Shown here: positions 1 to 64,000 of the stretch, in pieces
How positions within the stretch are numbered: the stretch's first letter is position 1
How the letters are laid out: each line of letters starts with the position of its first letter
Assembly (NCBI GenBank): GCA_029262535.1
Contig: JAJCZF010000074.1
Span: forward strand, 8,395-72,394
Reading direction: 5' to 3'
Length of the DNA stretch: 64,000 nucleotides
Source: Deltaproteobacteria bacterium
Lineage (GTDB): Bacteria; Desulfobacterota; GWC2-55-46; JAJCZF01
Translations under genes and position numbers: made by a program
The notes under the pieces: model-generated
Databases searched by the model: none
What the model was told of the DNA's origin: nothing
Seen by the model: the letters and a program-made list of their open reading frames with translations, nothing else

Positions 1-20
1 ACCGAAGGATAAGTAAAGAC

Positions 21-166
21 GCGGGGGAAACTTTCTGTAAAAAGCCACTACCGTGCGGTTAATTGTTTAATTCGGAGGTATTAATGTGATTAGTGCCCAG
101 GATTAAGCAGTGTACCGTTGCCCCGCCGCAGGTGGCCCCCAGACCCCCTTCAAAGACTTTTAATAC
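21..166. repeat. Copy A of a ~150-nt conserved non-coding element (copy B at 10240..10390, same orientation)
   Basis: Direct alignment by eye. The 5' block gcgRgggaaactttctg..aaaggcactaccgtgcggttaa and the 3' block ccaggRttaagcagtgtacNgttgccccRccgcaggtggcYcYcagaccYcYttcaaaRaYttttaata are shared, with a variable centre. No conserved ORF spans it. Confidence 0.7.
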
Positions 167-296
167 TTGGGTTGGTTGCCCCCGTAAAGACCGGTGGGCA
201 ACCAACCCAAGTAGCAAGAGCCATTGCAGGGAATATGGGAAAAACTCACTACAAAAAGTCCCCTTCGGGACTTTACCAATCTTCAAGGCATTTCAT

Positions 297-1382
297 ATGG
301 GACAAAGGATCGTAATAGCCATGAGCGGCGGCGTGGATTCGTCGGTCGCGGCGGCCCTGTTGAAAGAGCAGGGTTACGAGGTCATAGGTGTAACGATGCG
401 CCTTTGGGATAACTCCGCGCTCGAAGAGGAGAGCGGAGCGACACCCGGCGGTTGTTGTTCTCTCGACGATCTTTACGATGCGCGACGCGTGGCCGACGCG
501 CTCGATATCCCCTACTACGTCATGAATATGGAAGAGCACTTTACCCGCGAGGTTGTTGACTATTTTGTTTCAAGTTACCTGAAGGGCGAAACGCCCAATC
601 CCTGCACACGCTGTAATGAGGAGATGAAGTTTCGCGTGCTCTTGAATAAGGCCCGCGAGCTTAAGGCCGACCTCCTTGCCACGGGCCACTATGCGAAGAT
701 ATCCGGGGGCGACGGGGCCCCTTATACCCTCTCCAAGGGGGTTGACGAGAGTAAAGATCAATCATATTTTTTATTCACAATGAATCAGGAAGAGCTTTCG
801 CGTGTGGTATTTCCGCTTGGCGGCATGACCAAGGACGAGGTGCGCGCCTACGCCGAGAAGATGGGTATTCGCACGGCACAGAAGCAAGAGAGCCAGGAGA
901 TATGCTTTGTGCCGGACGACGACTACGGACGATTTATAAGCGAGAGGGTCGAGACAGCTCTCGGCGGTGATATAGTTGATAGAGACGGTAATGTGCTCGG
1001 TTCTCACGAGGGGCTATTTCGTTATACGATAGGTCAGAGAAAGGGGCTCGGCATAGGCGGCCCCGGCGGGCCGTATTACGTTATCTCGCTCGATATGGAT
1101 ACCAACAGGCTCGTAGTCGGCCCGAAAGAGGGGCTTTATTCAAATGGCCTTAAGGCAAGAGAAGTAAACTGGATAAATGAGATGCCCGGTGCGGGAGAGA
1201 AGCTTGTCGCAAAGACCCGCTATCGCCATCCCGGTTCCATATGCCATATAGTTAAGGCCGGGGGCGGACTGCTTGAACTCGCTTTTGAAGAGCCTGAACG
1301 CGCCGTGACGCCGGGGCAGGCCGTGGTCCTGTATCGTGGAGACGAGTTGCTTGGCGGCGGCTGGATAGAGGAGGCTCTTTAG
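297..1382 (+). CDS. mnmA: tRNA 2-thiouridylase MnmA
   Basis: PP-loop IAMSGGVDSS, CTRCN and DQSYFL motifs, and full-length MnmA-like layout. I moved the start to ATG 297 because the upstream 68 codons of the tracked ORF overlie the non-coding repeat. Confidence 0.9.
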   Translation: MGQRIVIAMSGGVDSSVAAALLKEQGYEVIGVTMRLWDNSALEEESGATPGGCCSLDDLYDARRVADALDIPYYVMNMEEHFTREVVDYFVSSYLKGETPNPCTRCNEEMKFRVLLNKARELKADLLATGHYAKISGGDGAPYTLSKGVDESKDQSYFLFTMNQEELSRVVFPLGGMTKDEVRAYAEKMGIRTAQKQESQEICFVPDDDYGRFISERVETALGGDIVDRDGNVLGSHEGLFRYTIGQRKGLGIGGPGGPYYVISLDMDTNRLVVGPKEGLYSNGLKAREVNWINEMPGAGEKLVAKTRYRHPGSICHIVKAGGGLLELAFEEPERAVTPGQAVVLYRGDELLGGGWIEEAL

Positions 1383-2708
1383 ATGGTAGATATTAATACC
1401 GTCTCTATCTTTACGCTCGGTTGCCGCTCGAATCAGTACGACTCCGCCGCCATAGAAGGTTTAATAACCGGCGGGGGGCTGACGATTGTCGATTATTCCG
1501 GTCCGGAAATTGCCGACGCATATATAATAAATACCTGCACCGTAACAAGCCGGACAGACTCCGAGGCCCGACAGGTCATCCGCCGCATTAAAAGAAATAA
1601 CCCAAAAGCATTTATAATCGTTACGGGCTGCTACGCCCAGGTCTCACCCGAAGAGCTTGCAAAGATCGAGGATGTGGACGTCATACTCGGCAACCCTGAA
1701 AAGGACGATGTATTAAAATACCTCAAAAGCGAAAGTCAGGGCCGGGTAACCGATGTCGGCGATTATCTAAAAGGCGCGCCGCTCTCGCTTCGCGCCAAGG
1801 GCGCAAGCGGCAGGACGAGGGCCAATCTCAAGGTGCAGGACGGTTGCGATAAGCGCTGTACCTACTGCATCATCCCGATGGCTCGCGGGGCATCGAAGAG
1901 CCTTGAGCCGGACCAGATATTATCAGAGATGGAAGGGCTTATTGAAGACGGCTTTGTGGAGTTCGTCTTTACCGGCATACATCTTGGCGCGTGGGGCGCC
2001 GATCTCTCTCCCGCGCGCTCCATGACCGATCTTCTTCGTGAGATAGAAAAGAGAGATTACCCGATTCGTATTAGGCTCAGTTCGCTCGACCCGGACGAGG
2101 TCTCGGACGAACTTATCGATATCATCGCCTCGTCTTCCGTAATATGCCATCACCTGCACCTGCCGGTTCAGAGCGGGGACGATACTATTCTAAAGAGCAT
2201 GGGGCGTCCCTATACGGCGGCGACATTTGTTGAAAATGTAACGAAGCTTCATGACCGGATACCTGGTATCTCGATCGGCACCGATATCATCTCGGGCTTC
2301 CCCGGAGAGGGAGAGCTTGAGAGCGAAAATACCTATGCAATGATAGACGACCTGCCGTTAAGTTATCTCCATGTATTCCCCTATTCGGTACGGAGCGGCA
2401 CCCCTGCGGCCTCCTTTGCGGGACAGGTAGAGCCAAAGATCATAAAAAGCCGCGCCCACAGGCTCAGAGAGCTTGATATTATCAAGCGGAGGGTCTATTA
2501 TAGTGCTTTTATGGGTAAAGAGGAACGGGTCCTGATAGAATCGAAGAGAGATCGTAAGAGCGGCCTGCTCAAAGGGCGCACACGCAACTATATTCCTGCC
2601 TACATGGACTATGCGGGCGACCTGGAGGAGCTTTACGGCATGGAGCAACGGGTGCGTCTCACCTCTGAGTTTATGGACGGTTTGAAGGCGGAACTGTTTG
2701 ATATTTAG
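1383..2708 (+). CDS. mtaB: MiaB/MtaB-family tRNA methylthiotransferase (radical SAM)
   Basis: N-terminal UPF0004-type Cys triad (GCRSN, NTCTVT, TGCYAQ), radical-SAM CDKRCTYC and a TRAM-like C-terminus. The ATG overlaps the mnmA stop (tagATG). Confidence 0.85.
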   Translation: MVDINTVSIFTLGCRSNQYDSAAIEGLITGGGLTIVDYSGPEIADAYIINTCTVTSRTDSEARQVIRRIKRNNPKAFIIVTGCYAQVSPEELAKIEDVDVILGNPEKDDVLKYLKSESQGRVTDVGDYLKGAPLSLRAKGASGRTRANLKVQDGCDKRCTYCIIPMARGASKSLEPDQILSEMEGLIEDGFVEFVFTGIHLGAWGADLSPARSMTDLLREIEKRDYPIRIRLSSLDPDEVSDELIDIIASSSVICHHLHLPVQSGDDTILKSMGRPYTAATFVENVTKLHDRIPGISIGTDIISGFPGEGELESENTYAMIDDLPLSYLHVFPYSVRSGTPAASFAGQVEPKIIKSRAHRLRELDIIKRRVYYSAFMGKEERVLIESKRDRKSGLLKGRTRNYIPAYMDYAGDLEELYGMEQRVRLTSEFMDGLKAELFDI

Positions 2709-2750
2709 TCCTTTTTTCAGTTCGGAGTCAGCTTTTATTAAATTTTTAAT

Positions 2751-3500
2751 TTGGGCAATTTGTTGACAGTGGATAATTTTGATAAATTAAAAAAACGGCT
2801 TCCATTCTCTTTCGAGGATGATAAAATATTACAAAATGTCTTTGTCCACGGTTCCTTTCTGAAGGAAAGAGAGGGGCGGGGGCTAACGAGCAACGAGCGT
2901 CTGGAATTTCTTGGCGACGCCATACTCGAAAGCGTCATAAGCCATATTCTCTTTGAAAAATTTCCTGAGCGGAGCGAAGGAGAGCTTACAAGGTTTCGTT
3001 CAAGGCTCGTTAACAGACAGGTGCTTGCTCTTCTTGCCCGCGAGCTTTCGCTTGGCGATTATCTGTTGCTCGGCAAGGGCGAGGTCGTTAGTGGCGTCGC
3101 CGAGAACGACGCCATACTCTCTAATACCTTTGAGGCCCTTCTGGCCGCCATATACCTTGACGGCGGCGGGCAGACCGGCGAAGGTTACAAGAGGGCTTTT
3201 GCATTTATAAAAGAACTTTTTCTTGAGTTGATAGAGGACGGCGTGGGAGATATCGCGCACTTTGACCACAAACCGGCCTTGCAGGAGCTTACGCAGGCGC
3301 GTTTTAAGGTCGAACCCTCCTACGAGCTTATAGCCGAAGAGGGTCTGCCCCACCAGAGAGTCTTTACTATCGAGGTCCGGGTAATGGACAAGATACTCGG
3401 CACCGGCACTGCCGGAAAGAAGAAAGACGCCGAGCAGCTGGCCGCTAAAGAGGCGCTTGATAAGCTTGCGGAGGAAGAGCTGTCCGCTCCTGAAAATTAA
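2751..3500 (+). CDS. rnc: Ribonuclease III
   Basis: RNase III signature ERLEFLGDAILE and a C-terminal dsRNA-binding domain (GKKKDAEQLAAKEAL). The TTG start is tentative. Confidence 0.9.
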   Translation: MGNLLTVDNFDKLKKRLPFSFEDDKILQNVFVHGSFLKEREGRGLTSNERLEFLGDAILESVISHILFEKFPERSEGELTRFRSRLVNRQVLALLARELSLGDYLLLGKGEVVSGVAENDAILSNTFEALLAAIYLDGGGQTGEGYKRAFAFIKELFLELIEDGVGDIAHFDHKPALQELTQARFKVEPSYELIAEEGLPHQRVFTIEVRVMDKILGTGTAGKKKDAEQLAAKEALDKLAEEELSAPEN

Positions 3501-3683
3501 GTGTTGCACATATCTATTTTTATTTTTTCAAGAAGCCTCTCCTGAATTATATCGGAGGGTAAAAATTAGGGATTTTCCTCAAGGTCGAGGCGGGGCTGAC
3601 AATAAAAAGCGGAGCGTATGCTTTATACGTGAGCATTTTTATTTTTAGTCCCAACGAAGAGATTGAGGAAAAGAGCAATTTTT

Positions 3684-4505
3684 ATGGCTAAAAAGATACC
3701 TTATCTGATTATTCCTATTTTTATTCCTTTTGGCGGGTGTCCGCACCAGTGCGTCTTTTGCGATCAGACGAAGATAACCGGCGCCTCGCTTCTGCCGTCG
3801 CAGACTGAGATCGGGCGCACTATCGAAGAGTATCTATCCACCTGGACCCGTGGCGGCAGAAAAGAGGTCGCCTTCTACGGCGGCACCTTTACCGGTTTTC
3901 CAATGGATGTTCAGGAGGATTTTTTAAAGGGCGCGCACCGTTATATAAAGTCCGGGCGTATCGACTCGATACGTATCTCCACACGGCCCGATTATATATG
4001 CGACGAGACGATAAAGGTGCTCAAGAAATACGGTGTCGGCGCGGTCGAGCTCGGTGTGCAGTCGATGGTCAATAGCGTGCTTCGCAACTCCGGACGCGGA
4101 CACGGGGGTAAAGATACCGTTCGCGCCGTAAGGCTCTTGAAAGAGGCAGGCATCAAGGTCGGCATCCAGCTCATGCCGGGCCTTCCGGGAGATACCAAAA
4201 ACACCATAATCAATACCGCCAGACGGGTCATAATCTTAAAGCCCAATTTTGTCCGCATCTATCCTACGCTTGTTATAAAGGATACGCCGCTACACGATAT
4301 GTACCTGATGGGAAAGTACAAGCCCTGGGTGCTCGAAGATATGGTAGATGTCTGTCAGGAGATATATAAGCTCTTCACCCGCGCCAATGTCACCATTATC
4401 AGGATGGGCCTTCAGGCCTCAAAAGAACTCGAAGAAAATATCATAGCCGGTCCGTATCATCCGTCATTTCGCCAGCTCGTAGAGGGTCGCGTAAGCGCGG
4501 CGTAG
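3684..4505 (+). CDS. Radical SAM protein (ELP3-like catalytic domain only)
   Basis: CPHQCVFC (CxxxCxxC) near the N-terminus with a TIM-barrel-like remainder. I prefer ATG 3684 over TTG 3663. Confidence 0.7.
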   Translation: MAKKIPYLIIPIFIPFGGCPHQCVFCDQTKITGASLLPSQTEIGRTIEEYLSTWTRGGRKEVAFYGGTFTGFPMDVQEDFLKGAHRYIKSGRIDSIRISTRPDYICDETIKVLKKYGVGAVELGVQSMVNSVLRNSGRGHGGKDTVRAVRLLKEAGIKVGIQLMPGLPGDTKNTIINTARRVIILKPNFVRIYPTLVIKDTPLHDMYLMGKYKPWVLEDMVDVCQEIYKLFTRANVTIIRMGLQASKELEENIIAGPYHPSFRQLVEGRVSAA

Positions 4506-4521
4506 GCCGGTCGCCTATCTC

Positions 4522-5220
4522 TTAAGCAAGGTCGAATAAGAGAAACTCGCACTCGCTCACCCCTTCTATATATAAAGACTCTTCTTCGCTCACGGCGCAC
4601 GCGTCGCCGGCGAATATTTCGTGATCTCCAACACGCATCTCGCCTGTTATGAGCTGGAGCCAGATGTGGCGTCCGGGGGCGATTGCGTATTCAAGCTTCC
4701 TTCCCTCAACCATGCGGGATGAATATAAGGATAGATCCTGCCGGACCGTGAGCGAGCCGTCCCTGCCGTCTGGCGACGCGATAAGGCAAAGCGTGCTCGT
4801 TACGAGCCCTTCGGTAAAGTCCTTCTGTTCATATGAGGGTGTGAGCCCCTCTTCGTCCGGTAAAACCCATATCTGTAATAGGTGCACAGCCTCTTCCGTC
4901 GAAGGGTTGGACTCGCTGTGCCTTACGCCGGTCCCGGCCCTCATGCGTTGGACCTCTCCGGCTCGGATGGTCGCGCCGTTACCCATGTCGTCGCGGTGTT
5001 CGAGCGAGCCGCTTATGATGTAAGTAATGATCTCCATGTCGGCGTGCGGGTGCGTGGGAAAACCTTGACCCGGCTCGACACGATCTTCGTTAATAACGCG
5101 AAGCGCGCGAAAGCCCATATGGGCCGCGTCCTGATAGGTGCCGAACGAGAATGTATGGTATGTATCGAGCCACCCATGGTTAAGATGGCCCCGGTCGCGG
5201 GAACGTCTAACGGTAATCAT
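4522..5220 (-). CDS. Pirin-family cupin protein
   Basis: N-terminal RGHLNHGWLDTYHTFSF and metal-binding FPTHPHADMEI, with bicupin length. Confidence 0.85.
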   Translation of the reverse strand: MITVRRSRDRGHLNHGWLDTYHTFSFGTYQDAAHMGFRALRVINEDRVEPGQGFPTHPHADMEIITYIISGSLEHRDDMGNGATIRAGEVQRMRAGTGVRHSESNPSTEEAVHLLQIWVLPDEEGLTPSYEQKDFTEGLVTSTLCLIASPDGRDGSLTVRQDLSLYSSRMVEGRKLEYAIAPGRHIWLQLITGEMRVGDHEIFAGDACAVSEEESLYIEGVSECEFLLFDLA

Positions 5221-6197
5221 TTGGGGCCTCCGAATGGAACAGGTACGTCGGGGGTTTTATTCTCAAAAGATACTTTTATAATTCGAGTATCAATTTGCTT
5301 ATATTGAAAAATGGCCTTTGCTTTTGCACATAGTCTAGTGTCAGCACTTAGAAATATGTGGCAAAATGAAGCATACCCTAAGTGATTACCATCACTTTGA
5401 AAGTTTGACATGTTAGTAGGTTTCGACAGTCCTCTATCTGCTTTGTACCCGAGCATATTTAGCGCCGCATGACAGGCCGTAATGCCTAGGTTTAATGGTA
5501 CTTTTTTGAATCCGTTTTCTGTCATTTGTTCAAACCCGAACACTTGATCACATGTAAGAGAAGGGTTCTTGTTTTTAATAAGTTGCCAGATTTCTTCAAT
5601 AATGTTACTTCCTTTTGTTGCTACGGCCTTGCCGCTATCAGTACCAAACGCTTTTCTTAATTCTTCAAGAGGCATAGTTTTATTAAGGTTTTTCTCTATC
5701 ATTGAAAATAGAGTGTCGTTGACTGATTTGACTTCGTTCATGAGCATGTTGGTTATCTGGGATGGCATGCCAATTTCTTCGAACATCGTTTTAATTTCAG
5801 TAGTGCAATTTTTAAGCGAAGTAAGGACATCTTCAAAGTTATCTGCTCCCATGATGCGAGAACTAGCGGCTCTGAAAAAATTCGCGTTTTCGTCTATTTT
5901 AATATTACTAGTTGCTTTCTTATACGTTTGATAAACTTGATTAATTTCTTCATAAGGGTGTATTTTTGCTTCTTCTGTTATCTGAAAACTTTGGTTAACG
6001 TTAAATTCAATTCTTTGGGCTTTTATTTTCTCTAGGATTGCGAAACACCTAAAGTCATTTGAACGTTCCATCTCGACAAAATGCTCATTGGAATAAACCC
6101 ATACAACATTCTCTATAGGAGAAAGGTTAAGTGTCCCATCTTGCGCATAACTGAGTATATTTTGGTCAAGATAAATTCTGATTTTTTGATCTTCCAA
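5217..6197 (-). CDS. Hypothetical protein in an AT-rich island; possible split PIN-like nuclease
   Basis: The 326-aa ORF is sharply AT-rich: sampled 60-nt lines give 28-42% G+C against ~63% in a flank line. The N-terminus has IRIYLDQNILS and SNEHFVEMER, and the C-terminus has SDGNHLGYA..IFLSADTRL. These resemble the four acidic PIN positions separated by a ~200-aa helical insert. Its TGA overlaps the pirin ATG (ATGA). Confidence 0.45.
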   Translation of the reverse strand: MEDQKIRIYLDQNILSYAQDGTLNLSPIENVVWVYSNEHFVEMERSNDFRCFAILEKIKAQRIEFNVNQSFQITEEAKIHPYEEINQVYQTYKKATSNIKIDENANFFRAASSRIMGADNFEDVLTSLKNCTTEIKTMFEEIGMPSQITNMLMNEVKSVNDTLFSMIEKNLNKTMPLEELRKAFGTDSGKAVATKGSNIIEEIWQLIKNKNPSLTCDQVFGFEQMTENGFKKVPLNLGITACHAALNMLGYKADRGLSKPTNMSNFQSDGNHLGYASFCHIFLSADTRLCAKAKAIFQYKQIDTRIIKVSFENKTPDVPVPFGGPK

Positions 6198-6244
6198 GAT
6201 TATACCCTCAAGTAAGTTAGGTTGTATAAGGAGAGGAAGGGACC

Positions 6245-6805
6245 CTACAACCGCGCCAAGACCCCCTGATTCACCTCTTCGGCCTTTTCCTTCGATACAA
6301 GTATCTCAACAAGTTTAAAGGCGAATTCGAGGGCCGTTCCCGGGCCCTGGCTGGTGATTAGTTTGTCGTCCACGACGACTCGGTCTTCTATTACGTTTGC
6401 GTCTATGAGTTCGTTTATTACGGAGGGGTGACAGGTGATGGTGCGGCCTTCGGTGAGAGAAGCATCTTTCAGTACGGTCGGCGCGGCGCAGATTGCGGCG
6501 ATATATTTGCCCTGGTTGGAGAAATCTTTTAGCAGATCGCGTATGCGCAGGTCGCCGCGCAGGTTGTCTGTGCCGTCCTTGCCGCCGGGCAATACTATCA
6601 TGTCGAAACCCTTGGCGGTGAGGCCTTCAAGCGGTTCGTCGGGCGCGACCTTTATGGCGCACTTGCCTTTTATCAGACTGTTTTTGGTATCTTTGGCCGT
6701 GCCGGCGACGACCACCTCGACTCCGGCTCGGCGAAGGATATCAACGACTGCCAGGGCTTCTATCTCTTCAAAACCCGGCGCGAGAGGCATAAGAACTCTT
6801 GGCAT
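6245..6805 (-). CDS. DJ-1/PfpI family protein
   Basis: Nucleophile-elbow Cys in YIAAICAAP and a typical ~185-aa length. Confidence 0.85.
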   Translation of the reverse strand: MPRVLMPLAPGFEEIEALAVVDILRRAGVEVVVAGTAKDTKNSLIKGKCAIKVAPDEPLEGLTAKGFDMIVLPGGKDGTDNLRGDLRIRDLLKDFSNQGKYIAAICAAPTVLKDASLTEGRTITCHPSVINELIDANVIEDRVVVDDKLITSQGPGTALEFAFKLVEILVSKEKAEEVNQGVLARL

Positions 6806-6816
6806 TTTTTCATCCT

Positions 6817-7263
6817 TTATTTTCTTTCGTATGTGCCCATTACGGTCGATTCGGCTATGATGTGTCCGGCCATTGCCGCCTCGACCTCTTTCTTGGTTGC
6901 GCCTTCGGCTAGTCCCAGCGTCGCTATGTCGAGCGAGTAGAGCTTGAAGAAGTAGCGGTGAACGCCGTGACCCTTGGGGGGCATGGGGCCGCCGTAACCG
7001 ATATCGCCAAAGCCGTTGATGCCTTCGATTGCGCCGTCCTCGTAGGGGTCTACCCTTAATGCGTCGCCCGGCAGATCGAATAAGACCCAGTGGACGAATG
7101 GCTCGTCCATCGGAGCGTCGGGGTCGTCGCCTATGAGGGCGTAACTCTTGACATTGGCCGGGGGGTTGTCGATATTGAATTCCGGAGTGCGGTCCATGCT
7201 GTCGCCGGTAAATTCACGTGGTATGGGCAGTCCGTCGGCAAATGCGGTGCAGGTAAGTAACAT
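6817..7263 (-). CDS. YbhB/YbcL-family PEBP (Raf-kinase-inhibitor-like) protein
   Basis: DDPDAP..HWVLFD and GYGGPMPPKGHGVHRYFFKLYSLD motifs. Confidence 0.85.
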   Translation of the reverse strand: MLLTCTAFADGLPIPREFTGDSMDRTPEFNIDNPPANVKSYALIGDDPDAPMDEPFVHWVLFDLPGDALRVDPYEDGAIEGINGFGDIGYGGPMPPKGHGVHRYFFKLYSLDIATLGLAEGATKKEVEAAMAGHIIAESTVMGTYERK

Positions 7264-7484
7264 GATGATATCTCCTCTTTTTAGTTCATGCCGTGACGGC
7301 GTAAGAGGCCGTACGGCAAATTAGTGAGAAATATTTAAAAACCAGCCGAAATGAAAATGATCCCCTATTTTACACCCGTTTTAGATGATTGCAACAGGTT
7401 TTTGCGTTTTTGGGATTGCTAGATGGGTGAAAAAGATTTATATTGGAGATAGGGGGAGTTTTCCCCACCTAATCGGAGGAAAAA

Positions 7485-8636
7485 ATGGAAGAAAAAGAGA
7501 TGGAAGTAGTACCGGGGTTGGCAGGCATACCCGCGGCCGAGTCGGGCATAAGTTTTGTGGACGGACTAAAGGGCATTTTGGAATATCGCGGCATTAATAT
7601 TTCCGACCTTGCCGAGCATAGTACTTTTCTGGAGAGTTCCTACCTTCTCGTATTCGGCAAACTGCCTAATAAAGAAGAGTTCGAGTCCTTTTCTCATGAT
7701 ATAAAATTCCATACAAGGCTAAAGCTCAAGGTACTGCGTTTGATGGAGGATCTGCCCGAGAACGGCCATCCAATGGACTACTTGCAGGCCGTGGTGAGCG
7801 CCATGGGCATGTACTATCCGGCCAGAGACACGCTTGACGAAACGGTTCGCTACGAGTCGGTCGTAAGGCTCATTGCAAAGATGCCGACCATTGTGGCGGC
7901 AAGCCACAGGTTAAGGCACGGCGACGCGCCGATAGCGCCCAATAACGATATCTCTTTTGCGGCTAACTTCTACTATATGCTCTTTGAGAAAGAACCAGAC
8001 CCGCTTATCGAGAAGATAATCGACGTACTCTTAATCCTTCATGCCGATCATACTATGAATGCCTCTACATTCAGCGCGCGCGTGGTCGGCTCGACACTTG
8101 CCGATCCATATACGGTGGTATCTTCGGCCGTTGGCACGCTCTCGGGTCCCCTTCACGGCGGGGCAAACGAAAAGGTCATCGAGATGCTTCGCGATATTGG
8201 CACGGCCGACAAGGCGCGCCCTTATATAGAGGGAAAGATAGACCGCAAGGAGAAGATAATGGGCATAGGGCACAGGGTCTATAAGACGAAGGACCCACGC
8301 GCCGTATTATTGCAAAAGTACGCCCATTCGCTATTTGACCATTCGGAGGCGAAAAATACCGAGATACTCGCCATTGCCGAAGAGGTTGAGAAGGTATGCC
8401 AGGAACGGCTTGCGCCTAAAGGGCTCTATCCTAATGTGGATTTCTATTCGGGAATAGTCTTTCAGGCCATAGGCATACCGCCGGAACTCTTTACGCCGAT
8501 ATTCGCTGTAGGACGCGTCTCAGGGTGGCTCGCGCACTGGGAGGAACAGCTCAAGACAAATCGTATCTACAGGCCCACACAGATATATACGGGCACGCAT
8601 GAGGTCGCTTATCTACCTATGGACAAGAGAGAATAA
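7485..8636 (+). CDS. gltA: Citrate synthase (small, type-I-like form)
   Basis: LILHADH and GIGHRVYKTKDPR catalytic motifs; 383 aa. Confidence 0.9.
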   Translation: MEEKEMEVVPGLAGIPAAESGISFVDGLKGILEYRGINISDLAEHSTFLESSYLLVFGKLPNKEEFESFSHDIKFHTRLKLKVLRLMEDLPENGHPMDYLQAVVSAMGMYYPARDTLDETVRYESVVRLIAKMPTIVAASHRLRHGDAPIAPNNDISFAANFYYMLFEKEPDPLIEKIIDVLLILHADHTMNASTFSARVVGSTLADPYTVVSSAVGTLSGPLHGGANEKVIEMLRDIGTADKARPYIEGKIDRKEKIMGIGHRVYKTKDPRAVLLQKYAHSLFDHSEAKNTEILAIAEEVEKVCQERLAPKGLYPNVDFYSGIVFQAIGIPPELFTPIFAVGRVSGWLAHWEEQLKTNRIYRPTQIYTGTHEVAYLPMDKRE

Positions 8637-8691
8637 TAGAGGTTAACTTGTCGTAAAAAACCGTGGATAGGTGAAATAGTTCAAAAAACAC

Positions 8692-8720
8692 TTGACAAAA
8701 AGCCATCAACTTATTATTAT
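8692..8720 (+). promoter_or_regulatory. Sigma-70-type promoter: TTGACA, 17-nt spacer, TATTAT
   Basis: Read directly: TTGACA at 8692-8697, a 17-nt spacer, then TATTAT at 8715-8720, about 75 nt upstream of the M23 peptidase start. Confidence 0.55.
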
Positions 8721-8794
8721 TTAAGGAATTTTACTGCCGGACAGGGGCGTCCGGTTCTAATTCTTCTTTTCCTTAAATAAAAAAGAAAAGATCT

Positions 8795-10222
8795 GTGGAC
8801 GAATTCTTTAAAGTAAAAAAGAGAGAAAACAGGATACTTTCAAATAAGAGCAACCGTCGTGTCAAGGGCCGTAGTGGCCTTCGCAGGCGGCTCTTCGTCC
8901 TATGCGCGCTCGTATTTGTAGCGGTCTTATCGTTCTTTCTGCTTGGCGATCCCTATGCCACTTCGCAAGAGGCCGTCGCCTCCAAGGAACCGGCACGCGA
9001 ACCCGGCGTGGTCGAGCGAGTTGTAAATTCCGTTGATAAAAAACCCTATATAGTTGCTGAGGACGAGCCAGCACCGGAAGTTGCGCAGGAGTCTCAGAAG
9101 CCCTCCTTTACCACGGTCGAGCTTTCTATTAAAAAGAACGACACCCTCTACAATCTGCTCCGTGACTTGAAGGTTCCGCCGGAAGATATAATAAATGTCG
9201 CCAAATCCTCACGTAAAGTCTACGATCTCAGAAAACTTAGAAGCGGCGACCTCCTAAAGGTCTCGCTTGATTCCAGTGAAGATCTCGATTCCATTGAATT
9301 TAGATATGCCGATTTCGAGTCGATGATAATCGAACGCGACCCGGACGCAAGTCACGGCTTTACCGCCGCGAAGTATGAGGTTCCCCATTATTCTGAAGAG
9401 GCCCTTGTACAAGGAGAGATCACAAACAGCCTCTATGAATCGGCGCTTCGCGCCGGCACCGATCCCAAGGTCATCATGGACCTTACCGATATATTCGCAT
9501 GGGACGTTGACTTCGCCACCGACATACGCAAGGGCGATACCTTTAAGATACTTTTTGAGACTGTCTTTGTCGAGGGCATACCGCTTCGCACAGGGCCTAT
9601 CCTTGCCGCCGAGGTTGAAAATCGTGGCAAGAAGTATACGGCAATCTACTACAAAAACTCAAAAGGGCGCGGCGACTATTATGACGCAAACGGCAAGACG
9701 CTCACGCGTACGCTTTTAAAATCCCCGCTTCGTTTCTCAAGAATATCGAGCCATTTTTCAAAGAAGCGTTATCACCCGATACTCAAGAGATATAAACCGC
9801 ATCACGGCATAGATTACGCAGCACCTACCGGCACGCCCGTCGAGACCTCCGGAGACGGTAAGGTCGTATACGCAGGATGGAAGGGCGGCTACGGCAAGTA
9901 TGTAAAGATCAAGCATAACTCCACCTACTCCACGGTCTATGCGCATCTGTCCAGGATAGGCAAGGGAATTAGAAAAGGCGCGCGCGTAAAACAGGGACAG
10001 GTCATCGGTAAGGTCGGAAAGACCGGGCGGGTGACCGGTCCGCACCTGCACTACGAGGTAGTAGTGCGAGGCAAGGTCGTAAACCCGCTCTCGGTAAAAA
10101 GCAAGGCCAGAAAGTCACTCAAAGGCGACGAGAAAACACGTTTTTCACAACTGAAAAATAATGTAATGGCCAAACTTGAAGGAAACGACCCCTCCATAAT
10201 AGTCGCTATGGCCGATAACTAA
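8795..10222 (+). CDS. M23-family murein endopeptidase (MepM-like)
   Basis: N-terminal TM segment, OapA/LysM-like segment, and zinc ligands HHGIDYAAPTGTPV and GPHLHYEV. GTG start. Confidence 0.85.
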   Translation: MDEFFKVKKRENRILSNKSNRRVKGRSGLRRRLFVLCALVFVAVLSFFLLGDPYATSQEAVASKEPAREPGVVERVVNSVDKKPYIVAEDEPAPEVAQESQKPSFTTVELSIKKNDTLYNLLRDLKVPPEDIINVAKSSRKVYDLRKLRSGDLLKVSLDSSEDLDSIEFRYADFESMIIERDPDASHGFTAAKYEVPHYSEEALVQGEITNSLYESALRAGTDPKVIMDLTDIFAWDVDFATDIRKGDTFKILFETVFVEGIPLRTGPILAAEVENRGKKYTAIYYKNSKGRGDYYDANGKTLTRTLLKSPLRFSRISSHFSKKRYHPILKRYKPHHGIDYAAPTGTPVETSGDGKVVYAGWKGGYGKYVKIKHNSTYSTVYAHLSRIGKGIRKGARVKQGQVIGKVGKTGRVTGPHLHYEVVVRGKVVNPLSVKSKARKSLKGDEKTRFSQLKNNVMAKLEGNDPSIIVAMADN

Positions 10223-10239
10223 GGTAGTTGTAAACTTCC

Positions 10240-10390
10240 GCGAGGGAAACTTTCTGAAGAAAGGCACTACCGTGCGGTTAAGATTTGAATCAAGTCAGTA
10301 TCGCTGAAGGTAGTTTATACCAGGGGTTAAGCAGTGTACAGTTGCCCCACCGCAGGTGGCTCTCAGACCTCTTTCAAAAATTTTTAATAT
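10240..10390. repeat. Copy B of the ~150-nt conserved non-coding element
   Basis: Same conserved 5' and 3' blocks as 21..166, and it is also followed by a strong hairpin. Confidence 0.7.
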
Positions 10391-10395
10391 TAAAA

Positions 10396-10434
10396 AGCCC
10401 GTAACCCCCTTATATGGGGGCTACGGGCTTTTTG
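10396..10434. terminator. Bidirectional intrinsic terminator between convergent genes
   Basis: The stem agcccgtaaccccc / gggggctacgggct has 14 bp with 1 mismatch and a ttatat loop. It has an A-run upstream and TTTTT downstream, and it sits between the 8795..10222(+) and 10543..10929(-) genes. Confidence 0.7.
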
Positions 10435-10542
10435 GTGTTAGAAGTTTTCGACGGAAGCCTGAGAGGAAAACGTTTTACAAAAAGATTTCCCCCGGCAACC
10501 TTTACAGTAGCAAGAGATGAAAAGATAAGAATAGAAAACAGG

Positions 10543-10929
10543 CTATTTTTCTAGAGGTCCTTTGTAGCGGCGCATCCCGCCGCGCAGGTTGTATACCTTT
10601 TTAAAGCCGTTTTCAAGCAAGAGGGCCGAGAGGTCGTCTCCCATAGGTCCGCCGTGGCAGACGAATAGGATATTGTCCTTCGGAGAAAGCTCTTTTACAA
10701 CGCGCTCGTGGGAGCCGTAGTAGGGGATATTTATCGCGCCGGGGATATGTCCGGCTTCGTAAAGTTCTACCTCCCGAACGTCAACGATTGTAAAGGCCGC
10801 GCCGTCAGCGCGCATATTAAGAAACTCGTTTGATGTAATCTTCTTGTGCCCGGCGGCGTAAGAGCCTGTTGCGGCCATGAGGAGAAAGACGATAAGAGGT
10901 ATTGTCGCTATAAGAATTTTCTTTTGCAT
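10543..10929 (-). CDS. Secreted rhodanese-domain sulfurtransferase
   Basis: Signal peptide ending SYAAG, a rhodanese fold and the active-site loop CHGGPMG. Confidence 0.8.
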   Translation of the reverse strand: MQKKILIATIPLIVFLLMAATGSYAAGHKKITSNEFLNMRADGAAFTIVDVREVELYEAGHIPGAINIPYYGSHERVVKELSPKDNILFVCHGGPMGDDLSALLLENGFKKVYNLRGGMRRYKGPLEK

Positions 10930-11010
10930 GATTCAGTCCTTTGGTGAAAAATGTTATAGTACAGTATAGCCTATAAGCGCGATTCTTCCAAGTTATAGGT
11001 CTTTATAAAA

Positions 11011-11044
11011 GCTTCTTCGCAAAAATAAGACCACACTTGTGTGG
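11011..11044 (-). repeat. Degenerate copy of the CACAC-NN-GTGTG / TATTTCGCG motif family
   Basis: The plus strand reads cttcgcaaaaataagaccacacttgtgtgg, which aligns with the array units ccgcgaaataagagcacacctgtgtgcc. Confidence 0.4.
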
Positions 11045-11133
11045 CGTGAAATTGGCTCCGCACACTGCGCGTTAAGATATTAGCTAAAATAGGAAAAAGT
11101 CAAAAAACCAACCTATAGAGAGGGGTATTTTTA

Positions 11134-11739
11134 GTGGTAAAAAAAGAGATAAAATATACTAAATACCAATCGCCGGTGGGAACGATATTTCTTGCGGTTT
11201 CGAGCAAGGGCTTGCTCTCTCTCTTCTTTACCGAATCGGAGAGTGAGTTTCTTGATACGATGCAAAAGAAGTATGGAGAAAAGCCGGAGTCCTACTCTCT
11301 TTCTTTTGGTAAAATATTTAATCTGCTCGATAGATATTTTAACGGAGAAGCGGTGGAGTTCGATATCAAGATCGATCTTGCCGGAACCCCGTTTAGGCAG
11401 TCTGTTTGGGCGGAATTAAGAAAGATTCCCTATGGCAGCACATTGACCTACGGTCAGGTGGCGCGCGTCGTGGGAAATCCCGCTGCGTCAAGGGCCGTTG
11501 GCGGTGCGTGCGGAGCGAACCCCTTGCCCGTGGTTGTGCCGTGCCACAGGGTGGTCGCTTCCGGTGGAGGGCTCGGCGGTTATAGCGCGGGCGAAGGCCT
11601 TGTACTTAAGAAAAAACTGTTGCTGATTGAGGGTGTGAAGACTTTTAAGAGAAAAGCTTTTTCCGGTGGAGGGGACTACTTAAGTGTTGCTAATATTCTG
11701 ACGTTCGGGTTTCCCTCGGCGTTTTTAAGGGATACGTAA
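11134..11739 (+). CDS. ogt: Methylated-DNA--protein-cysteine methyltransferase
   Basis: Active site VVPCHRVV and the TYGQVA helix. GTG start. The C-terminal tail overlaps the convergent gene by 64 nt. Confidence 0.85.
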   Translation: MVKKEIKYTKYQSPVGTIFLAVSSKGLLSLFFTESESEFLDTMQKKYGEKPESYSLSFGKIFNLLDRYFNGEAVEFDIKIDLAGTPFRQSVWAELRKIPYGSTLTYGQVARVVGNPAASRAVGGACGANPLPVVVPCHRVVASGGGLGGYSAGEGLVLKKKLLLIEGVKTFKRKAFSGGGDYLSVANILTFGFPSAFLRDT

Positions 11740-12122
11740 CCGATGGCGCCCTTGTTCTTCGATACGCGGCGAATAACCAGGCGTTGGCTCTTTACGGTGT
11801 GAGGCGGGTTAATGGCCTGATTGGTTATCTTTTTATGGGCCCATTCTTGCGCGACCTTGCTTGGTGTCTTTCCGAGTATCCTTCTGGAAAAGAGGCTTCG
11901 CGCGGCGCTCTCGACACTGAGGTCGTATAGGATGACCGGGGCTCCGCCGGGCCACTTTAGGATGTTGTTAACGTACATCTTCTTGAGCATATTATTATTT
12001 ATATTTGTGGCGGCATTGTCGTTATGAACTATGACGGCCACTGGCTCGGCCGCATACGAAACGGTAAATGAGGCTAGCGAGAAGGTCACGAGAATCGCAA
12101 CTATGTAAAGACGTTTTAACAC
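11676..12122 (-). CDS. Small periplasmic PBP-like (PstS-family-like) protein
   Basis: Signal peptide ending SYAAE, then a single-lobe PBP_like pattern (VIVHNDN.., IGYVS). The GTG start lies 3 nt after the porin stop. Confidence 0.55.
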   Translation of the reverse strand: MLKRLYIVAILVTFSLASFTVSYAAEPVAVIVHNDNAATNINNNMLKKMYVNNILKWPGGAPVILYDLSVESAARSLFSRRILGKTPSKVAQEWAHKKITNQAINPPHTVKSQRLVIRRVSKNKGAIGYVSLKNAEGNPNVRILATLK

Positions 12123-12125
12123 CCG

Positions 12126-13388
12126 TTACAGGTCCCCTATGGCTATGACTATTGAGCTTATGAACTGGTAGTAGTCTTCGTCTGTTGGGTCGTCGAATTT
12201 GTTCTTATGGTATTCTACTTTGCCTATTACGTTGTGGGCGAAGTGATAATTGAGAGCGCCTGTGTAACGTTTATGTACGGCGTCGGTTTTTGAATCGTTC
12301 TTGTCGTACCAGTCGTAGCGGCCGGCTAATGTCCACTTCCCTATATCGTACTGCGCTTCAGCGAACCAGCTTGTGTCGCTATAGTCGGTTAAACCCGCGC
12401 CGGGGTTGTTGTCGCGCGTAGCGTACTCGGTCAAGAGAGCCAGATTATCGTACTCGCCACGCAGATGCACAGAGTAGGAGTTTCTCCTGACCTTGTCATT
12501 GTCTTTTTCTCCGTAAAAGGAGACGCCTATGTCGATGCGGTCCAGAATATCGGGTGAGTAGTTAATTCGCGCGCCGACGGCCCTGTTTTGGTTTTTGTCG
12601 CCAAAGCCGTTGTTGCCCCTGCCGTTAACTACATAGAGGTGCGTATTTAAGAGCGAGCCAGCAATGGAAAAAGACTTTCTTAGCTGTATGCCGTCTGAAG
12701 ATTTTGGAAAGACCGTCTTTATCATCATCGGCTTTACCTGTGTCGGTACGTAGGGGTTGTAGTGGAAAATATTCCAGTAGCCTGCCGGGGTGATGAAGCG
12801 GCCGAAACGCAGGTCAAGGTCGAGCATAGGCTGATACTCGACGTAGAGCTGTTCGGCTAAAATCTTTCCGTGCGCCTCTTTGACGGTATTGGATGAGCGG
12901 TCTGTGTCTACAAGAGGCGCGTCCTCGAACTCGATTTCACTAAAGAGCTTCCATTTTTCCTGTATATCTTTTTTGAAAAAGAGGCTGAGGTGGTGCAGGC
13001 GAAAGCCATTACTCTCACTCTTGGAGTCGGTGATGCCGTATTCGATATCGGCGTACCCGCTGATATTGACCAGCCCGGCCAAGAGGTTGTAGCGGCTCTC
13101 TTCGGCCTCGCTTTCAACGATTTCGATGCGTTCGAGCAGCTCGTTCTGTTTAGTCGAATTATGATGATCCTGTGAGGCCTCCGCAGCTTCGTGCTGGTTG
13201 GTGAGCGTCTCTATTTGACCAAGCCGGTCTTTGAGCCTTTCGTTTTCCTTCTTGAGGCGTAAAAGCTCTTGCTCAAGCCTGTCGAGGCGGTCTCCATCCG
13301 ATACTGCGAAGACAGGAGCGGCAAGGGTTGCGGTAGATAGCGAGAAGATAATAAGCGCCAAAAATGTGATAAAAGTAGTTTTTTTCAT
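12126..13388 (-). CDS. Outer-membrane porin with N-terminal coiled coil
   Basis: Signal peptide, a heptad segment LDRLEQELLRLKKENERLKDRLGQIE, then alternating beta-strand pattern through the rest of the protein. Confidence 0.6.
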   Translation of the reverse strand: MKKTTFITFLALIIFSLSTATLAAPVFAVSDGDRLDRLEQELLRLKKENERLKDRLGQIETLTNQHEAAEASQDHHNSTKQNELLERIEIVESEAEESRYNLLAGLVNISGYADIEYGITDSKSESNGFRLHHLSLFFKKDIQEKWKLFSEIEFEDAPLVDTDRSSNTVKEAHGKILAEQLYVEYQPMLDLDLRFGRFITPAGYWNIFHYNPYVPTQVKPMMIKTVFPKSSDGIQLRKSFSIAGSLLNTHLYVVNGRGNNGFGDKNQNRAVGARINYSPDILDRIDIGVSFYGEKDNDKVRRNSYSVHLRGEYDNLALLTEYATRDNNPGAGLTDYSDTSWFAEAQYDIGKWTLAGRYDWYDKNDSKTDAVHKRYTGALNYHFAHNVIGKVEYHKNKFDDPTDEDYYQFISSIVIAIGDL

Positions 13389-13478
13389 GTCCGTTCCATT
13401 TTCGTCGTAATGGGCTATGACCGTATCGGGATCATATTTTTAAAGATAAATAGTACAATAAGGTCTCTGAAACATCAA

Positions 13479-15275
13479 CTATATTATAATGGCGGCGTCC
13501 GTGTTATTTTTGGAAGTAGGGAACTTCATGATAAAGGCCGTGCCCTTGTCCGGGCCGCTGTCCACATCTATGGTTCCCCCGTACTTGGTTACTATCCTGT
13601 AGACTACATAGAGGCCGAGTCCGGTGCCGCTACCGGCAGGTTTGGTGGTGAAGAAGGGGTCGAATATCTGGCTAAGGTATTTTGCGGGTATGCCGTGGCC
13701 CGTGTCGGCTATCTCGACAACGGCCATATTGCCCTCTCTTTTACAGTTGAGCGTTAGGCGTCCCTCTTGTTTCATGGCGTGGATGGCGTTTACTATAAGA
13801 TTTACGAAAACCTGTTGTAATTCTCCGCCGTTTGCCAGTATGTAGAGTCCCTCTTCAAGCTCTTCCGATACACTTATTGACATGAGCGGAGCCGCGTGTT
13901 TGGCCATCTTAAGAGAGCCCTTGAGTACGTCTGCGACGTCCATGGTCGAGGTTGCTTCATTACGCGCGGCGCGTGAGTAGGTCGATAGCTCTCTTACGAT
14001 GGAGCTGGCGTTTATCGAGTACTTAATAATATCGTCGGTGTAGCTCTTGACGAGCTCCATGTCATCTTCGTCTTTTATGGCCTCCGCCATTCCGAGTATG
14101 CCGGCGAGCGGATTGTTGATTTCGTGCGCTATGCCGGAGGCGAGCGTGCCGATACCGGCAAGCTTTTCGCTCTGAAGCAGCTTGAATTGTAGCATTTTTT
14201 GTTCGGAGATATCTTTTCCGATACCGACCGAGCCGATTATCTCATCGCGGTCGTTGACGAGTGTTGATAGCGACATGGAGACGTCCAGCACCTTGCCGCT
14301 CTTGGCCCTGAGCTTGACCTCCTTGTTGCGTGTGGCCCAGATGCCGCTCTTATCCGGGTTAACCAGCGTCGTTCTGATCTCCGGGTTTTCATAAAGCATG
14401 AGCACGCTCTCGCCGCCGACCTCTTCCTTGGTGTATTCGAGGGCCTGTTGGGCCTCCATGTTGAATTCGACGATATTACCCCTCGTATCGGTCGTTACGA
14501 TAAGCGCCTTTGAGTTGTCGAGGATGAGTTCCAGATAACGTTTTGTATCGTCAAGGTCGTGGTATGTTGACTGAAGGCTCTTGTTACTTTCGTTTATCTG
14601 CGTTAGCAGTTTGTTCTTGTCCTTAATAATTGCGCCGATTACGAGTACCGCGATGAGCGGTAGAGTGATGATAATACCGAGAAACCATATAAAGGTCTGG
14701 ACCGTATCGAGCACCGCAAAGTCTTCTTTGGTTGAGACGGAGAACTTCAATACCCCAAGTAACTCGCCCTCGTTTGAGTGGCACTTCAGGCAGCTTCCGC
14801 TTGCAAGCAGCGGTTCGTATCTTTCGTAGCTGGTCTCTTTGTGGTTAAAAAAGCCCGTCATATTGGAGGTTGAAAGAACCTTGTTGAACTGTTCCCGGTT
14901 GCCGTCATGAAGGGACCTTCGAATTTCGCCTTCCGTTGTGCCGGGATCGGCGAAACCATAGTCTGGATTGTCGAAACTTTCTTTGCCGTCCTTGCCGTAG
15001 ATGCCTATCTCGCTAACACCGATGAGGCTTGCGTACTCGATAATATTTTCATAGGCCTCCCCGTCATGGCCGTTGTTCATGAGGTTTATGGAGGCCCGGC
15101 TTATCAGGTCGGAGATCAGTTCGGTCTGTTCGACGACCCTGATGGTTACCCTGTCTTTCAGGCGGTGGTTGGAGTATATGAATAGAAATACGACCGCCAC
15201 CATAAAGGCCATGATGGCGATTACCAGATAGTTAAGGGTATTTCTGCTGTCGAATATTTTATTGCGGATCTTCAA
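13479..15275 (-). CDS. Sensor histidine kinase: periplasmic domain with CxxCH heme-c motif, PAS, HisKA, HATPase
   Basis: Two TM segments flank a ~150-aa loop containing CLKCH (nt 14778-14792). H-box SGIAHEINNPL, N-box NLIVNAIHAM, G-boxes DTGHGI and GTGLGL. Confidence 0.85.
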   Translation of the reverse strand: MKIRNKIFDSRNTLNYLVIAIMAFMVAVVFLFIYSNHRLKDRVTIRVVEQTELISDLISRASINLMNNGHDGEAYENIIEYASLIGVSEIGIYGKDGKESFDNPDYGFADPGTTEGEIRRSLHDGNREQFNKVLSTSNMTGFFNHKETSYERYEPLLASGSCLKCHSNEGELLGVLKFSVSTKEDFAVLDTVQTFIWFLGIIITLPLIAVLVIGAIIKDKNKLLTQINESNKSLQSTYHDLDDTKRYLELILDNSKALIVTTDTRGNIVEFNMEAQQALEYTKEEVGGESVLMLYENPEIRTTLVNPDKSGIWATRNKEVKLRAKSGKVLDVSMSLSTLVNDRDEIIGSVGIGKDISEQKMLQFKLLQSEKLAGIGTLASGIAHEINNPLAGILGMAEAIKDEDDMELVKSYTDDIIKYSINASSIVRELSTYSRAARNEATSTMDVADVLKGSLKMAKHAAPLMSISVSEELEEGLYILANGGELQQVFVNLIVNAIHAMKQEGRLTLNCKREGNMAVVEIADTGHGIPAKYLSQIFDPFFTTKPAGSGTGLGLYVVYRIVTKYGGTIDVDSGPDKGTAFIMKFPTSKNNTDAAIII

Positions 15276-15625
15276 CTATTATTCAATGACTTGGAGACTA
15301 TATCGAGAAGTTCTCTCTTAAGAAATGGCTTGCTGAGGTACCCTACGTTACCTGTAGCCGTTACCTCGCTTATGAGATCTTCATTCATGAAACCGGAGAC
15401 GGCTACTATAGGTGTGTTTTTGCAGTTCTTTCTCACGGAACGGATGATATCCACCCCGGAGATGTCCGGTAGCTTCAGGTCGCAGAGCACCAGGTCGAAG
15501 GCGCCGGAGATGGCGAACTCAAGCCCTTCGCTTCCGGTTGAGCACTGTGTAACTTCATATCCGGCGTGCGTGAGATGAAGATTCAGGACCATCCTGATGG
15601 AGCTTTCGTCGTCTATGACAAGCAC
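15272..15625 (-). CDS. Single-domain response regulator (REC)
   Basis: MLVIDDE, DLVLCDLKLPD and SKP receiver signature. It overlaps the kinase start by 4 nt. Confidence 0.85.
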   Translation of the reverse strand: MLVIDDESSIRMVLNLHLTHAGYEVTQCSTGSEGLEFAISGAFDLVLCDLKLPDISGVDIIRSVRKNCKNTPIVAVSGFMNEDLISEVTATGNVGYLSKPFLKRELLDIVSKSLNNS

Positions 15626-15678
15626 CTTCTTTTTATTATTCTCGGAAATGACAAGTCCCCTTTAAGGTATCAAACCTA

Positions 15679-16797
15679 CTATTCGTATAACTTTTCATTT
15701 ACAAATATATCTACAATTTCGGGGTCTAACTGCGAGCCTGAGACCCTCTTAAGCTCTTCGATTATAACATCCAGGCCGAGCCCCTTTCGATAGGGGCGTG
15801 TGGTGTGCATGGCGTCGAATAGGTCGGCCACAGAGATTATTCTGGCCATTAGCGGAATATCGTCACCCTTAAGTCCACGCGGATAACCCGAGCCGTCGAA
15901 GTTTTCATGGTGAGAGCCGACGACCCTTGCAACCGGCCCCATCAGGGTAATGGATTCAAGTATCTTTTCGCCTACCTGTGAATGTTCGCGCATATGCTGA
16001 AGCTCTTCTTCGGTAAGTCTGCCCTCTTTGTTGAGTATGGCCTCTTTTGTGCTCACCTTGCCGAGGTCGTGCAAGAGGGTAGCGTACTCAAGGACCTCCA
16101 TCTCTTCTTCGGAGAGTTTTAATAGTTGCCCTATCTTTAGGCACAGCTCTTTCATGCGGTCGCAGTGTCCGCGAGTATATGTATCCTTGGCCTCGATGGT
16201 CTCGGCCATGACGCCGACGAACTGCATATTGGCCTCTTTTAAAAGTTCGTTGGCGCGTTTAAGTTCGACCGCCTTTTCGCTAAGCTCTTTTGTGCGTGCC
16301 TTGACTTTATCTTCGAGGTAGAACTGGTACTCTTTGTTTTGCCGCTCAAGTTCCGTGTTTCTCTCAAGAAGGTCTCTGTAGACCAGTGCGCGTTTGATGG
16401 TGTCTAGAAGCTCGGCCTTCTTAACCGGCTTCATGACGTAGTCGAAAGCGCCCTTTTTCATTATATCTATTGCGATGGATATGTCGGTGAGGCCGGTGAG
16501 CATGATGACGGGTACTGTCTCCATATTGGAGCGGACATACTCAAGGACCTTGTATCCGTCGATCTCCGGCATGGTGATGTCTGAAATAACGAGATCGAAG
16601 TTTGCGACGTTAAGGTCGTCATAAACGCGGTTGCCGCCGGGTGACTCAATAACGTCGTAGCCCTCTTTTGCGAGGTGGGTCTTCAGGACCTTGCGTATGA
16701 ACTCTTCGTCGTCTACGATAAAGATAGAGCGCCTTTCAACCGATTCGGTATTGTCGTGGCTCTCTTCTTTTTCCGGTGTCTGGTACCGACTCTCCAT
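15679..16797 (-). CDS. Response regulator with HD-GYP c-di-GMP phosphodiesterase domain (RpfG-like)
   Basis: REC (FIVDDE, DLVISDITMPEIDG), a coiled linker, and HD-GYP motifs LLHDLGK and HHENFDGSGYP. Confidence 0.85.
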   Translation of the reverse strand: MESRYQTPEKEESHDNTESVERRSIFIVDDEEFIRKVLKTHLAKEGYDVIESPGGNRVYDDLNVANFDLVISDITMPEIDGYKVLEYVRSNMETVPVIMLTGLTDISIAIDIMKKGAFDYVMKPVKKAELLDTIKRALVYRDLLERNTELERQNKEYQFYLEDKVKARTKELSEKAVELKRANELLKEANMQFVGVMAETIEAKDTYTRGHCDRMKELCLKIGQLLKLSEEEMEVLEYATLLHDLGKVSTKEAILNKEGRLTEEELQHMREHSQVGEKILESITLMGPVARVVGSHHENFDGSGYPRGLKGDDIPLMARIISVADLFDAMHTTRPYRKGLGLDVIIEELKRVSGSQLDPEIVDIFVNEKLYE

Positions 16798-16931
16798 AAC
16801 CTGCTCATTCCTCGGGAGTAAAAGATTCTTGATGAAAAAAATAATTATAGTACGAGCACTGAATATTTTACCTTAAAGACGTTGAATTTTCAAACTTTTT
16901 AACTGCGAAGTCCTTGAGCGAGGCGGTAGTC

Positions 16932-17297
16932 TTAAGGGAGCTTATAGATGGGCGCGCCGGGGTGGAAGGACTCCCATACGAACCAGTAGGTAAGAACCGT
17001 ATCGATTTGCTTGCCGTCCCGGCCGGTAATGTAGGCCTCGCGGGACTCGACTTCATAGTGCAGGAGGATCTCTTGCCCTGCGAAACTGTCCATGGCCGGT
17101 CCCTTGAGTTCTTTGAGCGCGGAGACGGGATAGGCCTTGAAGAGACCGTCGAGAGTAAGCCCCATAACCAGCTCTTTCGCCTTTAAACCCCTCTTCTTGA
17201 GTGGAAAGCCGATAAAGGCAAACGGGTTTTTATGATAACTTCGGTATGGGTCGCGCGTGTAGTTGCGCCTGTGGCCTGTCTTAATTGAAAAAGCTCT
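16932..17297 (-). pseudogene. C-terminal remnant of a DUF3179-family gene
   Basis: The frame is open from 17297, with an in-frame stop just upstream. It reads ..RRNYTRDPYRSYHKNPFAFIGFPLKKRGLKAKELVMGLTLDG...TYWFVWESFHPGAPIYK, which resembles the C-terminal half of DUF3179 proteins. There is no N-terminal half and no credible start other than an internal ATG. Confidence 0.5.
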
Positions 17298-17323
17298 TCA
17301 CTGGACTGATCCTTTCGGTTCCG

Positions 17324-17995
17324 TTAAACGTGCTTGTGTCCTTTGCGCCTCTTGTAGATTATGGGTATGAGCGAGACGGCGATAACGAGTACGATGCCGA
17401 TGATAAAGGTCGGAGATATCCGTCCTCTGAAGATATCCAAAAGCGAGCTGGAAAAGACTACATAGGCTACTGCTCCGGGCAGCATGAATATAAAAGAGGC
17501 CAGCACGTAGTGAGAAAGTCTAATCTTTGTCAGGCCGAATGCGTAATTGAGAAAGTTAAATGGGAATAGCGGTATAAGGCGCGTAAATGCCACGACCTTC
17601 CAGCCCTGGTCGGCGACCTTCGCGTCCAGTTCCTTTAGGCGCGTGCCGCCAAAGCTCTTGAGTTTTGCTTCGACCCACTCCCTGCCCATGTAGCGCGATA
17701 TCAGAAATGCCAGCGTCGCCCCGCCCGTTGCGCTAAATATTACGTAGACCGTGCCCCATACCGGGCCGAAGAGTATACCGCCGATAACGGTTATGGGCAG
17801 GCCCGGCAGCATCAGGCTCGGCGCTATGAGGTATATCAGCATAAAGACTACCGGCCCCCAGAGACCGGCGTTTTCGATTACAGCTTTCAGTTCTTCTTCG
17901 TTTAGATAGCCGGTAAGGCCGAACCAGCGAAGCCCTAGCGAAGCGGTCACGATGAAGGCGATGAGTATTATAAATTTTATTGACGATTTCTTCAT
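17324..17995 (-). CDS. DedA/TVP38/TMEM64-family membrane protein
   Basis: Multi-TM protein with the SNARE-associated pattern (GLPITVIGGILFGPVWG, FTRLIPLFPFNFLNYAFG). Confidence 0.8.
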   Translation of the reverse strand: MKKSSIKFIILIAFIVTASLGLRWFGLTGYLNEEELKAVIENAGLWGPVVFMLIYLIAPSLMLPGLPITVIGGILFGPVWGTVYVIFSATGGATLAFLISRYMGREWVEAKLKSFGGTRLKELDAKVADQGWKVVAFTRLIPLFPFNFLNYAFGLTKIRLSHYVLASFIFMLPGAVAYVVFSSSLLDIFRGRISPTFIIGIVLVIAVSLIPIIYKRRKGHKHV

Positions 17996-18014
17996 TTTGA
18001 TATCTCGCCTTTGG

Positions 18015-19457
18015 TTAGTCGACCTTATTGGCGAATCGTTTCGCGAGCTTCGGCACCCATCCGGTAAATAGCTTTTCGCGGTAGTATTCGTCGGCTGCGC
18101 GTTTTACTCCTTGCGCAACGGTCGGGTATGCGTGTATCGTCTGGCTCAGTTTGGTAACGGGCAGCCCCGCGCTCATGGCGAGCGTGAATTCGTGTATGAA
18201 CTCCCCGGCGTTAGGGCCGACGATATGTGCGCCGACTATCTTTTTCTTCTTATCCACTATGACCTTTACGAGCCCCTCTGGATTGCCCTCTATAATGGCG
18301 CGGTCGTTCTCTTTAAACCAGTGGCGGTAGACTTTGACCTCGTCGCCGTATTTCTCACGTGCCTCGGCCTCTGTCAGGCCCACTCGCGCTAGCTCCGGTT
18401 CGGTAAATGTCACCCACGGCACGACCGTATAGTCGGCCTTGCGGTTGAGGAGCGGGAAGAGGGCGTTGGTGATGACGATGGACGCTTCGTATTCGGCTAC
18501 ATGGGTGAACTTATACTTTCCAGCAACGTCGCCGCAGGCGTATATATGTTTTGCGGTCGTCATTAGATGTTCGTCCACCTTTATGCCTGCCTTGTCGTAG
18601 TCGATGCCTGCTGCCTCAAGATTTAGCCCCGCTGTGTTGGGCGACTGTCCGAGGGCCGCGAGTACCTCCTCGGTCTCAAGTATTGTCTCTCCGTCCGGGC
18701 TCTTTATATTAAGCACTCTAATGCCGCCCGTGGGTTGGTCTATTGATATTTTTGATACGGTCGCCTCTTTTATAAAGGTAATGCCCTCTTTGGTCAAGAC
18801 TTCTTCGAGAGTATCGGCGACCTCGCGGTCTTCTTTGGAGAGTATGCGGTCTTTGCGTAGTATTACGGTGACCTCTGTGCCGAGGCGCGAAAATATTTGC
18901 GCGTATTCGATGGCGATAGGCCCAGCGCCGAGAATGGTCATAGAGTGCGGCAGGCTTTTAAGTTCAAGCATAGTGATATTGGTAAGCGGTTTTGCCTCCT
19001 TAAGGCCCGGTATGGGCGGCAGTATCGCGCTAGAGCCGGTCGCTATGAGAAAGCGGCGGCCCTTTAGCTCTTCATTGGAGCGGTTTACTACAAAGGTTTC
19101 AGAATCCTTAAATTCTCCCGTGCCGATGATTACTCGTATGCCCATCTCCTCAAAACGGGCCGGTTCGTCTCGCACGCCGAGTTTTTTTTGTATGTCGCGT
19201 ACCGATTGCATTACCTTATTAAAATTAACATTTACCGTAACCGGTTCGATGCCGAACTCTGCAGCCCTCCGCATCCGGTGCGCAAGGCGCGCGCTCTCGA
19301 CCAGCCTCTTTGTCGGCACGCAGCCGTAATGCAGGCAGTCTCCGCCAAGCGCCTCCTTCTCAACGAGCGCAACCTTAGCCCCCAACTGCGCCGCCCCGCT
19401 AGCCGTAACCAGCCCCCCAACGCCGCCGCCGATAATGATTAAGTCGTAGTGTTGCAT
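18015..19457 (-). CDS. Pyridine-nucleotide disulfide oxidoreductase (dihydrolipoamide dehydrogenase / mercuric-reductase-like)
   Basis: FAD motif IIGGGVGG, redox-active GGDCLHYGCVPTK, NAD motif ILGAGPIAIE and a C-terminal dimerisation domain with HAYPT. Confidence 0.85.
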   Translation of the reverse strand: MQHYDLIIIGGGVGGLVTASGAAQLGAKVALVEKEALGGDCLHYGCVPTKRLVESARLAHRMRRAAEFGIEPVTVNVNFNKVMQSVRDIQKKLGVRDEPARFEEMGIRVIIGTGEFKDSETFVVNRSNEELKGRRFLIATGSSAILPPIPGLKEAKPLTNITMLELKSLPHSMTILGAGPIAIEYAQIFSRLGTEVTVILRKDRILSKEDREVADTLEEVLTKEGITFIKEATVSKISIDQPTGGIRVLNIKSPDGETILETEEVLAALGQSPNTAGLNLEAAGIDYDKAGIKVDEHLMTTAKHIYACGDVAGKYKFTHVAEYEASIVITNALFPLLNRKADYTVVPWVTFTEPELARVGLTEAEAREKYGDEVKVYRHWFKENDRAIIEGNPEGLVKVIVDKKKKIVGAHIVGPNAGEFIHEFTLAMSAGLPVTKLSQTIHAYPTVAQGVKRAADEYYREKLFTGWVPKLAKRFANKVD

Positions 19458-19588
19458 TGAAAAACCCCTCCAAATGGCACTGTAGAATAGTGCGCTAATA
19501 AAACCGGACCTGTCCGGCTTATGATTCCCATTATAGCACTATGTGGGGAGAAGTCTGTAGGGTGGATTACAGTTTTTGGGGGGATGAG

Positions 19589-19617
19589 TTGACAGGGGCG
19601 GACTATAGTACTATTAT
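19589..19617 (+). promoter_or_regulatory. Sigma-70-type promoter: TTGACA, 17-nt spacer, TATTAT, upstream of rayT
   Basis: TTGACA at 19589-19594, a 17-nt spacer, then TATTAT at 19612-19617. The hexamer pair is identical to the one at 8692..8720. Confidence 0.5.
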
Positions 19618-19681
19618 AAATAATATGTTTTTATCGTAGGGTGGGCTGTGCCCACCAAATCTAAACTCAAATGCATTTAAA

Positions 19682-20224
19682 ATGTCCAAATACCTAAGAT
19701 CCCAACAGGGAAAGACCTTTTTCTTCACGGTAGTTACATATCAAAGGAGGCCTATCCTTTGCCTGGAAGAGTCAAGGGCGGTCATGAAAGAGGTTTTGGC
19801 TGAAGTAAAGGCCTCTCACCCTTTTGAGATAAAGGCGTGGATCTTATTACCGGACCACCTGCATACGATATGGGAACTTCCAAAAGGCGATCTTGATTAT
19901 TCAACGAGATGGGCTTTAATTAAGAAAAATTTTACAAAGCGGGTAAGGTCCACTTTACCGGCTACCACCATGACAGAGTCTCGGCAGCGTCATCGGGAAG
20001 GGGCTATTTGGCAGCGGCGGTTTTGGGAGCATTTTATAAGGGATGAGGAGGATTACCGAAGACATCTTGACTATATCCATTATAATCCTGTTAAACACGG
20101 CCTTGTTAGCAGTCCTAAAAGGTGGGCTTATTCAACCTTTCATAGGTATGTGGAGCGTGGTATTTACCCAGAGGGTTGGGGTGAGGATATGATAGAGTTT
20201 TCAGAAGAGATTTTTAAGGAATAA
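19682..20224 (+). CDS. REP-associated tyrosine transposase (RayT / TnpA-REP, IS200/IS605 Y1 superfamily)
   Basis: HUH motif in LLPDHLHTIW, catalytic-Tyr helix YIHYNPVKHGLV, and flanking inverted REPs. Confidence 0.85.
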   Translation: MSKYLRSQQGKTFFFTVVTYQRRPILCLEESRAVMKEVLAEVKASHPFEIKAWILLPDHLHTIWELPKGDLDYSTRWALIKKNFTKRVRSTLPATTMTESRQRHREGAIWQRRFWEHFIRDEEDYRRHLDYIHYNPVKHGLVSSPKRWAYSTFHRYVERGIYPEGWGEDMIEFSEEIFKE

Positions 20225-20299
20225 AGGCATCTTTTGGTGGGCACAGCCCACCCTACGAGAGAGGCAAAGACGCATTTAATATGAAAGGAGAGTGAAAAT

Positions 20300-20776
20300 A
20301 TGAGTAAGGGGCTTGGTTCTTCTCAAAAAGGAAAAGTGGTTGAAAGCCTTATCGCTGCAACATGCATAATAGGTTCAGATGGAAAATTATCTGTAGGTGT
20401 GCCCTTTGTAGATGATGATGGTGTGGACCTTATGTTTACGCCTAAAGGAGGTGGGGGTACGATATTTGTTCAGGTTAAAAGCCGGTTTTCCTTGATGAAA
20501 AACGGTAGTTACCGCAGCATGGTAAGGAAAAAGACTTTTAATACACGCGATGACTACTTTGTGCTTTTTGCCCATTTTGATTTGAGTAAGATGCAACTCG
20601 GTGATACTCTTTGGTTAATTCCTTCAATTGATTTTAAAAAGAAACTTAAAAATCAGAATAAAGAAAATCCCAATTATATATTTCAGAGCAATTTCAACTC
20701 AAAAAAGGATATGTGGTTGCCTTATCGTTTACAACTAACAGACTTGCCAAAAGAATTATTAAATTTACTAAAATAA
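20300..20776 (+). CDS. Hypothetical protein; PD-(D/E)xK nuclease-fold candidate (DUF4365-like)
   Basis: AT-rich ORF (one sampled 60-nt line has 25% G+C) bracketed by REP2 and REP3. The pattern GKVVESLIAA ... DDDGVDLMF ... IFVQVKS matches the E / D / (E/Q)xK arrangement of restriction-endonuclease-fold proteins. Confidence 0.4.
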   Translation: MSKGLGSSQKGKVVESLIAATCIIGSDGKLSVGVPFVDDDGVDLMFTPKGGGGTIFVQVKSRFSLMKNGSYRSMVRKKTFNTRDDYFVLFAHFDLSKMQLGDTLWLIPSIDFKKKLKNQNKENPNYIFQSNFNSKKDMWLPYRLQLTDLPKELLNLLK

Positions 20777-20919
20777 AAGTCCTTCTCATAGGGTGGGCTG
20801 CGCCCACCAAATAATGTACTTTTCCTATTGGTGGGCACAGCCCACCCTACGATAGAGACTCCCGTCATAGGCATTCCCTCATTGCCCTTTCCCCCCCGAC
20901 CTGTTAAGATATCCGGCTA

Positions 20920-23523
20920 ATGGATTCTCAAAATAAAAAACCCAATGTAAAAGAGTTTTTGCCGCTCGTTCGGAGGCCGTCGCGTTATATCGGCGGGGAG
21001 GCGGGTAGTGTCTTAAAGGACCCTGCTTCGGTTCGGCTTTCCTTTGCGCTTGCTTTTCCCGATACCTATGAGGTTGGTATAAGCCATCTCGGTTGCCAGA
21101 TACTTTATCAGATACTTAGCGCAGAGGCCGACTTCGCCTGCGAGAGGGTATACGCGCCCTGGGGGGACATGGAGGCTTTGTTGCGTGAAAAGGAGCTTCC
21201 GCTAACGGCCCTTGAGAGCGGGCGTGCGCTCTCGGATTTTGATATTCTCGGCTTTTCCATGCAGTACGAGCTCTCTTTTACCAATATCCTAAATATGCTC
21301 GACCTCGGCGGTATCCCACTCCTTCAAAAGGATAGGGGTGAGGGTGACACGCTGGTCATCGGCGGCGGCCCTGCGACATTCAACCCGGAGCCAGTTGCGG
21401 ACTTCTTCGACGCATTCCTTTTGGGCGACGGCGAGGAGGCGATAGTCGATATCTCTAAATGCGTCGCCGACTGTAAAGAAGAAGGTCTTTCGAGAGAAGA
21501 GACGCTTATACGCCTTGCCGGAATCGAAGGCATATACGTGCCCTCTTTCTACGAGATATCTTATAAAGAAGACGGCACGATAGAAGAGATAAGATCTCTA
21601 AAACCTGATCTTGGACCGGTACGTAGGAGAATAGTTAAGGATATCAACGACCTGCCCGACCCGGTAAAACCTGTTGTGCCTATTGTCACGGCTGTGCACG
21701 ACCGCCTTACGGTCGAGATAGCGCGCGGCTGTACGCGTGGATGCCGCTTCTGTCACGCTGGTATGGTGACGCGCCCCATACGCGAGCGCGACCCGCAAAA
21801 GATTATCGATATAGTTAAAGAAGGGCTTCGTAATACCGGTTACGACGAGGTATCGCTACTATCGCTAAGTACCGGAGATTATTGCAATATAGGCCCGGTT
21901 ATAACGGCCCTCATGCAGTCGCTTAAAGAGGAGCGCACATCGGTCTCGCTTCCTTCGCTTCGCGTAGGCACGCTGACCGAAGGGCTAGCCGAAGAGATCA
22001 GGAAGGTCAAGAAGACAGGTTTTACCATGGCCCCGGAGGCCGGGACCGAGCGATTACGCAGGGTTATAAATAAGGTGATAGAAGAGGACGCGCTTGTAGA
22101 TATCGCAAAGACGGTCTACGAGCTTGGCTGGCGTTCGATAAAACTATATTTCATGATAGGCCTTCCGACCGAGACAAAGGGAGATATCGACGGCATAATA
22201 GGGCTAGCCGATCGAGTGCGAGCGGCATCGGGACAGCCAAGGCCCAAATTCAAGAAGAAGAAACCCGCGCGAAATACCCCGGTAAATGTCAGCGTCGGCA
22301 CATATGTACCAAAGCCCTTTACGCCATTTCAGTGGGAAGCGCAGATATCGCTCGACGAAACCTATGAGAGACAGCGCAAGTTGCGCGGCGAGGTCGAGTC
22401 CCTTGGCCTGAGCTTTAAGTGGAACGACGCAAAACTCTCCAACCTCGAAGGGGTTTTTTCAAGGGGCGACCGCAGGCTTGCCAATGCCGTGCTTGGGGCC
22501 TTTAATAAGGGCGCGCGTTTCGACGGCTGGAGCGAATGCTTTAAGAACGACCTCTGGCAGGAGGTCTTTGTCGAAGAGTTCATAGATGTAACTTTTTACA
22601 CAACGCGCAGGCGCGATCGCAAAGAGATACTTCCCTGGGACCATCTCGACTGTGGTGTTACTAAAGAGTTTTTATTAAAAGATCTCGACCTGGCCCTTGC
22701 CGAAGAGGAGACGCCAGACTGCAAGACCTCTCGCTGTACCGACTGCGGGGTCTGCGATTTTAAAGAGATTAAGAATATCGTTTCAGAGTTAGCTGAATCG
22801 CTTGACGGACATACTGTGAAGAGGCGGCCCGCGCCTGACGTGCCGGGCCTGAAGGCGCGTCTTAAGTTCACAAAGAGGGGACCGATAAGGCTTGCGGGCC
22901 ACCTTGAGCTGATGACGACCGTTTCGAGAGCTATCCGGCGTGCGCGCCTTCCGGTGGCCCATTCGGCGGGCTTTCATCCGCACCCCAAGATAAGCTTTTC
23001 AAACCCCCTTCCGGTCGGTATGGAGAGTGACGCGGAGTATATGGATATTGAATTTACCTGTCCCGTTACCGTGGCCAATCTGCCCGACAGGCTCAACCGC
23101 GTACTACCCGACGGACTGCGTTTTATAGAGGCATCCGTTATTGGCTTGAAAACTCCTGCGCTCTCTGCTACTATGAAGGGTAATGAGTATTTAATTGATG
23201 TTACGAACGGCCCCGCGGATGCGGAGGGCCTGGGAATAGATTTTATAGAGTTAGAGCGTCGTATCGAGTCATTTCTCGCAAAAGATCAAATACCGATCAC
23301 TGTGAGAAGAAAAGAAAAGCTAAAGGAGCTGGACCTAAAACCCTTTATAGACTCAATTTTGCTTGAAGACGAGAGTAAGATTAGGCTCGTCTTGAAAACG
23401 TCTGTCGGTCTTGGACGCGAAGGTGGGGGTGTGAAACCTCATGAATGTATAACAGCCCTTCTCAACCTCCGGCCCGAAGACGCCCTCTTAATTCCCATCC
23501 TGAAGACCCGGACCGTTCTTTAG
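20920..23523 (+). CDS. B12-binding radical SAM protein fused to a radical-SAM-associated C-terminal domain (TIGR03960 + TIGR03936-like)
   Basis: Radical-SAM CTRGCRFC after a B12-like N-domain, a basic linker (KFKKKKPARN) and a DUF2344-like C-terminal half. Its position immediately upstream of an RNase E/G gene is typical of this family. Confidence 0.7.
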   Translation: MDSQNKKPNVKEFLPLVRRPSRYIGGEAGSVLKDPASVRLSFALAFPDTYEVGISHLGCQILYQILSAEADFACERVYAPWGDMEALLREKELPLTALESGRALSDFDILGFSMQYELSFTNILNMLDLGGIPLLQKDRGEGDTLVIGGGPATFNPEPVADFFDAFLLGDGEEAIVDISKCVADCKEEGLSREETLIRLAGIEGIYVPSFYEISYKEDGTIEEIRSLKPDLGPVRRRIVKDINDLPDPVKPVVPIVTAVHDRLTVEIARGCTRGCRFCHAGMVTRPIRERDPQKIIDIVKEGLRNTGYDEVSLLSLSTGDYCNIGPVITALMQSLKEERTSVSLPSLRVGTLTEGLAEEIRKVKKTGFTMAPEAGTERLRRVINKVIEEDALVDIAKTVYELGWRSIKLYFMIGLPTETKGDIDGIIGLADRVRAASGQPRPKFKKKKPARNTPVNVSVGTYVPKPFTPFQWEAQISLDETYERQRKLRGEVESLGLSFKWNDAKLSNLEGVFSRGDRRLANAVLGAFNKGARFDGWSECFKNDLWQEVFVEEFIDVTFYTTRRRDRKEILPWDHLDCGVTKEFLLKDLDLALAEEETPDCKTSRCTDCGVCDFKEIKNIVSELAESLDGHTVKRRPAPDVPGLKARLKFTKRGPIRLAGHLELMTTVSRAIRRARLPVAHSAGFHPHPKISFSNPLPVGMESDAEYMDIEFTCPVTVANLPDRLNRVLPDGLRFIEASVIGLKTPALSATMKGNEYLIDVTNGPADAEGLGIDFIELERRIESFLAKDQIPITVRRKEKLKELDLKPFIDSILLEDESKIRLVLKTSVGLGREGGGVKPHECITALLNLRPEDALLIPILKTRTVL

Positions 23524-23593
23524 CCCCGGAAGCGTGCGCTCATAATGCGCACTTCATACGGGCCAACTCCTTATTTCTACGGGTTTTTTCATT

Positions 23594-25078
23594 ATGGCCG
23601 AACGTAAGACCAATACTACCATACTAATCAATTCAAACCCCTTTGAAACTCGTGTAGCCATTGTCAAAGACAAGAGGCTTGTCGAATTCTATCTTGAGCG
23701 GCCCGCCGACAGGGGCATTACCGGTAATATCTATAAGGGTACGGTCGTTCGCGTACTTCCGGGTATGCAGGCGGCCTTTGTAGAGGCCGGGCTTGACCGT
23801 ACCACCTTTCTTCATGTTTCCGATATTAAGATGGACTTTGATGATGACGATGATTCTCCAAGAAACAGGAGGTCTCCCCGTCAGGAGCCGCCGCGTATTC
23901 AGGATGTGCTTAAAGAGGGGCAAAAGGTCACCGTACAGGTAGCCAAAGAGCCTATCGGCACCAAGGGCGCGCGCGTTACAGGTTATGTATCGCTACCCGG
24001 CAGATATCTCGTCCTTATGCCCGATTACGATAAGATTGCCTGTTCGAGGCGTATCTCCGACGAGCGCGAGAGAAGACGTTTGAAGAAGATGGTCTCCGAG
24101 CTCAAACCTAAGAATTTTGCCTTTATCATAAGAACCGTCTGCGAGGGCGCTGAGCGCGAACATATGCAGAGCGATATGGATTACCTTGTTCGTCTCTGGC
24201 AGGGTATCGAAAAGAAGGCAAAAGACTGCTCTACTCCATCGGTTCTTTATGAGGAACTAGACCTTACGCTCCGTACAGTCAGAGATATATTCAGTGAGGA
24301 TGTGGATAAGCTCATAATAGATTCCGAGAGTGAGTACAAAACGACCGCAGCCTTTATTGAAGAGTTTATGCCTCACCTTTCAGGGCGTGTCGAGCACTAC
24401 GCCGGCAAGGATCCGATATTCGACGCATACGGCATAGAGCTTGAGATATCGGACGCTCTTGAAAAGAAGGTCTGGTTAAAGAGCGGTGGACATCTCGTTA
24501 TAGATCAGATGGAGGCCCTTACCGCCATAGATGTAAATACCGGAAAGTACGTCGGAAAGAAGAACTCCGAAGAGACCGTGCTAAAGACCAATCTTGAGTC
24601 TGTCGATGAGGTCGTTTACCAGTTAAAGCTTCGTAATATCGGCGGCATTATCGTGATCGACTTTATCGACATGGAGAAGGCCGCCAACAGGACACGTGTA
24701 TATAACGCCCTTAAGGAAGCCCTTAAGAGCGATAAGACTCGAACCAATATCCTTAAGATCTCGGAGCTCGGTGTCATCGAGATGACGAGAAAGAGGACGC
24801 GCGAGTCCATAGGCCAGTCGCTTTGCGAGCCGTGCCCGTATTGCGACGGCAACGGTCTTGTAAGGGGCAGAGAGACTGTGATAATGGAAATATACAGGGA
24901 GCTTATAAGAGAGCTCCCGAAAAAGAGGCGCAAAGTAGTCGTTTATGTAAATTCGCTTGTTTCGGAAAAACTCAAGGAAGACCCCGCCATAATCGAAGAG
25001 CTCCAGAATACTTTTAAGAAGAAGGTAGTAATAAAGACCGTTGATACATTCCATATGGAGCAATACGAAATAGTTTAA
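23594..25078 (+). CDS. rng: Ribonuclease G / E family endoribonuclease
   Basis: S1 domain GNIYKGTVVRVLPGMQAAFVEAG, catalytic AIDVNTGK, and the zinc-link CPYC near the C-terminus. Confidence 0.85.
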   Translation: MAERKTNTTILINSNPFETRVAIVKDKRLVEFYLERPADRGITGNIYKGTVVRVLPGMQAAFVEAGLDRTTFLHVSDIKMDFDDDDDSPRNRRSPRQEPPRIQDVLKEGQKVTVQVAKEPIGTKGARVTGYVSLPGRYLVLMPDYDKIACSRRISDERERRRLKKMVSELKPKNFAFIIRTVCEGAEREHMQSDMDYLVRLWQGIEKKAKDCSTPSVLYEELDLTLRTVRDIFSEDVDKLIIDSESEYKTTAAFIEEFMPHLSGRVEHYAGKDPIFDAYGIELEISDALEKKVWLKSGGHLVIDQMEALTAIDVNTGKYVGKKNSEETVLKTNLESVDEVVYQLKLRNIGGIIVIDFIDMEKAANRTRVYNALKEALKSDKTRTNILKISELGVIEMTRKRTRESIGQSLCEPCPYCDGNGLVRGRETVIMEIYRELIRELPKKRRKVVVYVNSLVSEKLKEDPAIIEELQNTFKKKVVIKTVDTFHMEQYEIV

Positions 25079-25174
25079 AATCTTTTCTTTTCAGCCCATC
25101 TCTGCGACATAACACACTTTATAGTTTCTTTCTGAAATACTGTTTCTTTTCTAATAATTATGTTATAAGTTTAG

Positions 25175-26320
25175 GTGGATCGGTTTCTGCTATATAGGCG
25201 GGTTGGTCTAACTATATCAAAAATATTATATATTGGAGGTCGTACGATTAATACACACGCACATAAGGCGAGGTTGCTCGTCGTTGACGATATGGCGACT
25301 GAACGCGCCATGGTAAAGGCTATCTTTAAAGGTCCCGACTATGAGGTTATCGAGGCCAAAAACGGCGAAGAGGCCCTCGAAATACTTCGCACGAGTGACA
25401 TCGATACCGTGCTTTTAGATGTTATGATGCCGGGCATGGACGGTTTTGAGTTATGCAGGCATATACGGCTAGATACGGCCTTAAAGCTACTGCCGGTCAT
25501 AATGCTCACTTCTCTCGATAGCGCCGCAGACATCAGAAGCGGCATGGAGGCCGGGGCGAGCGAGTTTATCTCCAAACCTGTTAACCGTATAGAAATAGAG
25601 GCCCGAGTGAGCGGCGCTATCACCCTTAAACGCGTGACGGATCAGCTCGTCGATGCCGAGACCATACTCTTTACCATAGCAAGGGTGGTGGAATATCGTG
25701 ACTACTCGACCGGCGCTCACTGCGGCAGGCTCTCTCAGATGGCCGATGTCTTTGGTCGTTCTCTCGGTCTCAGGGAGGTAGATATTGAGTCGCTCAAGCG
25801 CGGCGCGGTGATGCACGATATCGGCAAGGTCGGCATATCCGACTCCATACTTGCCAAGAACGGGCCGCTTACCGACAAGGAATGGCTCATAATGCAGACC
25901 CACACCATAATCGGCGCAAAGCTTCTGGATCGCCTCAAGAAGATGGCCCCGGTCATAGAGATTATTCGCCACCACCATGAAAGATATGACGGCACGGGTT
26001 ATCCCGACGGCCTGTCGGGCGAAGATATCCCATTCCTCGCAAGGGTCTTTCAGATCATGGATATTTACGACGCGCTCTCCTCCAAGAGACCCTATAAAGA
26101 GGCCTATGCAAGAGAGATCGTAATAGAAAAGATGAAATCCGAGACCGACGACGGCAAGTGGGACCCGAAGCTTATGAAGGCTTTTCTATCGATACTTATA
26201 AATAAGCCTGAGGCCTTTGATTACGATGTAGATTCGGCTCACCTGGACTGGAAAGACGATATCGCGGAGATAATGAAAACCCACGGTCACGACTATACCG
26301 CTGGCATGGATGAGAACTAA
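25175..26320 (+). CDS. Response regulator with HD-GYP domain
   Basis: REC (LLVVDD, DTVLLDVMMPGMDG, SKP) plus MHDIGKV and HHHERYDGTGYP. The GTG start is uncertain. Confidence 0.8.
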   Translation: MDRFLLYRRVGLTISKILYIGGRTINTHAHKARLLVVDDMATERAMVKAIFKGPDYEVIEAKNGEEALEILRTSDIDTVLLDVMMPGMDGFELCRHIRLDTALKLLPVIMLTSLDSAADIRSGMEAGASEFISKPVNRIEIEARVSGAITLKRVTDQLVDAETILFTIARVVEYRDYSTGAHCGRLSQMADVFGRSLGLREVDIESLKRGAVMHDIGKVGISDSILAKNGPLTDKEWLIMQTHTIIGAKLLDRLKKMAPVIEIIRHHHERYDGTGYPDGLSGEDIPFLARVFQIMDIYDALSSKRPYKEAYAREIVIEKMKSETDDGKWDPKLMKAFLSILINKPEAFDYDVDSAHLDWKDDIAEIMKTHGHDYTAGMDEN

Positions 26321-26344
26321 GAGCCTCTATCGCGGAGTTATATT

Positions 26345-26935
26345 TTGCTGGTAATCAAGAAAGGCGAGTCTGCCGCCAATGTCGGGGCACAAGCCGCTCC
26401 ACAGAGATGGGATGGCGCTGGCGATGGCGGCGCAGATAAGACAGAACCGCTTAGAGCCGTGCTTGAATTTACCTTGTCCTCCATGAACTTTTGCGCCGAT
26501 CTCATGGATGTCCACAAGATCTTGCCCTTTATGAAGTATATGCCCTCTCCTGCCGGTCCTACGTACCTTGTTGGTTTTATTAACTTTCACGGCGAGAGCG
26601 TTCCGCTCATCGACATGGCCGAGCGCCTCGGTATGGAACGCGCTACGCCCTACGGGTTAGATACTCCGGTCCTGATAGTAAAGGACAGCGAGAGGCTTTC
26701 GGCTCTTGTAGTGGACGATGTCGCCGCCATATCCGAGTCCGGCGACGGCGCGGTGAGGTTGGGTCAGGCTGTCGGCATTAAGCCTTTTAAGAACGTAGTA
26801 TTTACTACATCAGGCTCCATGTCGTTACTTGTCGACATGGGCGCTCTTACCAGGTTTGAAGGTGACGACGAGTATCTGAAAGTGAATTTAGTGGAGCTTA
26901 ACGAATTTATTAAGAGCGCAAAGACAAGGCTTTAA
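26345..26935 (+). CDS. cheW: CheW-like coupling protein
   Basis: CheW domain (VLEFTLSSMNFCADLMDVHKI..LVGFINFHGESVPLIDMAERLG). The TTG start is tentative. Confidence 0.7.
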   Translation: MLVIKKGESAANVGAQAAPQRWDGAGDGGADKTEPLRAVLEFTLSSMNFCADLMDVHKILPFMKYMPSPAGPTYLVGFINFHGESVPLIDMAERLGMERATPYGLDTPVLIVKDSERLSALVVDDVAAISESGDGAVRLGQAVGIKPFKNVVFTTSGSMSLLVDMGALTRFEGDDEYLKVNLVELNEFIKSAKTRL

Positions 26936-26952
26936 TTTTTTACGGATAAGAG

Positions 26953-28533
26953 ATGGCGGAAAAGTCACAAAAAACGGGAAATGGCGTGGCGGGTCTCTCC
27001 GCGGAGATGGAGGAGGCGGTCTGCAATTTTATTCTCAAAAAGACCGGCATAGTCATTCACGATCACCAACTTCCAAATCTCGCTACCAGTATAGAACGCG
27101 GCGCCAGCCACTTTGGCTTTAAAACTGTAGGTGGTTATGTTCAGGCCCTTGAAGGCTGCGGCAGCGTTTCGCCGGAGTTGGAATTCCTGGTTTCGGCTAT
27201 AACTGTCGGAGAGAGCTACTTCTTCCGCGATTCGGAACAGATAGAGTTTCTACGGGATAAGTGGCTTCCGGAGATTATTGCCAGGAAGCGGGCGAGCGGG
27301 GATAAATCCATACGTATATGGAGCGCGGGTTGTTCCGGCGGTCAGGAGATATATACCCTCGCAATACTGCTTTCGGAGGCCATGGTTGATATCAAGGATT
27401 GGCGTATACACTTGCTCGGGACCGATATCAATACCGAGGCGCTTTCGGAGGGTATAAAGGCGAATTATAGAAAGTGGTCCTTTCGTTCAACTCCTGACAA
27501 GATCAGGGAGAAGTATTTTACGCCCAGCGGGGAGCGTTTTGTTATCAACCCGGACCTTCGGAGGCTTGTAAAGTTCTCTTACCTTAATCTTAGAGACGAT
27601 AGCTACCCGTCGATGCTCTCGGAGACGACATCGATTGATTTGATCCTCTGCAGAAATGTATTTATATATTTCAACAGGGAAGTTATAGAAGAGGTTTTGG
27701 AAAAATTCTCTTTGACCTTGAATGCGGAGGGCGTGCTGCTTCTAGGGGCCTCGGATGTTATAAACTTAACCGTGTCCGGCCTTGTGATGCGCCACTTCAA
27801 GAAAACCTTTTTCTATGAACATGGAATAAAGGAAGAGGCTCCGGAGCCCGCGGCGAAGGTTCCTGTAAAGGTTGAGCAAAAGAGATATCCACACGCGCCT
27901 AAAGATGGGTTGGAACCAAGGTCTAGATCAGGACTTGGGCCAGTGGCGAAACGTTCCGGGCCGGCGGTTGCGCCGCCAGTTAAGAAGCAGGCCACCCCCC
28001 CCGGTGATGACCCGGCCACGACATATCCTGAGTTGATAGAGCTTGACCGTAGCGCGTCTTGGGCGGAGCTTCCCGATGCGGTAGACAGGATAATAAGGCG
28101 TGACGGGGAGACAGAGTTTCTGCTTTGCATGAAGGCCAAGGCCCTTGCTAACAGAGGAGAGCTTAAGAGCGCCCTTAAGGTTTGTAACAGGGCGATAGAG
28201 ACGGACCCCGTCGGTAAACACAGCTACTTTATAAAGGCTATGACTCTGATGGAGCTTGACAGATCCGCGGATGCCATGGAGATGCTTAGAAAGGTCATCT
28301 ATCTGGATCCATACTTTCTGGAGGCGCATTTCCAGATGGGACTTTTACATATAAGGTCCGGTAATATAAAGGCCGGGCTAAAGAGCCTTAATAACGCTCT
28401 CGACCTTGCCAAAAAGGGCGACCCTGAAAGAAAGCTTCACACCGCGCCGGAGATGAATTATGGCAGGCTCGTGGATGTTCTGAAAAATGAGATAAGCATA
28501 TTCGAGGCCCAAAACAATAAGCGGTCTGTCTAA
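26953..28533 (+). CDS. cheR: CheR methyltransferase with C-terminal TPR repeats
   Basis: SAM-binding IRIWSAGCSGGQEIYTLA and LILCRNVFIYF, a Pro/Ala-rich linker, and TPR-like helices at the C-terminus. Confidence 0.85.
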   Translation: MAEKSQKTGNGVAGLSAEMEEAVCNFILKKTGIVIHDHQLPNLATSIERGASHFGFKTVGGYVQALEGCGSVSPELEFLVSAITVGESYFFRDSEQIEFLRDKWLPEIIARKRASGDKSIRIWSAGCSGGQEIYTLAILLSEAMVDIKDWRIHLLGTDINTEALSEGIKANYRKWSFRSTPDKIREKYFTPSGERFVINPDLRRLVKFSYLNLRDDSYPSMLSETTSIDLILCRNVFIYFNREVIEEVLEKFSLTLNAEGVLLLGASDVINLTVSGLVMRHFKKTFFYEHGIKEEAPEPAAKVPVKVEQKRYPHAPKDGLEPRSRSGLGPVAKRSGPAVAPPVKKQATPPGDDPATTYPELIELDRSASWAELPDAVDRIIRRDGETEFLLCMKAKALANRGELKSALKVCNRAIETDPVGKHSYFIKAMTLMELDRSADAMEMLRKVIYLDPYFLEAHFQMGLLHIRSGNIKAGLKSLNNALDLAKKGDPERKLHTAPEMNYGRLVDVLKNEISIFEAQNNKRSV

Positions 28534-28546
28534 AAGGGATCTTACT

Positions 28547-29161
28547 GTGACCGAGAAGGAAAATGATAAAAAGGACGATTCGGTGTCCGGCGGAGCCAGG
28601 GTTTTAACACCAAGCCCGTTTGATAGTTTTACACAGCATGAGCGAGATATATTGCAGGCGCGCGCCCTTCAATATGCGGCGCGCGAGGTTGTCGAAGAGC
28701 GTAGTACTATTCCCTATATCCGTTTTCGTCTTGGCGGCACGGAGCACTACGGTGTGCCTTATGAGATCTCAGATGAGGTCATGCCCTTTACCGGGCTCTC
28801 CGGCGTGCCGGGCACGCCGGACTTTGTAGCAGGTGTGGTGAATCGCAGGGGAAAGCTAACGACAGTTATTGATCTGAAGAGTTTCTTTAAGGTCAGGGGT
28901 GTTGGTAATAGTAACGAAGAGAGCGTGGTTATCGTAAGTAGCGAGGGCCTGACGGTAGGTTTTTTAGTGGATGAGATAATCGGTTACGACGAGTTCGACC
29001 CTGCCGGGTTATCAAAACCGCTCTGCTCGGAAGGGGTCACGGAGATTAAATACGTCCTTGGTATTTACGAGGGAATAGTTACCATGATAGATGTCCTGAA
29101 CCTGCTTGCAGACCCGGCGATATTGGTTGGAAAGCCGGGGCAGGACAGCGCTTGGGGTTAG
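28547..29161 (+). CDS. cheW: CheW-like coupling protein
   Basis: CheW domain (YIRFRLGGTEHYGVPYE..VAGVVNRRGKLTTVIDLKSFF). GTG start. Confidence 0.8.
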   Translation: MTEKENDKKDDSVSGGARVLTPSPFDSFTQHERDILQARALQYAAREVVEERSTIPYIRFRLGGTEHYGVPYEISDEVMPFTGLSGVPGTPDFVAGVVNRRGKLTTVIDLKSFFKVRGVGNSNEESVVIVSSEGLTVGFLVDEIIGYDEFDPAGLSKPLCSEGVTEIKYVLGIYEGIVTMIDVLNLLADPAILVGKPGQDSAWG

Positions 29162-29237
29162 AAGGTTTTTGATAATAGTTTTATATATCTATATATGAAA
29201 AGAGCGCAATATTAAATATTAGAGGAGGAGCCACAAT

Positions 29238-31427
29238 ATGAATTTTCTCGCAAATACGCGGATCAAGAACAAACTTATCATTATGCTTATCATCCCGGTA
29301 GTAGGGCTTTTATACTTCTCGGTTTCGGGTTTTGTGGATAAGCTTCGGGTCGCGGGCGAGATGGATTCGCTCCAGGAGCTATCGGCCCTCTCTGTTAAGG
29401 TAAGCGAGTTTACTCACGAGCTTCAAAAGGAGCGTGGCAGGACCGGCTCTTTTCTTTCAAGCGGCGGCAAGACCTTTGCAAAGGAACTGGAGGCGCAGAG
29501 GGCTCTCACAGATGAGAAGCTGACGAATCTGAACAGTTACCTGGTTGGTTTTGGCAAGTCGGGCTTCGGTGATGAGTTTTCTACGACGCTCAATATCGCC
29601 CTGTCGGCTGTATCGGGCTTAGGGGTTGAGCGCGCCTCCATAAGCCAACTCAAGATTAAGAGCGCTGACGCCATTAACTTTTATTCCGAAATAAACGAAA
29701 GAATGCTCGACGTCATAACCTCCTCAGCCACAATAACTACAAGTACGCGTATTTCCGGTCACCTTTCAGGGTACTATTTTCTCCTGAATAAGAAGAATAA
29801 TCTTGGGCTTGAGAGGGCCATTTTAAGCAAGGTCTTCCTGAACGATAGTTTTACCCCTGAAACGCGTACCGCCTACGATAAAGTCGTAAAGGCGCAGGAA
29901 ATATATATGCGTCAGTTCTTCTCTTACGCGAGCCCTGAACAGAGAGACCTTTTGAGGGATACGCTCAAGGGGCGTGCCGTGGAAGAGACCGCAAGGCTCA
30001 GGGCAATAGCTATTGAAAAGGAATATGTCGGAGGCTTCGGCGTGGACCCCGGCCAGTGGTTTGATACCGTAACGGGTGAGATAGATCTCCTTAAAAATGT
30101 CATAGGAAGTATCTCGCAAGAGCTTGACTCCGATACCGAAGCGATGAGGGCCGCCGCCAATACCGGCCTAATCGTCTTTGCCATAATCATAATAGTCTCC
30201 ATAATAGTCACCTTCGGGCTGGCAATAAATATTACGCGTAATATCTCAAGGCAGGTTCGCGACCTGGTCGAATCGATAACCGACCTTGCGAGGGGCAACC
30301 TTTCAAGACGTGTAAATGTGACGAGCGCCGACGAGATAGGTCAACTCGGCGAGGCCCTTAACGATATGGGGCAGAAGATCGAGGAGAGCGCCGAACGCGA
30401 GCGCCGTCAGGCCGAGCGCGAACGAGACGCGGCCAACCAGCTTAAGCAGGGGGTCGAGATTATACGCGAAGGTGTCGGCAAGATCTCAACCGGTGACCTT
30501 AGGCATCAGTTCAGGATTTCGGGTAATGACGCTCTTTCGGAGCTTTCCGGCCACTTGAATGGAATGTCTGCGAGCCTTGCCGGTATGGCGGCTGAAGTAA
30601 GCGAGGCGAGTGGGGCCTTGAATAGCGCCATAACCGAGGTTCAGAGTTCCGTGACGGCGCAGTCGTCTGGAACCTCCGAGCAGGCGGCTTCAATTAATGA
30701 GACCGTTTCGACGCTCGAAGAGATAAGGGCTACGAGCAAGCAGACGCAAGAAAAGGCCATGACGCTTGGAAGCTCGGCTGAGCGTACGCGAGAAGAAGGC
30801 GTGCGCGGCGCCGGTTCCGTCGAGGATACGGTCGAGGCCATGTTGTCCATACGTGGCAAGGTTGAGTCGATTGCAGAAAATATACTGGCTCTAAGCGAGA
30901 AGACTCAGCAGATAGGCGAGATAACAACGACGGTAAATAACCTGGCGCAGCAGCTTAAGATGCTCGCCCTCAACGCCTCTATCGAGGCCAGCAAGGCAGG
31001 CGAGGCAGGAAAGGGCTTTGCCGTTGTCGCGGCAGAGGTCAGGGAGCTTGCCGAGCAGTCGCACCAGTCCACTCAGCAGGTTCAAAAGATTCTTCAGGAT
31101 ATCCAGAACGCCACTGAAAGGGCCGTCATGGTCACCGAAGAGGGCACCAAGGGTGTTGACGAAGGCGTTTTTCTTGTTGAGCAGACCGGTTCCATCATAT
31201 CGAGCCTCTCCAAGGTTATTAGCGAGAGCGCGATAGCGAGTCAGCAGATAGTGGCGGCCGTAAGGCAGGAGGGCGCGGGCATCGACCAGATAGCCACGGC
31301 GATGACCGACATTAACAAGGCCACCAGCCAGTCGGTTTCGTCCACACAGCAGACGATGGAGGCCGTGCGTAACATGGGCGAGATAGCGGCCAAGTTAAAA
31401 GAGAGCGCCGGGGTCTACAAGGTATAA
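29238..31427 (+). CDS. Methyl-accepting chemotaxis protein with NIT (nitrate/nitrite-sensing-type) domain and HAMP
   Basis: N-terminal TM, a NIT-like region (HELQKERGRTGSFLSSGG), a second TM, HAMP, and the invariant signalling hairpin LALNASIEASKAGEAGKGFAVVAAEVRELAEQS. Confidence 0.85.
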   Translation: MNFLANTRIKNKLIIMLIIPVVGLLYFSVSGFVDKLRVAGEMDSLQELSALSVKVSEFTHELQKERGRTGSFLSSGGKTFAKELEAQRALTDEKLTNLNSYLVGFGKSGFGDEFSTTLNIALSAVSGLGVERASISQLKIKSADAINFYSEINERMLDVITSSATITTSTRISGHLSGYYFLLNKKNNLGLERAILSKVFLNDSFTPETRTAYDKVVKAQEIYMRQFFSYASPEQRDLLRDTLKGRAVEETARLRAIAIEKEYVGGFGVDPGQWFDTVTGEIDLLKNVIGSISQELDSDTEAMRAAANTGLIVFAIIIIVSIIVTFGLAINITRNISRQVRDLVESITDLARGNLSRRVNVTSADEIGQLGEALNDMGQKIEESAERERRQAERERDAANQLKQGVEIIREGVGKISTGDLRHQFRISGNDALSELSGHLNGMSASLAGMAAEVSEASGALNSAITEVQSSVTAQSSGTSEQAASINETVSTLEEIRATSKQTQEKAMTLGSSAERTREEGVRGAGSVEDTVEAMLSIRGKVESIAENILALSEKTQQIGEITTTVNNLAQQLKMLALNASIEASKAGEAGKGFAVVAAEVRELAEQSHQSTQQVQKILQDIQNATERAVMVTEEGTKGVDEGVFLVEQTGSIISSLSKVISESAIASQQIVAAVRQEGAGIDQIATAMTDINKATSQSVSSTQQTMEAVRNMGEIAAKLKESAGVYKV

Positions 31428-31431
31428 GTCC

Positions 31432-33753
31432 GTGGAATTTGATAAAGAGACATTAAAGTTACTGGTCGATACGTTAGAGGGTGAATTAACAGACCAGATA
31501 GAGATCATAACCGACGGCCTTTTAAAGCTTGAAAAGGGTCCTTCGGGAGACGAGCGCCGTTCTTCGCTCGAGGCAATCTTCAGGGCGGCTCATAATATCA
31601 AGGGAGCGGCCCGTGGCGTTGGTGTTTCGACCGTTGCCGAGATATCGCATCACATGGAAACATTTTTTAGCGCCCTTAAACACAAAAATATGAATCCCGA
31701 ACCTGAACATATAGACCTCTGTCTTGAGGCCGTGGACCGTATGACCGAGGCTATGAGCGCCTTTGCGGATGAGACGCCGGACTCTTTTGACGCCAAGGAA
31801 CTATATAACAGGCTCGACCAGGCTATAGCGTCGGGTAGGTCTACAAAGGATCAGGTTTCGAAAGAGGAAACCGCGCCACCCAAAAAAAAAATTAAAGAAA
31901 GAGCTGTAGCCACCCCATCTTCCGTGGCACCTCCCTTGCCGGAACCGGATAGAGTTCAGGCGGGTAAATTAAAAAAAGAAAAAGAGGGCGAGGCGAGGCC
32001 TGCCGCGCATGTTTCAGCGGCTGTTGAGGCCATAAAGGTTACAGTTGATAAGATAGAAAAGATCGGAGCGCTTACCGAAGAGCTCCAATCGGCAAAGATA
32101 GAGAGCGAAGATCACCTGAAGGATCTGAAGGGGGTCGCCATAAACGCCCGCGAGCTTGCGACGAGTTTTTCCATGATCAACCCGGTCGTAAAGGGCGAGA
32201 TGAGAAGGAGACTCTCCCCGGACGCAGTGGCCTTTGTCGATGAGACCATGGAGACGGTGGCGACGCTTAGCGAGAATGCCGCAAGGGTCTCCAAGGCGGT
32301 CGAGAGCGCGGTGAATAGTTTAGGTCTTGTTACGTCGTCACTCGTTAACGATACAAGGATGCTCCGGTTGGTTCCGGCCTCGACATTATTAAATTCGGCG
32401 GGAAGGACGATTCGCGATCTTGCCCGCGAGCTTGGCAAAAAGGTAGATATTGAGATAAACGGCGCCGAGATAGAGATGGACAGGGCGGTGCTCGACGGCC
32501 TTAGGGACCCACTGAATCACCTGCTCAGAAATGCCGTGGATCACGGTATTGAGCCCCCTCTTGAAAGGATTAAGGCCTTTAAGCCTGAGACGGCGAAGGT
32601 GATAATAGATCTTGAGGGCCGGGGCAGCACCATCATATTATTTATAGAAGACGACGGTGGCGGTATCGACGCCGGCAAGATTCGCGCCGCCGCGGTAAAG
32701 AAGGGCGTTACGACTGAGACCGAGGCCGAGCGCCTTAGCGACGAAGAGGTGATAAATTTAATCTTCCGTCCCGGTTTCTCATCAAAGGAGATCGTGACGA
32801 ATATCTCGGGCCGGGGCGTCGGCCTTGATGTGGTTGGCACTAACCTTCACAGGCTCAAGGGCTCGGTCGCCGTAAGCACGGAGTTTGGCTCGTGGACGCG
32901 TTTTACGCTTACGCTACCGTTAACGCTCGTAACCGAACGGGGACTGATGGTGCGCGCCGGGGGCGCGGAGTTTGTTATCCCGACCAACTCGGTAAACAAG
33001 GTGATGGAAATCGGGCCGGACGATATAGTCGATGTGGAGGCGAGCCAGGCGCTCTTGATAGACGGTGTGCCTATCCCCATACGAGGACTTGCGACCGCTC
33101 TTGGGCTCGAAGAGAGAGAGCCTGCTTCCTCAAAAAGGCTACCGGTGGCGGTGCTTTCGGGTGTGCGGGGTTCGGTGGCCTTCCTGGTGGAAGAAGTCGT
33201 CGGCGAGCGCGAGATAGTTATCAAGACGCTTGAACCGCCACTATATTCGGTAAGAAATATAACCGGGGCGACCCTCACGGGTCGCGGTGAGATAATAATG
33301 GTCCTTAACCCGATCGACCTGGTTGAGAACGCCCTTGGCACAGGACTCAGCGACAGGCTCTTTGATGAGCCGGGCGAGGACGAAGAGCAAGAGATAGAGA
33401 TCCTGGCGGTGGACGACTCTGTTACGACCCGGACGCTTCTCAAAAGTGTGCTTGAACATAGCGGTTATACCGTGACCACAGCCGTTAACGGTAAAGAGGC
33501 GTGGGAGATTTTACAGAAGAAAAGATTTGATCTTATAGTTACCGACTTGCAGATGCCAATCATGGACGGCTTTGAGTTTACCGAAAGGGTAAAGACGAAC
33601 GAAAAGTTCAAAGAGGTCCCTGTTATAATGGTTACCTCGCTAACGAGCGAAGAGGATAAAAAACGCGGCATCGAGGTCGGAGCCGACGCATATATTGTAA
33701 AGGCCCAGTTTGAAAGCAGGGCGCTTTTAGAGGTAATAGAGCAGTGGGTATAG
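31432..33753 (+). CDS. cheA: Hybrid CheA histidine kinase with C-terminal receiver (WspE-like)
   Basis: Hpt AHNIKGAARGVG, N-box HLLRNAVDHGIE, G-boxes DDGGGID and GRGVGLDVV, a CheW-like domain, and REC (ILAVDDS, DLIVTDLQMPIMDG). Confidence 0.9.
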   Translation: MEFDKETLKLLVDTLEGELTDQIEIITDGLLKLEKGPSGDERRSSLEAIFRAAHNIKGAARGVGVSTVAEISHHMETFFSALKHKNMNPEPEHIDLCLEAVDRMTEAMSAFADETPDSFDAKELYNRLDQAIASGRSTKDQVSKEETAPPKKKIKERAVATPSSVAPPLPEPDRVQAGKLKKEKEGEARPAAHVSAAVEAIKVTVDKIEKIGALTEELQSAKIESEDHLKDLKGVAINARELATSFSMINPVVKGEMRRRLSPDAVAFVDETMETVATLSENAARVSKAVESAVNSLGLVTSSLVNDTRMLRLVPASTLLNSAGRTIRDLARELGKKVDIEINGAEIEMDRAVLDGLRDPLNHLLRNAVDHGIEPPLERIKAFKPETAKVIIDLEGRGSTIILFIEDDGGGIDAGKIRAAAVKKGVTTETEAERLSDEEVINLIFRPGFSSKEIVTNISGRGVGLDVVGTNLHRLKGSVAVSTEFGSWTRFTLTLPLTLVTERGLMVRAGGAEFVIPTNSVNKVMEIGPDDIVDVEASQALLIDGVPIPIRGLATALGLEEREPASSKRLPVAVLSGVRGSVAFLVEEVVGEREIVIKTLEPPLYSVRNITGATLTGRGEIIMVLNPIDLVENALGTGLSDRLFDEPGEDEEQEIEILAVDDSVTTRTLLKSVLEHSGYTVTTAVNGKEAWEILQKKRFDLIVTDLQMPIMDGFEFTERVKTNEKFKEVPVIMVTSLTSEEDKKRGIEVGADAYIVKAQFESRALLEVIEQWV

Positions 33754-33778
33754 TTCTTCAGGAAGGACATATGAGCAT

Positions 33779-34825
33779 ATGATCAGGATTTTGATAGTAG
33801 AAGATTCGAATGTCGTTGCGTTGCTGTTGAAGGCAATCTTTGAGAAGGCGCCGGATATGGAGGTCATTGGGCGCGCAAGCGACGGGGCAGAGGCCGTGGA
33901 GTTGAATAATACACTCCGTCCCGACCTGATAACCATGGACATTCGAATGCCGCTTATGGACGGTTTCGAGGCCACGCGTAATATTATGGCCGACAGGGCT
34001 ATTCCCATAGTGGTCATAAGCGCAAGCGTGGACGACGAAGAGATGCGTACTACGTTCCGGGCCATAGAGGAGGGCGCTCTCGCCGTCATTGAGAAGCCGC
34101 GCGGGGTGCTTCATGAGGATTTTGATAAGATAAGCACAAACCTCATCGAGACGGTACGCGCCATGAGTGAGGTTAAAGTCGTACGCCGGGTTGCAAGGCA
34201 GACGCAGCAGCAATTTACTCCTCAGTCGAGGCCTGTAAAGCGAAAGGATTTAGCCGCCATCGAGCTGATTGCGATAGGCTCGTCGACCGGCGGTCCGCAG
34301 GCCCTTCAGACCATACTTTCGTCGCTTCCAAGGGATCTTGCCGTACCTATAGCCATTGCGCAGCATATGTCCCAGGGCTTCCTGGGCGGCATGGTGGACT
34401 GGTTAAAACTCAATGCGTTGCTTGATATAAAGGTAGCAGTGGATGGAGAACCGCTAAAGAACGGCGTTGTCTATTTTGCCCCGGAGGATAAGAATCTGAA
34501 CTTTATCCGTTCGGGCGGTTCTATACATGCCTCCGTGATGGAACCAGCGCCAACGGATCGCTTTGTCCCCTCCGCAACGGCGCTAATTAGCTCTGCGACA
34601 GATGTCTGCGGCAGGGGGGCGGTCGGAGTCGTCCTGAGTGGGATGGGCAACGACGGAGCCGAAGGCCTGTTGGAGCTTAAGAGGGCAGGCGGCCATACGA
34701 TCATTCAGGACGAAAAGAGTTCGGTTGTATTTGGAATGCCCGGCTCTGCGTTGGCGCTTGATGCCGTGGAAAAGATTGTCGAACTGCATTTGATGGCGCC
34801 TTACATATCCAGTCTTTTAAGATAG
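33779..34825 (+). CDS. cheB: CheB protein-glutamate methylesterase (REC + esterase)
   Basis: REC (ILIVEDS, DLITMDIRMPLMDG) plus esterase motifs GSSTGGPQAL, QHMSQGF and GMGNDGA. Confidence 0.9.
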   Translation: MIRILIVEDSNVVALLLKAIFEKAPDMEVIGRASDGAEAVELNNTLRPDLITMDIRMPLMDGFEATRNIMADRAIPIVVISASVDDEEMRTTFRAIEEGALAVIEKPRGVLHEDFDKISTNLIETVRAMSEVKVVRRVARQTQQQFTPQSRPVKRKDLAAIELIAIGSSTGGPQALQTILSSLPRDLAVPIAIAQHMSQGFLGGMVDWLKLNALLDIKVAVDGEPLKNGVVYFAPEDKNLNFIRSGGSIHASVMEPAPTDRFVPSATALISSATDVCGRGAVGVVLSGMGNDGAEGLLELKRAGGHTIIQDEKSSVVFGMPGSALALDAVEKIVELHLMAPYISSLLR

Positions 34826-34833
34826 ATCAGAGG

Positions 34834-35268
34834 GTGAGAAGGCTAAATAAAAAGGATGCGGCCTCAATATTTAAGGCCTACAAGAAAGAGTTAGCGGAGC
34901 GTACCACCCGTCTTAATGTCGCACTAAAGGGTGTGGGGCGGGAGGGGCCTGGCGAGGGGCTCTTTGATATTATTCATCAGGAGTTCGACAGCCTCAGCGG
35001 CGCATCAAGGGCAGCGAATCTTACAAGGCTTGAAGAAGTCTCTCGACAGGCAGCTTCTTTTGCCAGACTTTTGAGAAACAAGGTAAAAGAAGGCGTTGAG
35101 GTAGAGAAGGAATTCGCAGTCTTGAGACTTCTTTGTGTGGAGCTCGGGGCGCTTTCTTTAGCCATGGACCACGACGCGGCCCCTGATTGGCCCGCAGAGC
35201 CGGGTGAGAAGCTTGGCAGCGCACTTGTAGAGATAGATCAATACCTTCGAGTGCGTGACCGGGAATAA
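34834..35268 (+). CDS. Hypothetical helical protein, possible Hpt-like phosphotransfer module
   Basis: The 144-aa protein looks helical. IIHQEFDSLSGASRAANL loosely resembles the Hpt HxxKG motif. GTG start. Context is the only other support. Confidence 0.35.
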   Translation: MRRLNKKDAASIFKAYKKELAERTTRLNVALKGVGREGPGEGLFDIIHQEFDSLSGASRAANLTRLEEVSRQAASFARLLRNKVKEGVEVEKEFAVLRLLCVELGALSLAMDHDAAPDWPAEPGEKLGSALVEIDQYLRVRDRE

Positions 35269-35367
35269 ACCTATTGATTTTGTGCTATTATTGTGTGAAA
35301 CTATATTTTGCGAAATACCGTATGGACTATAGTTTTATGGAAATTTTAACCGTTGGAGATATCTTCC

Positions 35368-35721
35368 ATGAGGATCCTCATAGTTGACGATAGCATAACT
35401 TCAAGGTTGCTCTTTAAGGCCAACCTCCCGCCCGGATTGGAAGTCGATCTGGACGAGGCAGGCGCATGCGAAGGGGCCTTGTTGAAGATCGCCGACAATG
35501 AGCCCGATCTAATATTTCTTGACTATAACCTGCCGGGAAAGAACGGTGTAGAGATAGCCCGCGCCATACGGGCTGCCGGGTGCCAGGGCAAGTTCGTACT
35601 GCTTACCGCAAACCTTCAAAACAGCATAGTGGACGAGGCCAAGGAAGTGGGTTTCGTTGCGGTTCTGGAAAAGCCCATTACGCGGGAGAATGTGGAATAT
35701 ATTCTTAGCGAGATAGGTTGA
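35368..35721 (+). CDS. cheY: CheY-like single-domain response regulator
   Basis: MRILIVDDS, DLIFLDYNLPGKNG and EKP. I prefer ATG 35368, with GGAG 9 nt upstream, over TTG 35353. Confidence 0.8.
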   Translation: MRILIVDDSITSRLLFKANLPPGLEVDLDEAGACEGALLKIADNEPDLIFLDYNLPGKNGVEIARAIRAAGCQGKFVLLTANLQNSIVDEAKEVGFVAVLEKPITRENVEYILSEIG

Positions 35722-35722
35722 T

Positions 35723-36322
35723 ATGGAGCTTACCGAAGCACAACTGGACGCCTTAAAAGAGATTGCCAACATAGGCATAAGCAGAGCGGCGACGCAGCTC
35801 TCTCTTCTTTTGAGCGATAAGATAGTGATGAATGTGCCCAATGCGCGTATCACTCTTTTGTCCGAGGCATCTAAAACGCTAAATACCACGGATGAAGATA
35901 TGGCCGTGGTCTATCAGGATCTCTCCGGCGAGCTTGCGGGACGCGCCCACCTGGTTCTTAATACCGAGGAAAGCAAGGTCCTCGTCCATGCCCTTCTCGG
36001 TAATGTGCCAACGCTTAGCGGGGCCGACCTTCTGGCCTACGAACACGAGGCGATGACCGAGATCGGCAACATCGTCATCTCTACCTGTATCTCCACGCTC
36101 GGCAACCTGCTTGACGGCGAGATCTTTCTTACAGTCCCCACTTATTCTGAAAAATCAGCTCTCGATATGTTCGCCGGCGGCGGTAAGGCCAAGGATGTGC
36201 TTATAATGGAGACCGTGCTTAAGGCCACCAATAAGAATGTCGAAGGTATGCTCGTCTTGGTATTAACGCTTGAATCGGCAACGGACCTTCTCGATATGCT
36301 CTCCGGGTTACTTGACAGCTAA
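35723..36322 (+). CDS. cheC: CheC/CheX-family CheY-P phosphatase
   Basis: Two ExxN sites in the typical context: LKEIANIGISRAATQLS and MTEIGNIVISTCISTLG. Confidence 0.7.
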   Translation: MELTEAQLDALKEIANIGISRAATQLSLLLSDKIVMNVPNARITLLSEASKTLNTTDEDMAVVYQDLSGELAGRAHLVLNTEESKVLVHALLGNVPTLSGADLLAYEHEAMTEIGNIVISTCISTLGNLLDGEIFLTVPTYSEKSALDMFAGGGKAKDVLIMETVLKATNKNVEGMLVLVLTLESATDLLDMLSGLLDS

Positions 36323-36380
36323 GCGGCCCTTAAGAAGAGTAAATATAGACTCTGTGCTAAGGTAACTACTGGATTATACT

Positions 36381-37331
36381 ATGGAATCTGAGCTTCCGGT
36401 TAAGGATATTGTCAGCAGGTTGCCCATTGGTGTTTTTGTTCTGGATGTCAATCATAAGATACGGCTCTGGAATAAGTGGCTTGTCGATAAGACATCAATG
36501 GCCGAGCAGGAGGTTTTGGGTAAGACCCTCTCCGAGTTATACGTCGGCCTTAACCACCATCGTTTTACCTGGGCCGTTGATCATGTTATCGCCAACAGAT
36601 CTCCGCAGATCCTGAGCCAGGCCCTTAATAGTTATATCATCCCCATACATGTCGAAACGCACGGTCCGCGTAATATTGAGTTTATGCAGCAGTACGTGCA
36701 GATAGAACCTGTCACCACTCATGGTCACGTGTATGCAGTGGTTAGCGTGGTGGATGTTACCGAGTCCATGGTGCGTTCGTCAGCTCTCGCGGACCTTACT
36801 ACAAAATATCAGCAAGAGTCCATAGTCGACCCTCTTACCGGCCTTTACAACAGGCGTTTTATGTGGGGCTGGCTGGTGCCTCAGCTCAACCTGGCCAGGA
36901 GGGAAGAGGCTTCGCTCGGGTGCATTATTATCGATATCGATCACTTTAAACGCTTAAACGACGACTTTGGCCACGATGTAGGAGACAAGGTCCTCAAGAG
37001 CTTTTCAAGGTTACTGAAGGGCGGGCTCCGCGATTCGGACATTATGGTGCGTTACGGTGGAGAGGAGTTTGTCGTGCTACTTCCGTCCATCGATCTCTCA
37101 GGCGCAAATGGTACCGCTATGAGGCTTATAGAGAGGCTTCGCACCACCGCTTTATCTAACTTTAAGGTAGGCGAGATTTCATGTAGCATGGGTGTCTCCT
37201 CTTTTGATCCTAATGACCCCATAAGCGGCGAAGAACTTATCAAATTTGCCGATAATTGCCTCTACCGGGCCAAGGAGACGGGTCGCAACCGGGTCGTCTC
37301 AATGGCTGATATCGAAAAAGAGTCCGAGTAG
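36381..37331 (+). CDS. PAS-GGDEF diguanylate cyclase
   Basis: N-terminal PAS-like domain, active site RYGGEEF, and an I-site RDSD exactly five residues upstream of GGEEF. Confidence 0.85.
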   Translation: MESELPVKDIVSRLPIGVFVLDVNHKIRLWNKWLVDKTSMAEQEVLGKTLSELYVGLNHHRFTWAVDHVIANRSPQILSQALNSYIIPIHVETHGPRNIEFMQQYVQIEPVTTHGHVYAVVSVVDVTESMVRSSALADLTTKYQQESIVDPLTGLYNRRFMWGWLVPQLNLARREEASLGCIIIDIDHFKRLNDDFGHDVGDKVLKSFSRLLKGGLRDSDIMVRYGGEEFVVLLPSIDLSGANGTAMRLIERLRTTALSNFKVGEISCSMGVSSFDPNDPISGEELIKFADNCLYRAKETGRNRVVSMADIEKESE

Positions 37332-37398
37332 CGCCCGAACACCCTTCCCGGTTCAGTATTTCCAGCCTTCTTATCCAAAAAATCCTTTTGTTTTCTGA

Positions 37399-37417
37399 CT
37401 GTTTATGATATAAACAG
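37399..37417. promoter_or_regulatory. Perfect 8-bp-arm inverted repeat CTGTTTAT-gat-ATAAACAG (candidate operator)
   Basis: Read directly. It lies in the AT-rich 163-nt gap, 78 nt upstream of the TPR/beta-barrel gene start. Confidence 0.35.
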
Positions 37418-37494
37418 TGCCGTATGAGTAGTAGTAGTTTCTTTTCTTTTTTCTGTTAATGATTCGAAAATATTATTGAAAACGGGATTATTTA

Positions 37495-39033
37495 ATGGCT
37501 AAAGTTTCAGACCGAAACCTTTTGGTTATACCGCTTCTTTTTTTCTTTCTATCTGCCTTTTACGCGCCGCCCATGGCGCGCGCCGGTAGTTCGGACGACG
37601 CGGACTTTCAGCGCGGCGTGACCGACTATCGAAGCGAGAACTTCGAGGAGGCCGCCGCTTCGTTTGAAAAGGCCCTCCGTAATGACCCGGCCTCGACCGT
37701 AACCTCTTACTGGTTAGGGCTCTCCTATAAGCAGATGCTCGATTACAAAAAGGCTCTTAAAAACTTTTCAAATGCCGTGGAAGGGCAGCCCGCCGTAAAG
37801 GAGGCCGTCTTCGAGCTTGCAGAGATGAACTATCATTTGAAGAAGTACGACGAGGCCCTTGGAAATATCCTTCTGGCGGAGAAGATCAATATAAGACCGG
37901 CGGAAGTGGCCTTTATGAAGGGGCTTGTCCTGTCGGAGAAGGGCAAGGCGACTGAGGCTGTTGCTTCTTTTGAAAAGGCCAAGGCGCTAGACAGCTCGAT
38001 GGCCCAGTCAGCGGATTACCAAATGGGCGTGGTGCTCGTAAAGCTAGGCAGGCTCAAGGAGGCCGACCAGGTTTTTAGGGGTCTTATAGTCGTCGACCCG
38101 AACTCCGATCTTGCTATCTTCGCCAAGCAATATGTTGATATGCTTGAAAGCAAGGCGATACGCGACAGGCCGTTAAAGCTAACGCTCTCGACCGGTTATG
38201 AGGCCGATAGCAATGTCATATTAAAACCATCCGACCAGAGCGCCGCCGGCGCCATTACCGGCGAGAGCGACGGGCGTTTTGTCGTTAACTTTACCGGTGA
38301 GTACGCGTTACCTGCAAAGGGCAAGTACAATGTCAAGGGGCAGTATTCATTATATCTAACAAATCATGGCACGCTCGATACCCACGATGTCGAGAGCCAT
38401 ACTTTTGCAATTATCCCTTCTCGCCAGGTGAAGAACGGTGTAGTGAATCTTCATCTCGGGTATAACCACACGCTCGTAAAACGCGAGCAGTATCTGCGCA
38501 CCATTACGCTGGCGCCGGGTTATACCTTCTCTCTAAAGCCGGGGCTGCTTGGTCAGTTAGGCGCCAGGTACCAGCATAAGGATTACAAAAAATCTCCGCT
38601 CATACCCGAAGAGGACCGCGACGCAAACGAGTATGCGTTAAACGGCGGTCTCATGTATCTCTTTATGGAGAATAAAGGGGTCTTAAGCTTTAGGTACGAA
38701 TATAATCGTGAAAATACCGATGGCGTAAACTGGAACTACGAGGGGCACAGGGCGACGGCCAGCCTTACGTTGCCGGTGCAAAAAATTCTGGACGAGAAGG
38801 CCCGTATTTCCGCCTCTACCGGTATATACAAACAGCGTTACGAAAAAAGATCGACCGTCTTTGGCATGAAGCGCGAGGACCTGAACTGGACTGCGTCTTT
38901 TTCAGCCTCTTACGATGTAAAGAAGAATGCCGAGTTACAGCTCCGCTACGCATATACGCGAGCCGATTCGAATGTAGCGGTATACGACTATAGAAAAAAT
39001 GTCACAGGCGCATATCTGATTTACAAGTATTAG
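37495..39033 (+). CDS. Outer-membrane protein: N-terminal TPR domain + C-terminal beta-barrel (Slam/DUF560-like, or PgaA/BcsC-like)
   Basis: Signal peptide ending PPMARA, ~180 aa of TPR-like helix pairs, then ~290 aa of alternating beta-strand pattern (LTLSTGYEADSNV...) ending in the aromatic terminal signal AYLIYKY. Confidence 0.65.
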   Translation: MAKVSDRNLLVIPLLFFFLSAFYAPPMARAGSSDDADFQRGVTDYRSENFEEAAASFEKALRNDPASTVTSYWLGLSYKQMLDYKKALKNFSNAVEGQPAVKEAVFELAEMNYHLKKYDEALGNILLAEKINIRPAEVAFMKGLVLSEKGKATEAVASFEKAKALDSSMAQSADYQMGVVLVKLGRLKEADQVFRGLIVVDPNSDLAIFAKQYVDMLESKAIRDRPLKLTLSTGYEADSNVILKPSDQSAAGAITGESDGRFVVNFTGEYALPAKGKYNVKGQYSLYLTNHGTLDTHDVESHTFAIIPSRQVKNGVVNLHLGYNHTLVKREQYLRTITLAPGYTFSLKPGLLGQLGARYQHKDYKKSPLIPEEDRDANEYALNGGLMYLFMENKGVLSFRYEYNRENTDGVNWNYEGHRATASLTLPVQKILDEKARISASTGIYKQRYEKRSTVFGMKREDLNWTASFSASYDVKKNAELQLRYAYTRADSNVAVYDYRKNVTGAYLIYKY

Positions 39034-39069
39034 CCGCACAGGCACACAGGTGTGCTTATATTTCGCGGA
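39034..39069 (+). repeat. Gene-end palindromic motif, copy 1 (ccGCACAGGCACACAGGTGTGCTTATATTTCGCGGA)
   Basis: It begins at the first base after the TAG of 37495..39033. The core is the near-palindromic GCACAC-AG-GTGTGC, followed by a T-rich tail and CGCGG. Confidence 0.7.
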
Positions 39070-39406
39070 GTAAATTTTAGGCGCTGATAGTTTCATTGTC
39101 CGCGCCCAAAGTATATAGAGCAATCTTAATTTAGAAGTATCAGCTTCGTCGAAAGACGAGCTTTGTAATAAAATAGTAATACCCCCCTTCTTAATAGCTA
39201 AATGGAGGGCGGGAGATATGAAAGGCGACAGGCGAAATGCCATTGTAATATGGCCGAGCCTTTCACGGACGCGCTTATTAAAGGTACTGCCTACCGGGGG
39301 GTAACGCGGTATCTTTCGTATTACTCCAGCGTCTGTTCTCACCCGTTTCTCTCCATTTGTCTACAAATAATATTTATAATCAAAATAACCTATATAGGGG
39401 TTTGCC

Positions 39407-39490
39407 ATGAAGTACGCCAAAAGACCTGTCTCCGCGATAGCGGTCCTTTTTCTCATCTTATTATCCGGTGTGTTTAGCGCGGCCTGGGCC
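39407..39490 (+). other. Sec/SPase-I signal peptide of the giant protein (aa 1-28)
   Basis: MKYAKRP + hydrophobic core AIAVLFLILLSGVF + SAAWA|D. No lipobox Cys. Confidence 0.7.
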
Positions 39491-42400
39491 GACATAGCCG
39501 GGACGCTCACGGCCCTTGAGGGCCGGGTGGATATTTTGAGGCCGGGCGAGGATAGGGCAACCCCCGCAAAGCTCTTCGACAAGGTAAGTGTCGGAGACAT
39601 TATTAGGACAAAGAGCAAATCCAAGGCCGAGATAACCTTTGTAGACGATTCGGTCATAAGGCTTGCGGCGGGTTCGCGCCTTGAGATTCAAGAGTATCTC
39701 TTTAGTGGCGGGGAGAGAAAGAGCGGCGTGGTTAAGCTCTTTAGAGGCAAGGCTCGTTCTATAATAAAGAGGCAAAAGGGAGAAAAGGTGGGCCGCTTCC
39801 AGGTCAAGACCCCGACCGCCGTCGCCGGAGTGCGCGGTACGGACTTCTTCGTATTTCATCAGCTGGGCCTTACCGGCGTAATGGTCGTAAACGGTATCGT
39901 AGACGTATTTAACCTCGATATACCCGACGTGGTCGTTACCCTGACCGCCGGAACCGCCACAACGGTCGAGGGTGACAAACCGCCGACCCCGCCGCGCGGA
40001 GCGAGCGAAGGCGAGGGCGGTAAACATGAAGACGAAACGACGCCTCTAGAGGACGACGGCGAGGGCGGTGATGGCGAGGGCGAGGGTAGTGCGGATGAAG
40101 GCGGCTCCGGCGAAGGCACAGACGCGACAAGGATTGCCGCAATCGCGCCAAGTGGTGTTGTGGACCCGGTAGATACCGGCACCCCTGAAACCCCGATAGA
40201 GCCGGTTATCGTAGAGCCGGACCTTATACCTTATGAAGGCGAGACCGGCGACACGACCGCGCCAACGGTAAATATCACGAGCGGCCCGACCCTGATAACT
40301 ACCACAACGACAGCGGGTTTTACCGTTACGACCAACGAAGACCCAACCACATTCAGTTATACACTCGACGGTGACGTCGTAGGTGGCCTTAATCTTGTCG
40401 GCCTGGCGCCCGGTGTGCATATCTTTAGGGCCGCCGGTGCGGATGAGGCCGGCAATATCGGCTATGACTCCTACACATGGTTCTCCGGCACGGCCGGTTC
40501 GACCTTTACAGGTAATTCCTACGGCACGGGCTCAACCTTCACAGGTACCGCTCTTGCGGGTGATGTCTATATGGGAACCTCCACAGACGGCTCATGGATG
40601 ATGGATATCGCTGGCGACTGGGTCGGCCCCTCCGGCGCGACATGGAATATCGACGCGGGAGGAGACGGCTTTGACGACACCGGCCTTATATGGGAGGGTT
40701 ATTGGGTAAATCAGATGGAGGGTACATACGGTTCCCCCGTATCTGGAGTTGCACCCATGTCCGGCCCGGCAGGGCTCTTATATATTACGGAAGATTATAT
40801 CGCCTCCGGCGCGGGCACGGCTACCGGCTCGGTAGATACCGGGGCCGGAACCTTCGCGCTCGGAGTGATGGGATTCGATACATATGCGGAGATACCTCTT
40901 CTCTTCGATGCTGGCATTGATGGTACATTTCTGCACAGTAGCGCGGGCAATATCGAAGGCGATCCGGCAAGCCCTGTAGTCGGCCTCATGGGCGGGGTCG
41001 ATCCGTTATGGACCGGAACGCCGGGGGTACTTTTCATTGGTCAGTATGAAAATCCGGGCGCGAGCCGTTATTTCTCGGCCCTTTTGGAGGGCGGCACCTC
41101 GGATGGAGGAGCGTTACTTGGTTATATAGGCGGCGTATCTCCGGACGCGGAGAATATCCGTGTTCTGGCCGGTCTGCTCTACGTAAAGGACGATGGCGAG
41201 GGCGGTAATACCGCAGGATACGCGCTCTCCGATAATATAGCCGGTATATTCTACCCAGAACTCGGTATGTGGGAGACTACCGGGACTTTTTCAACAGTTG
41301 ATACCGGTCCGACTACAGCGACACCCGGAGAGCTCTTTGACGGAAGCGTCTCTATAGATCAGAATAGCGGCAACAACCCGGTCGTTGGCGATATTACGGG
41401 AACGTTGGCCTTAGAGTCTTTTTCAATAGAAGATCAGGATTCGGGCATATTAGTCGGCGCGGGCGAGGGGTTATTCACGGCCACGCCGAGCGCGTCCTGG
41501 TCTGCCAGGACGGGCGGAACTGCCACGGACGGCCCGGATAGCTCTTACTACATAACCGAGATAACCGGCACGAGCTGGGCCGGTGACAATATGGGCGGCA
41601 CCTTCGCGGGTACGGCACTTAGCGCCGACAGCATCACCGACTTTTCTGGCGACATTCAGGGCGTATACGAGGTAACGGGCAGCGGCAACTGGCAGGCCGT
41701 GATGCTCGGCACGACCGAGAGTAGCCCGATTCTCTTCGGCGGCGACGTGGACGGGGAGTTCCTCGAGGCCCAGAGCCCGCTCGTAGGCAGCGGAACGCTT
41801 ACAGGTTTTATGGGTAGCGACCTTCCATTTAATCCAGGCGGCACGACCTCTTTACTAATGATGGGTGACTATACGAATCCATGCGCGGCCCGTATAGTGG
41901 CTGGAGACCTCTCCGGTACGACCGCCGACGGCGGCACTTACCTTGGTCTAATGTTAGGGCTTGCTCCGGGTGCGGCCGATACGACATTCGACGCTATTGC
42001 CGCGGGCCTCTATATAAATCCCGATGGCGTCGGCGGTTATACCGTTGGAACCTTCCTAAACGGCAGCCCGATAGATGGCTCCTTCTTCTCTGAGCTTGGC
42101 ATGTGGTCCGCTACGATGCCGCTTGGCACATTCGCAACCGACGAGGGTGTGACTACGACGGTGCCCGGTGACCTATACGACGGCAGCCCGGAGCTATTTT
42201 ATAATGCCGTGGACGGCAGGGTCGGGGGCGACATAAATGGCCATCTCGAACTGGACTCCCTAATGGTGGACGGCATGGCCGGTCCGGTACTAATCGGCGC
42301 GGGCGGCGGCTTCTTTGATACGACACCCGGCCCCGGCGCGTGGGCGGCTACGGCGGGCGGAAGCATAGACGCGGGCAACCCGTGTGCGCCGGTCGGTTTA

Positions 42401-45400
42401 TGGGTATCCAATATAAGCGGCTCTTCGTGGGCCGGAGACGAGTTTGCGGCAACCATTTCCGGGCATTCCATAGATCAGATAAATCATACGACCTTTACAG
42501 GCGATATCTTCGGTATCTACGAGATAACCGGTAGCGGCAACTGGCAGGCCGCCACGACCGGGCGAGCTATCTCTACCCCGCTGGCCTTTGTGAATGAGGT
42601 TGGGGCCGAGATATATTCGACAACACTTCTTCACGAAGGAGCCTATACATATTCCGACGGCGGCAAGTACGAATACTCCTTCCGCGAGGACGGCAGTTTT
42701 GGTTTTGGCAATAGAAGGTTGAACGACGCAAGTTACGTAAAGGACGAATACCAGGCCGGTGGCACGTATAGACATATTACCAGCCCGCCATATAACTCCA
42801 CGACCTCGACATGGGACCCGGCTCTATTCGATACGACAACGCTGGCCGTAGCGCCCGCGCCGCTCGACGCCGGTACGGTAACTTTCGCCTTCGATAATGT
42901 CACACCGGTCGGCTCTTCGAGCGGACTTCTTAACGGTTATATGGGCGGAGTCGATTCGCTCTGGGTCGGCACCGATATAGCGGTCGATTTCGTGGGAGAA
43001 TATGAGAATACCGGCTCAAGTATCTTTTACGACCCGAATATCATAAGCCACGATTATATCACCGGCGAGGGCTCGACATACGCGGGCGGCACCTACCGCG
43101 GAATATTTGCGGGTATCGACCTCGCTACCTCGCTTGACGGAAATTTTTTAGGGATATATATAGCGCCGAGCACAGAGGTCGGTTTCCTTCACGGCTCGCT
43201 CTCCGGCGCGGCAAACCCGGCGATAGGCATGGCAGATATGACCGGACTCTTAAACAGGACACCGGTCGCACCGTCGCCTAGTCCGATCAGCCTTGACTTC
43301 GCTACCAACTTTATCGAGGGTAACGATATCTGGACAACCGGCTTTGCCGGTACCTTCGACGGTGGCGGCGCGATTGCCATACCTATGTGGGAGGGCTGGG
43401 GCAATAGCATCAGTCTTGTAGACTTTACCGCGCAAAGAGATATAGGCTGGGGCATATACGGCCTCGAGCTCTTCGGCGGATACGATACGCCTACTCCGAC
43501 ATGGACGGCCATCACGGGTGGAGAGGCCGAGTTCGGCCTGCTTAAACATAACGTAAGGCGCTCCGCCACCTACGACTATACAGATGGCAGCTCTTATTCC
43601 TATCTCTTTGACAGCCATAACGAATATCGTTCAAGAGATACCGGCGAGTCTACATTTACCTACCCCGGCGGCGGCGATACGATAACGACTAGCTATTACT
43701 CAAACGGCACGACGAAGGTTGTCGATACGCTTGCCGGTACGACGACTTACGGCGCGTGGAGCCCGGCGGCTTTCGAGCAGTTCGACCTTGAAACCATACC
43801 GGTGGTCGCGGGTGAGACGTCAAGCCTCACGACGAGCGATGAAATAGACGCGCATGATAGGAACTACGGCTTCTGGCTGGCAAGTGTTTCTGACGGAACT
43901 CTTACGGAAGGCAGGCTCGACGGAACTCTTTCGGGCGGCCATTACATGACCTATAGCTCGCTAGGCACGCTCGACGGCACGCTTTTAGGTACCATCAACC
44001 CAACACTCGGCACATTTGATTCCGCCATTGTCGGTACGCGCGCCGACACAATACCGCTTACGCATATGACCGAATTCGGGGACGCTATATATAAGACACG
44101 CCGTCAGATAGAGACCGAAACGCGTTATACGAACGGTGAGTACTATACCAGCGAGCACGACCTGTCCAATATCGAAGGCGCTTATAGCTACCATAACGCG
44201 GCTGGCACGTCTAGCTCAATGACCTATAATAACGGCGGAGATACCTTTGGTTACGACTCGGCGACAGGCCTTCGTAGCTACGGCTTCTGGGACCCGACCT
44301 CCTTTGATTTATCTACACTGGCCACGCTTCCTGTTCCTCCGGCGGGCCATTCTATCCTTGCCGAGGGCTACGAGCCGTGGGATCTCGGATGGTATATCGG
44401 ATGGCAGTGGGGTTACATGGGCGGAACCGACACGCTCTGGTCCGGTGTGGATATACCGGGTAAGATCATGGGTGAGTTCGGCGACTCCATAACGCCATAC
44501 CCCGGCCAGAATATGAACGGGGTCTTTTATCACGAAACCCTATCATCCACTAACGAGCTGGTACGCTCCGGCGACCCTGCTGAGAATATGACATTCGACG
44601 GAGGCGCATATGTCGGAGACCTCGGCGGCATACGCATCGGTAGTTCGCTCGAAGGCGCCTTTATCGGCCTCTACGTGGACCCGGCCGGTAACGCCGGCGT
44701 GCTCACCGGAGACTTTCTCGGTACGCAGTTCACCGATATAAGCCTATTTGAGATGGACGGACTCTTTAACAGGCAGCAGATAGAGGCCGGCGCTTCGACC
44801 AACACACCGGCTTCGGCCTTGAACGGAAGTCTTATAGACGACTGGTCCTTTGCTTATGGCATTCAGGGCGACTTCGCCGGGTCGGGCTCGCTTTCCAGTG
44901 GAGCTTCCGGTAGTGGCTGGGGCAATATATATACATTTAACGACCGCGTCGGAGACGACGCGCTCGATTGGGGTACGATTAGCTTTATGGACTTCGGCCA
45001 CGCCTCCTCGCCAGGGCCCGACTGGGACGCGGTCTTCGCGGGTAGTGGGCGTTTCGGTATCTATAACGCCTATACGACCTACGAGGGCAGATTAAATTAC
45101 ACCGGCGGCGGCGAGTACAGTTATTCATACAGGCACGACGGCTCCGAGGCCGTGGTACATCTCATCCGCGCCGACGGCACGACACGCGACGTAACATACA
45201 ACCCGGACGGCACGCTGGGTGTAGTGGATACGCTTCTTGGCAACTCTTCGGGTTTTTGGACACCGGGTGACGACCTGTCATTTCTGGCCCTGCCCCTTGA
45301 GCTTCCCGGTGGAGAGACGGCCTACCCCGATCCGACCGACGGACCGAGCGCGTCGGATACTGGCACGGCTAATGAAGGTTACTACCTCTTAAGTGTAGCC

Positions 45401-48400
45401 GACGGCACGCTCGTCGGAGAACGCATGGCCGGGACATCGACGGGCCGTTATATATCGGAGAGGACGTTAGGTACGATAGACGGCGACCTGCTCGGAACCT
45501 ACGACCACGACGTAGATACCTTCGAGGTATTTAATTACGGTAGATGGCAAAAGACCGGTAACCTCTCGCATGTGGCAGATCTCCGGTCCGAAACGAATAC
45601 GATGGCCCACGAGCATGTCGGTTACTTTGACGATACCAGTTCCGTAAGCGGCTCTTATGAATATACCTATCACGAGGACAACAGCTTCGGTATGGCCAAG
45701 CTCACGCGGGCCGACGGCACATATACGCAGGTTACATATAGCCCGAACGGGCGTTTGGATGTCGTCGATACCGGCGGCGCGGGCAATACCAGTAATAGCT
45801 GGTGGGACAGGGGTACGATGGACCTGTCCACACTTGCCACCCCCCCGACCGTGGCGGGCATGACATTTGTAAACCTCAATACGATTGATGATTACTTGAT
45901 ATACCAGACGAGCGGTAGCTCGTTGGACGGGCTCATGGGCGAGATACCGTCGCTCTGGACCGGGCCGGGAGTCGGTATGCCAATTACCGCGCTCGGTCAG
46001 TACTCTGGTAATTACAACGGAGTATTCTACCAGGACTTTGTAGCGTCCAACGACTATACGCAGGGTAATAATGTCGTCGCCACATACGACGGCGGCGCCT
46101 ACGTCGGCCTCTTGGGCGGCGCGGACGTAAGCAGCCGTGGAGTTCTCGACGGCCTCTTTTACGCGATATATATGGACCCGGCGGGCGATAGCGGCATCCT
46201 CTCTTCTACCGATCTCGCCGGTACGAGCTACCGCGACGCCGCGGCCTTTGAGCTGGACGGCACCGTTACGAGAGAGCAGTTCGCTACCTCTGCCGAGGTT
46301 GGACTTACACCGGCCGACATGGGTTTCGCCGTTATGTACGGCAGTATGACCGGAACGCTTACGGCAGAGTTCGACGGTGGCGCTTCGCTTAACGTAACTC
46401 CGGGCTTCTCGGCCAGCGAGACACTAAGCATTGTAAATAACGCGACCCTCACCGGACAGGAGTGGGGCATCTACGGCATCTCTCTCTTCGGTACTATGGG
46501 CACTCAGACCACCACATGGTCCGGCATTGCGATGGGTCAGGGTGATTTCGGCAGGGTCCAGAGCGGCGCGGTAATGGTGGACGACCCCGGCTACTGGTAC
46601 GCCGACGTAACGAGCGGCACATTCGCAAGCGAGGCGATGAGCGCAGAGCTCCTCGGTATGTTCATTACAGACAACAAGGCCGGTATCATAGAGGGCCGGA
46701 TGCGCGGTTCATATAACGACGGCTTGGATACCTTCCAGCTGGCGAGCCTCGGTAAGTGGGAGGCCCTCGCGCCGACATTCTGGGGCGATATTACCGGCGG
46801 CCAGTTTTACGACCTTAACGGTGGGCTTGTCACACCGACCGCGCTTACGTCATTAACAGGAAGATACGCGGGCGGTTTCGTAACGCCGCACTTCGCGCTC
46901 AGCGAGGGCATACTCGCCGGTGACGCCGTTACAATAGGCAAAAAACTATTTACCGCTGACGTAACCGGCGCGTCCGATATAGGCGCGGTTATGGCGGGAC
47001 ATATGGTCGGCGTTGACGACGCCTTAACGGCATCGATTGCAACTATCTACATAGCCCCCGACGGCGGCGGCGGACAGACCGGCGGCTTATACCAGAGCCG
47101 CTCTATAAATGGAGAGTTCCAGCCGACCCAGATCTGGGCCGCCGGGGCCTCATTTAGCGAGACGGATAAGGGTCCGGTCGATGTCGCTGCGGCAAACCTT
47201 GCGACCTCGATATGGACGACCTCTTATATAGAACCCGGCATCGGCACCGTAACGGGCGGTTCGTTAGAAGGCGACTTCCTTGGTTCGGGCTCCATACTCG
47301 GAGATGTAAGGATAAGCACGAACTCCATATACAATAACGCCACGCATGTGACCGCTCCGTGGGGCACATTCGAGATGGCCATCGACAGCAAGGGCTTTTT
47401 GAATCCATTGGTTTCTAGCACTTGGAACGGTCAGGCTCGTGGCTGGAACGCCTTCGGCGCCTACTGGGACCCTGCCGCAAACGCGGGCGCGGGCGGCTTT
47501 ACGGACGACTTCGGCTTCTGGTCGGTCGATATGGTTAACGGCAATTGGAATGCGGACGGCACGCTTACCGCTGAGACGGCAAGCCTCTTTATGACACCCT
47601 ACAAGCTCGGGATAGTCACCGGCGATCTCTTCGGCGTACACGAGACGGGTGTCGCCGGAGAGCTTGGCGGACTCGGAGTTGGCACGTGGGAGAGCGACTG
47701 GCTCGCCTTTAGCGCTATCTTACAAAACGGCGCTACCGCATGGGCCGACGGACCTGTAAACGGCATCTTTGGTGATAACGGCGCGGGCGGCTTTGCCGAC
47801 ATCGACAACCTCTGGGTATTCGCCGGTTCGGCAATCGCCCCGTGGGACTGCCCGGCCACAAGCTGTGCGCCGCAGTCTACAACGGTAAACTACCTTGGCA
47901 TGCTCGGTTACGACCTGGCAGTTATCTCCCCCGGAACTTATATATGGGACTCGGAGCTTGAGATCAACGACTACGCGGAACCTGGAAGGACGACCACATA
48001 TGACGGCGGCTCCTTTTTGGGCTTTACCGGCGGGCTTCTCTCGGACGGCACGGTGGACGGACGCGTGGCAAGCATCTATATCGACCCCGAAGGCAACGTC
48101 GGTTACCTTACCGGTACGATAGACGGCGTTTACGACCCGGCGACACTCTACGCCCCGGGCGGCGGCGATTACTTTATGATGGACGCGAGCGGCCCTTGGA
48201 ATCCGACCCAGATGGTGAGCGCCGGCGCACTCGGCCTCGGCCCGGCCAACTTTTATAATAACGTAAGAACGAGCGCGGGCCTAACCGCGACGCTCAGCGG
48301 TGAATTCACCGGGCCAAGCGGTTCTATCGACGGAGCGGCCTACTCGCCGGGTGTTGGAGAGATTGCCGCGTGGACACGTTACATAGACGGCGAGCCGTGG

Positions 48401-51400
48401 GGAATATTCGATGTCGCGCTTGACGGTTATCCGGGCGCGGTCAACCCGTGTGGCGAGACGACCTGGACCGGCTTCATGGGTGGCGAGGGTGTATTCGGCA
48501 GCAGGCCCGACGGCGGCGGCGGATTTTTGGATAATAACGGATACTATCTTACATACGCGAGTCCCGGCTCCTGGGACGCGGCCAAGGTCACGGCCACGCT
48601 CGACGGCGACTTCATGACCGCCGAGACATTTGGCAGGATAAGCGGCGACCTCATCGGTTACTACGACGCCTCGGGCAACTGGGCCGGTAAGGCGCTCGGC
48701 GTCTTCGACGGCGCGACTTACGGCTTCGTAACGGGTCTCAACAATAGCTTCTATCACTTCTATGACGGCGACGACACTATATGGGACCGAGACAGCATAA
48801 GCGGATACTTCGGTTCCATCGCCTCTCCTTTTACAATACCGGGAACGCCAGTATCCTTTATGGCGATGGGCAAGGTTAGCGGCATTTGGTCTCAGACATG
48901 GTGGGATAACTTTTCCGGCACCGGAAGCGCGTGGGACGGCTTCATAGGCGGCAACCGCTCCTTTGATAACAAGACCATATCCGGCGGCGTTGCATCCTTT
49001 TATATAGCAAACGACGGCTCGGCCGGAATACTCGACGCAACACTCGACGGTACGATCTATCCGGGTAGTATCTTTAAGGTGGACGGCACAGACCTTAAGG
49101 CCACGGAAAAGACCGCCTCGGGTTACATCCCGGCTAACTTCAATACATACCTTGCGACCAGCGCCGTAAACGGAGAGATAACCGGCGAATTCGCCGGAGG
49201 AACGGGCTCTATCTCTACGGTCGGTTTCTTGCAGGATATCGCATTTAACGCGTCCGGAACCCGCACCCAATGGTTCGTAAATCCAGGTACGGCGAAGGAC
49301 GAGCCGTGGGGCATATATAAGCTTGAGCTTGGCGGCTATTATACGAACCCGGCGGCGGCGACGACCTTTGATATGACCCTTGGAGGTAATAACTGGAGGG
49401 CTGCGACGGATTACTGGATAATGGATATCGCCGGTAACTGGAACGCGGACCAGACCGTAGACGGTACGATAAACGGACGTTACTTGAACCTGACCTCGTT
49501 AGGTTCGATAAATAGTGGCATGTGGGGCAGCTACGATACCGATACAGGCGGAGTGTGGGAGGGTGTCGCGCTCGGTACATTTGAAGAAACACCGCTCGCC
49601 TTCTCCGGTGAGATCACATTTGCCACGGACTGGGATACCGGTCCGTGGTGGGGCCTATACGGTAATGACGGACTAGGCGCGTTCGACGCGGTGGACGACT
49701 TCTATGGCGTAGCGGGCTCTCTCGAAAACCCATGGGATTGTACGGCAGGGTGCGTACCGCAGACCATAGATGTGGTCTATATGGGCCAGCCGTGTTCCGT
49801 AAATAACCAGCCGCTTATATGGAACAACGATCTCTATGCCTTTGACGTAAAATGGAACGAAGGCGCATTCTCCGGTTTCATAGGCGGCGCGCTACTCGAC
49901 GGCGCGGCTACGGGCGGCGTTAGGCTTATATATCTGGACCCGGATGGAAATGTCGGTTATATCGAAGGCACGCTACTTGGGGATTATTATGGAGAAAGCT
50001 CCATGATACCCTTCTCGGCGGACGGTCAGTGGGTAGCGACCGAGGTCTCGGACTCTCTCGGTTATGACGGAGTGGATCCGGTCTATGCCGAGTATCTTCA
50101 CGGGGATCTTGGAAGAGATCCATATTTTAAGACGACCCTGTCGGGCGGCTTCGGTGCGGGTGGCGCGTCCGGTTTTATAAACGGTGTAGACTTTAACGGA
50201 GATTTCGCCACATACGGTTATCGTGGCTGGACGCGTTATATAGACGGCGAAGACTGGGGCATCTTTGATGTAATCATTGATGGTTATCAGGGCGGCGGAT
50301 ATTCGAATCCCAACCCGGATTCGACCTTCTCCGGCCTTGTCGGCGGCTCCGGCAACTTCGGCAGCCACTTTGTAGAGGGGCCGAGTTATGTAAAAAACCC
50401 CGGTTACTGGCTTGCGGACGTAAACGGCACGGTAACAAATAGAAATCTCGACGGTACGGCGGTAGGTACCTTTATGACGCGTGAGGCGATAGGGCCGATA
50501 TGGGGTGACCTCTACGGTTATCACGAAGGCGCGGCCTGGGGCGGTAAGCTCATGGGTGTATTCGAGGGCGACCCGGTCGCTTACAGTGGAGAGCTCTTAA
50601 CGGGCGGAACGTTCTTTAATACAAATCTATCGCCTCCCACTGAGTCGGACTCTATTACCGGTCTTATGGGTAGTTTGAACGCCATTAATCCCGGCGGCAG
50701 TACGGATATAGATCTTTTGGGTGAATACTTGAACCCGAACGGGTTGAGGCTTTTTGGTGCCGATTTTGAAGGTACGGCTTCGGACGGCACGGCCTTCCTT
50801 GGTATATACGCCGGGCTCGACCGACAGGGTACGCTCGACGGCGTACTTGGCGGCATATATATCAGACCAGACGGAGTGGGCGGCCATATCGCCGGAACGC
50901 TTCTTGCCGATGATCTCGCGGGTGAATTTCTTCCCGACCTTGGCATGTGGAGGGCTTCGAGCGCAAACTTCATTGCCACCGATCTCGGCGCTACCGCCGA
51001 ACTGCCCGGTGACCTCTTCTCTGGCGGCACGGCATTTGACGATTCAGAGGTCAACGGCCTGGTTGGTGGAGATATTTTTGGAAATATGTTGTTGATCGCC
51101 CAGTCGGTGGTCGATATAGACAGCGGCCTATTGATAGGCATAACGGGCGGGCTCTTCGGCACGAATCCGGCTCCGGGCTGGACGGCGCATGGAGGCGGCA
51201 CGGTAAATAACGGCGGGCTAGATCCGGACGACCTGTGGCTTGCGCAGATAACCGGCTCCGCATGGGCCGCCGGTAATATGGACGGAACCTATAGCGGTTT
51301 CGCCATGAACCCGAACGAGATGACGAACTTTTCCGGCGACCTGCGCGGCCAGTACGAGGTGACGGGCAGCGGCAATTGGCAGGCGATATCGATCGGCACA

Positions 51401-54400
51401 TTCGGCGCGGCCACACCCTTAAACTTTTTCGCCGGTCTGACGCCGCGCTTCTGGATGACGGGCGACTTCAATTGGGTAGAGCAGGGTTTCCTCAACGGGG
51501 ATACCTATGACTACTCATACGAGAGCGGCACGAATCAGGGCTTTGGCAGATACGCTCCGCTAGGCGTTAATGCGAACCGTGTGGATACGACATTCTTTGC
51601 CGACGGTACGACCGAGAGCTTCGACCGCGTGACCGGCCTTTATAGCAGCGGCACATGGAACGAGGCCGGGGGCGAAGCGGCGATGGCCGCATGGTACGGC
51701 ACTCCGGACTCTTCCGTTCCGAGCCCCTCCGCATTCGGCGTAGAGGCTATGGGCGGCTGGTTCGATATCTATATGGGTAGTACGACTTCGTTATGGCCCG
51801 TAACGACCCCGACCCCTACAGCCGTGCCGGTTACGGTTCTGGCTAAGCATATCGGTTCCGACTGGCAAAGTGGAGAGCCGAGGCTCATCTACGAAGGAGC
51901 TCGTTACCTGCGTAATGACCCTACATGGGGCGCGACATTTAACGACTACGACGGCGGGGCCTTCAGGTTCGGCCTTGTCGGTATGATAGAGGCGGACGAT
52001 ACGATAGACCCCGATATAGTGGGTCTCTATATCGACCCGGCAGGCAACGCGGGCCTGCTTAACGGTGTTGTCACCGGCACGGCCTATACCGATATCGGCA
52101 TGGCTGAGATGGCAGGCCAGATAACGCCCCGCCAGATGGCCATGGCCGCCGAGGTCGGCGTCTTACCGGCGAGCCTAGATAGTTCTATCTATAGATCGGG
52201 CATTAGTAACCCGGTAAGCATGCTTTCGGGAACGTTGCCTGGCGGCGGCGCGCTCGACTCCACCATCTACGAGATCGGATCGTCTACTATCGTTGACTAC
52301 TCCGGCCCGACGGTGGTCCAGCAGTGGGGTACGCTCAACTATGTATTCGAGGCTGGAGGATTCGCCAATCCGGGCGCGGCCACTACATGGTCGGCGACCA
52401 TGGGCGGATACGACCCCTTTGGTCCGGACGCTACCGGACTCGCCGATGAGCTCGGTTACTGGCTCGCCGATACGGTCGGCGGCACCATTGGCGACCGCAC
52501 GCTCAGGGCAGATTTTTCGGGTAACTTTATCACCCCGACAAAGCTTGGCACGATAGACGGCTCGCTTTACGGCCTATACGATACGGCGGTCGGCGAGTGG
52601 GGCGGCAGGGGGCTTGCCACCTACGAGAGCGACCCGCTCTTATACGCCGGAGAGATAACGCCTATCCTTATGACGACAAGTGCTGGCAGGAGAGATATCT
52701 ATAACTACTCCGACGGTAGTATCCATATCATAGAGATAATGGACGATAACACCTATGCCAGGGTCGTGGAGCAAGGCACAGGCTATCACCGTGTAACGAG
52801 CTATTTTTCCAACGGTAAAGTTGTTGAACTAGACAGGCTTACCGGAGCCGTAACAGAGACAACCTGGAACCCGGCGGTTGACGTCCTTTCGACGATCTTA
52901 ACGCCTCCGACCGGATATACCGGCTCGACCCTGACGCCGGGCGCGCTCACCACCGCCGCGGGCAAGCTCGACATGCTGATGGGCGGTATTGATTCGCTCT
53001 GGTCCGGCACGCCTAATATCCCGGTCACCATGATGGGAGAGTACGACTATAATAGCGGCGCGCCATATATATTCCGCGACTGGTTCGTAGATAGCCCGGC
53101 CTTCCCGGAGATAGGCTTTACGACCTACGACGGCGGCGACTACGCCGGGGCTATTGCCGGAGGCATCGCGCTTGACGAGTCGATGGAGGCGCACTTTGCG
53201 GCCCTATATCTGGACTCTTCCGGCAATGCCGGTCTCATATACGACCCGGTTTCTGGTAACGCCGATTCGTCGATAGATATCTTTAACATGGCCGGCGGAT
53301 TGAATCCCTACCAGATGGCAACCGCCGCAGAGGTAGGGGCCGACCCCAATGTCGATCTATACTGGACCCAGTCCGGCGGGCTCGGCGACCGGCTTGCCGG
53401 ATGGTTCCCGGACGGAGATACGACCGCCGATATGTCTAACGAATACTACCGCTTCCGCACCTTATCTCTCACAAACTCGGTGACCGGCACGGTACCGGCC
53501 CAGCCGTGGGGAATATTTACGGGCCAGTTTAAGTACGGCGCGGCGACATTCGCTAATCCGGGCGTATTTAATACGTGGTACGGAGGCCTTGCGGGCATGG
53601 ATCCGATAGGGGCCTACTGGACCGGCTCTGCATTTGCCGACGATCCGGGCATCTATGCGGCCGATATAATAAACGGCAACTGGGCCGACGGCAGCTTCGA
53701 CGGCGAGATAGACGGATGGTTCATGACTCCGAACAAGATGGGGCCGCTCGCAGGTAATATCTACGGCCTCTACGACGAGCTCGACGGTGTCTGGGGTGCA
53801 TATACAATCGGTACATGGGAGGGCGCGCCATACGGCTTCGTCTCGAACTTTAATAATAGCTTTTACCACTTCGACAACACTCCGGTGATCCTTGCGCCGA
53901 CGGCGACGACCATGCTCGATGGTTATCTTGGTTCCTTTGATTCGCCTTTTGCGACTCCGGGTATCGGTGTGAACTTTAGCGTAATGGGGCAGGGCGTTGA
54001 CGCAGGCTCTCAGACATGGTTTGGCCAGTTCTCCGGCACGGGTAGCGCATGGGACGGCTGGACAGGCGGGCATCTCTCGAATACGGATGATACGATTAAC
54101 GGCATAGTGAATGCCCTTTATATAGACGACGTGGGTAACGCGGGCATACTCGGAGCAAATTTCTTTGGCGACCTCCTGCCTAATGAGGTCTTTGTCGCTT
54201 CCGGTACGAACCTTACCGCCACGCAAAAGGCAACGGGGGGTTATACCGCCGGACTCTTTAATATTTACTTGCAGCGGGGCCGTCCGGAGGGCGGTATCGG
54301 CGGCGGCTTCCCGGGCCAGCCCGGTTATATCGGCTCGCCGGGCATACAGGGGCTCGTAAGTGTCGAGAGCGAGACGCGCTGGTTTGATAACGGAACCATA

Positions 54401-57400
54401 GAGCCGTGGGGCATCTATAAGATAGAACTCGGCGGCGACTACGCAAATCCCAACGGGGCGACAGGCTTTGAGATATCGCTCGGCGGCAGCGGCTGGAAGA
54501 ATCTCAATAACTGGCAAAACCCGAATACTTCTACCTACTTTTCGGGTGATAACTGGTATGCCGATATAACCGGTAACTGGAATACGGATGGTACTCTCGA
54601 CGGCACGATAAACGGCCGCTTCCTGACGCCCTTTGCGCTGGGCACGATAAATAGCGAGGCATGGGGTAGCTACGACACGGTGAACGCCGGTTTCTGGGAG
54701 GGGCTGGTCCTCGGCGAGTTCTACGAGACGCCGCTGGCCTTCGCCGGGATCATGGATTTTGAGGATGTGGGGACCTGGGCCGACGGGCCGAACTGGTCTC
54801 TCTTCGGCGAGTATGCCAGCGCCTTTAAAGAGGTGGGAGATATTATAGCGCGCACAGGCGGACTTGACGAGCCGTGGGACTGCGCCGCAGGCCTATGCGG
54901 ACCGACCGCGGCCCCGGTAGACGTAACGATACTGGGCGAGGTGATCGACTGGGATAACGAAGTGATGCAGGTCTTGCCCAATAACGCTTCTTATGTTTGG
55001 AATACCGAACTCTACAGCTGGAACGAAGGGCCGCAGACGAGGACGACCTTTGACGGCGGCGCATTCCGCGGTTTTGCCGGAGGCGTTCTGATCGACGACG
55101 GAGTAAACTTCTTCCAGGAGGTTGATGGATATTCGGTCGCGCTCTATATAGATCCCGAAGGCAATGTCGGTTATCTTAAGGGCGACGTGGCGGGTAACTA
55201 CTACTTTGATATGTACGGAGATGAGAGGGACAATCTTGGCGCGATAATAGAGAGTTACTCATTCTCGCTCCTAAATGCCGATGGCACCTTACAGGCCTAT
55301 GAGATGAAGACTCCGGGCAACCACTCCATAACTAGCGCGGCCAGTTTCTACAGCGAGGTCGTAACGAGCGCCACGCTGGATACCATGTTGTGGGGCGGCT
55401 TCCCGGTTGGTGGAGGCAACTTCGACGCGACCGACTATAACCCCGGCGGCGACGGATGGACACGCTACATACCGGGCGAGAGCTGGGGTATCTTTGATAT
55501 CATACTTAACGGCTACCCCGGCGAATACGATAATATGAATAACGACACCACATGGATGACAATGCTTGGCGGTTCAGGCACATTCGGCTCCAATCCGGAC
55601 GGGGTCGGCGGTTATTTTGATAACGACGGCTATTGGACTGCCTGGGTCCTTGACGGCACCGCCGTAAACGGAAAGCTCACAGGTAGCATAAGCTCCGGTC
55701 GTTGGATGACTTCGACTCATTTAGGAAATATATGGGGCGACATACTCGGCTACTATGATGGTCCCGGGAATCCGACTCCCGCCAACTGGGCCGGAAAAGC
55801 ACTTGGCGTATTCGACGGCGACTCGCTGGCCTTTAGCGGCAGGATTACTACGGAGCAGCAGGCGTGGATAACCGGCCCATGGCAGAACGGCCCGCAGGCC
55901 GGAATATTCGGTAACGACTGGGGAGAGAACTTCACCTCTGTCGGCGACGTAGGGGCATTTGCGGGTTCGCTCACTCCGCTTTGGAACTGTACGGCAGGGC
56001 CGCTCGCTTGCGGCCCGCAGACGACTAATGTGACATATATGGGTGAGATAATAGATCTTGACGCGGACCTAATTCCTGTGCTGGATTCATTTCCAAATAG
56101 GGCTAATGTCTGGAACAACGATCTTTTGAGTCACAATCTCTATAATTCTACCTTTACAACATTTGATGGAGGGTCTTTCTACGGCTTTATCGGAGGCGTG
56201 CTTATGAAAGGCCTTACAGACTCTCACGATGCCGAGGGAATAGTTGCGAGCCTCTATTACGACCCCGAAGGCAATATAGGCTACTTTACAGGCGGCCTGA
56301 ACGGTAGTTACAACTACTATATCCCGTCGTCGTATATGCCGGGACCGATAAACTATCACTATAGCGTCCTTAACGCCGACGGCACATGGACGCCGACCGA
56401 AAAGGTCGCGGCCGGGGGCCATACCATAACGAGCGCCGCGCTCTTTACGAGCGAGGTCATAACCAATCCCTATATGACGGCCTCTCTCGAAGGCTCGTTC
56501 GGCGCGGGCGAGAACGGTTATATATATGGTAAGGAACATAACCAGGAGCCGTCCTACTACGCATGGACCCGTTATGTGCCGGAACAGCCCTGGGGTCTCT
56601 TCGACATCGTCTTTAACGGTTACATGTCGAGCGGACAGGGTTATCAGAATCCGCTTGCCGAGACTACATGGCAGACATGGATGGGCGGCGAAGGACGTTT
56701 CGGATATTTCTTTGACGATGGCGCCGCAGGTTTTGATTACTGGGGCCTCTGGAGCGCGGATACGGCCTCCAGCCCGTGGGGAGAGCTTAACGAGGAGAAC
56801 TACTTCGAGTCCGGCAGTCTATCGGGTCGTTACCTGACCTTTACTCATACCGGTTCTATATGGGGCGATATAGTCGGCTACTACGAAGACCCGCTCATCG
56901 GCGGCAACCCTGAGGACTGGGCCGCGAAGTCGGTCGGAGTATTTGAGGGCGAACAGCTCGCCTTTAGCGGAGAGATATCCTTCTCCACGGGATGGAACAC
57001 AGGGCCTTATTTTGATATATTCGCCGATGACGGCACCGCAAGCGCGCTTGCTACCTATGACGAGATATGGGGTATCTCCGGCAGTACACAGGCCCCGTGG
57101 TCCTGTAGCGCCGGTTGTGTCCCGCAAAATACCGATGTGCTTCACATGTCCCAGTTGTTGGCATCGGGCGCTTATAACCAGGACGGTCCGCTCATATGGA
57201 ACTCGAACATTACCAGTTATGAGCGTTACGGTTATACATACCAGACATACGACGGCGGCTCCTTTGACGGCTTTATCGGAGGACTTCTCTTAAACGGTAA
57301 TGTGGACGCGCGTGTGGCCAATGTCTACATGGACCCTGCGGGCAACGCCGGTTATATATGGGCGGTGCTTGACGGGCGTTACGGTCTTGACTTGACCGAT

Positions 57401-60382
57401 ATTGGTATTAATACGCCTTACCGCCTCATAGAGGCGGACGGCCTTTGGCAGCCGACGCAGATGGCGACTTTTGCCGAGGTGGACTTCACACCGGCCAACT
57501 TCCAGAGTACCGGTATCGTCACCAACGCCGACATGAACGCCGGGGTATCTGGCATATTCGGCGCGGGTAACGGCATGATCGACGGCGTGGAGTACCGCAG
57601 CGGCACACCGCCGACGGCGGCGTGGACACGTTATCTCGACGGCCAGCAGTGGGGCGTCTACGACCAGATACTCGACGGCTATGACGTGACACTTGGCGGC
57701 GGTACATATTCAAATCCGCTACTCGATCCGACCTTCTCAATACAGATAGGCGGCGTTGGCGTTTTCGGCTCCATAGAGACCTCACCCTTCAACTATGTGG
57801 ACAACTGGGGCTGGTACTACGGCGAGGTAAATGACGGCCCGTGGACCGGCGGTACGCTGTTAGGAAACTACGCCGGCAGCTGGATGAGCCAGCGCTATAT
57901 CGGCGACATATGGGGCGATGTGCTTGGTTACTACGACACCTCCTTATCGCCGAACGACGGCAACTGGACGGCCAAGAATATCGGTATATTCACCGGCGAT
58001 CCGCTGGCTTTCTCCGGAGAGTCTTACGAGGCCGCCAGGTGGGAGGAGGGTCCGCTTAACGCGACCTATACCGATGTTGCGGGTTCATTTACCGACCTGG
58101 CGACGATATCTCCGAGATTACACGCGGGCAGCGTTGACGCGCCCTGGTCTTGTCCGGGCGGAGTCGGCACATGCGTACCGTCTGTTACCGATGTGCTCTA
58201 TCTCGGCGACGTGGATAATACGGTAATCCCGTATCTCGCACAGCCGCTCTTATGGAACCAGAATCTTAAGAGCTATAATATAGACCTGTTAAACGACACG
58301 ACCTTTGATGGCGGTTCATTCTCAGGCTTCATAGGCGGCCTATGGGCCGGTAATGATATCGACGCCACCGCCGTCAGCCTCTATATAGACCCCGACGGAA
58401 ATGTCGGTTGGTTTACCGGAGATCTCGCGGGCCAGTACTATATGGATATAATAGCCTTCGGCACGAGGCAGCTCCTTTATGGCGACGGACAGTGGACGGC
58501 GACCCAGATGAATAGCTTTGGCAATCACTCGATATCTAGCGCGGCGCTCTTCACCGCCGAGGTCGTTACCGACTCTACGATGGACGCCGACCTCTTCGGT
58601 TGGTTCGGCGGCGGCTCCGGTTCGATATACGCTACCGAGTATACCGATAACGCAACCTACAGCGCCGCGTGGACGCGTTATATAAACGGCGAGTCGTGGG
58701 GTATATACGATATGATACTCGACGGCTACCCGGCCGCCGGCTCTTTCACGAACCCGGTTCCGGATACGACACTGACGGCGGCGGTTGGCGGAGGCGGAGT
58801 ATTCGGAAGCCGCCCGGACGGTTTCGGCGGTTATAATCCCGAGACCGGTTTCTGGCTCGCATATATCAACGGTCCCTCGTGGCAGAATAATGTAGTCGAT
58901 ACGGATATGAGCGGCCTTTACGTTTCGGAGACGACTTACGGCACCATCGACGGACGCGTTATCGGCTACTACGATAACGCCGGTAATTGGGCGGCAAAGA
59001 GCCTTGGCGTATTCGAAGGAGCGCCGCTCGATGCATGGGCCAATATGAATGATTACCTCCAGTACTTCGATACCACCTTACAGCAGGAGTATCAGGTGCA
59101 GGCCAATCTCGGTCTGCATGGAGCGACCTTCGACTTCGTAGGGCAGTATATGGACTTTAGCGCGGGCATGCATAATAGCGTGACCTTGAATACCTTCATG
59201 ACGAGTTGGAATAATATAGACTCAAATTCTACGACATATACCGGAGACTCTTTTAAGGGTTTACTCGGCATGAGGGATACGATGAATACGGCTGAAAAAG
59301 GCGACGTAGATATAGAGATGATCGCGCTTGAGCTGACCAGCGCGGGCAATCTGGGTTTTGTCAAATTATCGGGTAGTGGCGAGAGTTACTACACGCCTGA
59401 GACGGTACTGGTACAGGGCGGAGTGACACATATACCGATAGAGCTTACCGCCTTGAACCTGTCGACCTTTGCGAGCAATGTCCTTACATTCAACTACAGT
59501 CCGACTATAAAGGTAGGCGCTTTCGGCGGCGGCGGAGCGATAACGCCTGTTGACGTTACATGGGTCGATGTGGAATACGATAACGGCGCTTTCTTCTCGG
59601 ACTACGGTCCCATCGGAGGTCTGATGGGCGGTAGCTATACGGGACCCGCGACTGGAAACTGGACGATAGATACGAAGTTAACCAATTATCTCGCATCGGA
59701 TTCGGCTATTCTCCATACCCGTACCGAAGGTACGGGAGGGTGGTCTCCGGACAGCGCCTTTACTGGCAAGACTCACGCCTACGGCGCCGAGACCGATGCG
59801 AGCGAGGCTATGACGTGGATAGCCGTAGGCGATACTATGGGCAATACCAATACCTTCAATCCCGGCGCTATTACGAAGTTCCAAGCCGTGACGACAGGCG
59901 CGTGGTTCAGGACTGATCAGTTCCTTGAGATGATCGGTGTTATAGCCGGTACTGCGAATACCGCGGCGCTCGACCAGTTAAACATACCGCATGCCGAGGT
60001 TGCTCTTATGACGATGTTCGGAGCCGGAAACGGAATCGACGTAACCCTGAATAATATGAAGTTCTACGGTTACTCGGCAGGACAAGCGCCGAAGATATTT
60101 GCTACAGAGGACGTCACCGGTAATATCACCGGGACGCCGACGACCGGCAATCCCTTTACCATTAACGCGGTAAGCGGCGGCGCGGCTTCCGCACAGTTTG
60201 AGATTCAGCAGTGGGACACCGGCGTCACGCAAAAGTGGCTCGGAACGATTGACGGCGGCACCGGCACCCTGTCGGGCGGCACCTATACCGGCCCTGTTAA
60301 CTTCACAGGCGCGGCCGCCGGAGATATTAGTACCGGAACGGGGACATTTTCAGGAACGGCAGCCGGCATAGCAACACCCTAG
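39407..60382 (+). CDS. Giant secreted repeat protein, 6,991 aa (FecR-like N-domain; repeat family unassigned)
   Basis: One ORF of 20,976 nt (3 x 6,992) with no interruption, and an AGGGG Shine-Dalgarno about 9 nt upstream of the ATG. All overlapping ORFs on other frames are short or antisense. Confidence 0.9.
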   Translation: MKYAKRPVSAIAVLFLILLSGVFSAAWADIAGTLTALEGRVDILRPGEDRATPAKLFDKVSVGDIIRTKSKSKAEITFVDDSVIRLAAGSRLEIQEYLFSGGERKSGVVKLFRGKARSIIKRQKGEKVGRFQVKTPTAVAGVRGTDFFVFHQLGLTGVMVVNGIVDVFNLDIPDVVVTLTAGTATTVEGDKPPTPPRGASEGEGGKHEDETTPLEDDGEGGDGEGEGSADEGGSGEGTDATRIAAIAPSGVVDPVDTGTPETPIEPVIVEPDLIPYEGETGDTTAPTVNITSGPTLITTTTTAGFTVTTNEDPTTFSYTLDGDVVGGLNLVGLAPGVHIFRAAGADEAGNIGYDSYTWFSGTAGSTFTGNSYGTGSTFTGTALAGDVYMGTSTDGSWMMDIAGDWVGPSGATWNIDAGGDGFDDTGLIWEGYWVNQMEGTYGSPVSGVAPMSGPAGLLYITEDYIASGAGTATGSVDTGAGTFALGVMGFDTYAEIPLLFDAGIDGTFLHSSAGNIEGDPASPVVGLMGGVDPLWTGTPGVLFIGQYENPGASRYFSALLEGGTSDGGALLGYIGGVSPDAENIRVLAGLLYVKDDGEGGNTAGYALSDNIAGIFYPELGMWETTGTFSTVDTGPTTATPGELFDGSVSIDQNSGNNPVVGDITGTLALESFSIEDQDSGILVGAGEGLFTATPSASWSARTGGTATDGPDSSYYITEITGTSWAGDNMGGTFAGTALSADSITDFSGDIQGVYEVTGSGNWQAVMLGTTESSPILFGGDVDGEFLEAQSPLVGSGTLTGFMGSDLPFNPGGTTSLLMMGDYTNPCAARIVAGDLSGTTADGGTYLGLMLGLAPGAADTTFDAIAAGLYINPDGVGGYTVGTFLNGSPIDGSFFSELGMWSATMPLGTFATDEGVTTTVPGDLYDGSPELFYNAVDGRVGGDINGHLELDSLMVDGMAGPVLIGAGGGFFDTTPGPGAWAATAGGSIDAGNPCAPVGLWVSNISGSSWAGDEFAATISGHSIDQINHTTFTGDIFGIYEITGSGNWQAATTGRAISTPLAFVNEVGAEIYSTTLLHEGAYTYSDGGKYEYSFREDGSFGFGNRRLNDASYVKDEYQAGGTYRHITSPPYNSTTSTWDPALFDTTTLAVAPAPLDAGTVTFAFDNVTPVGSSSGLLNGYMGGVDSLWVGTDIAVDFVGEYENTGSSIFYDPNIISHDYITGEGSTYAGGTYRGIFAGIDLATSLDGNFLGIYIAPSTEVGFLHGSLSGAANPAIGMADMTGLLNRTPVAPSPSPISLDFATNFIEGNDIWTTGFAGTFDGGGAIAIPMWEGWGNSISLVDFTAQRDIGWGIYGLELFGGYDTPTPTWTAITGGEAEFGLLKHNVRRSATYDYTDGSSYSYLFDSHNEYRSRDTGESTFTYPGGGDTITTSYYSNGTTKVVDTLAGTTTYGAWSPAAFEQFDLETIPVVAGETSSLTTSDEIDAHDRNYGFWLASVSDGTLTEGRLDGTLSGGHYMTYSSLGTLDGTLLGTINPTLGTFDSAIVGTRADTIPLTHMTEFGDAIYKTRRQIETETRYTNGEYYTSEHDLSNIEGAYSYHNAAGTSSSMTYNNGGDTFGYDSATGLRSYGFWDPTSFDLSTLATLPVPPAGHSILAEGYEPWDLGWYIGWQWGYMGGTDTLWSGVDIPGKIMGEFGDSITPYPGQNMNGVFYHETLSSTNELVRSGDPAENMTFDGGAYVGDLGGIRIGSSLEGAFIGLYVDPAGNAGVLTGDFLGTQFTDISLFEMDGLFNRQQIEAGASTNTPASALNGSLIDDWSFAYGIQGDFAGSGSLSSGASGSGWGNIYTFNDRVGDDALDWGTISFMDFGHASSPGPDWDAVFAGSGRFGIYNAYTTYEGRLNYTGGGEYSYSYRHDGSEAVVHLIRADGTTRDVTYNPDGTLGVVDTLLGNSSGFWTPGDDLSFLALPLELPGGETAYPDPTDGPSASDTGTANEGYYLLSVADGTLVGERMAGTSTGRYISERTLGTIDGDLLGTYDHDVDTFEVFNYGRWQKTGNLSHVADLRSETNTMAHEHVGYFDDTSSVSGSYEYTYHEDNSFGMAKLTRADGTYTQVTYSPNGRLDVVDTGGAGNTSNSWWDRGTMDLSTLATPPTVAGMTFVNLNTIDDYLIYQTSGSSLDGLMGEIPSLWTGPGVGMPITALGQYSGNYNGVFYQDFVASNDYTQGNNVVATYDGGAYVGLLGGADVSSRGVLDGLFYAIYMDPAGDSGILSSTDLAGTSYRDAAAFELDGTVTREQFATSAEVGLTPADMGFAVMYGSMTGTLTAEFDGGASLNVTPGFSASETLSIVNNATLTGQEWGIYGISLFGTMGTQTTTWSGIAMGQGDFGRVQSGAVMVDDPGYWYADVTSGTFASEAMSAELLGMFITDNKAGIIEGRMRGSYNDGLDTFQLASLGKWEALAPTFWGDITGGQFYDLNGGLVTPTALTSLTGRYAGGFVTPHFALSEGILAGDAVTIGKKLFTADVTGASDIGAVMAGHMVGVDDALTASIATIYIAPDGGGGQTGGLYQSRSINGEFQPTQIWAAGASFSETDKGPVDVAAANLATSIWTTSYIEPGIGTVTGGSLEGDFLGSGSILGDVRISTNSIYNNATHVTAPWGTFEMAIDSKGFLNPLVSSTWNGQARGWNAFGAYWDPAANAGAGGFTDDFGFWSVDMVNGNWNADGTLTAETASLFMTPYKLGIVTGDLFGVHETGVAGELGGLGVGTWESDWLAFSAILQNGATAWADGPVNGIFGDNGAGGFADIDNLWVFAGSAIAPWDCPATSCAPQSTTVNYLGMLGYDLAVISPGTYIWDSELEINDYAEPGRTTTYDGGSFLGFTGGLLSDGTVDGRVASIYIDPEGNVGYLTGTIDGVYDPATLYAPGGGDYFMMDASGPWNPTQMVSAGALGLGPANFYNNVRTSAGLTATLSGEFTGPSGSIDGAAYSPGVGEIAAWTRYIDGEPWGIFDVALDGYPGAVNPCGETTWTGFMGGEGVFGSRPDGGGGFLDNNGYYLTYASPGSWDAAKVTATLDGDFMTAETFGRISGDLIGYYDASGNWAGKALGVFDGATYGFVTGLNNSFYHFYDGDDTIWDRDSISGYFGSIASPFTIPGTPVSFMAMGKVSGIWSQTWWDNFSGTGSAWDGFIGGNRSFDNKTISGGVASFYIANDGSAGILDATLDGTIYPGSIFKVDGTDLKATEKTASGYIPANFNTYLATSAVNGEITGEFAGGTGSISTVGFLQDIAFNASGTRTQWFVNPGTAKDEPWGIYKLELGGYYTNPAAATTFDMTLGGNNWRAATDYWIMDIAGNWNADQTVDGTINGRYLNLTSLGSINSGMWGSYDTDTGGVWEGVALGTFEETPLAFSGEITFATDWDTGPWWGLYGNDGLGAFDAVDDFYGVAGSLENPWDCTAGCVPQTIDVVYMGQPCSVNNQPLIWNNDLYAFDVKWNEGAFSGFIGGALLDGAATGGVRLIYLDPDGNVGYIEGTLLGDYYGESSMIPFSADGQWVATEVSDSLGYDGVDPVYAEYLHGDLGRDPYFKTTLSGGFGAGGASGFINGVDFNGDFATYGYRGWTRYIDGEDWGIFDVIIDGYQGGGYSNPNPDSTFSGLVGGSGNFGSHFVEGPSYVKNPGYWLADVNGTVTNRNLDGTAVGTFMTREAIGPIWGDLYGYHEGAAWGGKLMGVFEGDPVAYSGELLTGGTFFNTNLSPPTESDSITGLMGSLNAINPGGSTDIDLLGEYLNPNGLRLFGADFEGTASDGTAFLGIYAGLDRQGTLDGVLGGIYIRPDGVGGHIAGTLLADDLAGEFLPDLGMWRASSANFIATDLGATAELPGDLFSGGTAFDDSEVNGLVGGDIFGNMLLIAQSVVDIDSGLLIGITGGLFGTNPAPGWTAHGGGTVNNGGLDPDDLWLAQITGSAWAAGNMDGTYSGFAMNPNEMTNFSGDLRGQYEVTGSGNWQAISIGTFGAATPLNFFAGLTPRFWMTGDFNWVEQGFLNGDTYDYSYESGTNQGFGRYAPLGVNANRVDTTFFADGTTESFDRVTGLYSSGTWNEAGGEAAMAAWYGTPDSSVPSPSAFGVEAMGGWFDIYMGSTTSLWPVTTPTPTAVPVTVLAKHIGSDWQSGEPRLIYEGARYLRNDPTWGATFNDYDGGAFRFGLVGMIEADDTIDPDIVGLYIDPAGNAGLLNGVVTGTAYTDIGMAEMAGQITPRQMAMAAEVGVLPASLDSSIYRSGISNPVSMLSGTLPGGGALDSTIYEIGSSTIVDYSGPTVVQQWGTLNYVFEAGGFANPGAATTWSATMGGYDPFGPDATGLADELGYWLADTVGGTIGDRTLRADFSGNFITPTKLGTIDGSLYGLYDTAVGEWGGRGLATYESDPLLYAGEITPILMTTSAGRRDIYNYSDGSIHIIEIMDDNTYARVVEQGTGYHRVTSYFSNGKVVELDRLTGAVTETTWNPAVDVLSTILTPPTGYTGSTLTPGALTTAAGKLDMLMGGIDSLWSGTPNIPVTMMGEYDYNSGAPYIFRDWFVDSPAFPEIGFTTYDGGDYAGAIAGGIALDESMEAHFAALYLDSSGNAGLIYDPVSGNADSSIDIFNMAGGLNPYQMATAAEVGADPNVDLYWTQSGGLGDRLAGWFPDGDTTADMSNEYYRFRTLSLTNSVTGTVPAQPWGIFTGQFKYGAATFANPGVFNTWYGGLAGMDPIGAYWTGSAFADDPGIYAADIINGNWADGSFDGEIDGWFMTPNKMGPLAGNIYGLYDELDGVWGAYTIGTWEGAPYGFVSNFNNSFYHFDNTPVILAPTATTMLDGYLGSFDSPFATPGIGVNFSVMGQGVDAGSQTWFGQFSGTGSAWDGWTGGHLSNTDDTINGIVNALYIDDVGNAGILGANFFGDLLPNEVFVASGTNLTATQKATGGYTAGLFNIYLQRGRPEGGIGGGFPGQPGYIGSPGIQGLVSVESETRWFDNGTIEPWGIYKIELGGDYANPNGATGFEISLGGSGWKNLNNWQNPNTSTYFSGDNWYADITGNWNTDGTLDGTINGRFLTPFALGTINSEAWGSYDTVNAGFWEGLVLGEFYETPLAFAGIMDFEDVGTWADGPNWSLFGEYASAFKEVGDIIARTGGLDEPWDCAAGLCGPTAAPVDVTILGEVIDWDNEVMQVLPNNASYVWNTELYSWNEGPQTRTTFDGGAFRGFAGGVLIDDGVNFFQEVDGYSVALYIDPEGNVGYLKGDVAGNYYFDMYGDERDNLGAIIESYSFSLLNADGTLQAYEMKTPGNHSITSAASFYSEVVTSATLDTMLWGGFPVGGGNFDATDYNPGGDGWTRYIPGESWGIFDIILNGYPGEYDNMNNDTTWMTMLGGSGTFGSNPDGVGGYFDNDGYWTAWVLDGTAVNGKLTGSISSGRWMTSTHLGNIWGDILGYYDGPGNPTPANWAGKALGVFDGDSLAFSGRITTEQQAWITGPWQNGPQAGIFGNDWGENFTSVGDVGAFAGSLTPLWNCTAGPLACGPQTTNVTYMGEIIDLDADLIPVLDSFPNRANVWNNDLLSHNLYNSTFTTFDGGSFYGFIGGVLMKGLTDSHDAEGIVASLYYDPEGNIGYFTGGLNGSYNYYIPSSYMPGPINYHYSVLNADGTWTPTEKVAAGGHTITSAALFTSEVITNPYMTASLEGSFGAGENGYIYGKEHNQEPSYYAWTRYVPEQPWGLFDIVFNGYMSSGQGYQNPLAETTWQTWMGGEGRFGYFFDDGAAGFDYWGLWSADTASSPWGELNEENYFESGSLSGRYLTFTHTGSIWGDIVGYYEDPLIGGNPEDWAAKSVGVFEGEQLAFSGEISFSTGWNTGPYFDIFADDGTASALATYDEIWGISGSTQAPWSCSAGCVPQNTDVLHMSQLLASGAYNQDGPLIWNSNITSYERYGYTYQTYDGGSFDGFIGGLLLNGNVDARVANVYMDPAGNAGYIWAVLDGRYGLDLTDIGINTPYRLIEADGLWQPTQMATFAEVDFTPANFQSTGIVTNADMNAGVSGIFGAGNGMIDGVEYRSGTPPTAAWTRYLDGQQWGVYDQILDGYDVTLGGGTYSNPLLDPTFSIQIGGVGVFGSIETSPFNYVDNWGWYYGEVNDGPWTGGTLLGNYAGSWMSQRYIGDIWGDVLGYYDTSLSPNDGNWTAKNIGIFTGDPLAFSGESYEAARWEEGPLNATYTDVAGSFTDLATISPRLHAGSVDAPWSCPGGVGTCVPSVTDVLYLGDVDNTVIPYLAQPLLWNQNLKSYNIDLLNDTTFDGGSFSGFIGGLWAGNDIDATAVSLYIDPDGNVGWFTGDLAGQYYMDIIAFGTRQLLYGDGQWTATQMNSFGNHSISSAALFTAEVVTDSTMDADLFGWFGGGSGSIYATEYTDNATYSAAWTRYINGESWGIYDMILDGYPAAGSFTNPVPDTTLTAAVGGGGVFGSRPDGFGGYNPETGFWLAYINGPSWQNNVVDTDMSGLYVSETTYGTIDGRVIGYYDNAGNWAAKSLGVFEGAPLDAWANMNDYLQYFDTTLQQEYQVQANLGLHGATFDFVGQYMDFSAGMHNSVTLNTFMTSWNNIDSNSTTYTGDSFKGLLGMRDTMNTAEKGDVDIEMIALELTSAGNLGFVKLSGSGESYYTPETVLVQGGVTHIPIELTALNLSTFASNVLTFNYSPTIKVGAFGGGGAITPVDVTWVDVEYDNGAFFSDYGPIGGLMGGSYTGPATGNWTIDTKLTNYLASDSAILHTRTEGTGGWSPDSAFTGKTHAYGAETDASEAMTWIAVGDTMGNTNTFNPGAITKFQAVTTGAWFRTDQFLEMIGVIAGTANTAALDQLNIPHAEVALMTMFGAGNGIDVTLNNMKFYGYSAGQAPKIFATEDVTGNITGTPTTGNPFTINAVSGGAASAQFEIQQWDTGVTQKWLGTIDGGTGTLSGGTYTGPVNFTGAAAGDISTGTGTFSGTAAGIATP
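39503..39994 (+). other. FecR-like domain (aa ~33-196)
   Basis: The pattern G.V.I.R.G......A..GD.I..GD.I.T...S.A.I.F.D.S.I.L...S.L.I, followed by VKTPTAVAGVRGTDFFV, is typical of the FecR periplasmic sensor fold. Confidence 0.6.
40001..40126 (+). other. Acidic Gly/Glu/Asp low-complexity linker (aa 199-240)
   Basis: SEGEGGKHEDETTPLEDDGEGGDGEGEGSADEGGSGEGTD, read directly. Confidence 0.8.
40250..40483 (+). other. Ig-like (bacterial Ig / HYR-like) domain (aa ~282-359)
   Basis: DTTAPTVNITSGP...TAGFTVT...FSYTLDG...LAPGVHIFRAAGADEAGN is the common surface-protein Ig-like pattern. Confidence 0.5.
40484..59039 (+). repeat. About 17-18 long (280-500 aa) degenerate protein repeats in at least four subtypes
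   Basis: In-frame (L/I/F)Y(I/V/L/M)xPxG-type anchors start at 41177, 42008, 43154, 44669, 46166, 47045, 48074, 48998, 49928, 50855, 52025, 53204, 54116, 55142, 56252, 57323 and 58379, with a degenerate one at 59327. Confidence 0.8.
59040..60379 (+). other. Distinct C-terminal region (~445 aa) ending in a Gly/Thr-rich tail
   Basis: The WTRY/WGIFD/YxDPxGN motifs stop after ~59.0 kb. The sequence becomes richer in N/Q/M/F/K and ends ..GTGTLSGGTYTGPVNFTGAAAGDISTGTGTFSGTAAGIATP. Confidence 0.5.
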
Positions 60383-60445
60383 CCACACACCACACAGGTG
60401 TGCTTCTATTTTCGCGCCACACAGGTGTGGTTTTACTTTCGCGGA
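60383..60445 (+). repeat. Gene-end palindromic motif, two tandem copies directly after the giant-gene stop
   Basis: ccacacaCCACACAGGTGTGCTTCTATTTTCGCG followed by CCACACAGGTGTGGTTTTACTTTCGCGGA. It starts at the first base after the TAG. Confidence 0.7.
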
Positions 60446-60502
60446 GAGAGTTCTTAGAGGACTGCTTGTGTCTTGCCCGCGTCTTTAATATGTAGATATG
60501 TA

Positions 60503-60543
60503 GAAAGGGACCGCCGGTATATTCGGCGGTCCCTTTCTTTTTG
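60503..60543. terminator. Strong bidirectional intrinsic terminator
   Basis: A perfect 14-bp stem gaaagggaccgccg / cggcggtccctttc with a 7-nt loop. It has a T-run on the plus side and the complementary A-rich flank for the minus side, and it sits between the convergent giant gene and the adaptor gene. Confidence 0.8.
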
Positions 60544-60562
60544 TATTATATATTGGGTGGGC

Positions 60563-61756
60563 CTATCTGAACTTTACTTCCGTTCCGTCTTCGATTGAAT
60601 CGTCCGGGTGGTTTATTATTGTGTCGCCTTCTGTTACGCCGTCCAGTATCTCCGCCGTCAGGCCGCTTCTATGGCCGATCTTTACCGGAGTAAGACGCGC
60701 GGTCTTACCTGCGACCTTAAAGAGCGCCCAGCCTTGACCTCCGTTTCTAAATAGAGCTCCGGCAGGCACGGTAAGTATCTCGTCACCCTCCCATATGATA
60801 AAGGCCGCCTCTACACGGTAGCCGTCTCCGAGTCTCGCCCATTTTTCTCGCGGGGAGCTTATATCGGTTATGACAAGGACCCTTTGTTCCTCTACTCCAA
60901 GGGCCGATACCTTTGTAAAACCGGTGGGCTCGATCACTCGCACACGGCCCTCAAGTTTGCCCTCGCCACCCCAGCGAGTGAATAGGACCTTTGCTCCCGG
61001 CCTTATCTTTACCGCATCCGCGCTTAGCACTTCTACCTCTACCTCAAGCCCGGTGGGATCGCCGATCTCGATGAGCGGATCGCCTTCCGTGACAACACCT
61101 TCGCTCTCGCGCGCTAGTCGAAGCACGCGTCCGGCGACCGGGCTCTTTACGGTTATGGCATCGCTTTCGTTCTTGCCGTTATCTCCGGAATATTTTAGGG
61201 CCGTCTTTGCTGCTTCGACCTCGTGCCTGGCTACATCAACGGAAAACTCGGCGCTCTTAAGGCGGGCGCGTGTGGCCTCGGCCTCGCGCCTTGAAGCGTC
61301 GAGCGTATCTTCGGTGACGTGTCCGTCCTTAAATAATATTGTAGTCCTTTTAAAGGCGCTCGCCGCGTAGTCGTGATCGGCTGCCGCGCTGAGGGCGTTT
61401 TCTTTAGCGGCCTTCAGGGCCGATACCGCTGATGAGATCACGGCGCGGGCCTCTGCTTCGCTCCTTGCGTCAAGTGCGCGGGCGCGTAGCGGTTCAAGCA
61501 GCACGATGGCATCGCCCTTACTGACTATATCGCCGACATCCAGCCCGATCCTTTGCGCAAAACCCGCGACCGGGGCTGAAACGACGTAGCGGTCTATGAC
61601 GCGTGTTTTGCCCTTCTCATCGACCGTGACACTCATGTGGCCGCGTATGGCCGTGGCGGTCTCGACTGTTGACGGGCCGGGCCTCAGGCCATAGATTACC
61701 GCTCCCGCGACCACGGCGATAATGACGATTATGAATATCCTTCTTTTCCAGTGCAA
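60563..61756 (-). CDS. HlyD/MacA-family periplasmic adaptor (membrane-fusion) protein
   Basis: N-terminal TM (IFIIVIIAVVAGAVIYG), a biotinyl/lipoyl-like hairpin, coiled-coil segments and beta-barrel C-domains. TTG start with an AAGGAG Shine-Dalgarno. Confidence 0.8.
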   Translation of the reverse strand: MHWKRRIFIIVIIAVVAGAVIYGLRPGPSTVETATAIRGHMSVTVDEKGKTRVIDRYVVSAPVAGFAQRIGLDVGDIVSKGDAIVLLEPLRARALDARSEAEARAVISSAVSALKAAKENALSAAADHDYAASAFKRTTILFKDGHVTEDTLDASRREAEATRARLKSAEFSVDVARHEVEAAKTALKYSGDNGKNESDAITVKSPVAGRVLRLARESEGVVTEGDPLIEIGDPTGLEVEVEVLSADAVKIRPGAKVLFTRWGGEGKLEGRVRVIEPTGFTKVSALGVEEQRVLVITDISSPREKWARLGDGYRVEAAFIIWEGDEILTVPAGALFRNGGQGWALFKVAGKTARLTPVKIGHRSGLTAEILDGVTEGDTIINHPDDSIEDGTEVKFR

Positions 61757-62279
61757 GGCTTTCTACTCCTTATAGAATGGCAAAGTTAAGAGCAAACCTT
61801 TAGCGCGTACGATAAACTTGCGTCACCTAGAAACTCTATCCGCGAAATAGGAGCACACCTGTGTGCCTTTTCCAGTGCAAGATTTATTCCTTCTTAATTA
61901 CTGACGCGTTACTACAAAAGCTGACGCTTCTACGGACTCTATTCGCGAAATAGGAGCACACCTGTGTGCCTTTTCCAGTGCAAGGCTTATTACTCCTTAA
62001 TTGTTGACGCGTTACTATAACACTTGACGCTTCTATGGACTCTATCCGCGAAATAAGAGCACACCTGTGTGCCTTTTCCAGTGCAAGGCTTATTACTCCT
62101 TAATTGTTGACGCGTTACTATAAAACCTGACGCTGCTATGGACTCTATTCGCGAAATAAGAGCACACCTGTGTGCCTTTTCCAGTGCAAGGCTTATTACC
62201 TCTTAATTACTGACGCGTTACTACAAGAGCTGATGCTTCTACGGATTCTATCCGCGAAATAAGAGCACACCTGTGTGCC
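61744..62279 (-). repeat. Tandem array: one 124-bp unit plus four 103-bp units, each with the palindromic motif, a Shine-Dalgarno and TTGCACTGGAAAAG
   Basis: The unit anchor ttttccagtgcaa occurs at 61744, 61868, 61971, 62074 and 62177. The palindrome gcacacctgtgtgc occurs at 61853, 61956, 62059, 62162 and 62265. Confidence 0.9.
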
Positions 62280-62287
62280 CTGTGTGC

Positions 62288-64000
62288 TTACTCTTTGGTC
62301 TTTAGTACTTCTACGAGGTCCAGGTGGTCGAGCTTTTCTCTTACTATTATACCGGATATTACGGCGGCTATGAGTACGACCAGCGCTGAGAGCGCGTATG
62401 TATCGGACTCTATTACCAGCGGTATCCGGTAGAGTTCGGTCTGCATAGAGTCGATTATATATTTCGCAAGTCCGCGCCCTATGATAAAGCCCAGCGGTAT
62501 TGCGAGAAGGGTCAGTATCGCAAGCTCTCCGAGCAGGATATACGATACCTCGCCTCGTGTGTAACCGAGCACCCGGAGGCTTCCAAGTTCACGTTGGCGT
62601 TCGGCCAGAGCGATCCTCGCGCTATTATATACTACGCCGAAGGCGATAATGGTCGCAAGGGAAATTATAAAAAATATAAAGATATAGATTTGTTCCGCCA
62701 TTGCATTGTTAAAGTTCTGCAGGGCGTCTTCGCGCGCAAGGCTGCCGGCTACGCGAGGCATATCCTTGAGGCGTGAATATATATCGGCCCTGTAGGTTGG
62801 GTCGAAGGTAAGGCGTACGCCGCTTATGGCCGAGCCTTCACGCATGAACCTAGCGAGCGCGTCTATCTCCATATAGGCCGAGACACCGACGAACTGTTTT
62901 ACCAGGGCCGCGACCTGCGCCTCTTTTATTGGGCGTTCGCCTTCAAGCACTTCTATCGTAAGCCTGTCGCCAGGCCGGACACCGAGCAGCTTTCCGAGAT
63001 GTTCGGTTAGGACTATGCCTTCCGGCGGCAGTTCGATCTTCTTTAAGTCTTGGTCGAGCAAGGTGCTGAGCCTGTTTTCGTTGCTCGTACCCTCAAGCGT
63101 CGTCCGGTAGCTCTTGTGTCCGTTTACGAGCTTTACCGGCACGGAGCGGAAGGGCTCGGCGTGAAAAACGCCTTCGAGCGACTTAAGTTCATTTAGCGCG
63201 CTTCCTGAAGTTGGCTCGATAAAAGATACTATGAGGTCGTCGTGCCTTGAGATATTAAACTCTACGTCGATCATATAGTCTATCGCGTCGCCAAAACATG
63301 TGCCCATCACCATTATAGCGCAGCCGAAGGCTATGCCGACGACGGTCATGAGGCTCTTTACGGGCCTCCTCTCCAGATGGCGAAGAATCATTCGTCCGGG
63401 TTGGCTTATGAAGCTCTGGAGGCCTAAGCGCTCGATGAATGTGGCGCGGTAGCTTACCGGCGGCTCCGGTCTCATGGCTACGGCTGGGCTTAGTTTTACC
63501 GCCCTTCGCACAGCCAGGAGCGTGCCCGATATCGCGGCAAGAAGGCTGATAAGGCACGATATGATGACGACCGAGGGCCTTAAGACGTAATTAAGATAGG
63601 GGAATCGATAGAACTCCATATAGAGGTTCGATAGATTCTCACCGAGCCAGACCCCGGCGTATATTCCGATAGCGAGCCCTATCGCGCTAATGATGAGCAC
63701 GAGTTTGAAGTAGAGATAACCGACTTCGAGGTTGTCGTAACCAAAGGCTTTCAGGATGGCAATCTGTTCGCGTTCGGTCGATATCATACGGGTCATAACG
63801 ACATTTAAGAGAAAGGCCGCCACGCCGAGAAAGATGACCGGATATACGGTGGCCATCTTCTGTAGTCCTTTAAGTTCTTCGGTAAGGTAACGGTGAGAGA
63901 GCTGGTACTCGCGTCCGTAGCCCCCTCTGGAGCCGTAGGGTTCGAGGATGAGGTCGAGCCTTTCGAGCACCTCCTCTTCGGAGCGTTCGCCGGAGAGAGA
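62288..64000 (-). CDS. FtsX/MacB-type ABC transporter permease (double-FtsX large form), 5' end outside the window
   Basis: Two FtsX-like 4-TM modules with a periplasmic domain between them (REQIAILKAFGY and RQRELGSLRVLGY linkers). The reading frame stays open to nt 64000. Confidence 0.8.
   Translation of the reverse strand, partial: SLSGERSEEEVLERLDLILEPYGSRGGYGREYQLSHRYLTEELKGLQKMATVYPVIFLGVAAFLLNVVMTRMISTEREQIAILKAFGYDNLEVGYLYFKLVLIISAIGLAIGIYAGVWLGENLSNLYMEFYRFPYLNYVLRPSVVIISCLISLLAAISGTLLAVRRAVKLSPAVAMRPEPPVSYRATFIERLGLQSFISQPGRMILRHLERRPVKSLMTVVGIAFGCAIMVMGTCFGDAIDYMIDVEFNISRHDDLIVSFIEPTSGSALNELKSLEGVFHAEPFRSVPVKLVNGHKSYRTTLEGTSNENRLSTLLDQDLKKIELPPEGIVLTEHLGKLLGVRPGDRLTIEVLEGERPIKEAQVAALVKQFVGVSAYMEIDALARFMREGSAISGVRLTFDPTYRADIYSRLKDMPRVAGSLAREDALQNFNNAMAEQIYIFIFFIISLATIIAFGVVYNSARIALAERQRELGSLRVLGYTRGEVSYILLGELAILTLLAIPLGFIIGRGLAKYIIDSMQTELYRIPLVIESDTYALSALVVLIAAVISGIIVREKLDHLDLVEVLKTKE

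Follow-up and report, generated by a model that had tools for sequence, protein, structure and literature searches.

A chemosensory cluster of the alternative-function type with two modules of predicted c-di-GMP enzymes in a Deltaproteobacteria bacterium

The stretch of 64,000 nucleotides from a Deltaproteobacteria bacterium that was analyzed here ('the window') carries a chemosensory gene cluster at positions 25175-37331, which is followed by the genes for a porin and a giant protein. The question raised by this locus is what kind of pathway the cluster encodes and what that pathway controls. A sequence-only reading had taken it for a Wsp-type pathway that feeds into the giant-protein locus. 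Our analysis indicates that it is an alternative-function-type chemosensory cluster and not a Wsp orthologue, with the cellular c-di-GMP level as its probable output.

The gene cluster and its chemosensory core

The cluster consists of eleven ORFs, all on the + strand and separated by gaps of only 1-84 nt. Pfam matches and translations agree with the domains, motifs, spacing and ORF limits described earlier for all eleven genes, and a phospho-accepting Asp was found in every REC domain. Since the identical gene set and order was seen again in unrelated MAGs, the cluster is far more than ORFs lined up by chance. Upstream, the ten largest ORFs encode housekeeping proteins, one porin, one PAS kinase and a second REC-HD-GYP protein, and the absence of flagellar and pilus genes reported for the window holds for all ten.

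Two CheW coupling proteins (26345..26935, Pfam CheW, E 8e-19, and 28547..29161, E 7e-22) flank a CheR methyltransferase to which C-terminal TPR repeats are fused (26953..28533; Pfam CheR, E 4e-46; TPR_8/TPR_2/TPR_1 at residues 390-487). They are followed by a transmembrane chemoreceptor (29238..31427) for which Pfam describes a periplasmic NIT domain (residues 58-296, E 4e-49), a HAMP domain (332-383) and an MCP signalling domain (514-695). The hairpin-tip motif of the receptor, GEAGKGF, starts at residue 588 and around 140 residues (20 heptads) separate it from the C-terminus, a length consistent with a 40-heptad class at most. In orthologous clusters protoglobin and CHASE3 receptors have been swapped in or added. 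The histidine kinase is a hybrid CheA-REC (31432..33753) with a P1/Hpt, a kinase, a CheW-like P5 and a receiver domain (Pfam Hpt, HATPase_c, CheW and REC), in which an alignment of 25 sequences shows no variation at His54, in the N, G1, F and G2 boxes or at Asp705 of the receiver. The core is completed by a CheB methylesterase with a receiver at the N-terminus (33779..34825; Pfam CheB_methylest, E 3e-52, plus REC). CheB clears the NCBIfam CheB subfamily cut-off, and the NCBIfam matches obtained for CheA and CheB are generic ones only.

The full set of eleven genes was recovered in two other loci (L034, L122) and large parts of it in six more (L032, L036, L038, L039, L121, L137), with identities of 36-57% across loci for every cluster component. 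The nearest relatives (~50% identity) are found in Planctomycetes, Gallionella and methanotroph MAGs, and not in genomes of the same order. The c-di-GMP enzymes that had been noticed at both ends of the cluster are indeed there, and the bracketing is kept in other phyla (L034, L122, L137). In a tree of 113 CheAs, in which Wsp-layout metagenome loci stand in for named WspE, the window CheA groups with the homologous loci in a clade of 23 rows (SH-aLRT 100). This clade is nested in one of 61 rows (support 98) with the gene order CheW, CheR-TPR, CheW, MCP, CheA-REC, CheB, and it is distinct from the non-hybrid CheAs of the same genome (contigs C82, C53 and C71). The Wsp-order loci constitute a CheA clade of their own (support 100, stem 1.2). 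Membership of the WspE clade was rejected for the window CheA, as it and the Wsp-layout proxy loci fall in separate, well-supported clades (100 and 98 on the side of the window, 100 on that of the proxy loci). A literature search yielded no paper that describes this module.

Two probable output modules and a P1-like protein

The genes outside the core form two separable modules: module A comprises the REC-HD-GYP protein and a small P1-like protein, and module B the CheY-like receiver, CheC and the PAS-GGDEF protein. The REC-HD-GYP response regulator (25175..26320), a predicted c-di-GMP phosphodiesterase, matches Pfam REC at residues 35-145 and HD_5 at residues 173-333 (HD_5/HD, E 1e-32). The GTG start gives an N-terminal extension of around 30 aa and the true start may therefore lie further downstream. 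Orthologues with 49-57% identity are located inside homologous clusters (L034, L036, L039, L122, L137). The first gene of module B encodes a single-domain CheY-like receiver (35353..35721; Pfam REC, E 1e-16) with D12/D13, D57, T85 and K107, and its stop lies 1 nt ahead of the start of the CheC gene. The CheC-family protein (35723..36322), predicted to be a CheY-P phosphatase or adaptor, has a Pfam score well above the cut-off (PF04509; 47.5 bits versus 22) and both E-x2-N-x22-P active-site motifs intact (DALKEIAN...P and EAMTEIGN...P). The third protein is a PAS-GGDEF diguanylate cyclase (36381..37331; Pfam GGDEF, E 3e-43; N-terminal PAS), orthologues of which (43-50% identity) come after CheC in L032, L034, L038, L120, L121 and L122. 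Both predicted c-di-GMP enzymes carry the motifs of their families in translation: the cyclase a GGEEF active site with an RDSD (RxxD) I-site exactly 5 residues upstream, and the phosphodiesterase the HD and HHERYDGTGYP (signature HHExxDGxGYP) sequences. The cyclase lacks a receiver, and only gene order and overlap suggest its link to the phosphorelay.

The conservation of module B is clear from its gene context. For close CheC homologues the PAS-GGDEF gene is next in nearly every case, and the same succession was found in 8 of the 10 loci of this CheC subfamily, some of which have no che core nearby. In L032, L034 and L038 the REC, CheC and PAS-GGDEF genes share 4-8 nt with one another, and a separate REC-CheC-PAS/GAF/PAS-GGDEF locus that stands alone, accompanied by two HD-GYP genes, is present on contig C9 of the genome from which the window comes. 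The components of module A are likewise found together. The small protein and REC-HD-GYP co-occurred in 6 of 6 loci versus 0 of 4 (Fisher p ~0.005, the loci not being independent), and the sister locus L032 differs from the window in both at the same time. Locus L137, picked as a prospective test of this pairing, agreed with the prediction. In L036 and L137 the HD-GYP protein and the small protein are present and module B is absent, and the reverse holds for L032, L038 and L121.

The small protein (34834..35268, 144 aa) had been considered part of an extra Hpt/REC/CheC relay. The genes in question are real and conserved, but the 'Hpt' has an Asp instead of the phospho-accepting His, which makes a classical relay unlikely. 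Its match to Pfam Hpt (PF01627; E 0.004, 17.8 bits) stays under the gathering threshold of 24.6, as was also the case for four of the five homologues tested, and Pfam Spo0E gave no match. The AlphaFold model (pLDDT 90.7) consists of five helices, and the best PDB matches in Foldseek were the CheA P1 structures 1i5n and 3kyj (TM 0.66-0.73, probability 0.99-1.0, E only ~0.1), and on the model we are confident in predicting a CheA-P1 fold. Among 1.8 billion representatives the family accounts for no more than 22 homologous clusters; Q49, E50, D52, G56 and R59 are invariant in the 22 sequences, and H48 is conserved in around 90%, with a Tyr in two members. In a profile alignment D52 is positioned at the phospho-His of CheA P1 (His54 of CheA). 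A classical Hpt identity was rejected, as the canonical His of helix B is replaced by the invariant Asp of a QExD motif, and we read the protein as a pseudo-Hpt regulator. His48, one helical turn ahead of Asp52, could act as an unconventional phospho-acceptor, and the acid and amide pair presumably resembles the catalytic pairs of receiver phosphatases of the CheZ, CheC and Spo0E type. The small protein is fused to a REC domain in L039, L122 and P0141. Its partner is ambiguous, because its occurrence follows that of REC-HD-GYP but some of the fusions involve the module-B receiver. We tentatively propose that it founds an undescribed family of pseudo-Hpt proteins derived from CheA P1 and is a dedicated auxiliary regulator of REC-HD-GYP, in the role of an anti-kinase decoy or of a receiver phosphatase for which the Hpt fold provides the scaffold, a proposal that seems possible and not yet probable. 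If true, this would imply, together with the CheC-coupled PAS-GGDEF protein, a push-pull control of c-di-GMP by a chemosensory array, with a separate reset device for each branch.

The downstream porin and giant-protein genes

The distance of 163 nt that had been given between the cluster and the porin gene is correct, with the stop of the GGDEF gene at 37331 and the porin start at 37495. The AT-rich spacer (37332..37494), which forms the boundary of the conserved cluster, contains a perfect 21-bp palindrome (37398-37418; ACTGTTTAT-GAT-ATAAACAGT) that is unique in the genome. No terminator-like site was found on the + strand within these 163 nt. Searches against Rfam returned no match in the spacer, and no GEMM c-di-GMP riboswitch or other Rfam element in either leader.

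The shared strand, the short spacer and the lack of a terminator-like hairpin in it would agree with a single functional unit or operon of the cluster, the porin and the 6,991-aa protein, in which the c-di-GMP made or degraded by the cluster controls how the giant protein is produced or displayed, and the palindrome could be an operator. Moreover, giant adhesins are known to be under c-di-GMP control in other systems such as Lap, and the porin/FecR pair adjoins a nucleotide cyclase in relatives, so that a second-messenger enzyme would be its usual neighbour. The conserved partner of the pair, however, is a CHASE2 adenylate/guanylate cyclase (L124, L125, L127, L130) and not a GGDEF protein. Porin/FecR genes came after the last che gene in none of the nine close homologous clusters with adequate flanks, and no porin/FecR match was found in the around 90 broader CheA-REC loci scanned. 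In same-order relatives the porin orthologue and the closest CheA-REC cluster are on different contigs or 350 kb apart. Along with the negative riboswitch search, a search for a LapG-type protease (PF06035) was negative for this genome, which is 88% complete, whereas the control genome, Caulobacter, registered a match. The giant protein, which has a FecR head and lies in a Sec-type context, does not have the layout of a type I secreted adhesin. On these grounds we see no support for the view that the cluster feeds the giant-protein locus, and consider a single unit very unlikely. Most likely the porin and giant-protein genes make up a module of their own, and local co-transcription across the gap is possible. 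The same pair of TPR-porin and FecR head is found in modules of the NsrA-CyaK type, which combine a porin with a CHASE2 cyclase; here the pair abuts a chemosensory cluster instead, and the only CHASE2 gene of the genome resides on contig C48, not beside the pair.

Proposed pathway and its relation to known systems

Considering the whole, the cluster probably encodes an alternative-function-type pathway that acts on the cellular c-di-GMP level via modules A and B. Judging from the domains, the membrane receptor, whose periplasmic NIT domain is predicted to sense nitrate/nitrite, would reside in arrays with the two CheW proteins and CheA-REC and be adapted by CheR-TPR and CheB, and phosphate would move from His54 of the CheA P1 domain to several receivers. 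The REC-HD-GYP phosphodiesterase would constitute a c-di-GMP sink under phosphorylation control. The pseudo-Hpt, with Asp52 for His and the invariant QExD, may dock on a receiver and tune the module A branch by blocking phosphotransfer or by accelerating dephosphorylation. The CheY-like receiver, CheC and PAS-GGDEF might together amount to a REC-GGDEF regulator split into separate proteins, in which the synthesis of c-di-GMP would be set by the state of the receiver that CheC resets or reads out. In this scheme we infer which ligand is sensed, which proteins exchange phosphate, in which direction each branch acts and what exactly the pseudo-Hpt and CheC do. The analysis itself shows the gene content, the motifs, the small-protein fold, how the modules are conserved and co-occur, and where the cluster falls in the phylogeny.

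Two other readings of the CheY-CheC pair deserve attention. The pair is the classic arrangement of Bacillus and Thermotoga and more typical of flagellar systems, the best NCBIfam match of the CheC is a Thermotogales model (though below its cut-off), and FlhA is encoded in the genome, all of which could point to motility chemotaxis with CheY and CheC acting on the motor and the c-di-GMP genes as neighbours without a direct link. Such a flagellar-class assignment is nevertheless highly improbable given the hybrid kinase, the CheR-TPR, a CheA clade apart from the non-hybrid CheAs of this genome, the succession of CheC and PAS-GGDEF even where the che core is absent, and the lack of flagellar genes in the window. 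It is also rather unlikely that the REC-HD-GYP branch is the only regulated output, with the receiver and CheC as a phosphate sink like DifD/DifG of Myxococcus and the cyclase controlled independently by a PAS ligand, merely supplying a local c-di-GMP pool. Sinks of CheY and CheC are documented for Dif, the cyclase has its own sensor domain and no receiver, and its intact I-site suggests self-limiting synthesis; Dif-like CheY/CheC clusters have been discussed (PMC2577667). Against this, the CheC and PAS-GGDEF genes remain adjacent and overlap even where no CheA or CheY is nearby (L120), which points to a direct relation between CheC and the cyclase and not to a kinase sink, and in the clusters without REC-HD-GYP (L032, L038, L121) module B would be the sole output.

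With Wsp of Pseudomonas (WspABCDEFR) the cluster shares a hybrid CheA-REC, CheR-TPR, two CheW, CheB and one dedicated receptor, and, as proposed here, an output in c-di-GMP rather than motility. To this extent the earlier assignment stands, but the cluster is Wsp-like by analogy only. Besides the different CheA clade, it lacks the REC-GGDEF protein (WspR; true ones of ~340 aa occur in L070, L075 and L087, which served for comparison) and has a PAS-GGDEF without REC, ahead of which lie CheC and a separate receiver, and it adds REC-HD-GYP and the pseudo-Hpt. The gene order of Wsp is MCP, CheW, CheR, CheW, CheA, CheB, RR and that of the window RR, CheW, CheR, CheW, MCP, CheA, CheB, so the receptor gene is first in the former and comes after the second CheW in the latter. 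The Wsp receptor is furthermore of the 4HB type (4HB_MCP_1 in L070), whereas the sensor here is NIT. The core order CheW, CheR-TPR, CheW, MCP, CheA-REC, CheB, then a regulator, is what we take to be the Che3 type (CheS3 of Rhodospirillum centenum), a layout also found in same-order relatives (L022-L027), in the C87 cluster of the same genome and in Motiliproteus (L037). The Che3-type output, however, is a REC-PAS-HisKA-HATPase hybrid kinase and not two c-di-GMP modules.

ACF systems usually lack the auxiliary proteins CheC, CheD, CheX, CheZ and CheV, which is a tendency and not a strict definition; the cluster does not follow it, as it carries a CheC that is conserved in its clade. Among the hallmarks of ACF clusters are CheR-TPR and multidomain REC regulators, including fusions of REC to a metal-dependent phosphatase (HD) (PMC3447774). 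The cluster displays the ACF traits of Wuichet and Zhulin: CheR-TPR, multidomain receiver outputs and no motility genes nearby. Dif of Myxococcus xanthus, which controls a matrix-type output, resembles it in being a non-motility system with a single-domain CheY (DifD) and a CheC-type phosphatase (DifG) that modulate phosphate flow, but its CheA is not a hybrid, it lacks a CheR-TPR/CheB pair like the present one, and its cluster includes no c-di-GMP enzymes. The receptors of Dif-like clusters are of the 44H class with a short periplasmic part (PMC2577667). The small protein, finally, is comparable to the Arabidopsis pseudo-phosphotransfer protein AHP6, which too has no phosphorylatable His at the canonical position, and to the stand-alone P1 of Rhodobacter CheA3 (PDB 3kyj), with which it shares the five-helix CheA-P1 fold. 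It differs from both by the invariant Asp within an invariant Q-E-x-D motif, and by constituting a family of 22 clusters that is tied to REC-HD-GYP chemosensory loci and sometimes fused to a receiver.

Gene content of the cluster

The eleven genes between 25175 and 37331 (+ strand) constitute a real, conserved variant of the ACF-type chemosensory pathway with dual c-di-GMP outputs, apparently one that has not been described so far. According to the ORF list and the translations, the intergenic gaps measure 1-84 nt, and the cluster is separated by 96 nt from the RNase G gene upstream and by 163 nt from a porin gene downstream. The domains that a sequence-only reading had named were all confirmed by Pfam: REC and HD_5/HD (gene 1), CheW (gene 2), CheR and TPR (gene 3), CheW (gene 4), NIT, HAMP and MCPsignal (gene 5), Hpt, HATPase_c, CheW and REC (gene 6), REC and CheB_methylest (gene 7), a sub-threshold Hpt match in a 144-aa protein (gene 8), REC (gene 9), CheC (gene 10) and PAS and GGDEF (gene 11). 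The signatures are intact as well. The translation of gene 1 contains the HD and HHERYDGTGYP signatures, CheC has both E-x2-N-x22-P sites, every receiver has the acidic pocket, the Thr/Ser and the Lys, and the intact His54 and N, G1, F and G2 boxes of CheA are invariant across an alignment of 25 sequences. The RxxD I-site ascribed to the PAS-GGDEF protein was recovered as RDSD, five residues upstream of an intact GGEEF. NCBIfam provided no equivalog-level names for the cluster proteins; the best match of the REC-HD-GYP protein was a 'NosR family' phosphodiesterase (165 bits against a cut-off of 400). The GTG start of this protein yields an N-terminal extension of around 30 residues (25175-25270) that is absent from the orthologs of 350-365 aa, and judging from this comparison the true start may lie further downstream.

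The surroundings had been described as devoid of flagellar and pilus genes. This agrees with the ten largest upstream ORFs of the window, which comprise housekeeping genes, a porin, a PAS kinase and another REC-HD-GYP protein, and include no motility gene. A REC-HD-GYP response regulator (15679-16797, - strand) lies beside a PAS histidine kinase (13479-15275, - strand), 8 kb upstream of the cluster. A radical-SAM gene of the Radical_SAM_N2 type is found upstream on the same strand (20920-23523), and one of the same type occurs downstream, on the opposite strand, at the sister locus L032 of Planctomycetes (16303-19158); this recurrence is probably a coincidence.

A pseudo-Hpt protein and two output modules

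The small protein encoded by gene 8 (34834-35268, + strand) had been read as Hpt-like. An exhaustive search among 1.8 billion representatives recovered only 22 clusters of homologs. In Pfam, the protein and four of five homologs examined gave sub-threshold Hpt matches, and no other family was matched. The AlphaFold model (pLDDT 90.7) has five helices, and its best matches in the PDB are CheA P1 domains, including that of the CheA3-P1/CheY6 complex (TM 0.66-0.73). The fold thus agrees with the earlier reading, but the position of the phospho-accepting His is taken by an Asp: in a profile-profile alignment with the P1 domains of its own CheA clade (probability 79%), Asp52 falls exactly over that His. 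Gln49, Glu50, Asp52, Gly56 and Arg59 are invariant, and His48 is kept in around 90% of the members and is a Tyr in two. Fusions of the protein to the CheY-like receiver, which gene 9 encodes in the cluster, occur in L039, L122 and P0141. We conclude that the small protein, a pseudo-Hpt, derives from P1 and makes contact with receiver domains. A pair of an acid and an amide, one helical turn apart on a receiver-facing helix, is a known design of receiver phosphatases (CheZ, CheC/CheX, Spo0E). Given this pair, a role of the pseudo-Hpt as receiver phosphatase is plausible by analogy, and a role as decoy or anti-kinase, like plant AHP6, is equally so; His48 may also be a non-canonical acceptor. 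The QExD element presumably resembles the Spo0E motif; Pfam gave no Spo0E-like match to the protein at E-values up to 10.

Gene contexts and protein identities of the close homologs made clear that two output modules can be separated. Module A, the REC-HD-GYP protein plus the pseudo-Hpt, is present in the window and in L034, L036, L039, L122 and L137, and absent from L032, L037, L038 and L121. The two genes thus co-occur in six of six loci versus none of four; L137, which was chosen as a test of this co-occurrence, carries both, and between the window and L032 both differ together. Module B, consisting of the CheY-like receiver, CheC and PAS-GGDEF genes, which usually overlap by 4-8 nt, is found in the window, L032, L034, L038 and L122. 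Module B is missing beside module A in L036 and L137, L039 retains the receiver and CheC followed by a rhodanese gene, and in L121 the module B receiver is fused behind the methylesterase. More explicitly, the receiver of this methylesterase (L121:8958-10004) is C-terminal and closest (49%) to the module B CheY-like protein, effectively a fusion of the CheB catalytic domain and CheY. In L120, from a Burkholderiales MAG, the CheC/PAS-GGDEF pair stands alone. Module B is present once more in the host itself, as a stand-alone copy with no CheA nearby (contig C9:39919-45697; L131:3920-9698, minus strand), in which overlapping genes for REC (119 aa), CheC (210 aa) and PAS-GAF-PAS-GGDEF (619 aa) are followed by two DUF3391-HD-GYP genes. 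No description of either the CheC/PAS-GGDEF or the pseudo-Hpt/HD-GYP module was found in the literature searched. The CheA of L137 is called as two overlapping ORFs (L137:14731-17009; L136/L137, Logan contig of SRR23136762), an Hpt alone (206 aa) and a kinase-CheW-REC protein (572 aa); either P1 is genuinely split here, or the two ORFs result from a frameshift or from an error in the assembly.

Beyond the domain assignments, gene order, overlap, fusion and co-occurrence suggest the following scheme. Predicted to sense nitrate/nitrite, the NIT receptor would control CheA-REC, with receptor adaptation by CheR-TPR and CheB. Phosphate passed to the REC-HD-GYP protein would control c-di-GMP breakdown, a branch that the pseudo-Hpt would tune, and phosphate passed to the CheY-like receiver would set a state that, reset by or read through CheC, acts on the PAS-GGDEF cyclase. 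In orthologous clusters protoglobin or CHASE3 receptors are added or substituted. Since NIT and protoglobin receptors occur in orthologous clusters, organisms of the nitrogen cycle may use the pathway to decide on biofilm formation or aggregation in response to nitrate/nitrite and O2/NO. The components that merit experiments are the CheC-coupled PAS-GGDEF protein and the pseudo-Hpt travelling with REC-HD-GYP, the latter being a compact, easily purified candidate for a new mode of receiver-domain regulation.

The downstream giant-protein locus

The cluster had been proposed to feed into the locus that follows it, a porin gene (start 37495) and a gene for a giant protein with a FecR head (6,991 aa). 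No terminator-like hairpin was seen on the + strand of the 163-nt spacer, and transcriptional read-through may occur, yet functional coupling appears improbable. A porin/FecR-head gene follows none of the nine close loci with several kb of downstream sequence, and domain searches revealed none in around 90 broader CheA-REC loci, which speaks against the proposal. The same-order genomes do have a porin ortholog followed by a FecR-head protein, on contigs other than that of the nearest CheA-REC cluster or 350 kb away from it, and in four of seven relatives' loci (L124, L125, L127 and L130, from genomes G008, G027, G024 and G007, respectively) the TPR-porin/FecR-head pair lies beside a gene for a CHASE2 adenylate/guanylate cyclase. 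The single CHASE2 gene of the host is located elsewhere (C48:26649-27743). Neither leader contains a c-di-GMP riboswitch, and Rfam recognized no family in these leaders or in the rest of the window. Counts from promoter and terminator scans were at the level of shuffled sequence. Between the GGDEF and porin genes (37398-37418) there is a perfect 21-bp palindrome, ACTGTTTAT-GAT-ATAAACAGT, unique in the genome, which may function as an operator or form a weak hairpin. Probably the pathway does not target the giant-protein locus, which would instead belong with CHASE2-cyclase signaling, a negative result that saves effort.

Distribution and relation to known systems

The host genome (2.2 Mb in 87 contigs, 88% complete) is rich in signaling genes for its size. 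The closest named relatives of its RNase G are from uncultured Deltaproteobacteria/Thermodesulfobacteriota MAGs (65-73% identity). Besides around 20 GGDEF proteins, FlhA and four PilZ proteins, it encodes seven or more further REC-HD-GYP paralogs, an expanded family; LapG is absent from this 88% complete assembly. At least five CheA-like genes are present, on C74 (that of the cluster), C87, C53, C82 and C71. Another cluster of the CheR-TPR/CheA-REC kind, the second in this genome, lies at C87:9000-28000; its output is a REC-PAS-kinase, and it includes a HAMP-PAS-GAF-HD-GYP gene. The non-hybrid CheA cluster on C53:20000-38909 ends in a REC-HD-GYP gene (349 bits versus gene 1), and that on C82:83000-93500 has the appearance of a motility cluster.

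Among 40 genomes of the same family and order, the best CheA match reached only 36% identity; the eleven-gene type was not found in the same-order genomes searched, which have only the sister type with REC-PAS-kinase output. The global protein set yielded its best matches, around 50% identical, from Planctomycetes/Brocadiaceae, Gallionella, Nitrosomonas, Methylospira and Motiliproteus; a scan of named genomes gave distant matches only (best Treponemataceae, 33%). With its very general peptide patterns, the metagenome scan picked up the CheA-REC family at large (28-36% identity) instead of the close clade; its matches served as comparison set and included one close locus, L039. The cluster is conserved from Thermodesulfobacteriota to anammox Planctomycetes, iron oxidizers, nitrifiers and methanotrophs, a patchy distribution that would fit horizontal spread long ago or differential loss. 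Since GC and GC3 show no anomaly (0.516 for the cluster versus 0.509 for the genome), any horizontal acquisition was not recent.

A CheA tree was made of 113 sequences (the window, the four other CheAs of the host, 14 database matches and the CheAs of around 95 loci). Together with every locus that has the same accessory genes, the window CheA falls in a clade of 23 rows (SH-aLRT 100), nested in a clade of 61 rows (support 98) with, where flanks were long enough, the order CheW, CheR-TPR, CheW, MCP, CheA-REC, CheB. CheR-TPR and multidomain receiver outputs are features of ACF-type clusters (PMC3447774), which, on sequence grounds, places the cluster among these. Loci with the canonical Wsp layout, verified by Pfam as a 4HB_MCP_1 receptor first, then CheW, CheR, CheW, CheA, CheB and a REC-GGDEF protein of around 340 aa, group in a CheA clade of their own (support 100), which has a long stem and is adjacent to the pilus kinases of the ChpA type. 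The likeness to Wsp that had been put forward therefore holds for the logic of the cluster but not for orthology. In the same-order relatives and in the C87 cluster, the core of the present cluster is combined with a REC-PAS-histidine-kinase output. To our knowledge, nearly all understanding of how chemosensory systems control c-di-GMP comes from Wsp, with its output in one fused REC-GGDEF protein. Compared with Wsp, the present cluster appears to combine a phosphorylatable HD-GYP sink that has its own P1-like partner with a cyclase putatively coupled to CheY and CheC.

Follow-up and report, generated by a model that had tools for sequence, protein, structure and literature searches.

A recurrent gene pair encoding an outer-membrane TPR-barrel protein and a FecR-headed partner, and its possible relation to CHASE2-linked envelope signalling

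CHASE2 is a common sensor domain in bacteria, the inputs of which are, to our knowledge, not known. The one outer-membrane partner of a CHASE2 sensor that was found to have been studied by experiment is NsrA of Sinorhizobium meliloti. NsrA is described as a receptor required for signalling by the CHASE2 cyclase CyaK (PMC7529298, PMC13001267), with the loops of its barrel alone thought to be exposed (PMC7529298). A cluster comprising a CHASE2 adenylate cyclase, a phosphodiesterase, a FecR protein and a TPR protein has also been described in Campylobacterota (PMC9239204). Domain scanning of NsrA, which is encoded upstream of cyaK on pSymB, places a FecR domain at aa 66-160 and TPRs at approximately aa 330-580, followed by the barrel.

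Other barrels relevant to the present locus are those of Slam, with 14 strands, BcsC and PgaA, with 16, and AlgE, with 18. An earlier note on the DNA analysed here proposed that a TPR-barrel protein and the very large protein encoded downstream form a Slam-like pair, in which the latter would represent a new, non-lipoprotein class of substrate. Non-lipoprotein cargo alone would not amount to a novelty, since soluble cargo of the hemophilin type has already been described for Slam (PMC8406197, PMC12282271).

The two genes lie within a 64-kb window (the whole stretch of DNA analysed), in which the features listed in Table 1 were delimited. Both proteins, of 512 and 6,991 aa, are recorded in NCBI, and positions 37187-43382 of the window are identical in an independent public assembly (Logan SRR15505517).

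Table 1. Features of the gene pair and its upstream context (positions in the 64-kb window)
Feature	Coordinates	Strand	Basis
Wsp-like chemosensory operon ending in a PAS-GGDEF diguanylate cyclase; possible regulator or co-transcript	25175..37331	+	Pfam
Gene for 512-aa outer-membrane protein (signal peptide, TPR arm, 14-strand barrel)	37495..39033	+	ORF list, translation, Pfam, AlphaFold2 (pLDDT 88)
Signal peptide, ~aa 1-30, cleavage likely after ARA, no lipobox cysteine	37495..37584	+	Sequence; low-confidence N-terminal helix aa 11-22 in AlphaFold2 model
Periplasmic TPR domain, aa 35-223, 11 helices, ~5 TPR units	37597..38163	+	Pfam, AlphaFold2 helices 36-223, PDB sequence matches to consensus TPR proteins
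Predicted 14-stranded beta-barrel, aa 224-512, C-terminal aromatic beta-signal	38164..39030	+	AlphaFold2 strands; weak BBP2_2, DUF2860 and SlipAM matches; OmpG/CymA superposition
373-nt spacer between both genes, predicted structured RNA	39034..39406	+	MFE -115.8 kcal/mol, z = -3.95 vs shuffles; no Rfam match
Gene for 6,991-aa FecR-headed partner	39407..60382	+	ORF, translation, composition; head/tail homology to partners in other loci
Signal peptide aa 1-28 and FecR head ~aa 30-195	39407..39991	+	PF04773 at aa 65-165; 36-41% identity to partner heads; NCBIfam Lsa33/LipL45 similarity
Acidic Gly/Glu/Asp/Pro-rich low-complexity linker, ~aa 196-275	39992..40231	+	Sequence; equivalent linker after head in nearly all partners
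Repeat region, ~aa 300-6700, super-repeats of ~350-370 and ~275-280 aa	40304..59506	+	Chunk-vs-whole phmmer, offset analysis; Pfam/PDB sequence searches negative
Non-repeated C-terminal beta-rich domain (last ~250 aa modelled; conserved part = last ~200 aa)	59630..60379	+	BLAST, 25-tail alignment, AlphaFold2

The first gene opens with an ATG codon, and the opposite strand carries stop codons throughout the same interval when read in reverse. Its product begins with a Sec signal peptide recognizable by inspection (MAKVSDRNLLVIPLLFFFLSAFYAPPMARA/GSS) and is not predicted to be a lipoprotein, because the signal region contains no cysteine. Generic TPRs are clear in Pfam, where TPR_2 (E=9e-20), TPR_16, TPR_1 and TPR_8 cover aa 35-210. 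The AlphaFold2 model (mean pLDDT 88.3) consists of 11 helices over aa 36-223 followed by 14 beta-strands over aa 227-511. These analyses bear out the signal peptide, TPR helices and C-terminal barrel ending in YLIYKY that had been read from the DNA, the TPR helices taking up ~190 aa, and of the strand numbers weighed at that time (14 or 16-18) the model gives 14. A terminal F or Y is the usual outer-membrane beta-signal, and one of these residues closes 30 of 32 aligned homologues. Conservation within the barrel is highest in the predicted outer loops (0.58), followed by the strands (0.52) and the periplasmic turns (0.38), with the most conserved motifs located in loops L1, L4, L5 and L7. The closest barrel superpositions in the PDB are to the 14-strand barrels OmpG and CymA (target-normalised TM 0.55-0.68; Foldseek); no solved Slam structure was among the PDB matches to the model. 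Foldseek searches with the whole protein do not discriminate, BcsC ranking first by E-value through the common layout. PDB sequence searches with this protein and with the head, repeats and tail of its partner returned TPR proteins or nothing useful.

The second gene is free of internal stops across its 6,991 codons. Its product carries a Sec-type signal with the cleavage site AWA/D, and the FecR domain (E=3e-14) is its sole Pfam match; NCBIfam likewise yields FecR-type heads only. None of the Pfam and NCBIfam models for autotransporters, RTX proteins, type IX C-terminal domains or PEP-CTERM matches it, which sustains the earlier view that the protein has a Sec signal and no recognizable self-export module. 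The repeats, amounting to approximately 6,400 aa, are acidic, rich in Gly, Thr and Asp and poor in Cys; they were shown by chunked phmmer, self-BLAST having revealed none due to composition filtering. The tail is matched in BLAST by the partners at two other loci (L002 and L008), and aa 691-1193 of the L002 partner are 32% identical to aa 6481-6989 of the giant. AlphaFold2 predicts an all-beta meander for the tail (pLDDT 79, pTM 0.79), though this model rests on nine sequences because word-indexed protein searches with the tail gave just two and six matches. Two routes of export were considered and rejected for the giant. Autotransporter-type self-export is matched by no model in either Pfam or NCBIfam, the giant ends in a non-aromatic residue and the tail model superimposes on autotransporter barrels with TM <0.2. 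Type I secretion via the downstream HlyD and MacB genes was rejected because these genes are convergent and of the MacB/FtsX type, and because the giant has an N-terminal Sec signal.

The pairing of the two genes recurs widely. Relatives of the 512-aa protein were taken as full-length sequences from species-representative genomes (n=68), and contigs were scanned with a nine-sequence alignment; the 32-sequence alignment held no stretch conserved enough for this purpose. In 60 of the 68, the gene is followed on its own strand by a FecR-headed ORF, no more than 700 nt away in 57, and such a gene is directly downstream in all six independently fetched neighbourhoods. Four of the eight exceptions (L083, L087, L088 and the second ORF in L055) match the query through the TPR region only and therefore probably fall outside the family. 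The loci come from Thermodesulfobacteriota, Nitrospirota, Nitrospinota, Omnitrophota, Planctomycetota, Geobacter-type Desulfuromonadales, Myxococcota and a single genome of Competibacteraceae. They include those of the culturable Geobacter sp. OR-1 (L054), with a partner of 1,445 aa and a CHASE2 protein, and Desulfothermus okinawensis. Adjacency is thus near-obligate in at least six phyla, as expected from the earlier proposal that the outer-membrane protein and FecR-headed proteins co-occur. A search with the barrel alone yielded 362 clusters (50% identity) at E<=1e-10; a Streptomyces TPR protein was the sole match in a tblastn search of plasmids with the 512-aa protein.

Judged from their sequences, the partners at other loci are true homologues of the giant, and their heads are 36-41% identical to its own. 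They are usually 230-2,170 aa long, with a median of 661 aa, and the shortest (230-330 aa) contain a FecR head and a disordered linker and nothing more. Giant size, which the earlier note had treated as a feature of the pair, is therefore not general, and moving large cargo is unlikely to be the ancestral job of the pair, given that partners are short and many consist of head and linker only. Long partners bear Ig-like (Big_13) repeats, of a type that Pfam describes in bacterial surface proteins. Of 45 complete partners, 21 have the C-terminal domain and 24 lack it; 25 tails were aligned, and a separate tally places the domain at the very end of 24 complete partners. Nearly all partners carry a low-complexity linker behind the head, and 26 of 65 linkers contain the motif [LIP]P[IV]T[ED], compared with 1.2 expected from shuffles. 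The position of the linker after the head, this motif and the outer-loop conservation of the barrel are consistent with docking or threading of the partner.

The adjacent genes also point to signalling. The third recurrent gene encodes a CHASE2 sensor, found in 21 of 60 loci even though the flanks were cut short, and accompanying short and long partners alike, and genes for a class II cAMP phosphodiesterase, GAF-HD proteins and Crp recur near the pair. CHASE2- and phosphodiesterase-associated clusters in many bacteria are of the same kind as the pair. NsrA contains the same three blocks (FecR domain, TPRs and outer-membrane barrel), both it and the pair are envelope proteins that depend on Sec only, and neighbours of the kind known from NsrA and the Campylobacterota clusters, a CHASE2 cyclase and a cAMP phosphodiesterase, recur in related loci. 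However, the blocks form one chain in NsrA, whereas here they are divided between two adjacent genes, the TPR-barrel protein preceding the FecR-headed protein. The barrel of NsrA is approximately 600 aa long, as opposed to 14 strands in approximately 290 aa, and the linker, repeats and C-terminal domain of the FecR protein are absent from NsrA. In BLAST, only the TPRs and the FecR domain show similarity to NsrA, and the NsrA barrel has no detectable homology to the family profile (hhalign, NsrA aa 570-1197, probability 0.3%); the argument from NsrA is therefore one of domain composition only.

The reading preferred here, to which about an even chance is given, is that the pair constitutes a two-gene envelope module with a signalling and anchoring role, equivalent to an NsrA split at the level of its domains. 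The 512-aa product would be the outer-membrane half, with periplasmic TPRs and the 14-strand barrel. The other half would comprise the Sec signal, the FecR head, the disordered linker, repeats ranging from none to approximately 6,400 aa and, in long versions, the C-terminal beta domain. The head, the linker or both may dock on the periplasmic TPR arm, and the barrel would provide a dedicated outer-membrane site for the FecR-headed partner. In long variants, including that of 6,991 aa, the linker could conceivably be threaded through the barrel to place the repeats outside the cell, while the head would be kept in the periplasm as both anchor and signalling handle. A more specific elaboration, which is held tentatively and is rather doubtful, is that of a tethered trans-outer-membrane sensor or adhesin. 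A Slam-like barrel would pass the linker, the FecR head would act as a periplasmic plug and as much as approximately 6,700 aa, made up of the repeats and the tail, would lie outside, reporting to CHASE2 cyclases elsewhere and to the Wsp-like c-di-GMP pathway in this genome; this would be a previously undescribed route of display and wiring.

An alternative is that the barrel is a true Slam- or type XI-like translocon, which would carry the entire Sec-exported partner with its head to the surface or medium, the C-terminal beta domain serving to target it in the manner of known type XI cargo. The pair resembles these systems in that an N-terminal periplasmic TPR domain precedes a 14-strand barrel, in its weak SlipAM similarity and in the adjacent gene for a candidate cargo with a Sec signal only. 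SlipAM (PF04575) scores 24.4 bits on the 512-aa protein against a curated cut-off of 22 (aa 318-502, profile positions 99-278 of 288). Among 32 homologues it recognizes 11, with a best E of 1e-11, and TPR_Slam (PF24575) matches 14 at E<=1e-3. Export is further favoured by the beta-rich domain conserved at the C-terminus of just under half of the complete partners, by the SurA_N-like or Skp chaperone genes that adjoin the partner gene in 8-9 loci and by the naming of Leptospira FecR-headed proteins as surface adhesins in NCBIfam. However, two other Pfam barrel profiles score above SlipAM on the 512-aa protein, BBP2_2 (30.8 bits; 25 of 32 homologues) and DUF2860 (30.1 bits; 16 of 32), and by profile score the barrel appears equidistant from all three families. 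TPR_Slam reaches 22.3 bits on this protein, below its cut-off of 35.2. The partners differ from type XI cargo in their conserved N-terminal FecR head, many are tiny and more than half of the complete ones have no C-terminal domain; no mention of FecR partners was found in the type XI secretion literature examined. The 512-aa family also falls mostly outside Proteobacteria, the group in which type XI systems were described. A Foldseek search with the tail model gave no fold match at E<=0.001, the Slam-cargo barrel fold being without a significant match in this conserved domain of long partners (TbpB C-lobe E=0.03, fHbp E=0.06, both TM <0.2). In addition, the NsrA fusion puts FecR on the periplasmic side of the barrel (PMC7529298). 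The Slam proposal of the earlier note accordingly holds for the TPR and 14-strand layout and for a SlipAM score weakly above cut-off, but not for any closer kinship of the barrel to Slam or for a TPR_Slam domain at threshold, and a translocon of this type is considered unlikely.

Less probable again is a purely periplasmic signalling complex, in which nothing is exported, the barrel serves as receptor or porin for an outside cue and the FecR-headed protein, giant included, relays it to an inner-membrane sensor. This would account for the recurrent CHASE2, phosphodiesterase and Crp genes, and partners made up of head and linker need no export. Precedents come from NsrA, with its barrel loops alone thought to be exposed (PMC7529298), and from E. 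coli FecR, the FecR domain of which functions in the periplasm against an outer-membrane protein (as summarized in PMC5498481). However, some 6,400 aa of acidic, Cys-poor repeats are hard to fit into the periplasm, Ig-like repeats in long partners are of surface-protein type and no periplasmic role suggests itself for the C-terminal domain. A further reading is an exopolysaccharide porin of the PgaA, BcsC or AlgK-E kind, for which the earlier note had allowed, with a FecR neighbour functionally unrelated to it; this reading is close to refuted. Although BcsC provides the top Foldseek matches by E-value, they are poor (TM 0.3-0.4, rmsd >10 A) and driven by the shared TPR and barrel layout; the strands number 14 rather than 16-18, and the NCBIfam BcsC model reaches just 13.9 bits, its cut-off being 858. 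A diguanylate cyclase is encoded upstream, but no exopolysaccharide synthase or glycosyltransferase genes were found among the scanned ORFs of the window. Among the fetched loci, exopolysaccharide genes adjoin the pair only in L003, where divergent Wza, Wzc and flippase genes include an exporter (Wza) of their own, and no exopolysaccharide family is present among the annotated recurrent neighbour clusters; the invariant neighbour is the FecR gene.

The pair shows functional analogies to two-partner secretion (type Vb) and to LapA-LapE, in that the gene for a dedicated outer-membrane protein immediately precedes that for a very large repeat protein and the most conserved part of the partner is its N-terminal globular domain; a c-di-GMP context is common to Lap and this locus. 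However, the partner uses Sec, and no POTRA domain, 16-strand Omp85-type barrel or TPS (haemagglutination activity) domain was detected in either protein with Pfam and NCBIfam. The TolC-like channel and type I signal of LapA/LapE are also absent. The head of the giant resembles the NCBIfam models of three Leptospira proteins, LipL45 (E=5e-16), Lsa33 (E=2e-12) and Lsa19 (E=7e-4), which are likewise Sec-exported envelope proteins with a FecR domain, though it falls far below the curated cut-offs (58.7 vs 420 bits for Lsa33). These proteins differ in being small (model lengths of 182-391 positions), and LipL45 is named a lipoprotein. Lsa33 and Lsa19 are termed adhesins in their NCBIfam names and are reported to be surface-exposed, and would therefore fit export of a whole partner, head included.

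On the preferred reading of a split, two-gene module, the pair would be a compact version of a CHASE2-linked envelope module that is widespread, as the 362 barrel clusters suggest. Because the order of the two genes hardly varies in several phyla, the pair is predictable from sequence. The question raised is how a protein of 6,991 aa with a Sec signal alone reaches or holds its place in the envelope, and what role a 14-strand Slam-like barrel has in this. If the barrel conducts or anchors its partner, the uses of small TPR-barrels would extend beyond lipoprotein and hemophore export, and surface display would be linked directly to cyclic-nucleotide signalling. If it does neither, the pair would still help to flag, in genome sequences, an envelope signalling pathway that has yet to be characterised.

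In the source genome, the module is probably tied to c-di-GMP-controlled surface behaviour, because it lies directly behind the Wsp-like operon ending in a diguanylate cyclase and no CHASE2 gene was found among the scanned ORFs of the window. In this the locus departs from that of NsrA, a Che/GGDEF operon preceding the pair instead. The operon encodes REC-HD_5, CheW, CheR-TPR, CheW, NIT-HAMP-MCP, CheA-CheW-REC, CheB, REC, CheC and PAS-GGDEF proteins. Neither a c-di-GMP riboswitch nor any other Rfam family was detected in the window, the spacer between the two genes included. This spacer is unusually long for the family, the corresponding interval being 10-30 nt in most related loci.

The outer-membrane protein (OMP) and the giant FecR-headed protein encoded after it belong to a near-obligate gene pair. 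In all six neighbourhoods obtained by exact protein look-up, a FecR-headed gene lies directly downstream of the OMP relative on the same strand. A scan of one genome per species yielded 80 loci, distributed among Thermodesulfobacteriota, Nitrospirota, Nitrospinota, Omnitrophota, Planctomycetota, Geobacter relatives, Myxococcota and one Competibacteraceae genome. Open reading frames (ORFs) were called at these loci and searched with a FecR-head profile; of the 68 full-length relatives whose downstream flank was 400 nt or longer, 60 are followed by a FecR-headed gene (≤700 nt away in 57), and four of the eight without one are false positives that match by TPR only. The heads of these partners are 36–41% identical to that of the giant and the last 200–500 residues align as well (e.g. 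32% identity between residues 691–1193 of the L002 partner and 6481–6989 of the giant), indicating that they are real homologues. The co-occurrence for which an earlier note proposed a test is thereby very clearly borne out; that note's description of the two proteins is also accurate.

Features of the OMP–giant locus (window coordinates unless marked aa)
Feature	Position	Strand	Remarks
Wsp-like chemosensory operon, complete	25175-37331	+	upstream of OMP gene, same strand
REC-HD_5 gene, second in window	25175-26320		first gene of Che operon
OMP gene	37495-39033	+	512 aa; ORF call and translation
OMP–giant intergenic spacer	39034-39406		373 nt; 10-30 nt in most related loci
Giant gene	39407-60382	+	6,991 aa; ORF next after OMP gene
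Giant, acidic linker	~aa 196-275
Giant, repeats	~aa 300-6700		periods near 350-370 and 275-280 aa
HlyD-family adaptor and MacB/FtsX-type permease genes	60563-63970	-	convergent, just past giant gene

Many stop codons close the strand opposite the OMP ORF. Its product begins with a Sec-type signal without a lipobox cysteine, matches TPR families at residues 35–210 (Pfam) and ends in YLIYKY, with a terminal F or Y in 30 of 32 homologues. An AlphaFold2 model based on 32 homologues (mean pLDDT 88.3) places helices at residues 36–223, followed by exactly 14 strands at residues 227–511. Three related Pfam barrel families match the protein weakly and about equally: BBP2_2 (30.8 bits, C-terminal 60 residues only), DUF2860 (30.1 bits) and the Slam family SlipAM (24.4 bits, cut-off 22, over profile positions 99–278 of 288). 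These families match 25, 16 and 11 of the 32 homologues respectively, and for all three the best E-values lie around 1e-10 to 1e-11; TPR_Slam, found in 14 of the 32, is sub-threshold in the window protein. Foldseek searches of the PDB with the model ranked BcsC first, yet with TM 0.3–0.4 and rmsd >10 Å, while the best barrel superpositions were with the 14-stranded OmpG and CymA and no Slam structure was among the matches. We treat the OMP as a separate family within the same barrel superfamily; its membership of DUF560 is not established.

With the barrel alone as query, phmmer found 883 clusters at E ≤ 1e-3 among 1.84 billion representatives, 362 of them at E ≤ 1e-10; of the best 150, nearly all are ~500 residues long with the barrel in the C-terminal half. 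Some relatives of 660–690 residues carry extra domains (P0014, 682 aa; P0016, 669 aa; L013 358–2436; L016 1444–3453), including, from precomputed Pfam, OmpA (PF00691) in P0016 and PF08239 and PF06347 in P0014. The predicted outer loops 1, 4, 5 and 7 of the barrel (window 38164–39030) are more conserved than its strands or periplasmic turns, and include 11 of the residues that are conserved across ≥90% of homologues, with motifs NVxLKP (L1), E-x-R (L4), G-x-N-W (L5) and N...Y (L7). In most outer-membrane proteins, conservation is lowest in the loops.

The 45 complete partners are 230–2,170 residues long (median 661), the giant being about three times the length of the largest. The shortest consist solely of a signal peptide, a FecR head and a tail rich in Pro, Thr, Ser, Gly and Glu, and a low-complexity stretch follows the head in nearly every partner. 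In this region, after the low-complexity linker, 26 of 65 partners contain the motif [LIP]P[IV]T[ED], whereas shuffling predicts 1.2 (loci include L002, L003, L011, L018, L038, L053, L054, L061 and L078); the giant has LIPYE in its place, and the motif could be a TPR-binding peptide. The giant itself comprises a signal peptide (Sec), a FecR head, an acidic linker, repeats and a non-repeated tail. Its single recognisable Pfam domain is FecR (residues 65–165), NCBIfam shows no more than a weak resemblance between the head and Lsa33, LipL45 and Lsa19, FecR-type proteins of Leptospira, and the repeats match nothing in Pfam or PDB sequences. A separate public assembly is identical across window 37187–43382. 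One 978-residue partner (L004 11695–14631) has two tandem FecR domains (~aa 75–173 and 240–370).

The giant's tail is a conserved C-terminal domain of ~200 residues, ending F-x-G-x-A-A-G-T ... G-x-F-S-G-T-G-A-G-x-x-K/R, which is found in 21 of the 45 complete partners, all at least 390 residues long. Four database proteins, P0061 and P0062 (269–270 aa) and P0063 and P0064 (~400 aa), match this domain with no detectable FecR head and may be fragments or free-standing copies. The giant's last 250 residues, modelled from a 9-sequence alignment (pLDDT 79, pTM 0.79), form a predicted all-beta meander with two helices. Foldseek found no match to it at E ≤ 0.001; the TbpB C-lobe and fHbp rank within the top five matches, at scores (E 0.03–0.06, TM <0.2) that carry no weight as evidence. 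Since the tail has no significant fold match and is missing from more than half of the complete partners, the defining feature of Slam cargo is not seen here.

Cyclic-nucleotide signalling genes are frequent neighbours of the pair. When all ORFs around OMP relatives were clustered, CHASE2 sensors emerged as the next most frequent family (27 loci in total, 21 of the 60 with the pair), with adenylate/guanylate cyclase or SpoIIE phosphatase outputs, and they accompany short and long partners alike. A class II cAMP phosphodiesterase occurs in 11 loci, and GAF-HD proteins and a Crp-type regulator recur. A link between FecR domains and CHASE2 is already present in the literature: a Burkholderia LysM-FecR protein adjoins a CHASE2 kinase (PMC5192318), in Sinorhizobium, the FecR-domain protein SMc02177 is part of the Clr/cAMP pathway that also includes the CHASE2 cyclases (PMC5498481), and in Campylobacterota, FecR and TPR proteins are encoded in a four-gene cluster together with a CHASE2 cyclase and a phosphodiesterase (PMC9239204). 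NsrA is reported to be an outer-membrane receptor that CyaK, a CHASE2 cyclase, needs in order to signal (PMC7529298; PMC13001267). A tblastn search placed cyaK on pSymB, where the upstream gene encodes a 1,197-residue protein annotated 'FecR domain-containing'. NsrA has FecR at residues 66–160 and TPRs at ~417–531 (Pfam), the latter region widening to ~330–580 by BLAST similarity to the TPRs of the window protein, and a barrel predicted at 600–1200 (PMC7529298). It thus holds in one chain the blocks that are here split over two genes, a fusion which argues that they work together and that FecR is periplasmic. Homology between the two barrels is not detectable (hhalign probability 0.3%), and the parallel is one of composition and context rather than common barrel descent.

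A better description of the OMP family is that it supplies the outer-membrane half of a CHASE2-associated envelope module resembling a split NsrA. The TPR arm and barrel would form a dedicated outer-membrane site for the FecR-headed protein, with periplasmic docking of the latter's head and/or linker; the linker of long variants may run through the barrel and place the repeats outside the cell. The conserved outer loops and near-universal flexible linker fit a functional lumen or outer mouth, though none of these data proves translocation by the barrel. The chief competing explanation is true Slam-like export of the entire partner, to which the conserved partner tail, the weak SlipAM match and, in 8–9 loci, SurA_N-like or Skp genes next to the partner lend support. 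The 14 modelled strands also agree with Slam and rule out the 16- to 18-stranded polysaccharide porins; the reading of the OMP as such a porin is close to refuted. The earlier note's claim of a Slam-like translocon with a new substrate class reaches further than the evidence. A wholly periplasmic relay is possible for short partners, but is hard to square with one of 6,991 residues.

In seven loci (L009, L011, L025, L027, L031, L037 and L058), the partner occurs with three genes, usually just downstream, whose products are SurA_N-like (at a marginal Pfam score), a small HAMP protein and a 180-residue unknown; at L008, an OmpH/Skp chaperone gene (10443–10955) directly follows the partner.

We rate this kind of module as already known, though poorly understood, and the window locus as adding an extreme variant, with a giant partner and a chemosensory/c-di-GMP context instead of CHASE2, no gene for which was found among the scanned ORFs of the window. 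The Wsp-like operon encodes, in order, REC-HD_5, CheW, CheR-TPR, CheW, a NIT-HAMP chemoreceptor, CheA-CheW-REC, CheB, a weak Hpt, REC, a CheC-like protein and PAS-GGDEF, the last gene ending 163 nt before the OMP gene. A PAS histidine kinase and a REC-HD_5 (HD-GYP-type) response regulator are encoded at 13479–16797 (−), and with two REC-HD_5 loci the region is rich in c-di-GMP turnover genes. The spacer between the OMP and giant genes folds more stably than shuffles (z = −3.95) and contains a weak terminator-like hairpin (39145–39160), with no match to an Rfam family. The HlyD and MacB/FtsX genes, considered as exporters of the giant, were judged unrelated because it has a Sec signal. The chemoreceptor of the Wsp-like operon carries a nitrate/nitrite-sensing (NIT) domain, and a separate 420-residue porin-like OMP (Porin_4/BBP2) at 12126–13388 (−) appears unrelated to the pair.

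Follow-up and report, generated by a model that had tools for sequence, protein, structure and literature searches.

Three genes in a 64,000-nt stretch of a draft genome (the window; the genome assembly comprises 2.2 Mb and is 88% complete) carry a short palindromic motif at their 3′ ends, which raises the question of what this sequence is and how it came to lie there. The motif, CACACAGGTGTG, has nine matches in the window (eight exact and one with one mismatch) against 0.06 expected by chance, and none of 100 shuffled sequences reaches nine; all nine lie where an earlier note on this DNA had placed them. The note also had the motif begin at or near three stop codons, and this holds to within a nucleotide. 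In all three genes the 7–9 nt that separate the stop from the full palindrome are taken up by a partial copy of the left hairpin arm: CCGCACAG after TAG 39031–39033 (+), CCACACA after TAG 60380–60382 (+) and GCACACAGG after TAA 62288–62290 (−), for the OMP, giant and permease genes, respectively. Since these half-copies abut the stops, the motif starts 0–1 nt after the stop. The gene labels are likewise correct: a TPR and β-barrel outer-membrane protein (OMP), an FtsX/MacB-type permease and an HlyD-family protein. The motif as noted makes up no more than the 5′ module of a larger element, and the whole window is without a match in Rfam 15 at the gathering score.

The element following the OMP gene (39034–39129, +) is complete and lies directly 3′ of the TAG stop. 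It consists of the half-copy (39034–39041), a hairpin-tail unit, GCACACAGGTGTGC-TTATATTTCGCG (39042–39067), and a second CGCG box (39101–39104), and its 3′ limit is defined by a flank duplication: the last four codons and stop of the gene, TTTACAAGTATTAG (39020–39033, +), recur as TTTAGAAGTATCAG at 39130–39143 with 12 of 14 positions matching, a value reached by ~0.1% of permuted controls. The pair thus flanks a 96-nt insert in the manner of a 14-nt target duplication. Just beyond it, a terminator-like hairpin (39145–39160, +; TTCGTCGAAAGACGAG followed by CTTTGTAATA) is probably the native terminator of the OMP gene, the insert having moved it ~110 nt away from the stop. After the giant gene (6,991 aa) the element spans 60383–60491 (+), its 3′ end being approximate; directly 3′ of the stop, the half-copy is followed by two tandem copies of a 27-nt hairpin-tail unit (60390–60416 and 60417–60443) and then by the second CGCG box, whose last position is 60481. 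Between this element and the convergent hlyD gene sits a strong canonical hairpin terminator (60502–60538; 16 pairs, 10 of them GC, then TTTTTG) that is not part of the repeat family.

The permease–hlyD junction is filled by an array of five elements (61757–62287, −). Its half-copy (62279–62287, −) abuts the permease stop, and the hairpin-tail units follow at 62253–62278, 62150–62175, 62047–62072, 61944–61969 and 61841–61866 (all −), each with a second CGCG box 38 nt beyond it; tandem-repeat analysis gives a period of 103, 4.3 copies and 91% matches. Every 103-bp unit contains a Shine-Dalgarno sequence, a TTG start and a 14-codon frame, and appears, when set against the junction reconstructed from relatives, to end in a copy of the ancestral gene junction, AAGGAG-TAR-NAAGCC-TTGCACTGGAAAAG. 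Elsewhere in the window, a dimer at 11018–11073 (−) with no called stop codon adjacent joins hairpin-tail units from two subfamilies: the first is CGCGCAGTGTGCGG-AGCCAATTTCACG (~11045–11073, −), from another subfamily than the second, CCACACAAGTGTGG-TCTTATTTTTGCG (11018–11044, −), which the note had listed as a degenerate motif copy.

Genome-wide, the core motif has 205 matches. Hairpin-plus-tail units number 281 against 35 in a reversed-genome control, or about 250–300 overall, and a definition independent of the hairpin (tail plus second CGCG) returns 149 sites against 2 in the control. The units occupy 166 of 1,515 intergenic regions; nearly all matches inside genes are false positives. Each unit combines a 5–6-bp GC hairpin, whose sequence varies, with a 3′ tail, (Y)TTTATTTCGCG or GGCCAATTTCGCG, and the full element of ~75–100 nt comprises an optional left-arm half-copy, one to three tandem units, a spacer and the second CGCG box, which lies 37–39 nt downstream of the first in 198 of 294 terminal units. 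The spacer is weakly conserved and the 3′ end of the element fuzzy. Multi-unit clusters are mostly direct tandems with a 26–28-nt period, the inverted doublets (about ten) lie within a larger composite repeat, and some elements form 100–115-bp tandem arrays. At the tail-plus-CGCG sites, a mismatch-free stem of 5 bp or more is present in 130 of 149 cases (in 10 of 149 once the sequence is shuffled), and there are 58 different hairpin sequences; the stem is maintained through compensatory changes.

Comparison with relatives identifies the elements as insertions. Co-directional gaps with an element have a median length of 280 nt, and those without one 49–59 nt. The permease–hlyD gap is 531 nt here and 3–9 nt in relatives, the carA–carB gap 252 nt and 1–49 nt, and the gspE–gspF gap 140 nt and 25 nt, with identical C-terminal protein residues across filled and unfilled junctions. 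The family pattern matches 135 times here and 0–1 times in each of 30 relatives, or 126 times against 0–5 across 95 genomes of the same class, and the core-plus-tail pattern, with 64 matches in this genome, has none in 185,579 species genomes and the JGI metagenomes. As relatives lack the family and have tight junctions with the same C-termini, the elements are lineage-specific insertions onto native stop codons.

Their placement relative to genes is far from random. Convergent gaps are occupied most often (37 of 158, 23%), followed by co-directional (116 of 1,191, 10%) and divergent ones (13 of 166, 8%); the 116 co-directional gaps hold sense copies only in 64 cases, antisense copies only in 36 and both in 16. 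The note had proposed a genome-wide test of position against stop codons, and its outcome is clear: sense copies follow 128 gene 3′ ends, and the first copy after each lies within 18 nt of the stop in 97 cases (76%; 19.4 expected), with the hairpin starting within 2 nt of the stop in 53 (41%; 7.0 expected). Stop codons among the 97 are TAG in 61, TAA in 28 and TGA in 8, against 33/45/22% elsewhere (p = 1e-8), and 21 of the 38 TAG stops that abut a copy read CTAG, compared with 19% genome-wide. Roughly half of the copies that come first in a cluster are not preceded by TAR; where TAG or TAA is present, it is the stop of the gene, in the order CTAG > ATAG > GTAG.

Based on these observations, we consider it likely that the motif forms the 5′ module of a REP/BIME-type dispersed repeat that is non-coding and specific to this lineage. 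The element would be inserted DNA that has recently multiplied in the lineage and that comes to lie with its hairpin end immediately against native TAG or TAA stops; the 100–115-bp arrays would then arise through local tandem duplication. Copies would be co-transcribed in 3′ UTRs or between cistrons, and tolerated there because the hairpin is too weak for transcription termination, any effects on mRNA or translation termination being a by-product. For the spread as a whole we infer a single-strand insertion of the HUH/RayT style, 3′ of a short (C)TAR target and with no target duplication, by an enzyme that would act in trans and be missing from, or unrecognized in, the 88%-complete draft. The genome has five Y1_Tnp genes, each flanked by another hairpin (GGTGGGCTGTGCCCACC, GTTGGGTTG..., CGGTTCAGGGTACAACCCTGAACCG, AAAGGGGAC...), and none of the five is flanked by the motif family. 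Two results speak against the favored route of insertion. First, flank duplications of 13–14 nt are present at 4 of 95 sites, and elsewhere are no commoner than in permuted controls; HUH-type insertion does not predict them. Second, copy orientation correlates weakly with GC skew (r = 0.19), and a strictly strand-specific single-strand transposition predicts a stronger link. More generally, the repeat interpretation has to accommodate that no cognate transposase was found, that there is no conserved unpaired tag, and that 36 co-directional regions are antisense-only.

The precision of the stop geometry, with 53 of 128 hairpins beginning within 2 nt of the stop, could instead point to a function in RNA at gene 3′ ends, either protection from exonucleases or slowing of the terminating ribosome, which would tune the output of about 100 genes; we regard this as unlikely. 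In the half-copy class, the lowest-energy fold (predicted for window positions 62180–62292) pairs the distal arm, which places the beginning of the stem once more at the final base of the stop codon. The sense bias in co-directional gaps (64 against 36) and the preservation of the stem by compensatory changes fit this reading, as do E. coli REPs separated from a stop by fewer than 16 nt, which the part of PMC12306157 that draws on Liang, Rudd and Deutscher (2015) describes as stalling ribosomes and lowering translation. However, the predicted stems of the two main hairpin types (−4.8 to −5.5 kcal/mol) are weak and should be easy for a translating ribosome to unwind, and whole elements fold no better than shuffled sequence (z = −2.5 to +1.4). 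Mismatches in the sense strand are G-T in 23 cases and A-C in 15, an excess that is not significant and thus no sign of RNA-strand selection; one third of co-directional sites are antisense; the avoidance of TGA stops suggests a DNA sequence preference rather than termination itself; and the family is missing from all relatives examined, which argues against a conserved regulatory need. An effect of the elements on mRNA stability or translation termination is possible, and the hairpin-on-stop geometry may have been co-opted for tuning translation termination at about 100 genes.

Somewhat less probable is a spreading mechanism, run by an enzyme other than RayT, that senses the end of a reading frame at single-nucleotide precision. 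Such a mechanism would insert immediately 3′ of TAG or TAA, with neither terminal inverted repeats nor a tag and with no regular target duplication, would occasionally copy at least 14 nt of the gene end along, and might be either a mobile element that seeks out stop codons or a duplication process templated by hairpins.

That the units are weak intrinsic (Rho-independent) terminators at transcript ends is suggested by the U-rich tail (UCUUAUUU) 3′ of the hairpin, and five window copies are flagged as terminator-like by a simple consensus scan. We nevertheless judge this very unlikely: the stems have just 5–6 pairs (~−5 kcal/mol), the U tract is interrupted, and the CCAAT-type hairpin, at a predicted −9.4 kcal/mol, has a tail (GGCCAATTTCGCG) that is not U-rich. 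The 16-pair terminator at 60502–60538 indicates that the giant-gene element is not the terminator there, and comparably strong terminators follow copies on contigs C13, C23, C50 and C61. Copies also lie within the macB–hlyD, carAB and gspEF junctions, which in relatives are tight and probably translationally coupled. Weak hairpins, strong terminators downstream and copies within operons together argue that the elements are not the terminators.

Still less credible is the idea that the two CGCG boxes, at 38-nt spacing, are sites for a DNA-binding or DNA-modifying protein, candidates being a nucleoid-associated protein, a CGCG methyltransferase/restriction system or the element's own recombinase. 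Of 294 units, 198 have the boxes at the fixed spacing of 37–39 nt, both boxes are followed by similar, GAGNAAGTTTTT-like stretches, and the flanks of the two boxes show no base-pair covariation, so the boxes form no stem together; yet common descent of the copies of one element predicts a fixed spacing equally well, the spacer is poorly conserved, and no candidate protein was identified. Finally, the operator shared by the giant-gene and efflux loci that the note had offered, on which three window sites flanking those loci would bear, can be practically discarded, as about 300 units lie beside about 170 unrelated gene junctions and the palindrome varies in sequence with compensatory changes.

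For annotation, about 170 unusually long gaps between genes can be put down to the REP/BIME-type family, as can many contig breaks and several tandem arrays, and the giant-gene and efflux loci need no regulator of their own. For repeat biology it provides an REP-like family that is well delimited, lacks a tag and comes from an uncultured lineage, and a good case for studying how repeats locate gene ends, given its sharp stop geometry (41% within 2 nt), TAG/CTAG bias, modular build and clear filled and empty sites against relatives. The arrays could double as strain markers in metagenomes.

Among modular intergenic repeats, BOX elements of Streptococcus pneumoniae (boxA-boxB(n)-boxC) have a tandem module of variable number between fixed ends and are co-transcribed with their neighbors. 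The present family shares the short module in variable tandem number, whereas sequence, size and host phylum all differ and, to our knowledge, BOX elements have not been reported to abut stop codons. The MIRUs of Mycobacterium tuberculosis are 40–100-bp tandem units in operon junctions, with small frames linking the flanking stop and start codons. The permease–hlyD array resembles them in the Shine-Dalgarno sequence, TTG start and 14-codon frame of its units; here, however, the hairpin element is dispersed and takes the form of arrays in a minority of cases, and the array unit includes a copy of the host gene junction. We also considered and rejected three assignments: (i) a REPIN, in which two inverted REPs form a long hairpin, since clusters are mostly direct tandems; (ii) a DDE-derived MITE, since no terminal inverted repeats were found, the 3′ end has no counterpart of the 5′ hairpin, and flank repeats are at control level except at 4 of 95 sites; and (iii) an intrinsic terminator in the sense of a stable GC stem and U tract at transcription-unit ends, which the elements do not appear to be as judged by their sequence.

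The note had suggested a second REP-like family distinct from the RayT-type REP, and both points stand: the motif belongs to a genome-wide extragenic hairpin repeat with a classic REP distribution, and the RayT gene is flanked by GTAG-GGTGGGCTGTGCCCACC REPs. This genome also holds other REP families with their own RayT genes. REPs lie mostly in gaps flanked by convergent and unidirectional ORFs, under 20 bp from 3′ ends, and GTAG REPs often contribute a TAG stop through their termini (PMC3733652). The motif family likewise consists of short GC-rich extragenic palindromes in hundreds of copies and several subfamilies per genome, arranged as singles, dimers and clusters, prefers convergent and unidirectional gaps within 20 nt of 3′ ends, and often has a TAG stop at the element end. 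Unlike REP/BIME systems (GTAG/CGTC, REPINs, RayT), it has a shorter palindrome (14–16 nt, the short end of the range for high-copy extragenic palindromes of ~20–40 bp), no conserved unpaired GTAG/CGTC tag (positional information upstream of the hairpin is near zero), mostly direct tandems instead of inverted doublets, and no RayT gene flanked by the same repeat; its extra features are a 12-nt tail, conserved but not palindromic, and a second CGCG box at the fixed distance of 38 nt. As in the E. coli REPs treated in that part of PMC12306157, a hairpin immediately 3′ of the stop would be met by the terminating ribosome, although the E. coli stems are far longer and more stable. Untagged REP-like families are known from M. 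tuberculosis, D. radiodurans, Bordetella, Brucella and cyanobacteria (PMC3733652); they too are high-copy, small palindromic intergenic repeats with no terminal tag and no known mobilizing enzyme, but share no sequence relationship with the motif family, which is found in one genome of 185,579 species representatives. We conclude that the motif belongs to a new, untagged, REP/BIME-like family whose behavior is of a kind already known.

The 12-mer CACACAGGTGTG occurs nine times in the window, as compared with 0.06 copies expected (one mismatch allowed), and every copy is followed by a (C/G)YTTATTTCGCG-like sequence. With Tandem Repeats Finder, positions 60390–60443 come out as a 27-nt doublet and 61833–62279 as an array of 4.3 copies of a 103-nt unit. 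The three stop codons concerned, TAG at 39031–33, TAG at 60380–82 and TAA at 62288–90 (minus strand), terminate long ORFs: the outer-membrane protein gene, the giant gene and the permease gene, respectively; the Pfam labels of neighbouring genes are TPR/beta-barrel outer-membrane protein, FtsX/MacB-type permease and HlyD-family protein. At all three stops, the 7–9 nt between the stop and the full palindrome are occupied by an incomplete repeat of the hairpin's left arm, and since this half-copy bridges each stop to the palindrome, the observation in the earlier note that a nine-copy motif starts at three gene ends is confirmed in all details. An Rfam scan of the whole window returned no match. 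The last 14 nt of the outer-membrane gene (39020–39033) recur at 39130–39143 with 12 of 14 positions identical, and the 96-nt insert that they enclose provides one exact element length, 96 nt. The hairpin at 39145–39160, behind the second 14-nt copy, is probably the original terminator of this gene.

The motif is part of a family dispersed through the draft genome (2.2 Mb, 87 contigs, 88% complete, 51% GC; the window is C74:8395–72394). The core occurs 205 times, a search for a perfect hairpin plus tail yields 281 units versus 35 in the reversed genome, and the union of both searches comprises 336 units, which are spread over 166 of the 1,515 intergenic regions. The tail ATTTCGCG is common to the hairpin subfamilies, which include GCACACAGGTGTGC, CCACACAGGTGTGG, CCGCACAGTGTGCGG, CCGGGCAGTGCCCGG, ACAGRCGGTCGYCTGT and others. 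With sites defined independently of the hairpin, as tail plus second CGCG, we found 149 versus 2 in the control; 130 of them have just upstream a perfect stem of 5 bp or longer (10 after shuffling), and 58 different hairpin sequences occur. It is the stem that is conserved rather than its sequence. Conservation sets in abruptly at the hairpin, extends beyond the tail and tapers about 10 nt past the second CGCG, which in 198 of 294 terminal units lies exactly 37–39 nt after the CGCG of the tail; one to three hairpin-tail units can precede this spacer. Pairing of the two CGCG boxes into a stem is ruled out, since their flanks lack covariation and pair as expected from the marginals; RNAalifold gave no consensus structure for the elements, and whole elements fold no better than shuffles.

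Intergenic gaps have a mosaic make-up to which several repeat families contribute. A module (T)GTCATTCTGAGCGAAGCGAAGAATCTC often stands directly behind the second CGCG box (e.g. C69:24000–24030 and C59:25170–25200) and may be followed by another hairpin-tail unit. A separate 98-nt palindromic family (...GGGATAAAAAATAAAAGACTCGACGTACGGACGTACGACTCG...CCCGCCTTGATTCAGGAAAAAATCTCTAA; e.g. C51:18958–19055), with at least 30 copies in the genome and none in the window, often lies next to hairpin-tail units arranged as an inverted doublet and is often found at contig ends.

To place the elements relative to genes, we used our own simple codon-hexamer caller, which is heuristic (1,913 genes, 87% coding). 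Apparent genic matches were false positives or over-extended starts, and the sole real element overlapping a gene does so at its 3' end. Elements occupy 37 of 158 convergent, 116 of 1,191 co-directional and 13 of 166 divergent regions, and the co-directional regions hold sense copies only (64), antisense copies only (36) or both (16; p = 0.007). The association with gene ends, noticed earlier at three genes, is strongly non-random genome-wide: at the 128 gene 3' ends with a sense copy, the first such copy lies within 18 nt of the stop in 97 cases (19.4 expected), and in 53 the hairpin begins no more than 2 nt from it (7.0 expected).

Stop codon usage at these 97 genes (TAG 61, TAA 28, TGA 8) departs from that elsewhere (33/45/22%; p = 1e-8), and CTAG is present at 21 of 38 abutting TAG stops as compared with 19% of other TAG stops. 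If TAG were part of the element and landed in random frames, genes read into the element should be roughly twice as numerous as genes ending at it, but one read-in gene was found; because ORFs almost never run into the element, the TAR is the in-frame stop codon of the gene itself and not a randomly framed tag. Recoding hairpins of the pyrrolysine or selenocysteine type are ruled out as well: TAG is a common stop, TAA sites are also used, and the downstream frames consist of element sequence. TAG accounts for 35% of called stops (650/1,861), which is high for 51% GC, and element-bearing genes supply only 61 of these. A strand-specific G–T excess, sought as a sign of RNA function, was not significant.

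Comparison with related genomes indicates that the elements are recent, lineage-specific insertions. The median co-directional gap is 280 nt with elements versus 49–59 nt without. The permease–hlyD gap measures 3–9 nt in four related genomes and 531 nt here, with both C-termini reading ...VLKTKE; carA–carB measures 1–49 nt in relatives and 252 nt here, with C-termini that coincide to within 2 aa; and gspE–gspF measures 25 nt and 140 nt, with the C-terminus at the same residue. At all three junctions the stop codon differs in identity from that of the relatives. The motif has 135 matches here versus 0–1 in each of 30 relatives from the same family or order, where the tail has at most 8 (control level) versus 78 here, and in a comparison with 95 genomes of the class the motif counts are 126 versus 0–5. 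The exact core-plus-tail pattern, with 64 matches in this genome, has none in 185,579 species genomes or the JGI metagenomes. When the pattern was relaxed to tail-N-CCGCG, 74 single matches appeared in unrelated taxa, about chance level; the sensitivity of this pattern is low, as this genome itself yields only 4. Exact-protein look-up found no other assembly of the species.

The permease–hlyD array (61757–62287, minus strand) suggests how a tight junction may have accommodated such insertions. Each 103-nt unit closes with AAGGAG-TAA-TAAGCC-TTGCACTGGAAAAG, and the last unit with AAGGAG-TAG-AAAGCC-TTG..., which continues into hlyD. Set against the junction in relatives (e.g. TAG-AAAGTTTCC-ATG in the related genome G001), the unit end is identifiable on sequence grounds as a duplicate of the ancestral junction: the last two permease codons (K E), the stop, a short spacer and the first 14 nt of hlyD. 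Those two codons double as the Shine-Dalgarno sequence of hlyD. An element placed right behind the permease stop would part hlyD from its Shine-Dalgarno sequence, and the duplicated junction would give it back. In each unit, the Shine-Dalgarno sequence AAGGAG and 9 nt of spacer are therefore followed by a TTG-initiated frame of 14 codons (MHWKRHTGVLLFRG), which crosses the hairpin and ends 3 nt past the tail, at a TAG. Such frames are a side effect of junction copying, in which copies of the hlyD translation start were joined to element sequence; they might serve as decoys or as coupling mini-ORFs. A CRISPR-like array is ruled out, the "spacers" being near-identical to each other and to the host junction.

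As to how the elements spread, we found neither terminal inverted repeats nor a regular target-site duplication, one element junction is precise and lies next to (C)TAR, a preferred short sequence, and the hairpin is subterminal; because of these features, the elements appear closer to HUH/Y1 single-strand elements and to REPs than to MITEs of the DDE type. The genome encodes five Y1_Tnp (RayT/IS200-like) proteins, and CGGTTCAGGGTACAACCCTGAACCG, common to the loci at C9:7475–7969 and C40:4498–4992, also stands beside several stop-hugging elements. Several observations speak against such spread, however: all five genes, including those on C17 and C83, are bordered by other hairpin families of their own, which in the window are classic GTAG-GGTGGGCTGTGCCCACC REPs (19634–19659, 20233–20258, 20784–20810 and 20828–20860); TAR is missing before half of the first copies; one in three co-directional sites is antisense; the replication-strand bias, seen as a link to GC skew, is weak; and four sites carry 13–14-nt flank duplications, a flank repeat being present at 4 of 95 stop-abutting elements.

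Sequence evidence argues against the suggestion that the motif is a weak terminator. The main hairpins are weak (-4.8 to -5.5 kcal/mol), a canonical 16-pair terminator follows 60 nt past the giant-gene copy, copies on other contigs also have strong terminators downstream, and some copies lie in gene junctions with tight spacing in relatives, where an efficient terminator would cut the operon. An operator shared by the giant-gene and efflux loci, also proposed earlier, is excluded by the roughly 170 unrelated occupied loci and the variable palindrome. The 16-pair terminator past the giant-gene copy, a perfect hairpin at 60502–60538 in the gap that separates the giant gene from the convergent hlyD, has T runs to one side and an A-rich stretch to the other and is likely to be bidirectional.

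Finally, the distribution at gene ends, including termini that coincide with TAG stops, resembles that described for GTAG and CGTC REPs, and untagged REP-like families are already acknowledged (PMC3733652); on these grounds, we class the elements as a new, untagged family of the REP/BIME kind. E. coli REPs no more than 15 nt from a stop can stall ribosomes, according to Liang et al. 2015 as cited in PMC12306157; a similar effect of the stop-adjacent elements here is possible but doubtful, since their stems are so weak. The family is distinguished by its modular architecture, hairpin-tail(n) plus CGCG-38-CGCG, and by a stop-codon geometry of unusual sharpness.
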